Assembly (NCBI GenBank): GCA_002269645.1
Contig: NIVC01000019.1
Span: forward strand, 124,001 to 188,000
From: Macrostomum lignano
Lineage: Eukaryota
Length of the DNA stretch: 64,000 nt
Direction of reading: 5' to 3'
The translations under genes were made by a program, and so were the position numbers. Shown in pieces: positions 1 through 64,000 of this stretch; positions within the stretch are counted from its first letter, which is position 1; each line of letters begins with the position of its first letter. The notes beneath the pieces are model-generated. The model searched no databases, had not been told where the DNA came from, and was given only the letters and a program-made list of their open reading frames with translations.

Positions 1-989
1 ATTGCTTCTTTCCCCTTGTTCGCGTCCTTTTCTTGTGCGGCTGCTGTTGAGAATGGGGGGGGTAGGATTAGAATAGTTTGAATTGGGAAGATTGCATTGG
101 GGATTGAGATTACCAAGTTAGATCTTACTGGGGGCGGGGGTAAAATTTACTTAGGGAATTGTATCTACTCGCAGCTACTGAGGGGGTAGAGAGAGCTGGG
201 GTAGATGGCAGCTACTGAGGGGTAGAGTGAGCGTGAGCTGGGGTAGATGGCAGCTACTGAGGGGTAGAGTGAGCGTGAGCTGGGGTAGATGGCAGCTACT
301 GAGGGGTAGAGTGAGCGTGAGCTGGGGCAGATGGCAGCGGCACTCACGGCAGCCGCAGTCGCCCGCTTGCCCCCGCCGTCTGGCTGCAGCACGGCCCCAA
401 AGTCCAACAGGGTGCCCGTCAGCTGGTAGGGCGCCTTGGCCTTGGCCAGACTGTCCGACTCCGCCCCGGATGACTGCCAGTCCTCCTCCTGACTGTCGGC
501 ATCATCGGCATCCGCCTCCGCGGCAGCAGCCGACAAAGCCGCGAACGGGTTGTCGGTTTTGCGCCGCGCCGCCCACTCGTCGTGCCAGTCGATCCGCAGG
601 CCATCCAGCAGCCGCCCCGTCCGCCTAGTCGCCAGCTCGGCGTCGAACTGCCCGACCTGCATCAGCTCCGCCTCCCGCCTCAGGCAAGAGTCCAGCCTCT
701 CCTCGACATCGCGAAGCCGCTCCTCGGTCCAGTCGGCTGCCGGCGGTGGCGTCGCTCGCGCCGAGTCGGCGAGCCGCTCGATCTCCGACACAACGCCGAC
801 GAGCTGCTGCTGCTGGTCGGCTGCAACCGAGTGGCGCCGGATGTCGGCGAGGAGCTCCGCCCGACGCGCCTCCAGCTGTTGGACGGCGTCGTCAAAAAAG
901 CCGTTGACCTGGTCGATGAGCTCCTTGCGAGAGTCGACTCGGTTGAGCAACAGGCGCAGATCGGAGGCCTTCGAGCCGATCCGCTCCAT
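1..989 (-). CDS. Array gene 1 (partial, runs off the window): coiled-coil module plus DNPF motif; probable exons 989-348 and 43-<1
   Basis: The ORF at 165..989 has the family motifs FFDDAVQQLEARRAELL and DEWAARRKTDNPFA. A phase-0 donor GCC|GTGAGT at 347 and an acceptor ccccattctcaacag at 44 make 44-347 an intron containing the 42-bp repeat. The next exon reads QPHKKRTRTRGKKQ. An acceptor tttttgcag lies just before the ATG. Confidence 0.7.
171..337. repeat. 42-bp minisatellite (~4 copies), probably intronic
   Basis: Unit gctggggtagatggcagctactgaggggtagagtgagcgtga repeated directly; it generates the YPSSRSLYPSVAAI tail of the raw ORF. Confidence 0.85.
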
Positions 990-1743
990 CGCAGCTGCTG
1001 CTGCAAAAATCAGCGGAGCTGCTCCGACTCAGACAGACTTAGACTTAGTTGTTATGTTCTCAGGATAGCCGCTAACTTGTGTGGCAATAACTATCAGCTT
1101 ATGAATCAAGACTAGCCGACCAGATAAGGCGGCCCTACTAATGCTAAAGCCACGACAAAAGTAAAATTATTGCAATACAAAAATTAAATTAAAAAGATTG
1201 AGGCAATATTAGTAGAAGTACTTTCTTTAAGGCGCGAAGCTAACAACCATGTTTAATAAAACTGCTACTATATACAAATATCGCCTACTTGATAGTAGTA
1301 GTAACAAAGGAATTTGAATGATTTATTTATTTAAAACCAAAGAATGCTGCAAACAGACGGCAATAAGAAGTATAAAAGTGCCTTTTGTGTACAAAAAAAT
1401 GGATTTAAATTTATTCCGGAATAAAATTATTTTTTCGATGCAAACAAAGAGCGTAAAAAAGTAAGAATGTAGAGAAATATCTAATAAACATACAACGCAA
1501 CCCCTCACAGTCACGCCCGCCGATTATATTCAACAATAATTGAAAAGCCACACAACCTTTCGCTCAGTCGTCGCACTGCAGCTGCTCAAATGTGTTAATG
1601 CACGACTCAATGTGTAGTTCAACTGATTTCTCCCTCATCTAAATAACCTTCGGGACCTTCAACGCGATGACTTTAGTTTAGAAAGAAACGCTGTCAAGAA
1701 TCGAAAAGTCATCTCTCTGTAAACTGCGCACATTCACAATGTC

Positions 1744-3021
1744 TTAGCATAATTGAATAGGAGCGGAATCGATCCCCCGACGTCGGGACCTCGGTGACCT
1801 GCCGCGGAGTAACCTGCGTGCCGCCCTACCACGCGACCGGCTCCTCTCTACGCCGCGAAACCTTCCACCTCTGCCAAAGACAAGCGATGCACTTGGCACC
1901 GCACCGTCCTCTTGAAGCTCGGCCTCGTCACCTTGAGACGACTGGCTCGAGTCTTCATTGCGTTGAGTTTCAACTAAAGAGCCGCCTCTTCCATAGGGCC
2001 TCGATCTGCCACGAAAACTGCCGCCGTAGACGCTTGGCAGGTAGCTTCGTCTGGCAGGATAAGCGGCGCCACGGCGCAACCGAGCTATGGATGAACTGTG
2101 CTCAGCATCCAATTCTGACTCACCCGGAGCAGCGACATCCCCGATCTCTCTCCGTTTAAGGTATCTTTCCTCAGGTACCTGCGCCTCATCACACTGAGAC
2201 GACTGGCTCGAGTTTTCATCAAGCTGCTGATTTTCGACTGAAGCACCGCCTCTTCTATAGGGTCTGAGTCTGCCACGACTGCCAAGTCTGCCGCGTTGCG
2301 CAATTGCCCGTCTTGAAAAATGAGCGACGCCACGGCGTGATGCGAAGACTGTTCGAGCAGCGAATGAGTTTTGTTCAGCATCCGCTTCAGCATCATCCCT
2401 TTCATCCGCGTCAGCCTCGTCTGGAGCGTTCACGTCATCGCTCCCCGTGCGACCAAGGTAGGCGCCAAAATTAACAATATTTAGAACTCTGTATTCACTG
2501 TAGTCTTCCAGCTGTTCGTATTGACTGTCGGCATCATCGGCATCCGCCTCCGCGGCAGCAGCCGACAAAGCCGCGAACGGGTTGTCGGCCTGGCGCCGCG
2601 CCGCCCACTCGTCGTGCCAGTCGATCCGCAGGCCATCTAGCAGCCGCCCCGTCCGCCTAGTCGCCAGCTCGACGTCGAACTGCCCGACCTGCAGCAGCTC
2701 CGCCTCCCGCAGCAGGCAGGAGTCCAGCCTCTTCTCGACATCGCGAAGCCTCTCCTCGGTCCAGTTGGCTGCTGACGGCGGCGTTGCTTGCACCGAGTCG
2801 GCGAGTCTCTCGATCTCCGACACGATACCGACGAGCTGCTGCTGCTGGTCGGCTGCCACCGAGTGGCGCCGGATGTCGGCGAGGAGCTCCGCCCGACGCG
2901 TCCCCAGCTGTTGGACGGCGTCGTCAAAAAAGCCGTTGACCTGGTCGATGAGCTCCTTGCGAGAGTCGACTCGGTTGAGCAGCAGGCGCAGATCGGAGGC
3001 CTTCGAGCCGATCCGCTCCAT
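1744..3021 (-). CDS. Array gene 2: coiled-coil + DNPF + acidic linker + RGG/RS-rich tail, no propeller (425 aa)
   Basis: Single ORF. The first ~170 codons are nearly identical to gene 1. The C-terminus has RGRSRPYGRGG and RSRSRGR...RGRSPRSRR. An acceptor tttcag lies 16 nt before the ATG. No propeller exon is found between 990 and 1743. Confidence 0.75.
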   Translation of the reverse strand: MERIGSKASDLRLLLNRVDSRKELIDQVNGFFDDAVQQLGTRRAELLADIRRHSVAADQQQQLVGIVSEIERLADSVQATPPSAANWTEERLRDVEKRLDSCLLREAELLQVGQFDVELATRRTGRLLDGLRIDWHDEWAARRQADNPFAALSAAAAEADADDADSQYEQLEDYSEYRVLNIVNFGAYLGRTGSDDVNAPDEADADERDDAEADAEQNSFAARTVFASRRGVAHFSRRAIAQRGRLGSRGRLRPYRRGGASVENQQLDENSSQSSQCDEAQVPEERYLKRREIGDVAAPGESELDAEHSSSIARLRRGAAYPARRSYLPSVYGGSFRGRSRPYGRGGSLVETQRNEDSSQSSQGDEAELQEDGAVPSASLVFGRGGRFRGVERSRSRGRAARRLLRGRSPRSRRRGIDSAPIQLC

Positions 3022-3519
3022 CGCAGCTGCTGCAGGTCTGAAATAAATGGGTCAGCAGGTTTTTGAAAACGATCGCCAGGTGTACATTGAATTTCAAACA
3101 TTATAAAGAGAAATGAAAATATAGCAAAATTTTGCGTTAAATGAAGATTCTGAGTAGAATAAGTCAATTTTATTGAGTAAATCATTCAACATCACCAGTG
3201 CATACAGTTGATGGAAATAGAGCAAAACTATTGGATAAAAATGTAATAAACATTTATAGACACAGTATTTGGCATTATTCCTTACAATGGAAAGACGGAA
3301 AAGTCAAATAAAAAACCAGCAAAACAAAAGTGCTGAATACAAATGTATCCTTAAGGCCGTTTTCATGGAATTTTTAAAAATATTAATAAGGCGCAAAAAC
3401 CAGACAGACAAAAACATGGAGTGTTGTAAAGTTGTAAAAAAAACAAGTAAAATACTTTTATCGCATACATGTTAATGCATCAAGAGTTAGCAAAGAGTCG
3501 ACTGGGTTTAATAGTAGCA

Positions 3520-3776
3520 CAGGGGTCGGCAAACCCCGTCCGTCGGGCCACATGCGGCCCTCGAAGTCCCTCTACCAGGCCGTCGGGTCCTTTGAAGCTT
3601 CACAATGGCAATCCGGCCCGGCCCGCTCAATGTTTGTGCCTCTTCTCAACTCTCTCCCCTCTCCTTTCTCCCACTCTCTTCTACGAGCGTATTCCCTCTC
3701 TTTTCCACTCTCATTTGGCCCGCAGCCATGAGTTGGATTCTACCTGGCCCTTGAGATAAAAGTTTTCCGACCCCTG
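3520..3776. mobile_element. hAT-like MITE (257 bp)
   Basis: TIRs caggggtcggcaaac (3520) and gttttccgacccctg (to 3776). CAGGGG ends are typical of hAT/Charlie MITEs. The flanks share gtagc but the 8-bp TSD is degenerate. Confidence 0.7.
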
Positions 3777-3799
3777 GAAGTAGCGAAAACTATGCGTGC

Positions 3800-4652
3800 A
3801 TAAATGTGTACGATGTGACACGGGGTATGCTAGTTAGTTAGTTCGCAACGGTCAAGTCAAAGCGGGCAGTCAAACTATAAATGTGTACGATGTGACACGG
3901 GGTATGCTAGTTAGTTAGTTCGCAACGGTCAAGTCAAAGCGGGCAGTCAAACTATAAATGTGTACGATGTGACACGGGGGTATGCTAGTTAGTTAGTTCG
4001 CAGCGGTCAAGTCAAAGCGGGCAGTCAAACTATAAATGTGTACGATGTGACACGGGGGTATGCTAGTTAGTTAGTTCGCAACGGTCAAGTAAAAGCGGGC
4101 AGTCAAACTATAAATGTGTACGATGTGACACGGGGGTATGCTAGTTAGTTAGTTCGCAGCGGTCAAGTCAAAGCGGGCAGTCAAACTATAAATGTGTACG
4201 ATGTGACACGGGGGTATGCTAGTTAGTTAGTTCGCAGCGGTCAAGTCAAAGCGGGCAGTCAAACTATAAATGTGTACGATGTGACACGGGGGTATGCTAG
4301 TTAGTTAGTTCGCAGCGGTCAAGTCAAAGCGGGCAGTCAAACTATAAATGTGTACGATGTGACACGGGGGTATGCTAGTTAGTTAGTTCGCAACGGTCAA
4401 GTCAAAGCGGGCAGTCAAACTATAAATGTGTACGATGTGACACGGGGGTATGCTAGTTAGTTAGTTCGCAACGGTCAAGTCAAAGCGGGCAGTTAAACTA
4501 TAAATGTGTACGATGTGACACGGGGGTATGCTAGTTAGTTAGTTCGCAGCGGTCAAGTCAAAGCGGGCAGTCAAACTATAAATGTGTACGATGTGACACG
4601 GGGGTATGCTAGTTAGTTAGTTCGCAACGGTCAAGTCAAAGCGGGCAGTCAA
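3800..4652. repeat. 77-78-bp tandem satellite, ~11 near-identical copies
   Basis: Unit aaactataaatgtgtacgatgtgacacgggggtatgctagttagttagttcgcaacggtcaagtcaaagcgggcagtc; starts at 3801, 3878, 3955 and so on; no spacers. Confidence 0.95.
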
Positions 4653-4805
4653 CCCGCAGCCAGCAATGGTCATTCCGCTGAATCGCTGAGAACGCAAACT
4701 TCCTCAATCGTCAGGCATGTACACACTCGGTGCCTTGGCAGCTGGCCCTCAGGGGCCATTTTTGCACATACTCTCATGGAAAAATCAGACTCCGGACGAG
4801 TTCAT

Positions 4806-7506
4806 TCACATAAAAGAACTCATAGCGGCCGAGAACACGCAGCCGTTGTTGCAGCAGGCGGCAATGGAGTCCTTGACGGGGCACAGATTCCAAACAAGCC
4901 AGGGCGCCCTGACTGGCACACTGCTGATCAAGCTGAAGCTGTTCCGATCCAGCACGAGAAACTCGGTCACCCCGTCAGTCCGACGCGACAACAGCAGACG
5001 ATTTTGCACGAATTCGACGCTGGGAATCACTAACGACTGGAACGCTTCGCCCTGACATTCTGCCCGCTCGAACTCAACCGACTTAGCGGACTGTCGGCTG
5101 GTCGATTTGACAAGTTTAAGCGCGCATAGTCGATAGGCACTGGGCCCAGTGTGGTCCACTATGACCAGCCTGCTCTCAGTGGCGTCCCAGGCGAGCCTGA
5201 CCGGAGCAAAGAGTCCATAGGCCGCCAGTGAGATGAATTGACGAATTTTAACCGGCTTTGATGCGTCATCAACAAGCGACACGATGTAGATTCCAGCAGC
5301 TGGAGAACTGATTATCAATAATTCGCCAGTACTGATGGCGTCCTCTGGCGCTTCCAGCTGCCTGCTGAAATCAAGAAGCAGGCGCGATCGATCAGGTTTT
5401 GTGAAAAATTCGCTAAACTAAATAAAATTCCCTTAAAAACAACATGAGCGTCAGGCTGTTGATAACTAAAACTCCGACTGGAATGCTCTAAATTTTGGCA
5501 ACTTAAAAAGGCTCTGAAGTGACGGGTTATTTTTTGGTCTCCTCCCTTTGCGGCACAAACGCTACCTTTTTTGCTCGTCACAAATACATCTTCGCACCTC
5601 ACTCAAACTAAACCTATGAACGCAACCTGGTCTCCGCTTACTGGATGCGACTTGGATTGAGACTTGAGAGTTGAATTCGTACAAAAACATCGGGACTTCT
5701 TTGCTAAAACTTTTTCCCCAACATACTTGGCATCGTATACGATCTTTTCCTGGGATGACTTTCCTGGGTTTCACACCGAGATGGAAATAAAAAATGACAG
5801 TTTTGTACACTATGTAAGATGTAAGATTGTGTTTTAAGAGGCAGAGGAAAAACCTGCCTCTTAAAATTTTCCAAGAAACGTAATTCCCGCCTTCCTACTT
5901 GAGTAGTCTTTGTGCACTCCACCATGGTTAGGGTTAGGCCTTCGCACCTTTTTCTGGATGTCTGCTGTCACGTCCTTTATTATTTAGCTATGTCTTCAGC
6001 TTAACTCAATTTTAATTTAGCTGTTTACGATCTGGAATTCTATTGGTCCGCGGGATCGCCTGGATTTAATAAAAATCGTGCTCAGTAAAAGTTGCACCCG
6101 ATAGTTCATTGATAAACTTTGGGTGATGAAACAACAAGCACTCACTTTCGACTGAATTCCGGCCCGATTCGGAACTCAAGGCGGCCGGTCGGATCGGTGA
6201 CTAATACCTGACGATTCGACCTGTCAATCACAATTAGAAGATTATGCCTGCTACACGATCGAATTCGATACGGATGAATCACGGGCGGACTGTCCGCTTG
6301 ATGCCTGTAGCTGAAGAAGAACACATTGAGAAATTTGCCAGCTGCGCTGTACACAAATATCCTCTTCTGCGGCAGCTCAACAGAGAAATACATGTTTGAC
6401 AAATAAGTCAGTGATACGGGAAAGTTGTGCAGACTGAAAGACATAATGATCTCAAATGGCAGCGCATCCTGCACCGCCGACAATGCATCTGCATTGCCGC
6501 AGTCAGCTCTGTCGGCATCAGGAGCTGCTGTAGGCAAGGTGTGACCGCCTCTATTAAAGCCACCTCTGCCTCCTCTGTTGGCTGAGGCGACATTGGACGA
6601 GCCGCGTTGAGACGGCCAAGAAAAGTTTCCACCACGAGACCGAGACATGCCACGACCAGCTCGAGAACGAGGGCCGCTTCTACCTCGAGATGAAGCCACT
6701 TGACCCCTAACTGCAACAGGTGAAAAGAAGTACGCAACGTTATCTGCATCGCCTTCACAGTCATCCTGAGAAGGTGTGTTCGAATTTTCATCGGATGTTT
6801 CGCCTTCGACAGTCTGATTGAACTTGTGCAGTTCAGCAGCTGATCCGTGCTTAGCAGCGCCCCGACCATACGGCCTGGCTCGTGCACCCACACTGACTCC
6901 ACGAATTCCATGCGCTCGATAAGGCCTTCTGTGCAGCCAGGTGCCTCCACGAGCACCGAAAGATCGTTGTTCATTACCGCCAGCTCCATCTGCTAGAGCT
7001 GTTGCACCACTGCATTCTTCTTCTCTACTGCTGCGCAACACTGTGCCAAAATCAACTTTCTGCAGCACCTGATAGTCACAGCTGGCGAAGTCTTCAGCCT
7101 GGCAGTCTTCGCCGCTGTCGGCTTCTTCGGCGTCCGCAGACGAGGCGAACGGATTGTCGGCCTCGCGCCGCATCATCCACTCGTCGCGCCAGTCGATCTT
7201 CAGACTGTCCAGCAGACGATGCGTTCGTCGACTAGCCAGCATTGCGTCAAAATGGCCGCTTCTGAGACGGATTTCCAGTCTCTGTTCAGCATCAGAATTT
7301 GCAACAGCTTTATAAGCATCCTCTCTGCCATCCTGCTGCTCCTCGTGCTCTTCAATATCTTCAATGAGCTCGAATCTGCGAGCCTCCAGTTGCGCTATGA
7401 CGTCATCAAAGAAACTATTGACCTGACTTTTAAGCTCCACGGTTCCGGCTGCTTGGCTCATCGAATGTGGCTCATCGAATGTGATCGGCAAAGTCGAGGA
7501 AAACAT
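4806..7506 (-). CDS. Array gene 3: coiled-coil + DNPF + RGG-rich linker + NHL-like propeller (~639 aa); exons 7506-6146 and 5364-4806
   Basis: Phase-2 donor AA|GTGAGT at 6145 and acceptor gatttcag at 5365 join GPEFSR-N-RQLEAPEDAISTG in frame (1361+559 nt). Propeller-like motifs include HPYRIRSC..LLIVIDRSNRQVLV and PVRLAWD...LVIVD. Confidence 0.85.
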
Positions 7507-7584
7507 GAAAAAATTGTTTTTAATAACTGTTAATAAAAACGGAACTTGCTATCTAAGATTTAAGCTTCAGTTGAGAACTTTCCA

Positions 7585-7872
7585 CCATCCTGCGCCGGCG
7601 GCGACTAACAACTGTCGGGCCACGTGATCCCCTACTGCCCCCAACCTGTTCAGGACGTCCTGCTTTTCACCCTTCAGGGCCCGTTTAGGCCGGGTCAGGC
7701 CCAAACCCGTCGATACGTGGACTGTCTCCTACGCGACGCCGGGTCGCCCGACACTGCCAACGGGGCGGACTTCGTCGGCTCACAGGCTCTGCGGCGCGCC
7801 ATCTGACGCACCCTGCTCTGTGACTTTGCTTGCGCGAGTCTGCGTAATTTGTTTTTGTTGTTGTTGTTGTTG
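7585..7872 (+). mobile_element. 5'-truncated RTE-like LINE 3' end with (TTG)n tail
   Basis: Translates LRRRRL/QLSGHVI...VLLFTLQGPFRPGQAQTRRYVDCLLRDAG, resembling the RTE-clade C-terminus (RRLRLAGH...LLW...RGRP..TY.D.L..D.G), followed by a ttg microsatellite tail. Confidence 0.6.
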
Positions 7873-8797
7873 AGAGCTTGGTCTTTGGTGGATGGGGGAC
7901 CAAAGTAAAAACAAGACTAACAACGCTGAAAACTTGTCATTTACTTTTTAGGCTATTAAACTAACTGTTTATCTTTTACCTCTAAACCCTATTTCGATTC
8001 CTGCTAGTGTAAAAAGTGTTACAAAATTACAATAATAATGCTCAGTCAGCCACAAAACAGATAACTGCTTTGAGATTGCGATTTTTTATTTTGTAAAAAA
8101 TTCCAAACAACCATAATTGTGTTCAAGTAAAAGACACCGACAAATTATAATCAACAGAAACAACATATAAAATTGAGTTCGTTAAAAAATAAATGATGTG
8201 AGTTTGCGAAAAAAATGGTTTGAATTATTATTAATAAAAGTTGGGGAAATATTGCGAGAAGTTGAATGCAAGGATTATGTAAAATCAGCACAATTATTGC
8301 TTACTGAGGAATGCAAAATGCAAAATGAAAAAAAATTATTGATTAAGTTCAGTAGCTGATTAACTATGACATGAAACAAGTAAGAGCTTATTTGATGATA
8401 AAATAGCAAAGCTAAGTGCAATACAACTTGGGTATAGTCTGGCATGAAAACAAACCGGTGAAAAATTCCAAATAATGTAGCACCATGGTTTTGAAACAAC
8501 ATTTTGCCATACACTATATTGAAATCATAGTTTGGCAGTCAAGGCAGAACACAAAACGATAATATTAGCCTCGCCGAAAATTCATTAAAAAGTGTGTAGC
8601 GCATTCTGCACTTGATATTTTGCCCTTTCCCTCTTGTCTGGATAGGCCTCCCCGGTTGACCAAGTTCTGTCTGGTTAGGGGTGGTCCGGCACTTGGCTTG
8701 AGCCCTCACCCCTCCCTTGCGCGCGGCCTGATTGGTCGTTCAGCCGGTTTTAGCTGCGCTGGGCGGCTCTTATTGGCTGGGCAAGGCTCGCTCTCAC

Positions 8798-8800
<3 letters not shown>

Positions 8801-8860
<60 letters not shown>
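8801..8860. repeat. (CT)n microsatellite
   Basis: About 30 CT units seen directly. Confidence 0.95.
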
Positions 8861-8864
<4 letters not shown>

Positions 8865-9551
8865 TACTTTTGTTCTAAAGCTCTATAGTTCCAAAGTTCT
8901 TCCTTTTGTTAAACCACGAAGTTAAAACTAAACAGACGAAGCGGACGAAGACAGAGAATATAGCTATAGACCATACAGAGCTATTCAGAAAATTGAGATT
9001 CAGTAGCATACGCTCGTAAAGAATCAAGCAACAAAATGAACAAGCTCAACCCGAGTCCGGCGTCCGCCCGTTACGGCTGATTGACCAAACTGGTAATTTG
9101 TGTTGCTGGTAGTTGTGTTGCTCCTTTTCGGGTATACAGGGTAGTGCATCCCAACGCCTAATTACTTATTCTTATCCAAATATTTGTTAAGCTTCCGATA
9201 CAATACATCAACGTACCTGTATTAACTATAGAAGCACGCTGTGAGTGTCCCAACACCACACAGTGCCAGGCTAAGTCAGTGCATCCCAACGCCAGACCAC
9301 CTCGGCCACCCGACAACAACGATCCAGTGCGTCCCGACTTTATTTATAACATACTCGAATAATCTTAATCTGACTGTGGAAACCAAACCGACTACAGCCA
9401 CCAAAAGTGTTCAGATAAATCTCTGGCTGGAAATGCAACTGCCTCTGAGACACCTCTGAATATGACTAATATAACTCAAACCCAAGTCTAAAAAGCACTT
9501 GAGTCGATTTTAACGACTTTCTGACGATAGTAAGCGATTATATCCGCAGTG

Positions 9552-11669
9552 CTACATCAGGTAGCGTCTATCAACAACATAGACTTTTCCATTGTCGCAG
9601 CCGATAGCAGCTTGGCCACTTTCCAACGGGCAGAGGCAGATCGCTGGCCAAGGCGTCTTCACTGACTGGAAGCTGGCGCGCCACAAGTTGACGCCAAGGA
9701 AGCTGAAAACGCGAAGGGTCCGGTCGCTGGTCCAGCAGCACAGCAGCAGGCGGTCGCCAAAGAACTCCAGGCAAGGCGGCGTCTCCGATTCGAACGTCCC
9801 GCCGTCTGGCGCGCCCCAGTCGCTCGCCTCAACTGTAGTTTTAGCCGGCTTCAGATGGAACGCGCGCAGACGGTAGGTGCGGAGAGTCACGTGGTCGAGG
9901 ACGCACAGCCTGGCCGCAGTCGGATTCCAGGCCAGTCGCATCGGCGCCGACAATCGCAGTTTGTCACGAGCCAGCGTCGCTTTGCAAGTTTTAGGTGCGG
10001 TCAGGGAGACCAGGTAGATACCCTGGCTTGGCGAGCAAATTGCCAGAAACTTGCCAGTGCTCACGGCGTCCTCGGGTGCAGACAGGCGGTGACTGCAGAA
10101 TGTTATTTAAGAAAGATACGTGTACATACGTGTAAGTCACTATTGGCTAAGAAAAGTTATGTAACATCTGGCCCATCCCGCCACTTCAGTTTCTGTGGCT
10201 ATGATTCATACAATGCACACTTACAGTAAGCGTCTGGAAGAAATATGAGACTTACACGCAGCTAAAATACGGACCAACAGTGAGAATCGGTGACAAGTTT
10301 TGCCTGGCCAACAGGTGCACCTGACAGTTGGACTTGTCAATTAGGATAAGCGCATCCCATTCTCTAAACGAGCGAATACGATAGGCATTCTTCACGCGAG
10401 GGCCAATGTTGCGAGCTGTGCTAAACTTTCCACTTGAATCGTACACGGAAACACTTTTTGGATACGACTCAATTGAGTAGAATTCGTCAGGTAAATAGGC
10501 TAGTGACTTCGCTTTCTCACGGAGACTGATTGACAGTTGGCAAGGAAACGGCGATGAATCGCTACTTGAGGAATTTTGTTGCTTACTAGATGAGGAACTT
10601 AGAGACTGGTCTGCTGATGTAAAGTGATGTGACGCCTTTAGCTTATCCGTTTGAGGCGGTAGCCTCTTCTTCTCAACAATGCATGGAGATTCACTTAGGA
10701 TTGAAACGGAATAGCCTTTGCCGGTATCTGATACAGACGCACTTTGTCCAGAAGCTGACACAGGTGTACCTTTTCCAGTCGCAGAAGGCATAGATGCACC
10801 TTTACCTGTCGCTGACGGCATAGATGCACCTCTTCCAGTAGCTGACACAGACGAGTAGCGGCTATTTTGAGCTGATGCGGAACCAATTTTAGTAGAAGCA
10901 GACACATTACCACCTTCATCAGAGGTTGTTTCAGATGCGCCTTTGTTGGCATCCAATGTTATTTCTGTATTGAATACGGAACTCTGTAATGGTTTATAAT
11001 AGTAGTTATAATCACATGCATGCAATTGACTTTATATGATTGTATATTTTTCAAGTGAACTGATAGACACCATCAACTCACTTGTACACCAGCTTGCTTA
11101 TTTTGAACTTCTGACAAAGCAGAGCGCAAGTTCTCCGTGCTTAGCAGTGAATACGCAGAGAGAATTTCGCTTTCTTCATCACTCTCAACCTTCGCAGCGT
11201 CCACAGATGAGGCGAACGGGTTGTCTGCCTGGCGCCTCATCGTCCACTCGTCGTGCCAACTGATCTTTAGACTTTCCAGCAGACGCTCCGTTCGCCGCTT
11301 GGCCAGTTTTGTATCGAACTGCCCGATCTGCAGCAGGTCAGCTTCGCACCGCAGGCAAGCGTCAAGCCTCTGCTCGACATCGCAGTGAGTCGCTGAGTGA
11401 TCAGACTTATGATCACCGGAGCCCGTCAACTTCTCTGCATCCTCGGCAATAATGAGACTATTAATTCGCTGTTCAGGTGTCAGAGAGTGATCTTGAATCT
11501 CTCTGAGCAGGCCGGCTCTGCAAATCTCCAACTTGGCGATTGTATCGTTGAAAAACTCGTTCACCTGCCTGAGCAGCTCTTTGTTGTCAGATGCGCGGTT
11601 AATCAGCGACCGGAGCTGCGTAGACTTGAACTGCATTGCCCCCGTGTCTATTATTGATGAGCGAGACAT
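9552..11669 (-). CDS. Array gene 4: coiled-coil + DNPF + Ser/Thr/Gly linker + NHL-like propeller (618 aa); exons 11669-11082, 10983-10256 and 10092-9552
   Basis: Introns 10984-11081 (phase 0, CAA|GTGAGT...ttacag) and 10093-10255 (phase 2, GT|GTAAGT...ttctgcag). Exon lengths 588+728+541 close the frame. The junction reads GPYFSC-V-HRLSAPEDAVSTG. Confidence 0.88.
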
Positions 11670-13159
11670 TCGGCAAGCTGAAATAGGACGTTTGAAAATA
11701 CGCGTAAATTACAACTGCTACGGTGCAAGACTGACTGGCTTCAAGGTAAAACAGGTGCAACTGTAAGCTCGTTTTAACCACAATTAGAGCTTAGAAACGT
11801 TAGATAGATAGCCTATTTGATGCCCAAGCTATACTGTCATTTGTCTGAAGCTTCACGTCTGGCTCTATCTGAAATATTTTTGACAGCCTTTTTAAAAGAA
11901 AATTACCTAGTACTGTGGAGGTTCTACCACCGGAACCTCCCTTATGTAACTAAAATTCAATGCATAATAGCAAAAAATAAAGCAAAGAAGCATAGCAACT
12001 CCAAAAAAGCCAATGGCAAAAGTATATATTTAAATGCCCACTTTGACGCCACACAATCAGTAAAACGCAGCTGCTTGAACGAACAAACTTGCTAGACATG
12101 GAAGCTTCTCTAAAAAAGAAATGCTAGCTTTGAACGACAAAAACGGTGACCACAAAAAGAATAAATTTATATAAAAACTCTTATGAGAGGTTAATAACTA
12201 TACTTGACGAAACCTAATAGGACCCCAGACACAGAAATTATTTAGTGCCTTTAGACAGTTTTGCATTGCCACCAGCACAAGCTCTACTTGCTCAAGCTAA
12301 TTACGGCTCGAGGCGCAGCAGGCTGACGCGGCAGCCGCGCTTATCGCAGACTGCCAGGCGACTGCCGCCATCCCCGACCGGATCGTCGACCCAGCAAACG
12401 TCGGTCAGACGCTCCCAGTTACCGAACTCACACGTGTAGTTCAGCCTGCGCAGCGGATTTCGGTCCAGTCGACGAAAAGATTCATCGCGAAACTGCATCA
12501 ACTCGTAGCCATCGACGATGACGGCCAATGGCGAAAAGCCGCTGCCGCCAGACGGCAGGTAGGCGATCTCGGGCGTCCTGTCCGAGGCCAGGCACGCGTA
12601 GAATTCACTGTTCAGTATGAGACCACCTGACGGTTTGTGACAGTTGGCGAATTCAAAAGCGCGCGCAACGTAGCGACCGTCTTCATCGTCCACAACCACC
12701 AGATGGCCGGCCGACTCGCACCAGGCCATGCGGACCGGCTGCTCGAGGTCCAGATATTCACAGGTCTGCGTCACCACGCGAACGGCGCTGTAAGCGGAGT
12801 CGACAACAAGGATAAAAATGCCAACCAATGGGCAACAGATAAAGAGACAGCTGCCGTTGCTCACAGCCTGCTCAGGATTCTCAAGAAAGTACCTGAAAAT
12901 GAGAACATTTGATTGATCTTGTTTACGAGTAGAAACTTGCTTATATTATAGTTTGTCCGCTAACTAGAGCAAACTCTAATAATACCGACTATGGCTAGAA
13001 CACATGATAATAATCAACCACAGAAGGCTTGCACTACTACGGAGGCAGTGTAACTTTAGGTTCAGTTGGTTTGCAGGCGGCTTTTAGCACTGTGGCAAAT
13101 CAAAGCGAGTCAATCTACAGCCCATGACAAGATAAACATCCACGCCCATTTTGTTTAAC

Positions 13160-13392
13160 CACCCTGAGCACGCAGGTATGTGCTCACATAGGGAGCATAG
13201 CGACCCAGACTTTTTATCGTCAGGCATGTACAAACTCTGTGCCTTAGGGGTTTGGCCCAGATGTAAGACAATCGCACAATCCCCAAATCAATATTTTAGT
13301 GCACGGGGCCCAAATTAATGTGGTCGCGCACGCCATCAAACCTGGTGACTTTGGTGCGAGAGTCGGGCGCGTTACCGCTGAGCTGCTCTACT
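13160..13392 (-). mobile_element. tRNA-derived SINE (family A) in the intron of gene 5
   Basis: The reverse strand has a tRNA-like head (AGCTCAGCGG box A, degenerate box B) followed by cattaatttggg and gtacatgcc.gacgataaa, shared with the copy at 37880-38146. Confidence 0.6.
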
Positions 13393-13933
13393 ATTCCCCC
13401 AAGTGGAATCAGATCAGGAGTTCAGAAAACTTCAACATGTAAATCAAAGCAGATCCACAACAGCGTATTAGACATCACTGGCCAGCCTCACAACTGATCA
13501 AATGATGAAACTAGACCGGGAAACGTTTAAAAATGTTCAGAATTCTAACGCTCACCTAGCACTAACTTTAGGACCGATTTCCAACTCGCAGCGGTGCTTC
13601 GAATCGACACAAAGCACCATATCGTTACGTTTGTCAACAGTGATGAGCCAGTCGTTAGTTTTACACGAGCTAAGCCGATAGGCTTTCGTATGCTGCATTT
13701 CCACGCCATCAAAATCTGTGACTCGAAGCTGGCCGCGATACTTTCCGCTAACTGCATCGTACCTGTGAACAGAGTTCTTCTCCACAGTGTAGAATTTACC
13801 ATGAATACTGGCGATAGAATAAGGCGAATTCATAGTGCGAAACTGCTGCACATACAATTTGGCATCGTGATCGACTCTGTTAGGTGAACCTAAGGCTGTT
13901 GAGTAGCTAGAACCACTTGAATTAGGACTAAAC

Positions 13934-14136
13934 CCAGTAGCAGCCATGTTGCTTTGGTTCGTGTTAACCAAGGTGGTACGGGCAACTCCAGTAGCAGCAG
14001 CCAAGTTGCTTTGATTCGTGTTACCCAAGGTGATACGAGCAACTCCAGTAGCAGCAGTCATGTTGCTTTGGTTCGTGTTACTGACGATGGTACGGGCAAC
14101 TCCAGTAGCAGCAGCCATGTAGCTTTGGTTCGCGTT
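13934..14136 (-). repeat. 57-bp coding tandem repeat (19-aa unit NQSNMAAATGVARTTLVNT, ~3.5 copies)
   Basis: Period 57 (ccagtagc at 13988, 14045, 14102); in frame within the gene 5 linker. Confidence 0.85.
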
Positions 14137-15219
14137 CCCAACAGTGCTATGACAAACTTCAGTAGCGGACATGTTGCTTCGGTTAGCGCTATTTGCTTCA
14201 CAAACTGTGCTGCCAGCAGCTGTATAAACAGTATTGTAGTTAGAAGATCTTGAAGGCTCGACAGAGTTTTCCGATCCCACAGTGTCAGGTGTCCAGTCAA
14301 GCCGCAGACAATCCAAAAGATGGCTGACGCGCCTACCAGCTTCTGACAAGTCCAGGCCGATTCGCGGTGCACTGGACGATTTAGATGGAGCAGAAATTGT
14401 TTCGCTAAGCTGGCGGTACAGCTCGGACTGACGCCGCTCGAGCTCGCTGACGGTCTCTTCAAAGAAGCGCCTAGGCGGGCGCGCAGCAAGCGTAGCTGCT
14501 GCTGCTGCTCAACGTTGGATTGTTGCATCGGATGTACGCGAAGTTGGAGTCTGAGCGTGAGAAGCCACTTGGAAAAACGAAATAACTCTGTCCTTACCGG
14601 GCCAGCTGAAAGCAGCGGGAGAATGATATGATTAAAAAAGGATAAAATCGGCACTAAAACAGTGCAGTTCTATCAACATGCATAGTTTACCACGCAAAAC
14701 ACATCCAATAAGGACTAAGGCCTAAAATTGAAGGCCAAAATTCAATTCAATTCAGCTAAAGTAAAGGAAGACAAAATCTAAACTTAAATGTATTTTTTTT
14801 CAAATTTAAGTTACGTATTAAGCATTAAGTAATAAGTTAGTATTAAGTATTAACTTAGGTATTACTTTTCGAGCAGTAAATTTTAGTTACAGATTTTAGT
14901 TACATCAAAAAAGTCAAAAAGAACATGACTTATACCAATTAAGATTGCTCAGAAGATGTAAAGCTGCTGCATGAGCATTATATTTTCTCCTTTTATTAAT
15001 CATACTTGATCGATACAACTACTGAATTCTGTAGAAAATATGATAGCTAAAGAGGAATGTATGAAAACCGAAAAATATAGGCATGCAATAAAAATATGTC
15101 TCAGAAATATGATACGTGCTAAATCAGCAGTATACTTGATCCGCTGTACAAACGGAACAAAACAAACGGAATTCTAATCAAAGCAGTTTGATTTCGGGTT
15201 TAAGCAGTGTTGCTAAAAT

Positions 15220-17073
15220 TTAACAGGTGTTCAGTAATCGAATCCATCTAGTTTTCTTATCGCAAACTGCAACGCGGAATTCGTCAACAACGCAAATGTC
15301 CGTGATATGCCCCCAGTTGGCGGGCTTGCTAAAACTGTACAACTCATGGCACTGGGGGTCATACAAACACTCCCGATCGAAGGCTCCTACGTATGTTTTA
15401 TTGTGAGTGAAAACAACTCTATCGGAGTCAGGTAGGCAGACGAATTCTGGCACATAATCCGACTGAATACTCATACAATGATCGCTGGCCTTGGCAAGGC
15501 CGCCAGCAAAAGACGACCCAGTGACCTCCAATGCGTGAAAAGTGTAAGAGGCAGAATGACCTTCGTCGTTTATAACTATTAATCGATTGGTTGCGAGACT
15601 CCAAGCTATGCAAATAGGCTGCGACAAGCCAATGTGCTCAATTGTTTGCGTCACGCTCCTGTTGTCGCTGAATCTTACAATAAAAATAGCCTGCTCAGGA
15701 CAGCAGATAAACAAATGACTGCCGTTGCTGACAGCCTCGACTGGACCTTGAAGTCTGTACCTGTAAATGTGTAGAAAATTATAAAGATGTTTGTAAATTG
15801 CATTGAAATTGTATAATGCACGAGAATCGTAGAATCGTGAATACTCGCACGCTTGCTATAGGCCTACTTACTTGGCACTAATACGAGGCCCCGCCTGAAA
15901 CCGGACAACACCATCCGAGTCAACACACAGGACTCGATCATTTTCGCACTCAATAATCAATAACCAATCGTTTTCAGTGCAACGTCGAACGTACAGAGGT
16001 CGATAATCGACAGGATTACATTCATCATCAGTTAAGGCCAGTTTGCCCAAACAGCGCCCGTCCTGACAGCGGTATTTTCGAATGCAGCCGCCCTCAACTG
16101 TATAGAATTTGTCATGCACGTAGGTGACAGACTTCGGCGCACCAACAGTGCGACAGTCTTTTATCTCACGAAAGCTGGACGTATCGGAAGAATCAGACGA
16201 AGGAGAGTCGGATATGCTCGGTGGGCGGTCGTCTGCATCGAAACTTGCGTCATGCTGCAAATATGATAAGCCATTAGCACCTGCTGGTTGGATGCTCAAA
16301 GGCTGTGTTGCGCTTAGCGGCGGAAACATATCGATAGCAGAGACACTACTGGAATGCGTTGGAGTGTGATCTAATCTATAAGGATTAGGTGTTTCGGCAC
16401 TGGGCGATTGACTGCCAGTTGCGTCGCAAGCTTTGAGACTGTTGGAAGGCGTCAGGACATGCGAGAAGTCGATTGAGCCGCTTGAAGCAAACTCTCCGTA
16501 GGCGGACTCTGTCGTAGGCGGCTCAGAAACCGTTGCCGACGACGCACCTGCAGCGAATGGATTGTCGGCCCGACGTTGCCGCACCCAATCGGCATCTTCG
16601 CCGTCGCCATCATCATGACAGCTCGAGTTTAACCGAAGACAGGACAGTAAACGGCGAGTCCGACGTTCAGCCTCGGCGAGGTCGATGCCAGGTTGCTCTC
16701 GCAAGGCGATGGCATCATCCAGGCGCCGCAGAAGGTCGACGGAGGCGGCCTCCGAACAGACTGCTGAGGTCGCTTTGGCAGCTTCTGTCAGCAGCGTTTG
16801 TTCCTTCCCAGTATTTACCGCCGCCGCTGCAGCTAACCGACGGTCGAGAGCTGCCTTCAGTTCTGTCCTGCGCCGCTCGAACCTTCGCAGCGTCTCATCG
16901 AAGTATGCGTCTAACTGAGTGCGCAGCTGTCGAGTCTGTGTCTCAGCTGCGCTAATCTGGTGTAAATTTTCGTATTCGGCTGCAGATTCGGCCGCGCTCA
17001 GCAAACGCTTCAGTTGTGTCGCTTTGACTCGAATCAAGTCAACATTAGCGCTTGCCTTTTCCGTGTTGAGCAT
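15220..17073 (-). CDS. Array gene 6: coiled-coil + DNPF + Ser/Pro linker + NHL-like propeller (580 aa); exons 17073-15872 and 15760-15220
   Basis: ATG at 17073 follows acceptor ttttttcag (17100). Phase-2 intron 15761-15871 (AA|GTAAGT...tttacag) joins GPRISA-K-YRLQGPVEAVSNG; 1202+541 nt closes the frame. Confidence 0.88.
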
Positions 17074-17704
17074 TCTTTTTTTCTTTGGTGTAATTGTGCC
17101 TGAAAAAAGGTATGAGTAGACACGAAATGTTGTTTTTGATACACAAAAGCACAATTAAACGACCCAACAGCCATCCTACGAATCGTATATAGCTGCTTTT
17201 TAGAATTACTAGGCCAACTAATTTTGTACAATCTGATATTAATCGCTATTATTCATAATATAATAATATTCGTTCCCTAGTGACTCAGTGAGAAATCAAT
17301 CGAACTATATAGACGGAAACTTGCTAATAAATACTTTAAGTGAAATGCAAAACTGCTTCCACGAACTCGAGACAGTCAAAGAAAGATATAATCGCATTTA
17401 AACATAGAAGAAAATAAATAGACCGCATAAAATAATAATTTTTAACATCAAATAATTCTGACAAAGCAAACGGCCACCTGTAAATACAAGCTATGAGCTA
17501 CATAAGTAAATTGCAAAAGCTGCAGCTAGCCAGAAAAGTCAAGCTTGGCACAAAAATACATTAATAAATTGCTAATACATTGGCAAAAATAGAAAAAAAA
17601 CTTTACCGGATTGCTGTTACGATTATAATGACAAGCGAAGTTAAAGTATTAAACTGACAATAGGGAGAAATACTTTGAATGAAATGCACAAACTACCATA
17701 TATG

Positions 17705-18233
17705 CTCAGCAACACTCAAAAGTTCCACCCTCCAAGCAAAATGAAAATTTTCTCACTTATTGCGGCAACTTCTCACCCACAATTCAATCCTCCAATTACG
17801 CAACTAAGCCGCCGCGAGGAAGGGAAATTTGATTGAATCAATAATAAACGTCAGTCGCACAAAATCATAACAGTTTATTTTTCATGCAAAATGCAGTTAG
17901 AATCGAGATACTTAATAAGGCATGTGGGATCCCCTAGCACGCAGAATCTGCGGGGCATCCCCAGGATGAGGCGGCGCAGAAAGTCCTGGGGAAGACATGC
18001 TCTATGATGGATTCTTGTCTGGGGACCGAGAAGGCCAGCGCAGAGTGCGCAACTGTTCTTTCAGTTGATTAACAGCATCAGCTCGATGTGGCGGCTTTTG
18101 TTTTGTACCATTAAACAGACCCCAGCCACCCCAAGGTGGCAATAAGCTTCGCGCGTGCCGTAAGCTGCGTCACTTGCAATAAGTGAGAAAAATTCATCTC
18201 GCTTGGAGGGTGGAAATTTTGACTGTTGCTCAG
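17705..18233. mobile_element. MITE with ~60-bp terminal inverted repeats, probably TA-targeting (Tc1/mariner-type)
   Basis: ctcagcaacactcaaaagttccaccctccaagc...tctcacttattgc (17705-17763) is the reverse complement of gcaataagtgaga...gcttggagggtggaaattttgactgttgctcag (to 18233). TA on the right, TG on the left. Confidence 0.7.
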
Positions 18234-18317
18234 TACATATCTACGAAAAATTTCTCACAATGAACAACTCAAAAGTACTAAGCGGTTATCTGCCACTCAG
18301 GTCACTTAAAAAGCATT

Positions 18318-21300
18318 TCATTTCATACTTAGTACGCGAATCCATCGAGTCTTCTTGTCGCACACAGCCACCAGACCCTCGCATACGACACAGATACCGG
18401 AGAGCAGCTGTGACTGGACAAATCTGCACGTAGAATCGCTATCGCCTGGGGGATTGTAGAATATCTCACTGCCGAATAGGGTGACTTTAGAGTCGTTAGA
18501 AGTGTAAACAACTTTATCAGACTCAGGAAAGCAAACAAGATCCGGCTCGTTGTAAGAATCCAATTTCAAATATGAAATATTGGCCTTTGAAAGACCACCA
18601 ATTCCACCACCAGTGACGTCAAACACATCCACAGTGTATGAGCCATTGTCTTTGTTGTCCATTACAATCAACCGACTGGTCACCTCACTCCAGGCAAGGC
18701 GAATGGGCCTGGTTAAGCCGAGATGCTCCTTGGTCTGCGTCACAGCCCTGCCGTCACTGATTCGTACAAAGAAAATGGCTTGTTCAGGACAGCAAATGAA
18801 CAGATGAGTGCCGCTGCTCACCGCTTGTACAGGGTCTTCTAGTGAGTACCTGAAAAGTAAGAATTACTTTGATATATAGATAAAGAATGTTTAATAAGAG
18901 TGCACGTGGCAATGATAACAAAAGCGAAATGATTCAACGAAGCTAAAACTTACTTCGCACTGATACGAGGTCCGAATATTCGCTCCGCAGTGCCGAATAT
19001 ATTGACGCAAACGACACAACAATTTTCCTTGTCGACAATCAGCAGCCAGTCATTGGTAGCGCAGCTGTGAAGGGAAAATGGCCGAATATGCTCCATAGGT
19101 TCTCCATCCTCGTCAACCAGTGCTAGTTTTCCCATGCAGCGACTATCTTGCCAACTGTATTTACGAATACAGCCGCCTTCTACTGTGTAGAATCTGTTGT
19201 GCACAAATGCGATGGACTTCGGTGCACCAATAGTATGACAGTCGCTCATATCGAATAACCCAGACGATAGACTTGACGATTCCGTATCAGAAGCATCAGC
19301 ACTATAAAGCTTGTCTCCCGTGTTATGGAGGCTGGACGATTCGCAGCTACCTGAATTCGATTTATAATTAAGTCTATCAAAATCATAATTAAATGAAGAT
19401 GGCTCTGCTGAGCATGGCCTCTGATTGGTGTGCGTGGAACTTGTGACGGAACTGTCACCAGCAATAGCATCATTCGCCAATGGAGTCACAGACGCTGAAA
19501 TTGTATGTTTGCTACGGTCGGAATCTTTAGAGCGAAGATTGCCAGTGGAATTAGTAGACTTGGCGTATAACACGTAGATCTTTCTAGCCTTGTGGTCGCA
19601 CACGGCCAAACGATCTTCGTCAATGACGCATATGTCTGAGAGGCGCTTCCACTCGTCGAACTTGCACAGCATTGTGGCCATTTTTATGGGTATATTAAAC
19701 GAATCGTAGTAAAACTGCATCAATTCAGTGCCGTAAGAAGTGTAAACAACTCTGCCACACTTGGCTAAGCAAACAATCTCAGGGTAGTAGTTGGAATCCA
19801 ATTTCAAATTAGAGACGTTGACTTTTGAAAGACCAATTCCACCACCAGTGACGTCAAACATATCCACATTGAATGAGCCATCGTCTTTTTCATCTATTAC
19901 AATCAACTGGCTGGTCATCTGACTCCAGGCAAGGCGAATGGGCCTGGTTAAGCCGAGATGCTCTTTGGTCTGCGTCACAGCCCTACCGTCACTGATTCGT
20001 ACAAAGAAAATGGCTTGTTCAGGACAGCAAATGTACAGATGAGTACCGCTGCTCACCGCTTGTACCGGGTCTTCTAGTGAGTACCTAGAGTGAATTAATA
20101 CGAAGTAGAAAAGGCATTTTTATATTCTAAGGCTTGAACTGAGACAAGTGAACAATATGAACGCAGGCAAGAAAACAAACACATTGTTGAATTTTCTGAA
20201 CTTCAATAACTAAGTTAGATCAACATACTTATTTTAGTGCTTTTGATTATGTGAAAAACTAAAGTTAAAATACGGAATAAGACTATGTTAGAATCCTAGG
20301 TTATATGAATTAAAGCAAATGATGTACTTAGCAATAACTCGTGGTCCAAATTCGAATCTGACAATTCGCATGAATCGACACAAACAACACGACAATTAAC
20401 CATGTCGACGATCAACAACCAATCGTTGGTGTCGCAGCTTCGAACAGAATAGGGAGTAACATCTACAGACTCATCGTCTTCGTTAGTCAAGTTTAGCTTG
20501 CCTAGACAGCGGAAATCCTGCAAGCGGTATTTTCGAATGCAGTCGCCCTCCACTGTATAAAAAGACACCGGAGCACTGACAGTATCGAAATGAGCCAATT
20601 TCTCACAGAAGTGTAATGATTCCGAGGACGGAAAATCAGAATTAGAAGAACTGCTTGGTTTGAACTCCACAGCTGCCTCTTGGTAATCAAAGTTGTCAGG
20701 CATATCCTGATAACTTGTAGATCCAATACACTTTAAGTTGATTTTGGAATCAACCATCTCTTTTCTATCAGCCGAATCAATAGAATGTGCACTTCTATAA
20801 TAACTAGCCTCTTCGGAGATATTTTCCGAATTCTTTTTTAATGATGAAAACTCACATGGACCAAAGCCAGTAATAGTCTTTGTCGAATCGTAAGAATTCT
20901 CAGCTGAGGCTGCCTGCGGGCCGCTATCGTTCATTTTATTGGTTAAAGGCTTACAAACATCAGATGCACCTGACACTCCACTGCCGGAAATGTTTTCAGG
21001 GCCACTCCATGGCGATAGAACACGTGAGAAGTTGATTGAGCCGCTTGACGCGAGCTGTCCGTAGGCCGATTCTTGCGCAGGCTCAGAAACCGTTGCTGGC
21101 GACACACCCGCAGCAAACGGATCGTCGGCCCGACGTTGCCGCACCCAGTCAGCATCTTCCTCGTCACAGCCATCTTGATGGCTCCAGTCAAACGTCAGAC
21201 AGGCCAGTAAACGACGAGTGCGACGTTCCGCCTCGGCGATGTCGATGCCGGAACCATCGTCACCATCGACGCTGGGTCGCTCGCGCAGGGCGATGGCTTC

Positions 21301-21654
21301 GTCTAAGCGTCGCATAAGATCGACCGAGGCGGCATCAGATGAGCCTGCTGATAAAAAAGCATTCGCTTCAGCTAGCAACGTATGTTGCGCTCCGTCACCT
21401 GCAGCAGCAGCAACCACTAATCTCCGCTCGAGAGCTGCCTGCAATTGCGCCTGGCGCTGTCCCAGCTTTCGCAACGTCTCGTCGAAGAAAGCATCTAATC
21501 TAATCCGCAACTTTTGAGTCGCATCTTTTACAGCACTTATATTATCGGCATCACTTTTTGCAACAGACTCAGATGCACCAAGCAGACGTTTCAGTTTAGT
21601 GGCCTTGGCTCGAATTAATTCGACCTCTGTGTCAGATGATTTATTGATAGGCAT
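18318..21654 (-). CDS. Array gene 7: coiled-coil + DDPF + two tandem propellers (~996 aa if the 1-bp deletion at ~20368 is corrected); exons 21654-20328, 20084-18954 and 18849-18318
   Basis: Restoring one base turns DSCELSDSNL.. into DSC(G)IVRFEFGPRVIAK, ending at a phase-2 donor at 20327. Exons 2 and 3 both start with g|TACTCACTAGAAGAC (YSLEDPVQAVSSG). Intron 18850-18953 is AA|GTAAGT...ttttcag. Confidence 0.72.
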
Positions 21655-22180
21655 CCAGCAGATAGTTGTAGCAGAGGTCACTGCAAAAGCAATTTAGCAA
21701 AATAATTATGACAATATGGAAGTGGCTTATCAGAGATCTACCGGATCCCACTATTGAAGTGGCTATGGATGCAAAATCATAAAAAATTCTATATCTCTAA
21801 AGTTTCACTCACTCTCAGTAGATACTTCCAATATAGGGGTTTAAGTAAGATCCATATTTTTCATTATTACCCATTGAGGGAGGTGTAGGAATCTAGGATT
21901 TTTAGGATTATACACGCAATGCGTGTGTATGAGTACAAGACGTGAGTAATAGACGTGGGATCTGACAGCGATACCGCCTTTCAATCAGACTTTACACTTC
22001 TGAGAGCCTAATTTCCAGATATAATTTGATATGGCTAAATAATATTTGGTTGTTTACAACTAAAAAAGTACAAACTTTCACAATACTTTTGAAAACAATC
22101 AGCGGAACATTTCTTTAAAAGTATATTACGTTATTGAAATAAATTGGCTTCAAATAAATACATGTACGACTACTATAAAA

Positions 22181-22414
22181 GGCCTTTTCATATTGCTTGT
22201 TCTGGTTCCAGAACCAGAACCAATTTGTAAAGTATAACTTTTTGTCTCCATAACTAGAGGGAGATACGTGCTATAAAGTTTTTATTATTGAACGACAGTC
22301 GCCAAGAAGAAAGTGAAAAATTGTGCTGAGGTTGTTAAGGCAGTCAAACATTCAACAACATTAATTAGTTATACTGCTGTTTTTCTGATTCTGGAATTGG
22401 TAATATGAAAAGCC
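22181..22414. mobile_element. MITE family B, copy 1 (TIR ggccttttcatatt), Harbinger-like
   Basis: TIR at 22181 and aatatgaaaagcc at 22414. The interior is the reverse complement of 63121-63378. Confidence 0.75.
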
Positions 22415-22699
22415 TCAAAGTTAAATCTGAACAGTAACAGAATTCAGTTAATGTTAAAAGGTGAAAGTACATATAACAATCTATAGAATTCAAAGCGTTG
22501 AAAATCAGAACATAAAACAATATTTAATACAATTTGATTAAGACTGAAGACCGTTTACAAACATTTCCAAACTAATTTGGAATTAGTAACACGGATATAA
22601 AAAATTCAATCCCTATTTCAGTATTGAATAATATTTTTTTATGAAAGATTCGTCAACGCCATATCATTTTGTAATGAGTTAAGGACATGATATAACTTA

Positions 22700-23480
22700 A
22701 CACTTTACGCTTGTAACTAATTACTTCAACAGATGAGAATAGCTCAGAGGAGATTTTTAATTCCTGGCAGCTGGCGTTAAAAACGTTACGGTGGCAACAT
22801 TTGAGAAAAAGCAAACAACTTTCTAGTGACCTTGAAGCGACTCTGGGGTAACGACTCTTGGGACTTTTAACGACTTCTGAAAGAGACTTTACCAACAGAG
22901 GCGACTGTGGCGTGACGAGCCAATCACGCGAATTGTAGAATCAAAAGAGTCGCTAAAAAGTCGTTCAAGAGTTATTATGTCGTAAAACTTTTTACGAGTA
23001 CTAACTCAAGTAGACTAAATCGAGTTTAATAGGTTGCAATTAGTATTTACTACGTGTTTCTCTACTTATGCATTTTGATCCAGGAGCTTTCCTAATAATA
23101 TTTTTTATGGTTTATATTGATTGGCTGGCTGAGCTGGAGAAACTCAAATACGACTCTACGGCCCCAGAGTTGTTATACATGTAGAAGCGTCCCAGAGTCA
23201 TTTGCGTCGCCCTAGAGTCGTTTCAGAGTCGCTGACAATAAAACGCCTCAAAATCACTCTTAAGCGACTCCTTGATGACTTTTTGGCGACTTGTACCGTG
23301 ACATCTCGTTGCTTTAGAGTGGTCGAGTCCCTTTTTCTAATTTCCTGTTACTTCCAACGACTCTGGGGACGATCCTTGGCCTATTACCGTTTTCATCGTT
23401 ACTTAACCTGTTTTCTGTTTTGCAGAGTACTGATATGTAACTTTCTCTAGTCCTCAGAGTCCTCGTTAAAAGAACTTGTC
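22700..23480. repeat. Dispersed AGTCG/CGACT-rich repeat (unclassified non-autonomous element)
   Basis: Dense gagtcg/cgactc motifs. aaaagtcgttcaaga (~22956-22970) is the exact reverse complement of 55549-55563. Related pieces at 37640-37780 and 38190-38330. Confidence 0.45.
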
Positions 23481-23658
23481 TAGATAAAACGAGTCACTGG
23501 CTTTACTGAAACAGGCTAGGCACAGAGAAGTTTGAATTTATCGGCCTTTTGACTGTTAAATGATCAAATTTCTTAATCTTCAAAGCTCACAAAAACAGTA
23601 AAACTTGACCTACTAAGCGACAGGCATGACGGCAAAAAAATAAAACAATTTAAAACGT

Positions 23659-25348
23659 TTAGTGCAAACTTTTCCAATTAACAATATCGGAAAAGCCGTT
23701 CTCATAGAAAACAGAAATGAAATCTTCATCCTCTAGACAGCAAATGTCAACAACGCCAGCCGCTCTTGAACTAAATCGAGGCGCACTGAGTTCTATTTCG
23801 CGACGGCCAGTAGATGGAGCGTTTGTATCAGACGATATGCTGATCAGCTTGCTTGAATCACCAGCTGACACCGACACTATTACTCGACCACGCTGAGCAA
23901 ATATGCTTGGAACGCAGCGACTATTGAAGTCGGTCCAGAGATTTCCAAAAGGAATAAGCGAAGCAGTTGTGGTGCTAACAATAATCTTATACAAAACAAT
24001 CTTAAACACGTTAGCAGTAGACACTCTGTCGAGTACCACAAGCAACCGCTTTTGTTGATCGAAAGACAATCGAACAGGTGAAATCAGCTTCAAAGACTCC
24101 TTTGACAGAGAGGCTTTGCATTGTTTGCTTCTCGTAAGTGATACAAGATAGATTCCAAACTTTGATGAAGCGATAGCTACAACTTCGCCTGCCTCAACAG
24201 CATCGTCTGGTGGTAGCAGACTATGCCTGAAAGTGGGGGTAAAAAAGGAAAATACGGGTATTACAGATTTATCACAAAAAATCGAGCTATGAGTACAATA
24301 AATTCAAATAACTGAATCGAAACGCGTTGAAGTTGCGGCAATCTACTCACTGCACACTGAAATTCGGCCCCACAATTAAACTGGCGACGCCGTCAAGCTG
24401 GGCAAGGATAACTTTGCTGTGACGCTGGTCGGCAATAATAAGGCAGTTATTTTTGCGGCACGGGCGAACAACGTGAGGTATGAAAGATAGCGATTTTCCA
24501 TCGATCGTCGATAGAGAAATCTCATACTTGAAATCAGAAACTGGTTGAGCGGGAGCAGACGCACAGCTGCTGCCGTCGGAGCGTCGTTGAAACACTTTAC
24601 GACGAACCGGATCGACGCAAATGTAATTGCCCCAAAAGAATGTCGCTGATGCTAGACTTGACAAACCAACTAATTGTAATTGGCGAACAGGTGAATTGGA
24701 AGCGATGGCAGCGGCATTGCTATCTTCACTAGCTACACTAACTGAATCTTTGAGTGATGCTGAAGACTTTGGAGGTAACTCATGTGGAACAAATTTTTTC
24801 TGACTAATCATCGTCCAAACTATGGCCTCATTAGATTCTTCACTGCTTGTTTGTTGATCCACCATTGTAGTTGCTATCTCATTTGTCACCGGACTTGCTG
24901 CGACCCACTCTAGACACTTGTCAAAACTTTGTAGCTCATGCCCTTCCCAGCTAATGCTTAGCGACTGCAGAAGATCGTTAATCTTGGAATTTACTTCACT
25001 AGAATTCCAGTAGCCCTTCTGAATCGCAGGCTTGTCACTGCCAACAACAGCGTCCAAGTCGGCCTCAACACGGCACAGCTCATCGATAGGCCAGTTGGAT
25101 TTCTCTGCCACAGAAGCCTCCCAAACGACCTCCTGCAGTTGAAGTCTCTTTTGACGCCAGTCAGTCAGCTCCCGAGCTGCCACAGCGCGCCTCCGCTCGA
25201 GGGCGACAGACAGGCGTTTAAAGTAATTGCAAGGAGGTGCCGGCTCGGTTCCCATTCTCTGGAGCAGCTGCGAAGCTCTTTCTGCCTTAGAGCGAACCGA
25301 GTCGACCAGTTCGCTTTTAGTAGAACAACCAGAATTGTTGGATGACAT
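23659..25348 (-). CDS. Array gene 8: coiled-coil + linker + divergent propeller (521 aa); exons 25348-24351 and 24226-23659
   Basis: Phase-2 intron 24227-24350 (CA|GTGAGT...actttcag) joins GPNFSV-Q-HSLLPPDDAVEAG; 998+568 nt closes the frame. Confidence 0.85.
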
Positions 25349-26023
25349 TTGTTAGACGGAGCCATGCAAATCATTAAAAGTCATACTGCAAGATTCATAG
25401 GCCAGAACTTATAAGTTGACTACAAAATTCGTATGCTATATGTAAATAACTAGCTGCTAAAATAGTCATTAAAGCATTACAAAAATATTTCAAATATACC
25501 GATTAGGGAACTAAATATTCTTACTCATGCAAAAAAGAAATGATTCAATCAAAGTCTACGTTCCTATTTGAAAGCGTGAAAATTTGAAATGATTATTAAT
25601 TTATTGATTTTGTAAATCAGAAAGTGACTTTGTAGCCCGTTGCAACTAAGCCGCCGATATACGAGGTAAACTATACATGTACATTATTTAGAACTGGAGA
25701 ATGTTTGAATCAGGAAAGTTCATAAACAATCTGTAAAAAAAAACTTATTACGTTGCACTTAGTTCCGTGCAAATCTATATGGAAGGGAAAGAAAATTCAA
25801 AAGTGAAACTATAAAAAGACATTAATTGAATTCAGTAGTGTTCAAATAAAATGACTACCTAGTGCTAATAGCAAACACCTTTGAATCAATCTGCTAATGA
25901 ATAGCGGAATGAACAGATCTTCGTAACGAGTAAAACGTCAGCTTTAGGGTATATATATATGTGTTTATTGTACGTATAGAAAGACAAAATTTGATTAGTG
26001 CATCAGAACACTGCGCCACCTGC

Positions 26024-26449
26024 CTACTTGCCAGCCGGTGCTTCCCACTGAATCCTTAATGATTCAATTAAATCGGCCGTTTTACGGTCAACATCGCTAG
26101 CATTCCAGAAGCCTAGAATTCTAACAGCATTCCTGTCGCTGTCAATGGCAGCATCCAGTTCGGCTTCAATGCGGCACAGCTCAGCGACAGACAGACTTGA
26201 CAAATTGGCAGAGGAAGCTTCTTGCACAGCTTTCTGCAGTTGCGACTGCCTCCGGCGCCAGTCTGCCAACTCCTGCTCAATCGCGGCGCGTCTCCGCTCC
26301 AGAGCTATCGACAGGCACTCAAACAAGTCACTAGGTAGGGCTGGCTCAGGTCCTATTGACTCCAATAACTGTGACGCCTTTGAAGCCTGCGACCGAACAG
26401 ACTCTAACAGTTCTTCGTTGGTTGAACCGCCAATGAATTCTGATGACAT
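26024..26449 (-). CDS. Array gene 9: isolated coiled-coil module only (141 aa; truncated paralog or alternative first exon)
   Basis: Homologous to the N-termini of genes 8, 10 and 11 (ESVRSQASKASQLLESIGPEP...LERRRAA...CRIEAELD...WN). Preceded by acceptor ttttttcag; no propeller sequence before gene 8. Confidence 0.65.
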   Translation of the reverse strand: MSSEFIGGSTNEELLESVRSQASKASQLLESIGPEPALPSDLFECLSIALERRRAAIEQELADWRRRQSQLQKAVQEASSANLSSLSVAELCRIEAELDAAIDSDRNAVRILGFWNASDVDRKTADLIESLRIQWEAPAGK

Positions 26450-28466
26450 CGGATTGGCTAGCTGAAAAAAATTGAAAAAATTATTTAACCATGTTTTTGA
26501 ACGAACATTTATGTATACTCAGCAACATTGAAAGTCGCCAGTCTATGCGCCAGTGAGCGATTTCTCTTGAAGTATACTGAGATAAAATATACGAGAAAAC
26601 TGATCGGGATAGCTTTAATCCGTCCAACCCTCGCACACCGCACCCCCACTTCATTCCACAACTCAAGTCTGCCGCGGCGTAGCTGAGTTGCGTCACTCGC
26701 AAAGATTAAGAGACTTTACCTGCACTCTCTCAAAGTGGCGACCACAGACGGAATCTTCTGTGATGGCGACTTTTTTATGTTGCTGAGTATAAATGTAACA
26801 AATAGTTAAAAGTAACTACGTTTATTTTGTATATTCAAGTCAGAACATTTCTCAACATGGTGTAAACTCGTAATTTAAGACAATTATAAATAACCCCAGC
26901 TAAAAGTACATAACTCCACACCGAGTTATTTATTTATCTGCACATCAATATTATTATGCTCAACTAACTTAAAAACTGAAATTTTAAGACGAAAAAGCAA
27001 AACAATTAAAAACAATTGGGTTCTCTATTGGATACAGAAGTACGAGCGTAACGTTAGTTGTAAATTACATGACATAGCCCGGACTTCGGTCTGTAAACAG
27101 AAATAACCACAAGAATCCGAGGAATACATGGAATAATCACATATTGGATAGGTATATTTTTAATTAAAAAATAGTATTTAAATATAAAATATTATATAAT
27201 GGAACTTTCTGCTGAAAACAAATCGATTTCGACAAAAAATTAGGAAAGCGCTCTCACCAGTAGGAAAATTTGCGTCCTGGAATACAGGAGAAAGAGAAAA
27301 CTTTACATAAATGGAGATAATCAACATGTTTTCAATGCCGATGCATTTCGTCCACAATGGACATCGTCGGGGCTTACTAAATTTATTAAACGAAGTGAAA
27401 GTTTTTGCTCTTTTATATTGACTTGAACAATAGAAATATTTGACAGGAGTAAAAATTAAGTACAAAACAGGGTACACAAGTTTGGGTGAAAGGCGTGGTA
27501 CATATCAAAACAGTCCAGACCGGTTATTGAGCGAGCTAAAGAAGTTGAGGTTGACGGCTAGCACCCACCATGGCAAGCTGACTAACAAAAACTTCACACT
27601 TTATATCAGCGCCTATTTTAATTGAAGTATAACAATTATGCGGTTGTATATTTAAAAATAAAATAATGTGTAAAATAAAAATGACCAAAAATGATTAAAA
27701 CTTATAGTCTAACCAAAATATTTGATTTACGAGTAAACACGCGCTGACAAATGTGCAAAGAAATTTTCCACCTGTGTTGGATCGCCACTTTTGCTCTTGC
27801 ACCCAGACCAATCCTTCCAGTCTGCCCCACCCATCCAGTTTTCGCAATCAGTGCGTACGCTGATCACACCACCTCGCACCTCACCCTACCGTACCGTACA
27901 TTTGCACTTAAATTATTTAATATTCATATAGGTCAACTAAACAGTTGAACTGATAGCTTGTAAATCCTGTTTTTCCCTGCTTCTCCCTCCGGCACGGGAC
28001 TGGAGCTCTGAATGGGGACCTGGTACCACAGCTTTTTCTTCTAGTACTCGCATGTAATTTATAAAAACAAATTAAAAAGAATAGGAAAAAAATTGTTTCA
28101 GTTTTCTTCTCGTACATAAGATGTTGGGAACCACAACATTCTAGAAAATAATTTCATTATTCAGTCTAATGATTGAATAATGATAATTATTCAATCTAAT
28201 GAATAATTGATCTAATGATTTACATGTATTGCAAAAACGACAGAAGACTTCAATCAAAGCGTAAAATGTTGAAGTAGCTCGTATATACAGAATATTTAAA
28301 TATTGAAAAACACGAACATACATTTAAGTGTCCATAGCTTCCAGGGACATGTCCTGGTAGAGATCTGCGTCTAGACACTTTGATATAGGAAAGTAATCAA
28401 GGTGCGTCGAAGGGTCTACAGACTAAACAATAATAAGCTTCCAGATTGTCAGATCTTGTCATCTTT

Positions 28467-29927
28467 TCAGATTGGACGATGGATTCTGACAATCGATCCA
28501 TCTTTATTGCACACGATAATCTCGCCATAGTCCTCCGCAATTAATTGAGTAGGATCAAAGAACATGTCCGTTGGATCAGAGGTCCTGCTGACAATCCTAC
28601 ATATTTCGTCTGACATAGCTGTGGCGGAGGTCGGCAACCAACTGATAACTGCCCCAGAATTGGGAGCCCAGCCAATAACAACGACTCGATTGTTAATAAG
28701 CACAACTGGTATAATAAAAGATGCAAGTTCGATATTAGGAGCAGACATTGCAGTCAGCCTATTGCAAGTGTTACGATAACCCTGAATGTGGTATCGATTG
28801 CTAGCCAATCGGTCGACAACCAAGAGGATATTTGACTTGCAGCACCATGCAAGCCGAATTGGAAAGGTTAGTTTTACATCAGAAGTGCACTCGCTGACGT
28901 CCGACGGATTTGTAAGACGCGCAGAATAAATACCAGCTGTCGGACAGCACATAAAAATCTGTTGCCCAGTACTAATGGCGTCATGCAGTTGGCCCTTAGG
29001 AACCCGGACAAAAGTCACCAGATAGCATGAATCGGATGACGACAGTACGCACTGTTGTACGCGTTTATTAAACTGATCAATGATAATCAGATACTTGCTA
29101 ATAGGGCAATAGCGAACACGATGAGGATTACATTTCGCCGGCGATGCGCCTTTATTTATATATCTTAGAGTGCCTTTTCTGGTACCACGAGGGCTAAAAA
29201 GGCTGATCCGCTTTTTACGCGATGTGATTTCAAGAACAATGATTGAATTTGGAATGAAAGCTCCAGAAAAAATATTCCAGCTCGATTTTGATATGAGCCT
29301 AACAGTATTGTAGAGTTGCGCACTACACTCCGGCAATTTAGGGGTGTCAATAAGTGAAACTTCTTGCAACTCTGACTCTTTTTGTGATGATGAATCAATA
29401 CAATCTCTGAAACTAGAGCAAGCTTCCTCCGAGAGGGCATTTTTGGTAAACGATTTTGTTTGAGAAACAACTGGCGAATAGGTTGATTCACTTTCTCTAA
29501 TTTTCGAGTCCGGATTTTTCCTTGGCTCCCAATGAATTCTTAGAGCTGCGATTAATTCGTTTGTTTTAACTTGAACATCAGCTGTGTTCCAGACCCCTCG
29601 TCGAGCTAACTTTCTGTCGCTGTTAATAGCATAAACCAATTCAGCTTCGATATCGCACAGCTCATCGACAGGCAAAGTGCACTGCGGCAATTCATAAGCC
29701 TTTTGCAGAGCGTCGCGCAACTGGAGCCACTTTTGTTGCCATTCCGCTTGCTCTTGAGTCACAGCAGCGCGTCTCCGCTCTAGCGCTACTGAGAGTCGTT
29801 CAAAATAATCGTTTGGAGGACCGGGTTCTTGTCCCATAGATTCCAGCAGCTGCGAGGCTATTAATGCTTTGGAGCGAACTGACTCTTCCAGTTCGCTATA
29901 GGAGCAGCCGGACAGATTCGATGCCAT
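28467..29927 (-). CDS. Array gene 10: intronless coiled-coil + linker + NHL-like propeller (486 aa)
   Basis: Single open frame containing both propeller halves (PHRVRYCP...LIIIDQFNKRVQ and LHDAISTGQQIFMCCP...FPIRLAWC). Confidence 0.88.
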   Translation of the reverse strand: MASNLSGCSYSELEESVRSKALIASQLLESMGQEPGPPNDYFERLSVALERRRAAVTQEQAEWQQKWLQLRDALQKAYELPQCTLPVDELCDIEAELVYAINSDRKLARRGVWNTADVQVKTNELIAALRIHWEPRKNPDSKIRESESTYSPVVSQTKSFTKNALSEEACSSFRDCIDSSSQKESELQEVSLIDTPKLPECSAQLYNTVRLISKSSWNIFSGAFIPNSIIVLEITSRKKRISLFSPRGTRKGTLRYINKGASPAKCNPHRVRYCPISKYLIIIDQFNKRVQQCVLSSSDSCYLVTFVRVPKGQLHDAISTGQQIFMCCPTAGIYSARLTNPSDVSECTSDVKLTFPIRLAWCCKSNILLVVDRLASNRYHIQGYRNTCNRLTAMSAPNIELASFIIPVVLINNRVVVIGWAPNSGAVISWLPTSATAMSDEICRIVSRTSDPTDMFFDPTQLIAEDYGEIIVCNKDGSIVRIHRPI

Positions 29928-31358
29928 TTGGAGCTAAATCATTTTTGGTGCTTTTAACCGCGCTTCTTCTGAAATTGTATGAAAATTAACAGACAAGTTG
30001 TTGCTTCAATCGGTCATGTATAGTTGGTCAAGAGGGTGATGACTGCAATATGGGTGGAACGCTTTCCTATTCCAAGGAACTAAAAAAGTTCAGTTTCCTA
30101 AACTTCTGAAGCCGGAGTCTGTTTGAAAAGAAGATAAACTGGTCCCCAAGCCAAATACAAGTTAAAATCAAGAAATGATGAGGAAAACACAGCTTCTTGA
30201 AGAAAAAGCGAACAATTTATTGATGTTGTTGTCTTAGAGATGATATTATATACAATATTTAGGGCTGCTTCAGACAGAGAATATCAAGACTTGAAAAGTA
30301 TACTCAGCCAAATGCTAGTCCAATACGTTTCGATAGTTCGTCTACAGCTGCTAAAGTAAAACCTTTTCAAGGAACTCTTTTCAGGGAGAACGAAAATCTT
30401 CGAAACAACTAGCTGTACTACTAACAATAATATTTTATTTACAATTCATATTGTACGAGCTCATTAACATACGACTTAGGATAGTGTTTGGTAAAATAAA
30501 TAGAAATTATCAGACAATAGACATAAGGCTATAAAAAATAATATCTAATGTGTAATCTGATCTAATATCTAATATGTACATGTGCACAGTGGCTGGAAAA
30601 ATGATTGGCAACAAAAAATTTTTCCTCAAAGATAAAAAGACAGCATATATAAGAAACCTGATTTGAGCTGGCGAAAAGTTTAAATAACTCGTTACTCCAG
30701 AAAAAAGCAAGTGTATTATCCAAATTGCAAATGGAGGAATTGTGCGAATTACTAATTTAGGCACCAGATTATTAAGAAAATTAAATTTAATTGAAATTTA
30801 AAGCTAATATGTTGACAAATTCAATTCGCGTAAAAGGGAAAAAATCAATGGCATAACGATAAGTCAGAAAAATCTCTTATTGAAGCTCATACCACATAAG
30901 TTCATAAAATTTTCACCAGTGAAAGATTAACAAAACAAACATTAACATAGCATTCCTGCATACCAAAGTACAATAAATAGAATTTCAGAGGGTATCTGCA
31001 GATTCAACAATAACAAATACATATTAATGAATTAGGTTACGTATTGTAACTCCACTTTGCTTTCGATCAACCAGCTTCACAGCAAGTAGGCCATCTTTTC
31101 GAGCAATTGCACATGAGTTTAAAGGAAGAACCAGCTATCGTAGAAAGTTGAATTTAGATAGCAGGAACTGGGCCTGTCAAAACAAAAGAAAACCAACTGG
31201 ACGTGCGTTAGCCAAAAATTAAGATCCAGCTGCTCAGCTTAACCACAATGCGCTTGCTGATATAAAGGTGGTCGTGCTCTAATCTTGTTTTCTGCATCCG
31301 CACTGGGGATTCAAAAGTTCCCCATAAGCCATGTACCCTTATGTTAAAGAAAGCAGAT

Positions 31359-34300
31359 TCATCCATAAAGTGGACGCCGAAAGGCTAAAACGGAGCCTTT
31401 CGCATCGCAAATAATAGCTTCACCAAAGCTGCTCGTCTCCGGTGGAAGCCAGCAAATATCTCTTGGGCTAATGTCTTCAATAGTAGCGCTGCAGTGCTCA
31501 GCAGCTAGATGCATGGCATTAGTGGGAAGCCAACTAATAGTACATGTTGAATCTGAAACCCAAACAAGTACCATTTCGTCAGCTTTAAGCAGGACATTCG
31601 GCGCCACCGATGACTGAATCGTCAATCTGGGAGCCGGGAGTGCCGTCAATTGACAGCAGTCAATCTTAAAGGCTAAAATTCTATACTCCTCAGTCTTTAT
31701 AGAGGTTCGATCAACTACGAGCAGCGTTTCTGACTTGTTACACCAGGCCATTCGCACAGGACAGGACATCTTTAAATCGGTGGAGCATAGCTTAATTTCG
31801 GTAAGGTTATCAAAAATAGCCGTGTAAATGCGACCACCAGGACAGGCAATAATCAGCTGACGGCTTGTACAAATTGCGTCCTCAAAGCCTCCTTTAGGAA
31901 CTTTAAGAGAGTGCAAGAGACGACCCGCAGGATTAACACAAGCAATTTGCTTGTTGGTGGGATGAGAAACTATAATCGACTGTCCAGTGCAGCTAAGTCT
32001 AATGCGGTGAGCAGTGATATCAACGGCTTCACCACTAAGCGTGCACAGACGAATACTTTCTAACTTTTTACCTGTCAAGTTATAAACACTGAAGCAACCC
32101 CGGCCAGATCCTTCTGAAACGTAAATTCGATCGGAAAGAACAGCTGCAGACTTCGGCTTCGAAACTTTAAATAGTTGTAAAACATTCTGCGCGTGTGAAG
32201 CAACCTGTTCAGTTGGACCTTTTCCAGCAAATCTTTCGCTATTTATGCGAGAATTGCTGTGTAAAGTTGAGTCGCTGTGATTTTTACAGGCGGTTAGAGC
32301 TTTCACAGTGTGAGATGCGTTGTCAGTCTTCGGCATGGGACATCCTTTGATCAGCGTTTCCGAAACAACTTCTGTAAAAAAATCATTGGCAAGGCGAACT
32401 ACGTCGACTGAAACATCTAAGGTGTGCAGTTCTGCATCACCTGTAAGTAGCGAAGACGCACCCATGCCAACAGCATGTTCATCCTCTCTGCTCATTACTC
32501 CTTCTGCTTCCGTCCTATCAGTTGGAGCTCTATCCGCAGCGATGCCCTCGGTTGGCTCACATTCATATTGAGTAAGATTCGCTGCAGAATCAGATTTCGC
32601 AGATTGATGCTGCAGGCTGCTGCAAAAAATCAGGGTTTGAAGAAAGAATTGCATTTTAGTATACAACTTACGATCTTAACGATCTCGAACTTTAATTTTC
32701 ACTTAAAAATGAAAGATATAAAAAGAAAAAAATAAGAGCTTACCTGTAAGAAATAACTATAACGTAGCCTGAGTTCTTACAAACAGCAAACGTGCCCTTT
32801 TCTGTAGGCACCCAATTCATGTCGATAGGAAACGACTCTATTCCAGTTTTACAGCTTTCCAGTTCGAGCAAATCGTATTGAGCGGACATCGAGTCTGAGT
32901 TAGATGCTAACCAACTAAAAACTGCCGTAGTACCATTAAGTCTTCCAATTACAAGTTCACTGTCATTCATGATAGCGCTGGGAATCACCGATGAGTCAAT
33001 AGCCAAACTTGGAAAATCCAATAATTTTAAACCCTGATCACATAGCTGAAATGCTCGAATTCGATAACTGTCAGAGTTAGTTTCGTTAACGTCGACAACA
33101 AGCAAGGTTACAGAATTGCTGCACCATGCTAGTCTCACTGGAAGCAATGGCTCTGGAACGCCAAGAATATCGAGCTGGGATAGTTGCTCAACATTATCTA
33201 AAGAGGAAATGAATATGCCACTTGATGGAAAGCATGCAATTATATGCTGGCCTGTGCTAATCGCATCTTGTAAGCCAGAATGCGTATTTATAATAGCATC
33301 GACTATTCCATTAGGTCTGGCGCACACAATTCTATCATTGCTCTGGTCGATAAGGATAATCCATTGCTTAGCTTGACATGAGCGAAGGATACTTGGAACG
33401 CAGGCTACTTGGCGGTCATCGTGTCTTTTAAGGACAAATGCCCCGCGTGCGAAACCAGAACTCGTATACACATTAATTGGACGAGACGATGTCGATCCCA
33501 AAACATAAAACTGCTTCTTCAAGTACGTCACGGAGATGGGATTCATAAAAGTACGAAACTTCCGCACAGATATAGATCGAGAGTTAGTAAAGTCCGAATG
33601 GTTGGAAGAGAATCCATCATCGTGAGTATCAAACAGTTTAGAAGATTTAACAATGTTTCGATCTTCATAACTGCTTTGTTGGTTATAGAAAAATTGCGAC
33701 GCTCCAGCTTCAGTGTCAGTGAACAAGCTTCCAGAAATCTCCGAGCAAGTAATGGCGGAGAAAGGTTCTGACCATTCAAGCCCCTGATCCCTGGAACATA
33801 CAGACGCGGATTGCTCACAAGTAATGGATACATCTGTGTCTGATTTCACAGAAGCTTGATATTCCAAAGATTCTGCATCAACCAGCTCAGTTTCTTTCTC
33901 TGTGCTGCTGTCAGCCATCCTGCTACTGATTGTCGGCTTCTCATCGACACTTTTGAGAGCAGATTCGTCACGTGGAGCTTCCATGCAAGCGATTTCTATG
34001 GTAGCAGCTAAAGTAGGCTGGTCGATTCTTTTCGACAAAGTATAGTCGCTTTGGTCCGATGACGCAGCGGCGAGACGGTCACCTATTTCGCTATTCTCGT
34101 CACGGTTTACAGAAGAATTCGAGTCTTTTTGGTTGTCTCTGGCACGACCCTGAATAGAAGCTGCACATTCAGGGCCTTCTGAGTTTTGACGGGAGGCCGA
34201 CTCTTTGTCAATAATCTCACTAACCTTTACTTCTTCCCAATGAACTGCCAGGGCTAGCAAAAGCTTTTCAATTTTTTCTTCAATATCGATTGTGTTCCAG

Positions 34301-34653
34301 AATCCGCGCATGACACTGCCAGACTCTGTGACAACTTTATTGATAGCGGAAGTTAAATTTGCCTCAGCATGGCACAGCTGGCTGACAGTGGTGCAGGTGG
34401 ACTGTTTAGCCTCGGAGGCTTCGGAAACTGCTCTCTGCAATCGCTGGCGTCTCTGCGCCCAGTCCGCCAGCTCTCGGTGGATAAGCGCACGTCTACGCGC
34501 AAGGGCAAGCGACAGCTGGTCAAAAAGTTCGCTAGGCGACGCGAGCTCTGGCCCCATCGATTCCAGCAGTAACTTCCCCATGTCCAACTTGCGTTGAATG
34601 TCCAGCTGTAGCGCTTGCAGCGCGTCGCTGTTTGGATTGTTAGAGTCGAACAT
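31359..34653 (-). CDS. Array gene 11: coiled-coil + linker + propeller + linker + propeller (~1056 aa); exons 34653 (or 34710)-32744 and 32619-31359
   Basis: The apparent stop of the ORF at 32740..34710 overlaps a perfect donor AG|GTAAGC (32743). Acceptor attttttgcag at 32620 resumes the 31359..32666 ORF in the matching phase 2, giving a 124-nt intron. Confidence 0.75.
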
Positions 34654-35808
34654 GAAGAATATCAACAAGCTACTCGTTTTATTGAATAGTGAGAATAAAT
34701 CACGCATCATATCAATATCATAGAGCTCTTACACCATTTGGCAAAATAGTCTTTATGACAGTGGCTACCAAACTGAATGCTAAGGTCCTGCCCTTAGATA
34801 TTGGTGGCGTCAAATACGATAATCTGGGGCTTAAAAATCAACTATAAAGCTGTAGTAGCGTAAGTCCGATCGTACGTCGGAACTTTTACACTGCGGAGAT
34901 AGAAGCTAAGAACGATCTTATCTTACGATGGCTTTATAGAACGCGCCCAAGTCTTTTTCTATACAATGAACCCAATTTCTAACCAGTTTTCAATGCAATC
35001 CTAGAAATACGTTTTCTAATATGATAACTACGCCCGTACCGACTTACTTTGGTCTCTTCGAAAAAAAACTAAAGCTCTAGATAATGTTTTAAATGCTTTT
35101 AATAAATTAAAAAGCTGAAAGACAGGCTAAGAATTACCAAAAAGCGCAAGGCAAGCACAACGGAAACAACACAGTTGAAAACACTGGCAGTGTTTCATTT
35201 TACTTTTGCTATTTAATAGGCAGCTAATCAACACGGAGAGCGAGGCTTAGAGAATGCAACTTTAATCACCAACTGAGAAAAGCATTGTTAAATAAAGATA
35301 AAAAATAATTGAACAGTGATTTAAAAATACGAAGCACATCTACGAAAACAAATAGGTTTGAAAGGAACGGGTGTCTTTATTTAAATATATAGAAATAGTA
35401 TCGGCCGCACAAAACGAACAAACAAAGTACATACATATATATATACTTTTTTATTTAGCCCATACATTTGAAACGCAGACTTTTTGATTAAATCTTTCTA
35501 TCAATTTATTAGACTGAAGTTACGAGCCAGCCAATATAAATTAAGTTAATGAAATTTGAAATAAACAATTAACAAACATTGAACGAAAACAGTCGAGACT
35601 TTTAGCCGATGATTTCGATGATCGCTACCAAAAATGGAAGACAGAATACTTAAAGTAATTATTATACGGCTTTAAGGCTATAGATAGATAAATGCTAATC
35701 AAAGCACTAGTGACCAACAGCTCAAGGGAAAACCTCAGAATCTGATCTGGAGCAGTCAGCAAAGTCATTCAACGGGCACACATAACCATATGGTAAATCC
35801 TCGTGTAC

Positions 35809-38800
35809 TCAACTTAGCTCAGCAATTTGCTCAACCACAACCACACTACCATTTACAGCGTCGCCAAATACAGCACCTTGACCGTTGCGAAAAGTACACA
35901 GAGCAGTTGGACGAGTCACCGAACCAATGGCAGAGTCGACGTCCTTAGCAACGGTAACAACGCCCAACCCGGAGTTGGCGAGATTAATTAGCAACAATCT
36001 GCAGACTTCTCTTATTCCATTGTCACCAAGGCAGACAGCGGCCGGCAGGATTAGTCGATCCCGGCTGTACACCATCAGCCCAGTCAGCACCAAAGCCGAC
36101 GACGTAGCAAATGGAAGCGAATTGAAGTTCAGGCGTCGGATAGGCGAGAAGGACAGCGGCGCCAGCGGAGTCCGCGCCAGGCCGCAAAGCACTACCGCCG
36201 ACGGTTGCGATCCGGCCAAGGCCGCTGACGCAACAGCCAGGAGACTGTGGCTTTGGCACCAAGCCAAGCTGGCAGGCCGGCTGACGCTCAGAGATTCGCC
36301 GGACTGACGTTGCCACACGGCCGGGGCGAGGCCGGGCTGGCTGGCGGCCAGCAGCAGGCAGTTGGTGTCCGGACAGGCCACGCAGACAAGTCCGGCGTCG
36401 GATGCGGCAACATCCGTAGCACCGGTGGCAACTTCGGAGCCTTAAACAGTTATTGAAGCGTCGAAGGAGTCATTGAAAAGTCATCGGCACTTGGCAAACC
36501 AGGGCTATAGTGGTGCATTGGCACTTTTAGTGTTTTTTACACTAAGCAGATGTACAGTGGTGCAAATTGTTGGAAATTCCAACTCACTCATTTAAAACAA
36601 AGTGCTCTACCTTCAAGCGTCCACAGAAGACAACCCGACGGCAGCTGAAAGGCGCGCACAGAGGTGCTGGATTCGCCAGTTCGCGCCAAAACGAACAGCG
36701 CGCCGCGTCCACCGATGACAGCCGATCGAACCGCGCCGATTCCAGTCAGCGCAGTTAAGCCTGGCGGCAGGGGCTGCTGCTGGCCGCGAATGTCGTAGCA
36801 GCCAAGTCGACCGATTTTTTTTAAATCAGAGTCTTCCTGTTCAACCACGTACAGCCGGTCATTGTGGCAGGCAATAGAGAGCGGCGTGCCGGCGTTGGCG
36901 GTGCGAAAACGCCAGGAGTTTGCGCTACTGGAGGCAGAGGTCGAGGCTGAGACGGCGGAATTGTCGGCGCTTGAGGCAAGCGAATTGGAGCGCTGAGGAT
37001 TGGCGAAAATACGAAGACTAGTCATTGCGCGAACAAACAGATATAGAAATTTGGCACGATTCAACGAGTTTTAAAATTAATTATATGGTAATACATCTCC
37101 TTTTGAGATTCATTTGATTTATACTCGATTAAAATCCCAGACACTAAACTGGTGCATAGCCATGCTTGGGCACCCGCGCAACCTCGGGATTCACCCGGCC
37201 GTTTCTATTGGCAATACACACATGTAAGTCGCTATTGGACGGAATAGTAGTCACGTGACTGCTCTCAGCCAATAGCGACTTACATGTGTGTGTGTTGCCA
37301 ATAGAAACGGCCGAGTGATTTCCAAGGTTGCGCATGTGTGCAGCATAGCCGGCAGCAGTCTGACGTAGCAGCGTGGGAGATTTTAAACAGACAAACCATA
37401 GACAACAGAAATCAATTTGGGCATCAATAACTGAGCCACAGGTGGAATGCATGACTAAAGTAAAGAATGTCACAGAGAGGACCAAACGCCGAAATCAGTC
37501 TGGTGGACAGAAAGAGAATCGTGAATGCATGCGTGACTGGTGGTTTGGAGTTTGGTGTTCGTGAAAGAAAGCAAATCGATAGAGACGACGAATAGAATAA
37601 AAACGACAAGATTTTTCACACTAAAAGGCGCCAAAAGTACGAGTAGTATTAAAAGTCGCCTAGGAGTCTCCTTGTAGCGTCTTATTGTCTGCGACTTTGA
37701 AACGACTCGTATTCGAAGCGTGCTATAGTCGTGTTTGAAGCGCATTTGCGTCGCATGATGAATTAGAGTGACATTTATTATTTTTTTATTAGAGGCAGGG
37801 GGGTTGTGTGCACCCTGGCGCACTTTAAGCGACATAGGCACACAACCGGCGAGAGGCATTGCTGCCCATTCCGCCGACTCCCCTGAGCAGGCATACAAGC
37901 GCGCGGATACGTACGCAGGCACACACTCACACAGGAGTGTACAGCGGCCCTAACTTTATTTTATCGTTGGGCATGTACACTTCACTGCGCCTTGGGGGGT
38001 TGGTTGGCTCTCGAGACCGTTAATTGCACGAGCAGAGCCAAGCCGAAATTCCAATTCAGCCCCAAATTAATGTGACTGCACTTGGAATCGAGCCTGGGTC
38101 GCTGGCACACCAGAGCAGCTGCGCTACCGCTGGGCTACGGCCCCCCTAGAAAAATGTATGCCGCCAACACACACGATTCTTGGATTCTATCAAGACTTAC
38201 GCGTTTGAGTCGTTAAAGTAAGTCACAAAAGTCACTCCAGAGTCGTTTTCTAAAACCTAGTCTAATCAATTTTTCCAAAAAACGAATAAAGTTTCGGACT
38301 GAGACTCGACCTTGGATAGTTGTGATGCAGAAAACTTTAGAGCTTCTCAATCAATTTTCATCGGGAATGGTCTTATTTAAAATAAAATAAGCAGTTTGTT
38401 TTTCAAGTTTCTTAATTTAAAATGTAAATGTTCAGAGCACCGGCCCATATACTTGTAATTCGCTCGGAAGTAAAGCCCATGGAGGTGTCGACACGCATGG
38501 ACTAAATTAATGCTAGAATACTCATTAAGTTACCCATATTGCATTTTCGGCTGGCATGATTTTGCTTATAGTTCAGTGACCTCTCTGGGGAATATACGCG
38601 TATAATATCTATGGCGACGCATTCACTTACGTTAGCTAAAACAGCACGGTAAGCAGGTTCACTGGCAACCAGTTGCTTTGCCTTATCATTGGCCGTCTTT
38701 GCCTCTATTCTGGCGCTGATATTGGCTTCAACTGTGTCGCCAGTGCCGCCAGCAGCTGAGAAGGACTCCGTCAACGGTATGAACAGGCTGGAAAGGCGAA

Positions 38801-41800
38801 GTGCAGCACCTGAGATAACAGTGCTGACTGACCTGATTGAACTTGCAGCTGGCAAGAGAAGCGGTTCAATGCCGTCAGCGGAACGGAAGCCGCAATTTGG
38901 GCAGGCAAGGTCGCGAGTTCGAGCATCCTGTAGCGCGACGAGACAAGGTGCGCAGAACACGTGGCCGCAAGGCACCCGTCTCGGATCAATAAATGACGCG
39001 TTGCAGACGTTGCAGGTTTGAGTGATGTCCCTATTCTGCTGCGCCTTGTCTGGGAGAGCATTTTCTTGACTGGACAGGCTGCAGTCTTTTAGATTGGCTG
39101 TGTAACCAGTGTTCTTTGTCTCTTCATTAACATTGGATTGAGCACTAGCCATTTCTGAAGCTTTCACTGACAAAGAAGGTACTTCGCAGGGGGCAGAAGC
39201 CATCGACGCAGTGATATTAGAGGCACTAAACGTCTCAATGCTTGGCCCAGCAGAAGATTTTTGCTTACGCGCAGTGGACACAGCAACTGTTGCTACGTCA
39301 GCTGTAGCCGACTGATTCGCTAAGTTGGCCGGTTCTCTAAAGGAAAATGAAAAGAAAGGAAGTTGAAATCTAGTCGCGGAACAAGTCTATAGAATTAATT
39401 TAAGAATAAATAACCGAAATTATACTTTTAGCCGAGTCAGACATTCGATTTATCCATCTGATTCTAGATATGCTTACGAAGGTACCTAAAAAGTTTTTGG
39501 ACTTGACCCTTTTTGAGCAAAGTCAGTGCACCAAACTTTCACACCTTTTCAGAGTACCCCCCCACTCTGAATGCAGCGCTCCATACAAAGAAACCAGGCT
39601 TGAAAGCACTGGGACCACTGGAGGCTCTGTAGGCTTCCTCTTCGTCATGGAATTAAAGTTCCAAGAAGTTTTTCCTTGGCTAGTGCAAACAAAAAGTAGT
39701 CCCACGGTGCCAAGTCAGGAGAATAAGGCGGATGGGGAAGCAGCTGAATGGATTTCTGAGCCATGAAATCCACATTGCGAGCTGCTGTGTGTGCACAATG
39801 GCATTTTCGTGGTGCCACAACAGACCGCACGTTCCGCTGCGAGGTCTCTTCTCGCGCCACTTCTGCAGAACCTCTGGAACGCATACTGTTGTGTACCATT
39901 CTGCATTGACTGTTCTTTGCTTATTAAGTGGCACAATCGCCAAATCGCCTGTTATGGAGAAGAAAGTGGCGACCATCTTTGAGTTAAAAAGCTAAAAATT
40001 TAGGAAATGACCGAGGAAAGGATGTTCGAGTCCAAAAAATGTTTAGGTACCCTCGTATAATAGCCAACGCTTCAAATTAGGTTGCCTATTTGCTATAGGA
40101 AAGGCACACAACATATCGAAAGGTGAACATTGGGTCTGCCTCCTATAGCAATAACAATTTTAATATGAAAAAGGGAAAAGTTTCTATCTCCGCAGTGTAT
40201 TGTTCAGCGAACACCAGCCTCTTTAACATTTTCTAAGAAACGTGGTTTACCGCCCTACTACTTTGAGTAGTCCTTGGCCAACACACAAAGAGCACTACTC
40301 ACGCTGGCCTATCAATAAACAGTACGGAGCCGAGCTTGTCCCAGACTGCCACAGTCTGGCAGTTGTCATCGTCGCTCGTGCTTGTTACATCGGCTGGCAG
40401 GCACTGCGCCAGCTGCACCTGGCGCACCGAGTAATCATCTAGCGAGGTGGCGCCCGGCGGCACCCAGCTGACAACTAACCGGCCGAGCCAGTAGCGCGCC
40501 ACAACCAGCTCGCCATCTGCGCGCACCAGCAGCGCCGGCAGAGTGGCCGATTGAAGAGATACACAATGCCGCTGGGCTGGCCGAAATTCCGCTGTTGAAG
40601 TGGCCGAGTTTGCATTGATTTTATAAGCGCGGATCGAATACTCGGAGCTGCTGTCGGCTAATTGGTCTATGACCAGCAGCAGCCTGTACTGCCGGCACCA
40701 GAACAGGCGCTTGGGCTGCACGGGTGCGTTGGACTTAAATGTGCACCTGTTGGTGATGTTAAATCAGCATTAGGAATGTAAATAGGGAATGTCAACCAAA
40801 GCACCGGGATGTAGCCAATCTATAACTTGTTCGACTAGCCGATTAGAGAGGCCGTGACATCTCACCCATACCCCTCCTTTGAAGAAGCTTTGGACTTTTA
40901 TAGGATAGGAAATTTATCGGAGTCTACAAATTGACTGCCTCAAATTCTAACCAATTTGAAAAAAAGAATATAAAAAAGAAATTAAAGTAACTCTTCATGC
41001 GATTTTTTACACATCAATACAATGTCGTGTGCTGTCAAGAAAGCTTTCACCAACCCTGTTGTATACCTAAGGTCAACTTTGTTAGAAAAACTGAAACTTT
41101 CTAAGCGGTATGCCAACATGTGTAAGCCAAGGACTACTCAACTAGAAGGACGGGGAAACTAATTTTCTTAGAAAACGTTAAGGAGGCCTAAGGTTTTGCC
41201 GAAAAATACACTACAGAGATAGGACCTTTTCCTTTTTTCATATTAAAATTGCTATTGCTTTCGATAGGAGGCAGAGCCAATGTTCAGCTTTTGATATGTT
41301 TTGCCCTTCTTATAGCTCTATTGATATTTTTATTCTACGTACAATTGCATATGTCCTGTGCCTAAAAACCATTAAAATGGCACGGCTCGGCTCACTGGTT
41401 TTATGAATATATTTTAATATCTCAGCTGACTGTGTAAGAATATGTGTGACAGAGATGATAAAATAGATTCATAAAACTAGAGTCGAGCAGTGCCATGCAT
41501 TTTTATGACTTCTAGGTACAGGGAATGTACGTAGAATAAAAATCTAACATTTGAATCCTAATTTTCTGAACAAAAATCTTTATTAATATCAATAGAGCTA
41601 TAAGAAAGACAAAACATATCAAACTGCCTCCTATCGAAAGCAATAACAATTTCAAAATGAAAAAGTGAAAAGTTCCTATCTCTGTAGTGTATGTTTTTCG
41701 AAAAACCCAGCCTTTTCGGCCCTTGTAGCTGAGTAGTCCTTGGTGTAAGTTAGCATATTCATGATTGTTTATTCCTACGTACAACATCGTCCAAAAACCG

Positions 41801-43065
41801 CTAGTTTTATAATCATGGTGGCTATGCCACCAAGAAGTGCATCTCGAATCCACCGATGGACTTATTTAGGTCTGGGATTAAGATATTGTTGTATTTTAAT
41901 CGAAGTAAAAATGATGACATGTATTCATTTTGCTAACACACCTGTTCAAACCGCTTCCTTTATCAACAGGGGCAGTGTAAAATTGGTTGCGCTCAGAGCA
42001 GACAATCAGGTGTTGCCCAGTGCTAACAACGTCCACCAAGTCAGCCAAAATGCCAGCCACAGCGGTAACTTGGCCGCTGGTCTTGGCCCAGGCCACCCGC
42101 TTGTGCCCGGCATCGAGCAGGATCAGGCGATTCGACACGCGGCAGGCGGCAACCCGAACCGGCCAGGTCACTTTTTTGTCGGAAAATTTCACTTCTCCAA
42201 TGCTACGAGTCGCCGAACAATTTTCGTCGCTGCCAAGCGAATAGGCACCAAGGCGAACTTGTTCGATACCGCGAGAACCGGACACTTCTAGGCAGTAGTA
42301 GGTGTCCCCGAGGCGTGTTGCAGAAATCAGAGGCGAAAGAAGACGGACTGACTTGGACTGAGTTATTGCTCCAAAAAGAGCTGCATTTGATCTGCCCGAC
42401 TCAGCAACAGAACCTGCATTTGATCTGCCCGACTCAGCAACAGAACCTGCATTTGATCTGCCCGACTCAGCAACAGAACCTGCATTTGATCTGCCCGACT
42501 CAGCAACAGAACCTGCATTTGATCTGCCCGACTCAGCAACAGAACCTGTATTTAACCTGCCAGACGCCGACTCACTTAAACATCCAGAATTCGCAACAGA
42601 AGAAGGCAAAGTCGAACTGTTTGAATTCGAGGCAGAATCAGAAAAGCTCAGTACAGCATCTGCTGCAGTTTTCGCCGACTGTCTCGGTGACTGCACCGGA
42701 TTTTGGTCAACTTTGCTACCAAAATTTACCAACGAATAGCCGCCCCCAGCAACCGGAACAAAGGCGGTGGTCCTGTAACTGTCTGGCACAGGCGTCCATC
42801 GCAGTTCTAAACAGCGCATGAGCCTGGCAACTACGGACTTTAACTCGGCATCAGATTCTCTGCTTAATTTGTTCTCTACCGAGCAGTGCCGAGTAAGCTG
42901 TGCGAGTTGCCCTGAGAGACGGGCGAAAAAAGCATCAATGTTTGTCTGGCAACAGCCGACCGACTCTGTGGCGTCAAGGAGTCGACGAACAACGTCAGCC
43001 TTCTGACGGAGTCGCTGCCGGGCAAGCCGCACCGGGATCAGCTGACTATCAGCTGACTCTTGCAT
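35809..43065 (-). CDS. Array gene 12: helical N-terminus + propeller + C3HC4 RING + propeller (~1095 aa); exons 43065-41942, 40746-40303, 39336-38631, 36992-36611 and 36440-35809
   Basis: Four GT-AG introns with matching phases (2,2,0,1); exon lengths 1124+444+706+382+632 = 3288 nt, open throughout. Apparent ORF stops at 40299 and others coincide with donors (GC|GTGAGT, AAC|GTAAGT). Confidence 0.7.
37880..38146 (-). mobile_element. tRNA-derived SINE (family A)
   Basis: The reverse strand reads GGGGCCGTAGCCCAGCGGTAGCGC...GGCTCGATTCC (Pol III boxes A and B) followed by a non-tRNA body shared with 13160-13392 and partly with 43200-43330. Confidence 0.7.
38892..39014 (-). other. C3HC4 RING finger (TRIM-type) within gene 12
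   Basis: CNVC-x11-CGH-x2-C-x2-C-x13-CPNC, with the P..vPCGHvFC..CL signature. Confidence 0.9.
39477..40055 (-). mobile_element. Internally deleted mariner element (579 bp) in intron 2 of gene 12
   Basis: TA|cgaaggtacctaaaaagtttttggact ... agtccaaaaaatgtttaggtaccctcg|TA (27-bp TIRs, TA TSD). Frameshifted transposase C-terminus: VMATFF..G...TVNAEWY, LWHHENA, LLPHPPYSPDLAPWDYFLF. Confidence 0.92.
40092..41745. repeat. Three copies of a ~190-bp repeat: 40092-40285 (+), 41122-41325 (-), 41590-41745 (+)
   Basis: Shared blocks acatatc..aaag.tgaacattgg.tctgcctcctat, aattttaatatgaaaaa and gagtagtccttgg; roughly 80% identical by eye. Confidence 0.8.
42381..42560 (-). repeat. 33-bp coding tandem repeat (SNAGSVAESGR, ~5 copies) in the gene 12 linker
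   Basis: Unit ctgcatttgatctgcccgactcagcaacagaac repeated perfectly and in frame. Confidence 0.9.
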
Positions 43066-44121
43066 GGTCGGGCTGTTGACCTGAAAATGATTTATTAATA
43101 TTATGACCAGTAAATTAATTGTATGATTAAAAACTCAAGGAACTACACCAATCTAATCAAGTAGTAAGAACAATTTTGCCATCCTGTCTAAGCACAACTT
43201 ACACAAATACGTACGCACTCATACGCACGCAGGGTGTACAGCGGTCCTGATTTTCTCATTATCAGCCATGCAGACAGTCGGCGCCTTTGAGACTGGCTCT
43301 AATTTGCTTGAATCGCCCCTGGGCTAGTGCAAAAGCTGAATTAATTAGGACTAAAATTGCACAATTAGATATGTACAAGACAGAAGGCAACAATTTATCA
43401 CAATATGGCACACAAATTTTATTGTATTTAAGCTTATGTTAATAACATGATATAATCCATTAAGTTTACGTGATGCATTACATGAGCAGCAAGTAGCAAT
43501 GAGCAGTTTCAGTAGCAGTAGTACAATTATCAATATAGAAATGCGTTTGCAAGTCTGGGCATTCTGCGACAGTCTTAACCTATTTCAGTAAGACAACAAA
43601 TAAAATTCTTAATTAGTCTGTGAATGGGAAGGGTTCTAAATTAAAAAACGAGCATTAATTATTAGTAATAGACCACTAAGAGTAGATAAACAGAAAGCTT
43701 CGTTTAACGAATATTTTCCAAAGGACTCGCCTTTCTGCGCAAACCTTGTGATGGCGCCTGACTGAGCGCTTCATCAACAACACACAACAGCAACATCAAC
43801 AACAAAGCACGGTGTCGCAAATTTCTTAAACGATAACAGTGTCACAGGGCCTTAATTACTAATGTTTATGTATCTGCTCCAGATGTTGAAACCAGATGTT
43901 CATATCTTGGCCGTGTACTTTCTTGGGAAACGCGGGCCCCTCAAAAAAAGTTCTAAAAAACGCAAAGTGTCCATTCCATCCACACTTAGCTTCTAGTGGT
44001 CCTTGCGATCGGTGCAACAGACAAATTTACACGCAACTGGGGACCAGTTGACAAGACAAAATGCCAGAGAAAATTGACCCAATAACAAGAGCGCAACAGG
44101 ATGTACAGCCCCGACTGGCAA

Positions 44122-54922
<10,801 letters not shown>

Positions 54923-55239
54923 GGCTGCTCTATTGCATGCAAGTGGTTGCGGAAGACATTTAGCCGCCTTTCCTATTATTACCCGATAAAAAGTCCCTAG
55001 GCCAAGAATACTTGCTTCGCCCGAGATTCGTTTCAGATGACATGAGGCTAAAAAACTCGAAAATGACAAACTGTCATGGTACAAGTCGCTAAAAAGTGAC
55101 CATACATGCGCAACCTCCAAAATTCGGTCGGCCGTGCGACTTAGTTTTAACAAAAATGCGACTTACTCGTAAAAAAAACATGTAGCAAAATTAACGCAAC
55201 TTTGGGTAAACGGCAGAAGTAACTATGACTGTCTTATCA

Positions 55240-55700
55240 AGCCAAAATGCCTCGTCAGCTACTTAGTACTACTACTTCGGTGTTTTTCGGGTGGGCATTT
55301 TTGCGACTTCCTTGGTTGACCGCCAAATCAATCGGCCGGATCGGCCGACTGTTGCGCATGTATGAAAGTGACCAAAAGAGTCGCCCAAAAGTCACTTTGA
55401 AGCATTTTGTTGTCGCGACTCTAGTGACTCTGAGGCGACGGTATCACTTTGAAGCACATTTGCATTGCTATGTAGTTCATATTAGAGTCACAACTCTGGC
55501 GGTTCTCCAGTCACAAAAAAGCGCTTTGGCTTTAGCCAACACAACAATTCTTGAACGACTTTTCAGGACTGTTTTCTAAATTCTAAAACTCACATGACGC
55601 GCCTGACGCAACAGTCGTCTCTCCATCGCATAGGATGCGTTTAAGACGTTAAAAAGTCACCAAAGTCACCCAAAAGTCGCTAGAGTCACTAAAGATATAT
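55240..55700. repeat. AGTCG/AGTCAC-rich dispersed repeat upstream of PRPF4
   Basis: Homologous (inverted) to 22860-22975; tttgaagcacatttgc is shared with 37734-37749. Confidence 0.45.
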
Positions 55701-56740
55701 TTGCAACAACATTTAGGCGAATATTGTTGGATTGTCTTTTCAACAGGCCAAAAACTAACTAAGAAATACTGTTTTCTACAAAAACATCACTGCATCAAAA
55801 AATAAACTCAGTTCACTTGTAACAAGGAATTTTAAACAACAAAAGTGACTGATGATTTTGGTGGACATGGGCACCACTATCTGGTTTTTATGAGCATTTG
55901 AAGCACAGTGCCATTTGTCATCCTGTGTGACCTACTACATTTAGTATGCCACATAAAAAAGGATCAAGCTTGCGCAGCAAATGTTAAAAAATTTAAATAT
56001 TTTAAATTATAGGATATTTGCATAAATATTTTCTTCTACAATTTTAGTCATCTTCATTCTTGAGCAAAAGGTTATTTGAAATCTAATAACATTATTAATA
56101 CTTCAAAAAATATTACATTATGAAATAAAGATTAGAACTCAAACCTAATATAATATATAATATAATATATATATAAGTTTTAAAAACCAAAAGTCAAAAT
56201 TTAGAATACCAAAATTTAAGTTGGTCATCTTGATGAAAATGGAATCTAGGGCAAATGTTTTGAAGCCACTTAAATCACCCTACTCCCAGAGTTACTTCAA
56301 AGTTTCTACAAATAACATAATCAAAATAGCCTAAAAGAAATGACTTAAGACAACTCTAGGCCACATGATATTAGAAAAACAAACTCTTTATACCAAGTAA
56401 AATTCATGCAAAATGCCAAATATTTTATCTTTTTTGTCAAAAAAATCACAGAAAATTTTTTGTTATAAATATATAGGAGAGGAAATGGTAATGGATGGTA
56501 ATAATTATCTTATGAGCCGTTTAATAAGACTCAAACAATTCAACCTATACATTCTTAGAGCCTTTGAGCTAGGAGTGAGTTATTCATTTTTGAAGTTGAA
56601 GAACCATTTGAAGAAATTACTGAGAGAGAATTAGGAAGCAATCCAAAGAGAGATACTAAGAGTTGCATTGTGACCCTCAGATCCCAGTATTGCCCAGGTT
56701 GGAAAAAGTATATATATAATAAAGATTGCTTAGGCTAGAA

Positions 56741-56982
56741 AATTACTAGAATGCTACCAGAAAATTACCAGAATGCTACCAGAACATTACCAGAATGCTA
56801 CTAGAACATTACCAGAATGCTACTAGAACATTACCAGAATGCTATCAAAATATTACTAGAATGCTACCAGAACATTACCAGAACTTTACCAGAATGCTAC
56901 TAGAGCATTACTAAAATGCTACCAAAATATTACCAGAATGCTACAAGAACCAAATATAAAGTTACCAGAATAGCTACCAGAA
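56741..56982. repeat. 11/22-bp minisatellite (attaccagaat/gctaccagaac)
   Basis: Degenerate tandem units seen directly. Confidence 0.85.
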
Positions 56983-58063
56983 ATGCATTATAATTAAATC
57001 AAAGGCATTCAAGAAACACATATGTAGGCTTATAAATACTATTTAGAGACCTGTTACAAATTGGTGGCTTAATTGTAAGATTAAATTCAATAGGCAGAAA
57101 TAAGTCTTGCAACATTTAATATGTTTAATGCAATAAAAAATCTTAAAATCTCAATAAAAACTTGAATTATTATCTTATCTAATCATAAATATATTAAAAA
57201 TATCTAATCTTTAGCTTTTACTTAAGCTAAATACTTAAAATAGGCCTAGTTATTTTACTTTTTATTATAACTCATAAGAAAGTCTTTATTTGCTTTAATA
57301 TTAATAATAATATGAAGAAATAAATGATATTACCAAGATTTATAGTCATGGAAACTCTGGCTCATCTGTGTGTGACAATGATAGCTAGACAATTAAGAAA
57401 GATTTAGAATGACTAAAAGCTTTAAGACAAAGACTTAAAGACTTAGAAACAAAGACTTAAAAACTCAAAAGTTAAGAAGATCAAAAGGTTTTTTTTGAAA
57501 AAATAGACCATTTTTCTCGTGTACTTAGGTAGGATAAGAAGATCAAAAGGTTTTTTTGAAAAATAGACCATTTTTCTCATGTACTTAGGTAGGATACTTG
57601 GCACAAAATGAGAAATGAGGGTCATTGGCATTGGGTGCCATTGGCATTGGGTGCAATACTAATAAACTGTTTAGATTCCTTCGCTTCTAGACTGTAGGCT
57701 AAATAGGTAGAAAATCAATTTGCCAAAAGTTGATTTGCCAAAAGTAGGTTGTTTTGCTAAAGGTTGTTTTGCCAAACAAATAAACAATGAACAAATAAAG
57801 AAATGAAACATTAAATACTAGATTTAAAATGATAAAATCAATTGATGACCCCATCTATGAATAAATAAATAAGTTAAAATGTAGAATGTTAAATGTTACA
57901 ATATAAAACCACTTGGGTTTTATAAATAGTGGTAAAATACATGCACATTGTGGCTTACAAAACAGTAGCCTAAAATTATAGAGTTTGCTGCATAGTAAGC
58001 CAATCTTAATTCATTATTCATAATTCATAAAATATAAAGTAATACTACTCATAGTTTTATATT

Positions 58064-59844
58064 ATCCGGAAAGTACTGTTACTTTTGCTTGTTGTGGACG
58101 TATGGACAGTCACACTTGCATGTGCTTGGTGTCATTTGAAAGTGGCAAGTCTCTTCTTTAAAATTACACCAATTGCAAGATATTTGAATTTGTGCTTCAA
58201 GAGATATGGACAATTAAGTAGAGAAATGTCAGTCATAGACTTACAGAACCTCAAAAATGTCAACAGAAAACTTTTACGAGTTTATTGATTTTTTCGTAAT
58301 CATGGGCTGTCTATGGCCAAATGTGATTATAGTGAACGAGAGGGGCTGTCTCATAAAACTACGAGACTTATAAAACTGCTTCTGCTGCACCTGCAAAGTT
58401 TATTGACATTCAATTTTCAATTGTGAACTGCAAATGGATGTGCATTCAAAGACTGGGCAGCGACATGCCATCTTTACACTTTGGAGCTCTGGAACCAAAT
58501 CGGCTGACATCCACAGGCAACTTTGCACAGCTCATGGCGACTATACTGTCAGCAAGATGACAGTAAGCAGGTGGGTGGGCGAGTTTCAGGCTGGAAGAAC
58601 TGACGTGAGCAACATGCCAAGGTCCGGACACCCTGCAATTCGCGACAGCAGCAGCCTGACGGATTGCATTCTCGACTTGATTGATGAAGACTGCCACCAG
58701 AGCATTCACGAAATGGCCGATTGATTGGATTGCCCGAAGTCCACAGTTCACGAGTGCCTGCAGAAGATGAATCACATCAAGCTAAGTGCCTGTTGGGTAC
58801 CAGGATTGCTCACTGAGGTCATGAAGCTGGATTGCAAGCAGAAATGTGTGAACAACCTGGAGCTGGTCAATCAACATGGAGGATGGGAAGCCTTTTGAGA
58901 GCTGATCGTAACTGGCGAGGAGACATGGGTGCCATACTTCGACCCTCCAACGAAGCAGGAGTCAATGGTTTGGACCGTCAGGGGATCTGATCCACCAACG
59001 AAAGCTTGCCAAGACTGGCACAGCAACAAAGTCATGCTGACTCTCTTTTTTGATTGCAATGGCCCACTGATTATTGAGTTCTTAGAGCCAAACTCGACCA
59101 TCAATGCTGATTGGTATGTGACCTCCCTGACAAAACTGAAGTCAGACATCTGCAACAAAAGACGGGGGATAGAAAGACCCCATATCCTCCACCACGACAA
59201 TGCGAGGCCGTATACTACTGCAAAGACCATGCAAGCAATTGACCAACTGAACTTTGAGTTGCTTCCTCACCCTCTATATTCTCCTGACCTGACACCTGCG
59301 GACTTCGCCTTGTTCCCTGAGTTAAAGCGACAGCTTCGAGGGCGAGTTCACAACAGTCGTGATCACTTGGAGAGTGAGGTCAGGAGGATCTTGCTGCACC
59401 AGATCCCAAGAAATGTGTATGCAAACGCCATTGACAAGATGCAAGACTGATGGGAGAAGTGCATCATGTCTCATGGTGACTACATTGAGAAGACAAGTCT
59501 GCCAACCGTTGAATGATTTTAATGTTGTTCGCTTATGTGATAATTTGCTTGTTATCTGTTTCACCTGCTTCTATACTGTACTGTTGTGTTTTTTGTTTTT
59601 TTCTGGAGTAATTACACTTGTGATAAAAGTTTTCTGTTGACATTTTTGAGGTTCTGTAAGTCTATGACTGACATTTCTCTACTTAATTGTCCATATCTCT
59701 TGAAGCACAAATTCAAATATCTTGCAATTGGTGTCATTTTAAAGAAGAGACTTGCCGCTTTCAAATGACACCAAGCACATGCAAGTGTGACTGTTCATAT
59801 GTCCACACCAAGCAAAAGTAACAGTACTTTCCGGATGCCCCTTG
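58064..59844 (+). mobile_element. Decayed mariner (D,D34D) with ~215-bp TIRs; transposase pseudogene 58434-59516
   Basis: TIRs 58064-58276 and 59624-59844 (right end ...atgcccttg|TA; left end lacks the terminal 8 bp). One reading frame with WVP, TG(E)ETW, VMLTLFFD, HDNARP and YSPDLTPADF (34 residues between the Ds), broken by TGA at 58722, 58896 and 59448. Confidence 0.93.
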
Positions 59845-61194
59845 TATTGTATTGCTTATTTATCTGAAAATGTCTTTCTCAAGAAGGAAAAGTGTCTTAT
59901 AATATATGTTGGCTCAACTGCTATATAGCATGCATATGTGGCAGTTGTTATACAAAAAATTATTCTCCCCATATTTCAATATATAAAAATGAAACACTGT
60001 GTATCTGTGTGTGTGTCTATGTATATATTTGCTAAGGACTCTTAAATGGTAAGTCATAAAAAGATGACACAAATTTTTCCGGGGAGTGCTTTAGGCTAAT
60101 AAAAATGGGGGTCCTAACTAAAGAAATGGATAAAAATGGCCAAACACCTGTTTTTTCCTATCTCAGTAATGTATTTTGCTTGCAGAGACTAAAAGCTATG
60201 TTTATGGCTGATTTCTCTCTGGCTGAAGCTAAGAAAACAAGCTACACATACATAGAGTGCTAACATTAAATAGCATTTACCACTGCTTTATTAATGCACA
60301 TTTTAAGTTTGAAGTTAGCTTTTTTCTTAAGACTACACTCATAGGCCTAGATAACAATTGATATGGAATAAAGTTCTTGATAGCTTAGCTTTAATGCTTC
60401 CCAAAAAAGGCACTCTTAGAAGGATATTAGCAGCTGCTAGCAGTGTTACCACAGACTTTCATAAAAAATTTAGTGCAGGCTTAAAAAAATAGCGCAGCAC
60501 ATATACTTCATTAAAATACACTGAGAAAAATTAAGCCAACAAATAATGTCAAAAGTAGTGCACTATATTTTCCAATTTACTAGTTTTGTTTGTTTAAAAC
60601 TACGAGTACCTCACAACTCACAAAGTGCAAAAAGATGAAAGATATATACAATCGGTTATATTTAAAGTAGTTTCAATGAATATTGACTTGCATCATTCAT
60701 CAATCTGCTTCTCCAGTGAGCTTCCCCAGAGAGCACCAGCTTTCAATCACTTGACTATTCTTGTCGAGCTTCTTTAACCACTTAGCATTCCACTAGGTTT
60801 CACGCATTTAGTAGGCTTTACAGCTGAAATTATTTAGGTTTTACTTTAATAAAGCAATTGAGCCCGACCTATGACCTATCCAAAACCACTTCAACTACTA
60901 CTAGGCCTAATAAAGGTAACGAAAAAAAGAAAATTATTTAAAATGAGACTGAAAAATAACAGAAAGTTGCAAAACATATTATTTTGTTAACCAGTGAGCA
61001 AAGTAAGCTGTCGATTTATCCATTGTCATATATTCTCTTAACAAAACTTTGCAAGTGCATAATTTTGGTGAGAAAATTGTCAGTTACAGTCACACAAAGC
61101 AAGAAAAAAAATTTAGCACAGAAGAGACAGAAAAAGCGCAATAGCGCAGGTACTATAAAAAAGTGCAGATGCGCTAAAAAGCGCAGGTGTGGCA

Positions 61195-61870
61195 ACACTG
61201 GCTGCTAGAAGGCTTAGACAGGCAAGAGATAATGAATCAAAAGAAGCAAGAGAGCAGTGGCAAGCTACTAACAGAGCTTGCTCAAATGTCAGCTACTTGA
61301 AAGTTGAAATGTAGAAACAACAGTGCAGAGAAAACAAAGACTAGCTGCTAACAGAGCTCAAATTTAAGCTGCTCAAAATTAACAAATGATAGCACAAAGA
61401 GAACAAAGACTAGCTATTAATAGAGCTCAAATGTCAGCTGCTCAAAATGAAGAAACAATAGCATTGAGAGAACAAAGACTAGCTACTATTCTACTAACAA
61501 AGCCTAAACATCAGCTACTCAAAATGAAGAAACAACAGCATAGAGAAAACAAGGACTAGGCCTAGCTACTAATAGAGCTCAAATGTCAGCTGCTCGAAAT
61601 GAATAAATGATAGTATAGAGAGAACAAAGACAAGCTGCTAACAGTAAAAAAGCATCTTTAAGCATCTTAAGCAAGGGATACAACTACCAGAAGAATGGCT
61701 AGTAAGGCAAAAAGCAAATAAAGAAAGAACTTTGGCCACAAGGCAAAATGCACCTCCTGATCAGATAGACAGGTAGTGCCTCAAAGACCATAAGAGAGAA
61801 GAGAGAGGAAAGGATAAGGAAAAGAGTAGAAAGGAGAGAGAAGTGATTGAAAAGTGGAGATGGTTGAAAA
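61195..61870 (+). pseudogene. Decayed ORF with ~69-bp/23-aa STPR-like repeats (possible Helitron Rep/Hel N-terminal remnant)
   Basis: AARRLRQARDNESKEAREQ followed by ~5 degenerate units of consensus REQRLATNRAQMSAARNEETIAQ with stops and indels. The ETxxxRxxRL 23-aa periodicity matches STPR repeats; the Helitron origin is inference. Confidence 0.45.
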
Positions 61871-63120
61871 GAGTGAGGAGAGAAGAAAAGTTTTAAAGGC
61901 CTTAAATCTTAATTTAATACTATAATTTATAGTATAAATTATCTAAAATTTATTTCAATTTTATTTACCTCTATGCTCTATCCCCACTACTTATAAATGT
62001 TTGTTTTAGAATGACTTTAGATTTAAGAATGTATGCAAAAACAGTTCCAGGGATTGGAATTCAGTGGGTTAAAAATCTGTGGGTTTTAACAACTCATTTT
62101 TTATAAAAATTAAAAGAATTGTGCTAGCAAGAAATTTTTTATAGTTGATAATCAAAAAAAATTTTTGGCAATGACAAAACTCAAACTCACAACCTTATGC
62201 ACATGACCCCAAATATCACACCATGATACCAGAAAAAACTTAAACTTGTTAGCACTAGGCCTAGGCCTATAGCTAATATTGCTTTTTGAATTAGTATTTG
62301 GTAGATACGAGCTACATCAGTTTCCCAAACAGGTTTTTGGCAAATCAACTTTCAGCTAAAATGTATTTGGCGAATCAACTTTTGGCAAAAAGGTTTTTGG
62401 CAAATCATCTAGTATTTGGCTTAATAGATAATAGGCAACAACATAAAATCCTACCAAAGATATATTGAATAGGTCTAGAGAATACTTTAATAAATGTACA
62501 TAATAACAATAAGGTTGGTCTAGGCCTACATAACATGAGCCATAGCCATAGTATATGAATATACCTTTTGTTTATAGCTAGGCCTACACTAGGCTTAGTC
62601 CACATTACCTAGTCTAGAATCCTAGATGTAGAGGCCTAGCTATGCCCTAAATGTATAGGCCGCAACGACTATTTGTCTGTGTTCCAATTCCAATGATTAG
62701 GCCTATTAATGACATGATATTCGATCAAAATTAAATTTTTTTATTTTCCATTTAAACTAAATTTACATACATAATTTCGGGCCTATTACATCGCATCGGC
62801 GTCATTCATCGCATCAGTCGAAGATCGACATGCTCCATCAATGCAAAATCGAAATCGAATGGATGATGAATTCACGCTTGGGCGATTCTCATCGTAGTAG
62901 TAGTAGTAGTAGTAAATTTGGCTCAGGCAAGGAGCCTGTTTTGCCAGTATTATACGATGTATTTAGTATTTGTTTACAAGGTTAAATATTTATACACGAT
63001 CGCTGAAAACGATCGAGTTACGATATTTGTATAAGTAAGGTATTTAAAAGAGCGTCTGGAATTTTTTTACGGTTTTTTTCAGCCGACTAACCACTAACGA
63101 CAGAACGACAAGATTCTAGG

Positions 63121-63378
63121 GGCCTTTTCATATTACCAATTCCAGAACCAGAATCGGTTCTGAATTCCAAGAAAAACAGCAGTATAACTATTAAACTCTG
63201 TTAATATTTGACTGCCTTAACAACCTAACTTAGCACAATTTTTCACTTTCTTCTTGGCGATTGTCATTCAATAATAAAAACTTTATAGCACGTATCTCCC
63301 TCTAGTTATGGAGACAAAAAGTTATACTTCACAAATTGGTTCTGGTTCTGGAACCAGAGCAAGCAATATGAAAAGGCC
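63121..63378. mobile_element. MITE family B, copy 2 (opposite orientation to 22181-22414)
   Basis: TIRs ggccttttcatatt / aatatgaaaaggcc, flanked on both sides by ctagg (read as a 5-bp TSD, or a 3-bp TAG TSD with GGGCC ends). Confidence 0.8.
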
Positions 63379-64000
63379 CTAGGGTCGTTCTCAAAGCTAG
63401 GTCACAACTTTTTGTTATTGCAAAAAAAGTTTATACATCGACCAATAATCGTACAAAAAAAATTCTTTCGACAATTTCTGTAAGAAGCTGCTACTAAAAC
63501 CACAAGAAAACTTGAAATTGACAAGAAATCAAGGCTATTTGTTATTCTTTGTTGCGGAAAATAAACGACAAAAATATTAAAGAGAAAATAAAATTTTCTT
63601 CTATTTTTATTTTAAATATGCAGTTAAATTTCTTTTGCAAAAATAAAAGAACAAGAAATTGACAAAGGAAATGTTTTTGAGCACAGCATTTTGTTACTCT
63701 GCTCTAAATCCCAGACATTTAAAATTATCGTGTGCGAAAAAGTGCGAAATTATTATAGCATGCACTCGAAAGGACTTCGATCAGTTTAACTAATCACTGA
63801 ATTAAGAAGTCTAAATAAGTCTTGAAAGGTTGAATTAAAAATCAAGTTTTCACTATGTATCTTTTCAAAGTTAAGATGATTCGACAAATAAAGAATGTTC
63901 ATTTTTATGGTGAATAGAATTGTTTTCATTTTTACAATAAATATAATAAAATCTAACTAATAATAGAAAAAGTCAGGGAACTATCCTTGAACACCAAAAA

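Follow-up and report, generated by a model that had tools for sequence, protein, structure and literature searches.

The window analysed here, a 64,000-nt stretch of the Macrostomum lignano genome, holds a tandem array of 12 paralogs that join a helical module to NHL propellers, probably a transcribed, Macrostomum-specific family of adaptor-like proteins without RING or B-box. The family is real, transcribed and under selection, but rather than a new kind of system it represents a variant, particular to this lineage, of a protein type already known. So far it is uncharacterised, a RING-less and B-box-less NHL family found only in Macrostomum as far as the databases reach.

Organization of the array

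The 12 paralogs (A to L) are arranged head-to-tail, all 12 on the minus strand, and span positions 165-43065 of the window, with 0.6-2.0 kb between adjacent genes. The window matches contig NIVC01000019.1 at 100% identity, and positions in the record of this contig equal the window position plus 124000. A propeller HMM finds no family match in the window past 43134 and none on its plus strand. An earlier note on this DNA described 12 same-strand, head-to-tail paralogs, and this description holds, the members being homologous by profile. A second cluster is present elsewhere in the M. lignano genome, and one paralog there consists of a helical module followed by four propellers.

The encoded proteins have a three-part plan: an N-terminal helical module, a linker, and none, one or two six-bladed NHL beta-propellers. 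Gene I is helical-only, gene B is helical-RGG, and C, D, E, F, H and J are helical-NHL; G and K are helical-NHL-NHL and L is helical-NHL-RING-NHL. Genes A, C, D, E, F, G, H, J, K and L each encode a helical module, a linker and NHL in this order within one polypeptide. All of the architectures listed in the earlier note exist, including the RING between two propellers, but gene A is not helical-only as had been supposed. It lacks a propeller in the window because its propeller exons sit past the window start, and its full-length database models, P0169 and P0013 (594-596 aa), include one. Introns of the array genes are of the GT-AG type and are kept at a fixed phase-2 position.

Exon 1 of gene A (348..989, minus strand, as are all features below) encodes the helical module with a W..RR..DNPFA motif and a DFGAVL motif, and a GTGAGT donor follows position 348. 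Gene B (1744..3021) has a helical module and a 258-aa RGG/RS-rich tail with no propeller. Its helical module is 94.7% identical at the nt level to that of A over 512 bp (dN/dS 0.32), and its homeolog has an intact ORF with a tail that is 98% identical. The GenBank model fuses the gene B helical exon to gene A via a non-canonical junction. A genuine B-to-A splice was rejected, as the annotated junction cannot be matched to any canonical GT-AG pair, and the junction is probably a mapping artefact. Gene C (4806..7506; exons 7506-6146 and 5364-4806) has a helical module, an RGG linker and an NHL propeller, consistent with P0159 (635 aa). The same plan of helical module, linker and NHL propeller is displayed by gene D (9552..11669; exons 11669-11082, 10983-10256 and 10092-9552), whose junctions are identical in the homeolog model P0009 (622 aa), and by gene F (15220..17076; exons 17076-15872 and 15760-15220), whose position on the source contig encodes P0004 (586 aa). 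Between them lies gene E (12301..14508; exons ~14508-13556 and 12892-12301), with a shortened helical module, a repeat-rich linker, an NHL propeller and an uncertain 5′ end; its models are P0006 (402 aa) on this contig and one of 603 aa on the homeolog.

Gene G (18318..21681; exons 21681-~20320, 20084-18954 and 18849-18318) encodes a helical module and two NHL propellers. An A-run near 20376 has lost 1 nt, which breaks the frame, and neither homeolog has this deletion; the homeolog models are of 1009 and 892 aa, and on this contig only 20371-18318 is annotated (568 aa). Gene H (23659..25348; exons 25348-24351 and 24226-23659) again has a helical module, linker and NHL propeller. Gene I (26024..26449) encodes a helical module only, of 141 aa; its homeolog is annotated as a gene of its own (138 aa), and dN/dS is 0.41 from 14 changes. 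The annotated model that covers exon I appears to be chimeric with PRP4. A duplicated PRP4 exon near gene I was considered as the source of the PRP4 Pfam hit of this model, but none exists there, and thus the model is probably chimeric.

Gene J (28467..29927) is a single exon that encodes a helical module, linker and NHL propeller in 486 aa; an exact look-up of its protein returned no record. Gene K (31359..34710; exons 34710-32744 and 32619-31359) has a helical module and two NHL propellers. The TAA stop of the first propeller, K1, sits within an AG|GTAAGC donor, and the homeolog models P0001 (833 aa) and P0151 (1054 aa) span this junction with ...VISY|SSLQHQ... Gene L (35809..43065; exons 43065-41942, 40746-40303, 39336-38631, 36992-36611 and 36440-35809) encodes 1095 aa with a helical module, an NHL propeller, a RING and a divergent NHL propeller. 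Here the L1 TGA stop sits within a GC|GTGAGT donor. The exon junctions of L agree with the independent database model P0030 at 598/599 residues over three junctions, and the homeolog models (1083 and 1055 aa) both have RING matches.

Helical modules, propellers and the RING of gene L

The helical module is ~100-190 residues long and begins at or near the initiator Met. Two subfamilies are found, one in A, B, C, D, F, G and, in shortened form, E, and the other in H, I, J and K. They match colinearly, with HMM cross-hits of 3e-6 to 6e-3 and an hhalign probability of 93% over 120 columns, and identity across the two clades is 20-25%. The module of gene L aligns by motif only (HMM E ~0.9) and is the most divergent in the array. 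The proposal of a common helical module is thus confirmed by the HMM and hhalign cross-matches, for L by motif only. A model of the gene J module (residues 1-145) has four helices, with pLDDT 71 and pTM 0.36, and the longest predicted helix is of ~42 residues. With this low-confidence model a Foldseek search returned only noise and no fold match. The best PDB sequence match of the module is the TRIM25 coiled coil, at a marginal E of 0.013-0.18. An hhalign comparison of the helical profile with one genuine RING-B-box-CC-NHL protein was not significant (probability 0.14%), and its best local match falls just after the B-box of the target. A TRIM origin of the helical module is therefore only suggested by the sequence comparisons. 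A word-indexed protein search with the module profile found the J homeolog only, and no outside relative at that sensitivity.

The linkers are long, disordered and fast-evolving, and are RGG-rich in B and C. They do not match one another except among close paralogs, as the earlier note had it in calling them unrelated. The Y....vdFg.vL motif that it reported in several members is recovered as [DN]F[GS]x[VYK][LV] in six genes (A, B, C, F, G and L). One clade carries this motif together with a conserved AD[ND]PFA motif.

Eleven propellers are clear by HMM, and copies withheld from training score 1e-13 to 1e-49. The twelfth copy, L2 (residues ~790-1095), is very divergent, with an HMM E of 1e-4 and an hhalign E of 3.6e-6 against the propeller profile. 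Pairwise identity between propellers is 21-32%. An AF2 model of the gene J propeller (residues 213-486) is six-bladed with 24 strands (pLDDT 91.1, pTM 0.90). Its best Foldseek match is the TRIM2 NHL domain (7qrv; E 3.8e-9, TM 0.67), and PAL is matched at TM 0.65. In a library of 1.8 billion proteins the paralog profile gave 214 matches at E<=1e-3. The 13 best all belong to M. lignano itself, as paralogs or homeologs, and all seven of the next matches that were sampled are NHL-repeat proteins. Across the library the family profile matches NHL-repeat proteins with E values down to 7e-26, and one lower-ranked match is a true RING-B-box-NHL protein. PDB profile matches are to Thin (8.4e-8) and TRIM2/3 (4e-4), and also to TRIM71, Mei-P26, Brat, NHLRC2 and PAL. 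Pfam NHL (PF01436) has no match at E<=0.1 on the window proteins, and one paralog elsewhere in the genome has a PF01436 score of 0.0078, below the cut-off. Judged by profile matches and the predicted structure, the propeller is a divergent member of the NHL-repeat superfamily, nearest to animal TRIM-NHL domains. The C-terminal six-bladed, NHL-like propeller that had been proposed is thus upheld by the AF2 model, the TRIM2 match and the profiles. Kinship with secreted or extracellular NHL proteins of the teneurin or PAL type was also considered and judged unlikely, as the N-termini read as hydrophilic helical modules.

Gene L has a C3HC4 RING finger at 38892..39014 (CNVCNASF...CPNC), with the complete zinc-ligand pattern CNVC...C.H..C..C...C..C and Pfam matches to zf-RING_UBOX (1.9e-8) and zf-C3HC4 (1.5e-7), the latter above the cut-off. 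It lies inside the protein, around residue 630 of 1095, between the two propellers, and is the sole Pfam match among the window proteins. The closest solved RINGs are those of TRIM39, TRIM69, RNF135, CBL, TRIM2 and TRIM25. A RING regular expression applied to a sample of paralog and homeolog models (P0005, P0007, P0010, P0012, P0154, P0163, P0164 and P0030) found only the L fragment P0030, and zf-B_box has no match at E<=0.1 in 10 window proteins. Word-indexed protein searches with the L RING exon and with gene J matched nothing, homeologs included. It should be noted that the array proteins are not TRIM proteins by definition, because there is no B-box and 11 of the 12 genes have no RING. Of the lineage-specific, B-box-less TRIM-NHL-like system that was proposed, the NHL propeller, the missing B-box and the failure to find orthologs outside the species stand, but the TRIM label does not.

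Homeologous arrays, selection and transcription

Besides the window copy, the array has two homeologous copies that are colinear with it. Because there are three colinear copies, the array is older than the recent M. lignano genome duplication. The gene content of the three arrays is the same where compared, which indicates no recent turnover. In a comparison with one homeologous array, dN/dS is 0.36 for helical modules (1318 codons), 0.35 for propellers (2977 codons) and 0.70 for linkers (1150 codons). The folded modules are thus under purifying selection, and the description of the genes as rapidly diversifying is not borne out by values of ~0.35.

The annotation of this assembly is derived from the transcriptome (PMC5730564). 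Its models cover seven genes of this contig (A, C, E, F, G, H and I) and, in the homeologs, D, J, K and L; these models are the basis for transcription of every gene but B. Profile searches of the 1.8-billion-protein library found no orthologs outside M. lignano, and as far as databases reach the family is lineage-specific, as had been claimed. The locus tags have no mention in the literature, and no paper pairs Macrostomum with NHL. The tags are also absent from the readable parts of the supplementary tables of four M. lignano expression studies.

Function and comparison with known systems

By analogy with Brat, TRIM71 and TRIM2/3, the array proteins most likely act in the cytoplasm as recognition or adaptor proteins that lack a RING. 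Self-association would be the task of the helical module, while the propellers, being divergent, would each recognise other ligands, RNA or protein, again by analogy. The RGG members point to RNP association. Ligand recognition cannot be the role of B and I, because they have no propeller. The multi-propeller forms probably arose by fusion of adjacent array units: in K and L the stop of the first propeller lies within a consensus 5′ splice site, so that splicing appends the next unit, and such sites could permit short and long isoforms.

Several other readings were weighed. It is unlikely, but deserves thought, that the proteins are RNA-binding post-transcriptional regulators of the Brat, LIN-41 and Mei-P26 type, diversified for mRNA motifs in germline or stem cells. 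Among solved structures the propeller is closest to RNA-binding TRIM-NHL domains, B and C have RGG/RS-rich regions, and five of the nine propellers have a basic pI (8.5-9.4). However, the other four are acidic (pI 5.4-6.0), and over this range of 5.4-9.4 a uniformly basic RNA-binding face, as in Brat and LIN-41, is unlikely for all members. TRIM2/3/32 and malin use their NHL domains to bind proteins, and the readable parts of published tables show no germline or neoblast enrichment of the array genes. A combinatorial E3, in which RING-less subunits heteromerise via their helical modules with the RING-bearing L and L ubiquitinates targets captured by propellers, is improbable. L does have a canonical C3HC4 RING nearest to TRIM RINGs, the helical motifs of the family and an NFG motif; the genes are co-located and co-oriented, and TRIM coiled coils are known to dimerise. 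Yet heteromerisation with L is disfavoured because no other helical module in the array is as divergent as that of L, and the helical clades are only 20-25% identical, whereas TRIM heteromers are generally restricted to close paralogs. The L RING also lies between two propellers, distant from the helical module, unlike the TRIM geometry.

An innate-immunity or selfish-element restriction family in an arms race, in the style of primate TRIM5/22 and fish finTRIMs, is very improbable. The tandem cluster with a second cluster elsewhere, the large divergence of paralogs with no orthologs found outside the species, and a transposon-rich genome (PMC5730564) would fit it, but propeller dN/dS shows no excess over the helical module, and the three arrays have not diverged in gene content where compared. 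That the array is decaying and mostly non-functional, with gene models that are read-through or assembly artefacts, is largely refuted and has hardly any probability left. The frameshift in G, the lack of propellers in B and I, the non-canonical A/B junction and the seeming PRP4 chimera over exon I could be read in this way. Against it, all three homeologs keep long ORFs intact, the folded modules have a dN/dS well below 1 and the linkers one about twice as high, and GT-AG introns are retained at their fixed phase. The G frameshift lies in a homopolymer of a PacBio-based assembly, and both homeologs are intact.

The adaptor reading given above is preferred. A more speculative reading, for which we see only a small chance, is that the splice-or-stop sites yield either adaptors with one propeller or longer products (two propellers in K, two and a RING in L), with I and B as oligomer regulators or decoys. 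This would amount to a modular, flatworm-specific recognition system for combinatorial surveillance of RNA or protein, a parallel to vertebrate TRIM immunity but independent of it.

Work on stem cells, regeneration and reproduction uses M. lignano as a transgenic model, and a large share of its genes is "hypothetical" and lineage-specific. A fold and a superfamily (NHL, nearest TRIM-NHL) are now given to at least 12 genes and a second cluster that Pfam left blank, and these genes are concrete targets for RNAi, CLIP and IP. The array also displays routes by which a RING-less, B-box-less NHL family can expand and recombine, namely tandem duplication and fusion of neighbours via donors that overlap stops. 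If the propellers are diversified RNA or protein binders, this would be a second, independent clustered expansion of a recognition domain, with NHL replacing SPRY.

Among known systems, the class VII TRIM-NHL proteins (TRIM2, TRIM3, TRIM32/Thin, TRIM71/LIN-41, Mei-P26 and the RING-less Brat) resemble the array proteins in having a six-bladed NHL domain at the C-terminus behind a helical region. They supply the top structural and profile matches of the propeller; gene L has a TRIM-like RING, and the helical module finds its best, though marginal, PDB match in a TRIM coiled coil. The array differs in that it has no B-box and no filamin domain, has a RING, internal, in only one of 12 genes, and has a longest predicted helix (~42 residues) far below the length of a TRIM coiled coil. 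Its long disordered linkers, its tandem propellers (two here, four elsewhere in the genome) and its silence to Pfam NHL are further differences. NHLRC1/malin and other NHLRC proteins resemble the downstream half of L, in which a short linker joins a RING to an NHL-like propeller and there is no B-box or coiled coil, and NHLRC2 is among the PDB profile matches. In L, however, the RING-NHL unit is spliced behind a complete helical-NHL unit, and no other propeller in the array has diverged as far as the one it contains.

Fast-evolving "group 2" TRIMs, for example the TRIM5/22 cluster and fish finTRIMs (PMC2533329), are likewise tandem paralogs in which the part that serves oligomerisation is conserved and the C-terminal recognition domain varies. 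These clustered expansions use B30.2/SPRY, retain RING and B-box and are under positive selection, whereas the array uses NHL, has dN/dS ~0.35 and is present as three homeologous arrays that are colinear where compared. Bacterial multi-NHL surface proteins also have many NHL blades and are matched by the propeller profile at E about 1e-26 to 1e-4. However, these proteins are secreted or located at the surface, carry PKD, Ig or SH3b domains and have no helical module. The likeness is at the level of the repeat only.

Composition and boundaries of the array

The window, eukaryotic DNA in which introns are of the GT-AG type, matches contig NIVC01000019.1 of M. lignano assembly GCA_002269645.1 at 100% identity over 21,872 bp, with an offset of 124000 from window to record coordinates. 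All genes of the array, labeled in order of increasing coordinate as A to L (window 165-43065), are on the minus strand and are separated by stop-to-next-start gaps of 631-2045 bp. An all-against-all BLASTP comparison of stop-to-stop ORFs reveals two conserved modules, with non-matching linkers between them. Together with the HMMs and the ORF positions, it confirms what the earlier note had observed, i.e., 12 same-strand, head-to-tail paralogs with unrelated linkers; the interpretation offered there is partly supported. Outside the window gene A is adjacent to a protein kinase gene, and on the far side of L is a PRP4 splicing-factor gene (~44-52 kb). Thus the array is bounded by these two genes, and its membership at this locus is exactly 12.

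The architectures, all on the minus strand, are helical-only (I), helical-RGG/RS (B), helical-NHL (C, D, E, F, H and J), helical-NHL-NHL (G and K) and helical-NHL-RING-NHL (L). These five types had been listed previously. Gene A only seems to be without a propeller: the exons that encode it are outside the window and are present in the full-length M. lignano database models P0169 and P0013. Most propellers share a phase-2 intron at one common place, with ...GPxxSxK followed by the donor GTAAGT, and the acceptor YAG followed by ..L..PEDAVSTG; J and both propellers of K (K1 and K2) are without it. Gene L has a five-exon model of 1095 aa that is equal to its database fragment P0030 at 598 of 599 residues, ungapped and across three junctions. 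An A-run of gene G near window 20376 (-) is 1 nt shorter than in both homeologs, the colinear array copies on contigs NIVC01000089.1 and NIVC01001995.1, which truncates the helical-propeller frame. This deletion is a real frameshift or allele, or else an indel error of long reads in the homopolymer.

Two database models require comment. P0169 links a B exon to the sequence downstream in A exactly at the boundary of a duplication and without GT-AG, and thus this junction is likely a mapping artefact. The duplication itself is a tandem copy of the A/B helical-module exon (window 490-1001 and 2522-3033), with 94.7% identity over 512 bp, and is also present in the homeolog. The GenBank model over exon I (window 26024-27091 and upstream) has 299 aa and a match to PRP4 PF08799, and reaches upstream past 27091. 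As there is no PRP4-like exon between I and J, it probably represents a chimeric or read-through transcript model in which the first exon of PRP4 (~52 kb) is connected with exon I.

The linkers of clade 1 (A, B, C, D, F and G) display the motif W..RR.AD[ND]PFA directly after the helical module and, 20-40 residues further, [DN]F[GS]x[VYK][LV], which is present in L as well; these linkers are otherwise unalignable. Speculatively, the two could be docking motifs of NPF/DPF type, possibly LIR-like. Repeats are found just downstream of A exon 1 (42 nt x 3.5, window 193-338), between B and C (78-nt x 11 satellite, 3800-4652), in the E linker (57/114 nt, 13939-14184) and, in frame, in the L linker (33 nt x 5.6, encoding SVAESGRSNAG, 42381-42565).

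The adjacent U4/U6 snRNP PRP4-like WD40 gene (window 44122-52357, -) has an N-terminal exon with a 10-residue motif (51974-52357) and WD40 exons at 44.1-46.4 kb. Its introns carry 20-, 25- and 28-nt satellites (44398-44865, 45404-45929, 46529-46842 and 50436-51932), and antisense within it is an intact 1113-aa non-LTR retrotransposon ORF (46881-50222, +) with endonuclease, reverse transcriptase and an RNase H-like tail. Mariner-like transposase remnants are found in L intron 2 (39648-39991, -) and at 58929-59450 (+), with 45% mutual identity over 44 aa.

The propeller and helical modules

A propeller HMM of 281 positions was built from nine copies. It recovers copies left out of training, the first propellers of L and G (L1 and G1), at 1e-13 to 1e-49. 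The second propeller of L (L2) is a very weak twelfth copy by HMM; in hhalign it matches the family colinearly (E 3.6e-6, 264 columns). No propeller match is found above window 43134 or on the plus strand, and a Pfam scan of ten array proteins detected nothing besides the RING in L. The propellers have 21-32% identity to one another, pI values of 5.4-9.4 and 7-18 cysteines each.

AlphaFold2, run on the propeller of J with an alignment of its paralogs as input, predicts 24 strands that form six four-stranded blades (pLDDT 91.1, pTM 0.90). In a Foldseek search of the PDB, the TRIM2 NHL domain ranks first (E 3.8e-9, TM 0.67) with PAL only slightly lower, and generic WD40s are at TM ~0.6. Against PDB sequences, the propeller profile has only NHL domains at the top, Thin of Drosophila (8.4e-8) and TRIM2/TRIM3 (4e-4), followed in order by TRIM71, NHLRC2, Mei-P26, Brat and PAL. 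The family signature LiiiDksNkrVlcv lines up with the NHL sequence vvaDsnNhRvqvf. A search of 1.84 billion representative proteins gave 214 matches at E<=1e-3, of which the best 13 (E<=1e-30) are M. lignano proteins annotated as hypothetical, from the array homeologs and a second paralog cluster. All seven matches sampled from those ranking after these are NHL-repeat proteins, and one more is a true RING-B-box-NHL protein. Thus the designation "NHL-like propeller" holds, with TRIM-NHL proteins as the nearest relatives among solved structures. The second cluster, on other contigs of the genome, includes P0005, P0007, P0010, P0154 and P0164; P0164 (1415 aa) has a helical module of subfamily 2 and then four tandem propellers.

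The helical module forms two subfamilies. The first comprises the modules of A, B, C, D, F and G together with that of E, which is truncated; the second comprises those of H, I, J and K. These cross-match colinearly (HMM 3e-6 to 6e-3; hhalign 93% probability, E 3e-7, 120 columns). The L module aligns by motifs (FF..L, E.kL and Rl..L.l.W), with an HMM match that is not significant. Helices are predicted in J at 10-30, 38-79, 87-109 and 115-129 with moderate confidence (pLDDT 71, pTM 0.36). The best PDB matches of the helical profile are four TRIM25 coiled-coil constructs (E 0.013-0.18), aligned via FFD..LE.RR.EL. In hhalign, no significant match to a genuine TRIM-NHL protein was obtained; the highest-scoring local alignment lies directly after the B-box of that protein. 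Foldseek with the helical-module model gave no match. A TRIM-coiled-coil origin is thus suggestive but not established.

Stop codons within splice donors of K and L

The K1 stop is inside a consensus 5′ splice site (TAC AG/GTAAGC, window 32740-32746, -), as is the L1 stop (CCA GC/GTGAGT, window 40299-40305, -); such overlap is seen at none of the 11 other gene-terminal stops of the array. Both donors splice the next unit on in frame, in phase 2, with removal of the stop, and database models use the same junctions. The appended unit is a linker and propeller in K, and a RING-bearing linker and propeller in L. The arrangement looks like a fusion scar of neighbouring array units, and may in addition serve as a splice-or-stop switch, giving either a short or a long isoform.

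An additional phase-2 intron interrupts L1 (window 40747-41941, -) at a site not shared by any paralog; the homeolog contains it as well. It shows AACAG/GTG at both ends and a ~600-nt imperfect palindrome (41127-41743) with arms of up to 73 nt at 90%, features that suggest an inserted foldback or MITE-type element turned intron.

Selection, function and relation to TRIM families

Annotation of this assembly was built from RNA-seq and transcript assemblies (PMC5730564). Gene models are present on this contig for A, C, E, F, G (partial), H and I, and on the homeologs for D, G (full), I, J, K and L. The homeologous arrays have 87-99% nucleotide identity, which fits the recent duplication known in the M. 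lignano genome; the 12-gene array is thus older than the duplication. Pooled by region, Nei-Gojobori dN/dS of the window against the array copy on NIVC01000089.1 is 0.36 for helical modules (1318 codons), 0.35 for propellers (2977 codons) and 0.70 for linkers (1150 codons), and the A and B helical modules compared with each other give 0.32. Selection on the folded modules is moderately purifying, and the linkers evolve almost neutrally. No whole-domain positive selection is seen in this pooled comparison, and the description of the genes as rapidly diversifying is not borne out; the low identity between propellers reflects age or past divergence and does not demonstrate that rapid diversification is ongoing.

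The array proteins most likely function as cytoplasmic RING-less NHL adaptors. A cytoplasmic location is suggested by the N-termini, which read as hydrophilic helical modules unlike signal peptides. The helical module would serve in self-association, the divergent propellers would each bind different ligands, and the RGG/RS tracts of B and C may confer RNP association. The earlier note proposed instead a combinatorial E3, with subunits joined to the RING-bearing L. The L RING is a complete C3HC4, with TRIM39, TRIM69, RNF135, CBL, TRIM2 and TRIM25 as best solved matches. However, the helical module is most divergent in L and the RING is placed far from it, and the combinatorial E3 is therefore disfavoured relative to RING-less adaptors.

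The array gene models are already public, but only as "hypothetical protein"; their locus tags are absent from the searchable literature, and no literature linking Macrostomum with NHL proteins was found. As far as the databases extend, the family is lineage-specific. Closest to it in presumed workings are the TRIM-NHL proteins, among which Brat can dispense with a RING. However, with neither a B-box nor an N-terminal RING, the family fails the TRIM definition. In its downstream half, L is similar to malin (RING and NHL). SPRY-TRIM clusters are fast-evolving (PMC2533329); in contrast, dN/dS in the array is not raised, and the layout is equal in those parts of the homeologous arrays that could be set side by side.

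Follow-up and report, generated by a model that had tools for sequence, protein, structure and literature searches.

The RING finger of TRIM and NHL E3 ligases is located at the N terminus. In the class represented by TRIM32, Drosophila Thin (abba) and C. elegans NHL-1 it is followed by a B-box, a coiled coil and a single NHL propeller. Malin (NHLRC1) is a RING-NHL E3 ligase with neither B-box nor coiled coil, and Brat is a RING-less TRIM-NHL protein in which the B-boxes are retained. The gene described here lies on the minus strand of a 64,000-nucleotide stretch of Macrostomum lignano DNA, which we call the window. It is like the TRIM32 class in combining a TRIM-type C3HC4 RING with NHL propellers but the domain layout is unusual. 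We show that the 1095 amino acid product runs from a helical domain through an NHL domain and the RING to an NHL-like domain, with two propellers instead of one, no B-box and a RING that lies over 600 residues into the protein. Held against the TRIM/RBCC scheme, the RING is internal and no B-box comes after it.

The locus is a real five-exon gene. Rejoining the exons on the minus strand gives an ORF of 3288 nt (1095 codons plus stop) that is open throughout all five, the exon lengths being 1124, 444, 706, 382 and 632 nt. The four GT..AG introns have phases 2, 2, 0 and 1, with donors CAG/GTGTGT, AGC/GTGAGT, AAC/GTAAGT and AAG/GTAGAG and acceptors CAACAG/G, CCTTTAG/A, CCTCAG/C and GTTTAAG/G. An earlier note on this DNA had joined five ORF fragments through four canonical introns in these phases, and both the model rebuilt from the sequence and the public models, which match its junctions, bear this out. 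An acceptor-like TTTTCAG/G (43066..43082, minus strand) can be read 15 nt 5′ of the start codon and probably serves this gene for spliced-leader trans-splicing.

Exon 1 (41942..43065, aa 1-375) encodes the N-terminal helical domain common to a tandem array of related genes (about 43065-42790), a low-complexity linker and, from about 42369, the first half of NHL propeller 1, of which exon 2 (40303..40746, aa 376-523) supplies the second half. The linker carries the SNAGSVAESGR repeats seen by the earlier note, encoded by a 33-nt tandem unit present 5.6 times at 42381..42565. Intron 2 (39337..40302, 966 nt) starts with the donor GTGAGT (40297..40302), which holds an in-frame stop, TGA, at 40301-40299. 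A degraded DDE-transposase (mariner-like) fragment lies in this intron at about 39991-39648; it is common to all three copies of the gene and its Pfam DDE_3 match is weak (E 0.013). Exon 3 (38631..39336, aa 523-758) begins at the acceptor TTTCCTTTAG/A, kept in the two paralogous loci L001 and L002, and provides a Ser/Ala-rich linker and the RING finger, followed by a short segment predicted to be helical; the first in-frame ATG of the exon is at 39203. Exon 4 (36611..36992, aa 759-886) encodes a linker rich in Ser and, from about 36932, the opening blades of the diverged NHL-like propeller 2; the remainder of the propeller-2-like domain comes from exon 5 (35809..36440, aa 886-1095 and the stop TGA at 35811-35809). 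All these features are on the minus strand, as is the first AATAAA past the stop codon (35505..35510), a candidate poly(A) signal about 300 nt downstream.

The RING finger (38892..39014) occupies residues 631-671 of the 1095; in this transcript-supported ORF it is preceded by both the helical domain and propeller 1. A C3HC4 finger had been placed at this position by the earlier note and the exact pattern is present, C-x2-C-x11-C-x-H-x2-C-x2-C-x13-C-x2-C, with Pfam scores of 32.1 bits (zf-RING_UBOX) and 29.0 bits (zf-C3HC4) that both exceed the gathering cut-offs. The eight zinc ligands, all at canonical spacing, are conserved in the public protein models P0003 and P0004 and kept in every copy of the gene. 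The finger was also said to be the only one in the array; a pattern scan of the six frames of the 64 kb agrees, matching nothing besides 39014-38892. The closest matches to the RING on its own are RING plus B-box (TRIM-type) proteins. For the B-box itself Pfam zf-B_box gives no match at E<=1, and the 90 or so residues after the RING include no Cys and no His. A helix after the RING appears only in a low-confidence AF2 model of exons 3-5 (5-row alignment, pLDDT 41), and a search of this region for a coiled-coil remnant with the N-terminal profile gave a score not above those of shuffled sequences.

The N-terminal domain matches the array profile with an E value of 1.2e-5 and 1000/1000 shuffled controls score lower. 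The helical domain claimed earlier is confirmed as the N-terminal domain common to the array, and in that respect only; the similarity of the N-terminal helical profile to the TRIM25 coiled coil is weak and non-significant (E 0.2-1.6), and the domain is upstream of the RING. The exon 1 half of propeller 1 aligns with HMM positions 1-137 (E about 1e-54) and the exon 2 half with positions 134-279 (E 4e-63). Compared with a profile built from paralogs only, propeller 1 (aa 233-523) scores E 5e-32 across 280 positions, a length that fits six blades. Whether or not propeller 2 is included, the array profile matches only NHL domains in the PDB. Fly Thin/TRIM32 is the best of these, with E of 5e-9, 4e-7 or 7e-4 according to the alignment, and TRIM71, TRIM2, TRIM3, Brat and NHLRC2 rank after it. 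Such profile comparisons confirm the first propeller as an NHL-type domain, as had been proposed.

The second domain (aa 779-1095) is strongly diverged and rich in Ala, Ser and Leu. It scores 16.7 bits (E 2e-4) against a family HMM of 18 fragments, the maximum over 1000 shuffles being 4.7 bits, and Smith-Waterman comparisons give z values of 6.1 and 5.2; a 4-sequence family HMM and hhalign both miss it. AF2, given family NHL sequences as input that may bias the model towards a propeller fold, places residues 11-220 of the domain with pLDDT 70-91, all in four-stranded beta blades, about four in number. The last 100 or so residues (221-317) have no confident model and ring closure falls outside the modelled part. 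In a Foldseek search with this model the best 50 matches listed are all beta-propellers, the NHL domains of Brat and Mei-P26 among them. The earlier designation of a second propeller is thus upheld in part: the family HMM and the modelled blades are consistent with a much more diverged NHL-like relative of the array family, an assignment more weakly supported than that of propeller 1. A MAFFT alignment (A2) in which paralogs were set against the wrong propeller was discarded.

The array proteins share the N-terminal hallmarks ..FFD..L..RR.. and ..RLL..L.I.W.. and a C-terminal NHL domain with P.RLAWC..LLVVD. Pfam finds nothing in the paralogs scanned, only the RING in the present gene, and detects no B-boxes in the array proteins. 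Among 1.84 billion representatives scanned with HMMER, no homologs of the non-RING parts turned up outside M. lignano, and a word-indexed protein search with an NHL alignment (A1) gave no matches; two earlier word-indexed searches returned near-identical M. lignano clusters only, low-complexity words having probably swamped them. In papers and supplements we found no mention of Mlig007912, Mlig013203 or Macrostomum NHL, and the family is without description there. The best reading is that the array represents an undescribed, lineage-specific M. lignano CC-NHL family derived from TRIM-NHL proteins. Since Pfam is blind to the scanned paralogs and no paper was found, the annotation of the roughly ten array genes in the region could be improved.

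Exons 1-2, which we call unit A, are a complete array member matching both the N-terminal and the NHL profiles: helical domain, low-complexity linker and a six-blade-sized NHL propeller. In exons 3-5, unit B, a linker leads to the TRIM-type C3HC4 RING, after which come a short helix, a linker rich in Ser and the strongly diverged NHL-like propeller; of the array motifs, unit B retains the NHL-side RPASLAWCQSHSLLAVAS only. The ancestral stop of unit A would be the TGA now sitting in the phase-2 donor GC/GTGAGT; splicing onto the exon 3 acceptor takes this stop out, and the frame runs on into unit B. We caution that an in-frame stop is automatic with a phase-2 consensus donor of the form GTGAGT and proves nothing alone, and it was therefore rejected as evidence of fusion by itself. 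The informative fact, in its place, is that single-unit paralogs terminate at the residue homologous to the end of exon 2 (..VRIHRPI and ..AFRRPLYG, each followed by the stop, compared with ..FIDRPA here). We consider, with a probability of about 0.7, that this is one transcribed gene which arose through fusion of two adjacent members of the lineage-specific, TRIM-NHL-derived array. The earlier note had weighed fusion of a coiled coil-propeller gene to a RING-propeller gene against read-through of two genes; the paralog ends and a fused ORF annotated at two loci favour the former.

The paralog ends also fit a reading that we think unlikely, namely a single transcriptional unit containing two genes. 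In that case unit A would end at TGA 40299-40301, and unit B, about 512 aa long if it starts with the ATG at 39203, would be processed into its own mRNA, for instance through trans-splicing of the spliced leader to the exon 3 acceptor, leaving the fused mRNA as a minor conjoined or read-through product. Unit B could indeed stand alone from the methionine at 39203, and its RING would take up the usual N-terminal position of malin and TRIM proteins. An ATTAAA sits 137 nt past the TGA, and no coding constraint is measurable in the 133 nt of exon 3 that precede its first ATG, the four changes relative to L002 (three non-synonymous, one synonymous) being too few to reveal any. It is also in keeping with this reading that M. 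lignano trans-splices about 39% of its genes and that multi-gene precursors make up about 7% of its assembled transcripts (PMC5730564).

The public annotation points the other way. The gene model is not new, having been deposited before as a hypothetical protein, and GenBank already holds the fused ORF as PAA61812.1 (1083 aa, complete) and PAA91374.1 (1055 aa, partial). These are among five independent public M. lignano protein models (P0001-P0005) that cross every junction at the identical residue; the other three, UniProt models from another assembly, thus pass over the exon 2/3 junction as well. The Mlig_3_7 annotation was built from RNA-seq-based StringTie/TACO transcripts together with a de novo transcriptome; transcripts were cut solely at trans-splice and poly(A) peaks that had been mapped by experiment, and TransDecoder ORFs were called afterwards (PMC5730564). 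By its GenBank locus tag, which ends in g2, the gene comes second in a transcriptional unit that TBONE divided; the cut is upstream of it, and at both annotated loci there is none between exons 2 and 3. The 1083-aa ORF is callable only from a transcript with intron 2 spliced out, and the donor and acceptor of that intron are conserved in three copies. The earlier note had allowed that no transcript might span 40302-39337. The transcript-derived Mlig_3_7 annotation speaks against this, since both paralogous loci have the fused ORF without a break in it; the support is second-hand, through the annotation pipeline, and StringTie can assemble read-through or minor isoforms.

The adjacent downstream gene (34710-31359) likewise tells against two separate genes. 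It has the same two-unit design, with helical domain and NHL, a phase-2 intron whose donor (CAG/GTAAGC) has the stop inside, a linker and a second NHL, and it is annotated as fused both in L001 (P0006) and in L002 (a 1054-aa gene). It differs from the fused gene described here in having no RING, an intron of 124 nt and a second NHL that is well conserved within the family. In its second unit, too, a coiled-coil remnant was sought with the N-terminal profile and the score was not above shuffles.

Comparison of the genomic copies informs on constraint. All splice sites (8/8) are kept in L001 and L002. Identity to L002 is 93-99% in the exons and about 87% in the two blocks containing introns 1 and 2. 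The number of SNAGSVAESGR copies varies among the genomic copies, always in frame; the window model has five GSVAESGR and, by eye, P0004 has four and P0003 one. Values of dN/dS are 0.2-0.8 in every exon, with 0.5-0.8 in exons 1, 3 and 5 and 0.18-0.25 in exon 4, and values as high as 0.8 suggest weak constraint. They would suit a third reading, in which the fused ORF is transcribed but is a by-product of a fast duplicating and fusing array, the RING and propeller 2 are drifting and there is no active ligase. The unstable repeat number, the divergence and composition of the second propeller, the confinement of the non-RING homologs to M. lignano and the other fusions and splits seen elsewhere in the array are in keeping with this. 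We nevertheless regard it as very unlikely. Three copies whose synonymous sites differ by up to about 8% all have an intact 3.3-kb frame, and every exonic indel is a multiple of 3 nt (33-nt repeat units, and 12, 15 and 3 nt in exon 3). The retention of all eight zinc ligands in every copy and the low dN/dS of exon 4 also count against drift.

By analogy with the systems described above, we infer that the fused protein is a RING E3 ligase. Its RING would recruit a charged E2 and both propellers would bind substrate or RNA, as in TRIM-NHL proteins. The layout of malin is matched by unit B alone, with a RING, then an NHL-type propeller, and no B-box. The present gene differs in that splicing joins such a module to an entire CC-NHL protein and in the much stronger divergence of its propeller, and we detected no sequence homology to malin. 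A transcript that kept intron 2 would encode a 523-aa RING-less CC-NHL protein resembling the paralogs, and splicing of this intron would then decide attachment of the ligase module. Such a putative isoform and the RING-less array members are analogous to Brat, the NHL domain of which is found among the sequence matches of the array and the fold matches of propeller 2, although Brat keeps its B-boxes. Papers and supplements yielded no literature on E3 activity, expression pattern or phenotype of this gene. That it specifies a naturally occurring E3 ligase with two NHL propellers around an internal RING, whose stop-holding donor intron toggles the ligase module, is a tentative proposal that we find rather doubtful.

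Were the ligase active, a TRIM-type RING would work far from the N terminus, between substrate- or RNA-binding propellers, which bears on RING dimerisation and substrate geometry outside the RBCC scaffold. If the fusion is as we propose, a stop in the donor would offer a route for assembling multi-propeller proteins out of adjacent paralogs, and perhaps for regulating them, and the locus would be a clear, datable case of gene fusion in a tandem array. With the old stop inside the donor and a sister gene built alike, fused and unfused states can be compared within one genome. The stop-in-donor arrangement is used at least twice within this one array.

The RING gene lies on the minus strand between 43065 and 35809 and comprises five exons (43065-41942, 40746-40303, 39336-38631, 36992-36611 and 36440-35809). 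Re-derivation of the model from sequence gives four introns, all GT..AG and in phases 2, 2, 0 and 1, and a single frame of 3288 nt, corresponding to 1095 codons and TGA. When all donor/acceptor pairs of the last intron were searched, the one that gives 3288 nt was 36611/36440, the pair of the earlier note, whose joining of five ORF fragments into one frame is upheld. The SNAGSVAESGR repeats it described are located at 42381-42565 as a 33-nt unit present 5.6 times. The C3HC4 RING at 39014-38892 (minus strand) is the sole RING pattern across all six frames of the window; the earlier note called it the only one in the array. Pfam assigns zf-RING_UBOX (32.1 bits) and zf-C3HC4 (29.0 bits), both above gathering, and matches no other domain in the target. 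All ligands of the finger are present and the nearest relatives are RING plus B-box (TRIM-type) fingers.

Close database relatives of the target are M. lignano proteins only. Their clusters include PAA61812.1 (BOX15_Mlig007912g2, UniProt A0A267EM25; 1083 aa, complete) and PAA91374.1 (BOX15_Mlig013203g1; 1055 aa, partial), which represent the same five-exon product with identical residues at the junctions (..GLNR/CTFK.., ..IDRPA/E.., ..VLAN/RSNS.. and ..TLEG/SEVA..). The main difference is the number of SNAGSVAESGR units; counted by the GSVAESGR motif there are five in the window (5.6 units by TRF), four in PAA61812.1 and one in PAA91374.1. The copy number of the 33-nt repeat varies among genomic copies and the frame is kept every time. 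Three shorter UniProt models, taken from the older assembly, likewise span the exon 2/3 junction. The gene model is thus already public, named just 'hypothetical protein' or 'RING-type domain-containing protein'. One public model, A0A1I8GVG7, is without 14 residues (IGRLGCYDIRGQQQ) within exon 4 compared to the window; alternative splicing, a deleted segment in that copy or an error of gene prediction could each explain this.

In Mlig_3_7, genes were not predicted ab initio (Wudarski et al. 2017, PMC5730564). StringTie assemblies of RNA-seq data were combined by TACO with a mapped de novo transcriptome; TBONE cut the resulting 'transcriptional units' solely where spliced-leader or poly(A) peaks had been mapped by experiment, and TransDecoder called ORFs after that cutting (PMC5730564). 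Since the ORFs were called on RNA-seq-derived transcripts, the 1083-aa ORF needs a transcript with intron 2 spliced out. From the tag 'g2', the unit was cut upstream of the target gene and not within it, and an acceptor-like TTTTCAG/G, 15 nt upstream of the ATG at 43065, is consistent with this cut. RNA support for the fused ORF is second-hand, via the published annotation. On a different view there are two genes here, and exons 3-5 (unit B) mature as a transcript of their own, for example through trans-splicing at 39336. Identity steps up at the exon-3 acceptor, to approximately 97% over the 133 nt preceding the first ATG of exon 3 from about 89% in the 113 nt upstream (counted from the alignment), and the segment before that ATG carries just four changes, below what a separate dN/dS test needs. 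We consider separate maturation unlikely and favour one fused gene.

The fused gene sits in an array with roughly ten minus-strand units of one family in the window. A typical member has an N-terminal helical domain (..FFD..L..RR.., ..RLL..L.I.W..), a low-complexity linker and a C-terminal domain of about 280 aa with a P.RLAWC..LLVVD motif. No domain is detected by Pfam in the array paralogs scanned, and profiles of the C-terminal domain match NHL propellers exclusively in the PDB. The best match is Drosophila Thin (TRIM32; E 5e-9, 7e-4 or 4e-7 by alignment used), followed by TRIM71, TRIM2, TRIM3, Brat and NHLRC2. The array N-terminal profile gives only weak matches to the TRIM25 coiled coil (E 0.2-1.6). 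Exons 1-2 (unit A) match a paralog-only profile in the NHL domain (E 5e-32) and the array profile in the N-terminal domain (E 1.2e-5), and on both sequence profiles unit A is assigned to the family.

The earlier note proposed fusion of a coiled coil-propeller gene with a RING-propeller gene, and the paralogs favour this. Single-unit paralogs terminate where, by homology, exon 2 ends, with ..VRIHRPI (gene 29927-28467) and ..AFRRPLYG (unit ending at 31359) before the stop, where the target reads ..FIDRPA. The in-frame TGA of the target (40301-40299) sits in the donor GC/GTGAGT. That stop was discarded as evidence of fusion because every phase-2 consensus donor holds one; it is the shared end point that is informative. 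The downstream neighbour (34710-31359, minus strand) repeats the two-NHL design with no RING. Its 656-aa ORF ends ..VISY/R at a phase-2 donor, CAG/GTAAGC, that holds the stop TAA (exon end 32744), and a 124-nt intron with acceptor TTTTTTGCAG/C (exon start 32619) leads in frame to a 435-aa ORF bearing the second NHL unit, the joined product being 1075 aa. This fusion is annotated at two paralogous GenBank loci, L001 (833 aa, P0006, junction ..VISY/SSLQHQ..) and L002 (1054 aa). In a third arrangement, ORF 20119-18953 (minus strand), the end of an NHL unit (..CDHKARKIYVLY) continues through an in-frame linker to blades 1-2 of another unit, with no stop or intron at the join. The array has thus formed multi-unit proteins repeatedly, the target being the sole RING carrier among them. 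These genes may derive from a duplicated two-unit ancestor or from fusions arising separately.

The transcript-supported ORF runs from helical domain through repeats, NHL, linker, RING, short helix and linker to an NHL-like domain. The RING does lie between the two, as the earlier note had it, the last domain being only NHL-like. The identity of propeller 1 is secure from the paralog and PDB profile matches; propeller 2 (residues 779-1095) is the weaker link of the double-propeller reading. It is undetected by a 4-sequence family HMM and by hhalign. Smith-Waterman comparison gives z 6.1 against propeller 1 and z 5.2 against the second NHL of the neighbour, and none of 300 shuffles scores as high. 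An HMM of 18 family fragments in the window matches it in two collinear pieces (16.7 bits, E 2e-4; best of 1000 shuffles 4.7 bits). The AF2 model, from a 17-row family-only alignment that may bias it towards a propeller fold, has pLDDT 70-91 over residues 11-220, all four-stranded beta blades, and below 50 over residues 221-317. Foldseek returned 135 PDB matches at E<=1e-3, the best 50 being beta-propellers, Brat and Mei-P26 NHL domains included; the unmodelled C-terminal third keeps TM at approximately 0.4. We conclude that propeller 2 is probably a diverged NHL-type propeller, of which about four blades are supported by the model, ring closure falling outside the modelled part.

An N-terminal RING and a B-box are two of the features that define a TRIM protein. 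The target has its RING elsewhere and no B-box by Pfam, and is therefore TRIM-NHL-derived, not TRIM. In layout, unit B alone resembles malin, a RING-NHL protein, and the RING-less array members resemble Brat. A HMMER search of 1.84 billion representative proteins found no homolog with the target architecture elsewhere, the non-RING parts matching only their own cluster (P0002) and P0006, and no paper on the array family was found in the literature. Although the gene model is deposited, its domain reading appears new.

Of the two loci behind the GenBank models, L001 is approximately 97% identical to the window over a stretch that begins upstream of exon 1, extends through exon 3 and takes in introns 1 and 2; L002 has diverged further, with exons 93-99% identical and blocks including introns 1 and 2 about 87%. 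All eight splice sites are kept at both loci, intron 2 retaining donor GC/GTGAGT and acceptor TTTCCTTTAG/A. Exonic indels among the copies always keep the frame, being either whole 33-nt units or 12, 15 and 3 nt long, and dN/dS is 0.18-0.78 per exon. The gene is fast-evolving and lineage-specific with a predicted function, and might be a transcribed, functionally drifting by-product; we give this little credence, less than separate maturation, and regard the target as a real, unusual layout and a tidy example of fusion. By likeness to TRIM-NHL proteins, the RING of the fused product would recruit E2~Ub and the propellers would bind substrate or RNA. Leaving intron 2 unspliced would give a 523-aa, RING-less, paralog-like protein, so that this splice would decide attachment of the ligase module.

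Intron 2 carries a degraded transposase fragment (39991-39648, minus strand; motif HPPYSPDLAPWDYFLF; Pfam DDE_3 at E 0.013 only), presumably mariner/Tc1-like. It is found in all three copies, and the insertion is therefore older than their divergence. Intron 2 of L002 has an additional insertion of about 700 nt. In L001 intron 3 has an insertion of about 5.3 kb compared to the window (approximately 14696-19991), with a called 97-aa gene inside on the opposite strand. At 10989-13286, L002 holds a tandem array of about 42 copies, each 56 nt long and made up of the last ~45 nt of exon 1 together with the intron-1 donor (..TTTGAACAG/GTG[T/G]GTTAACAC), placing a potential donor in every copy. This repeat array is missing from the window and L001 and may be either a true minisatellite or an artefact of long-read assembly.

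Upstream of the target on the same strand are two WD40 ORF fragments (44564-46425) with tails that continue into tandem repeats; the syntenic gene in L001 and L002 (509-510 aa) has a PRP4 Pfam domain. Given the 'g2' tag, this gene and the RING gene may belong to one transcriptional unit. Adjoining the WD40 ORFs is a 1113-aa ORF, still intact, from a non-LTR retrotransposon (46881-50222, plus strand; Exo_endo_phos_2, RVT_1, RNase_H). A long tandem array at 50393-52046 (minus strand) reads as repeats of about 25 aa in two frames; GC skew is strong in the same place (+0.38 over 50001-52000).
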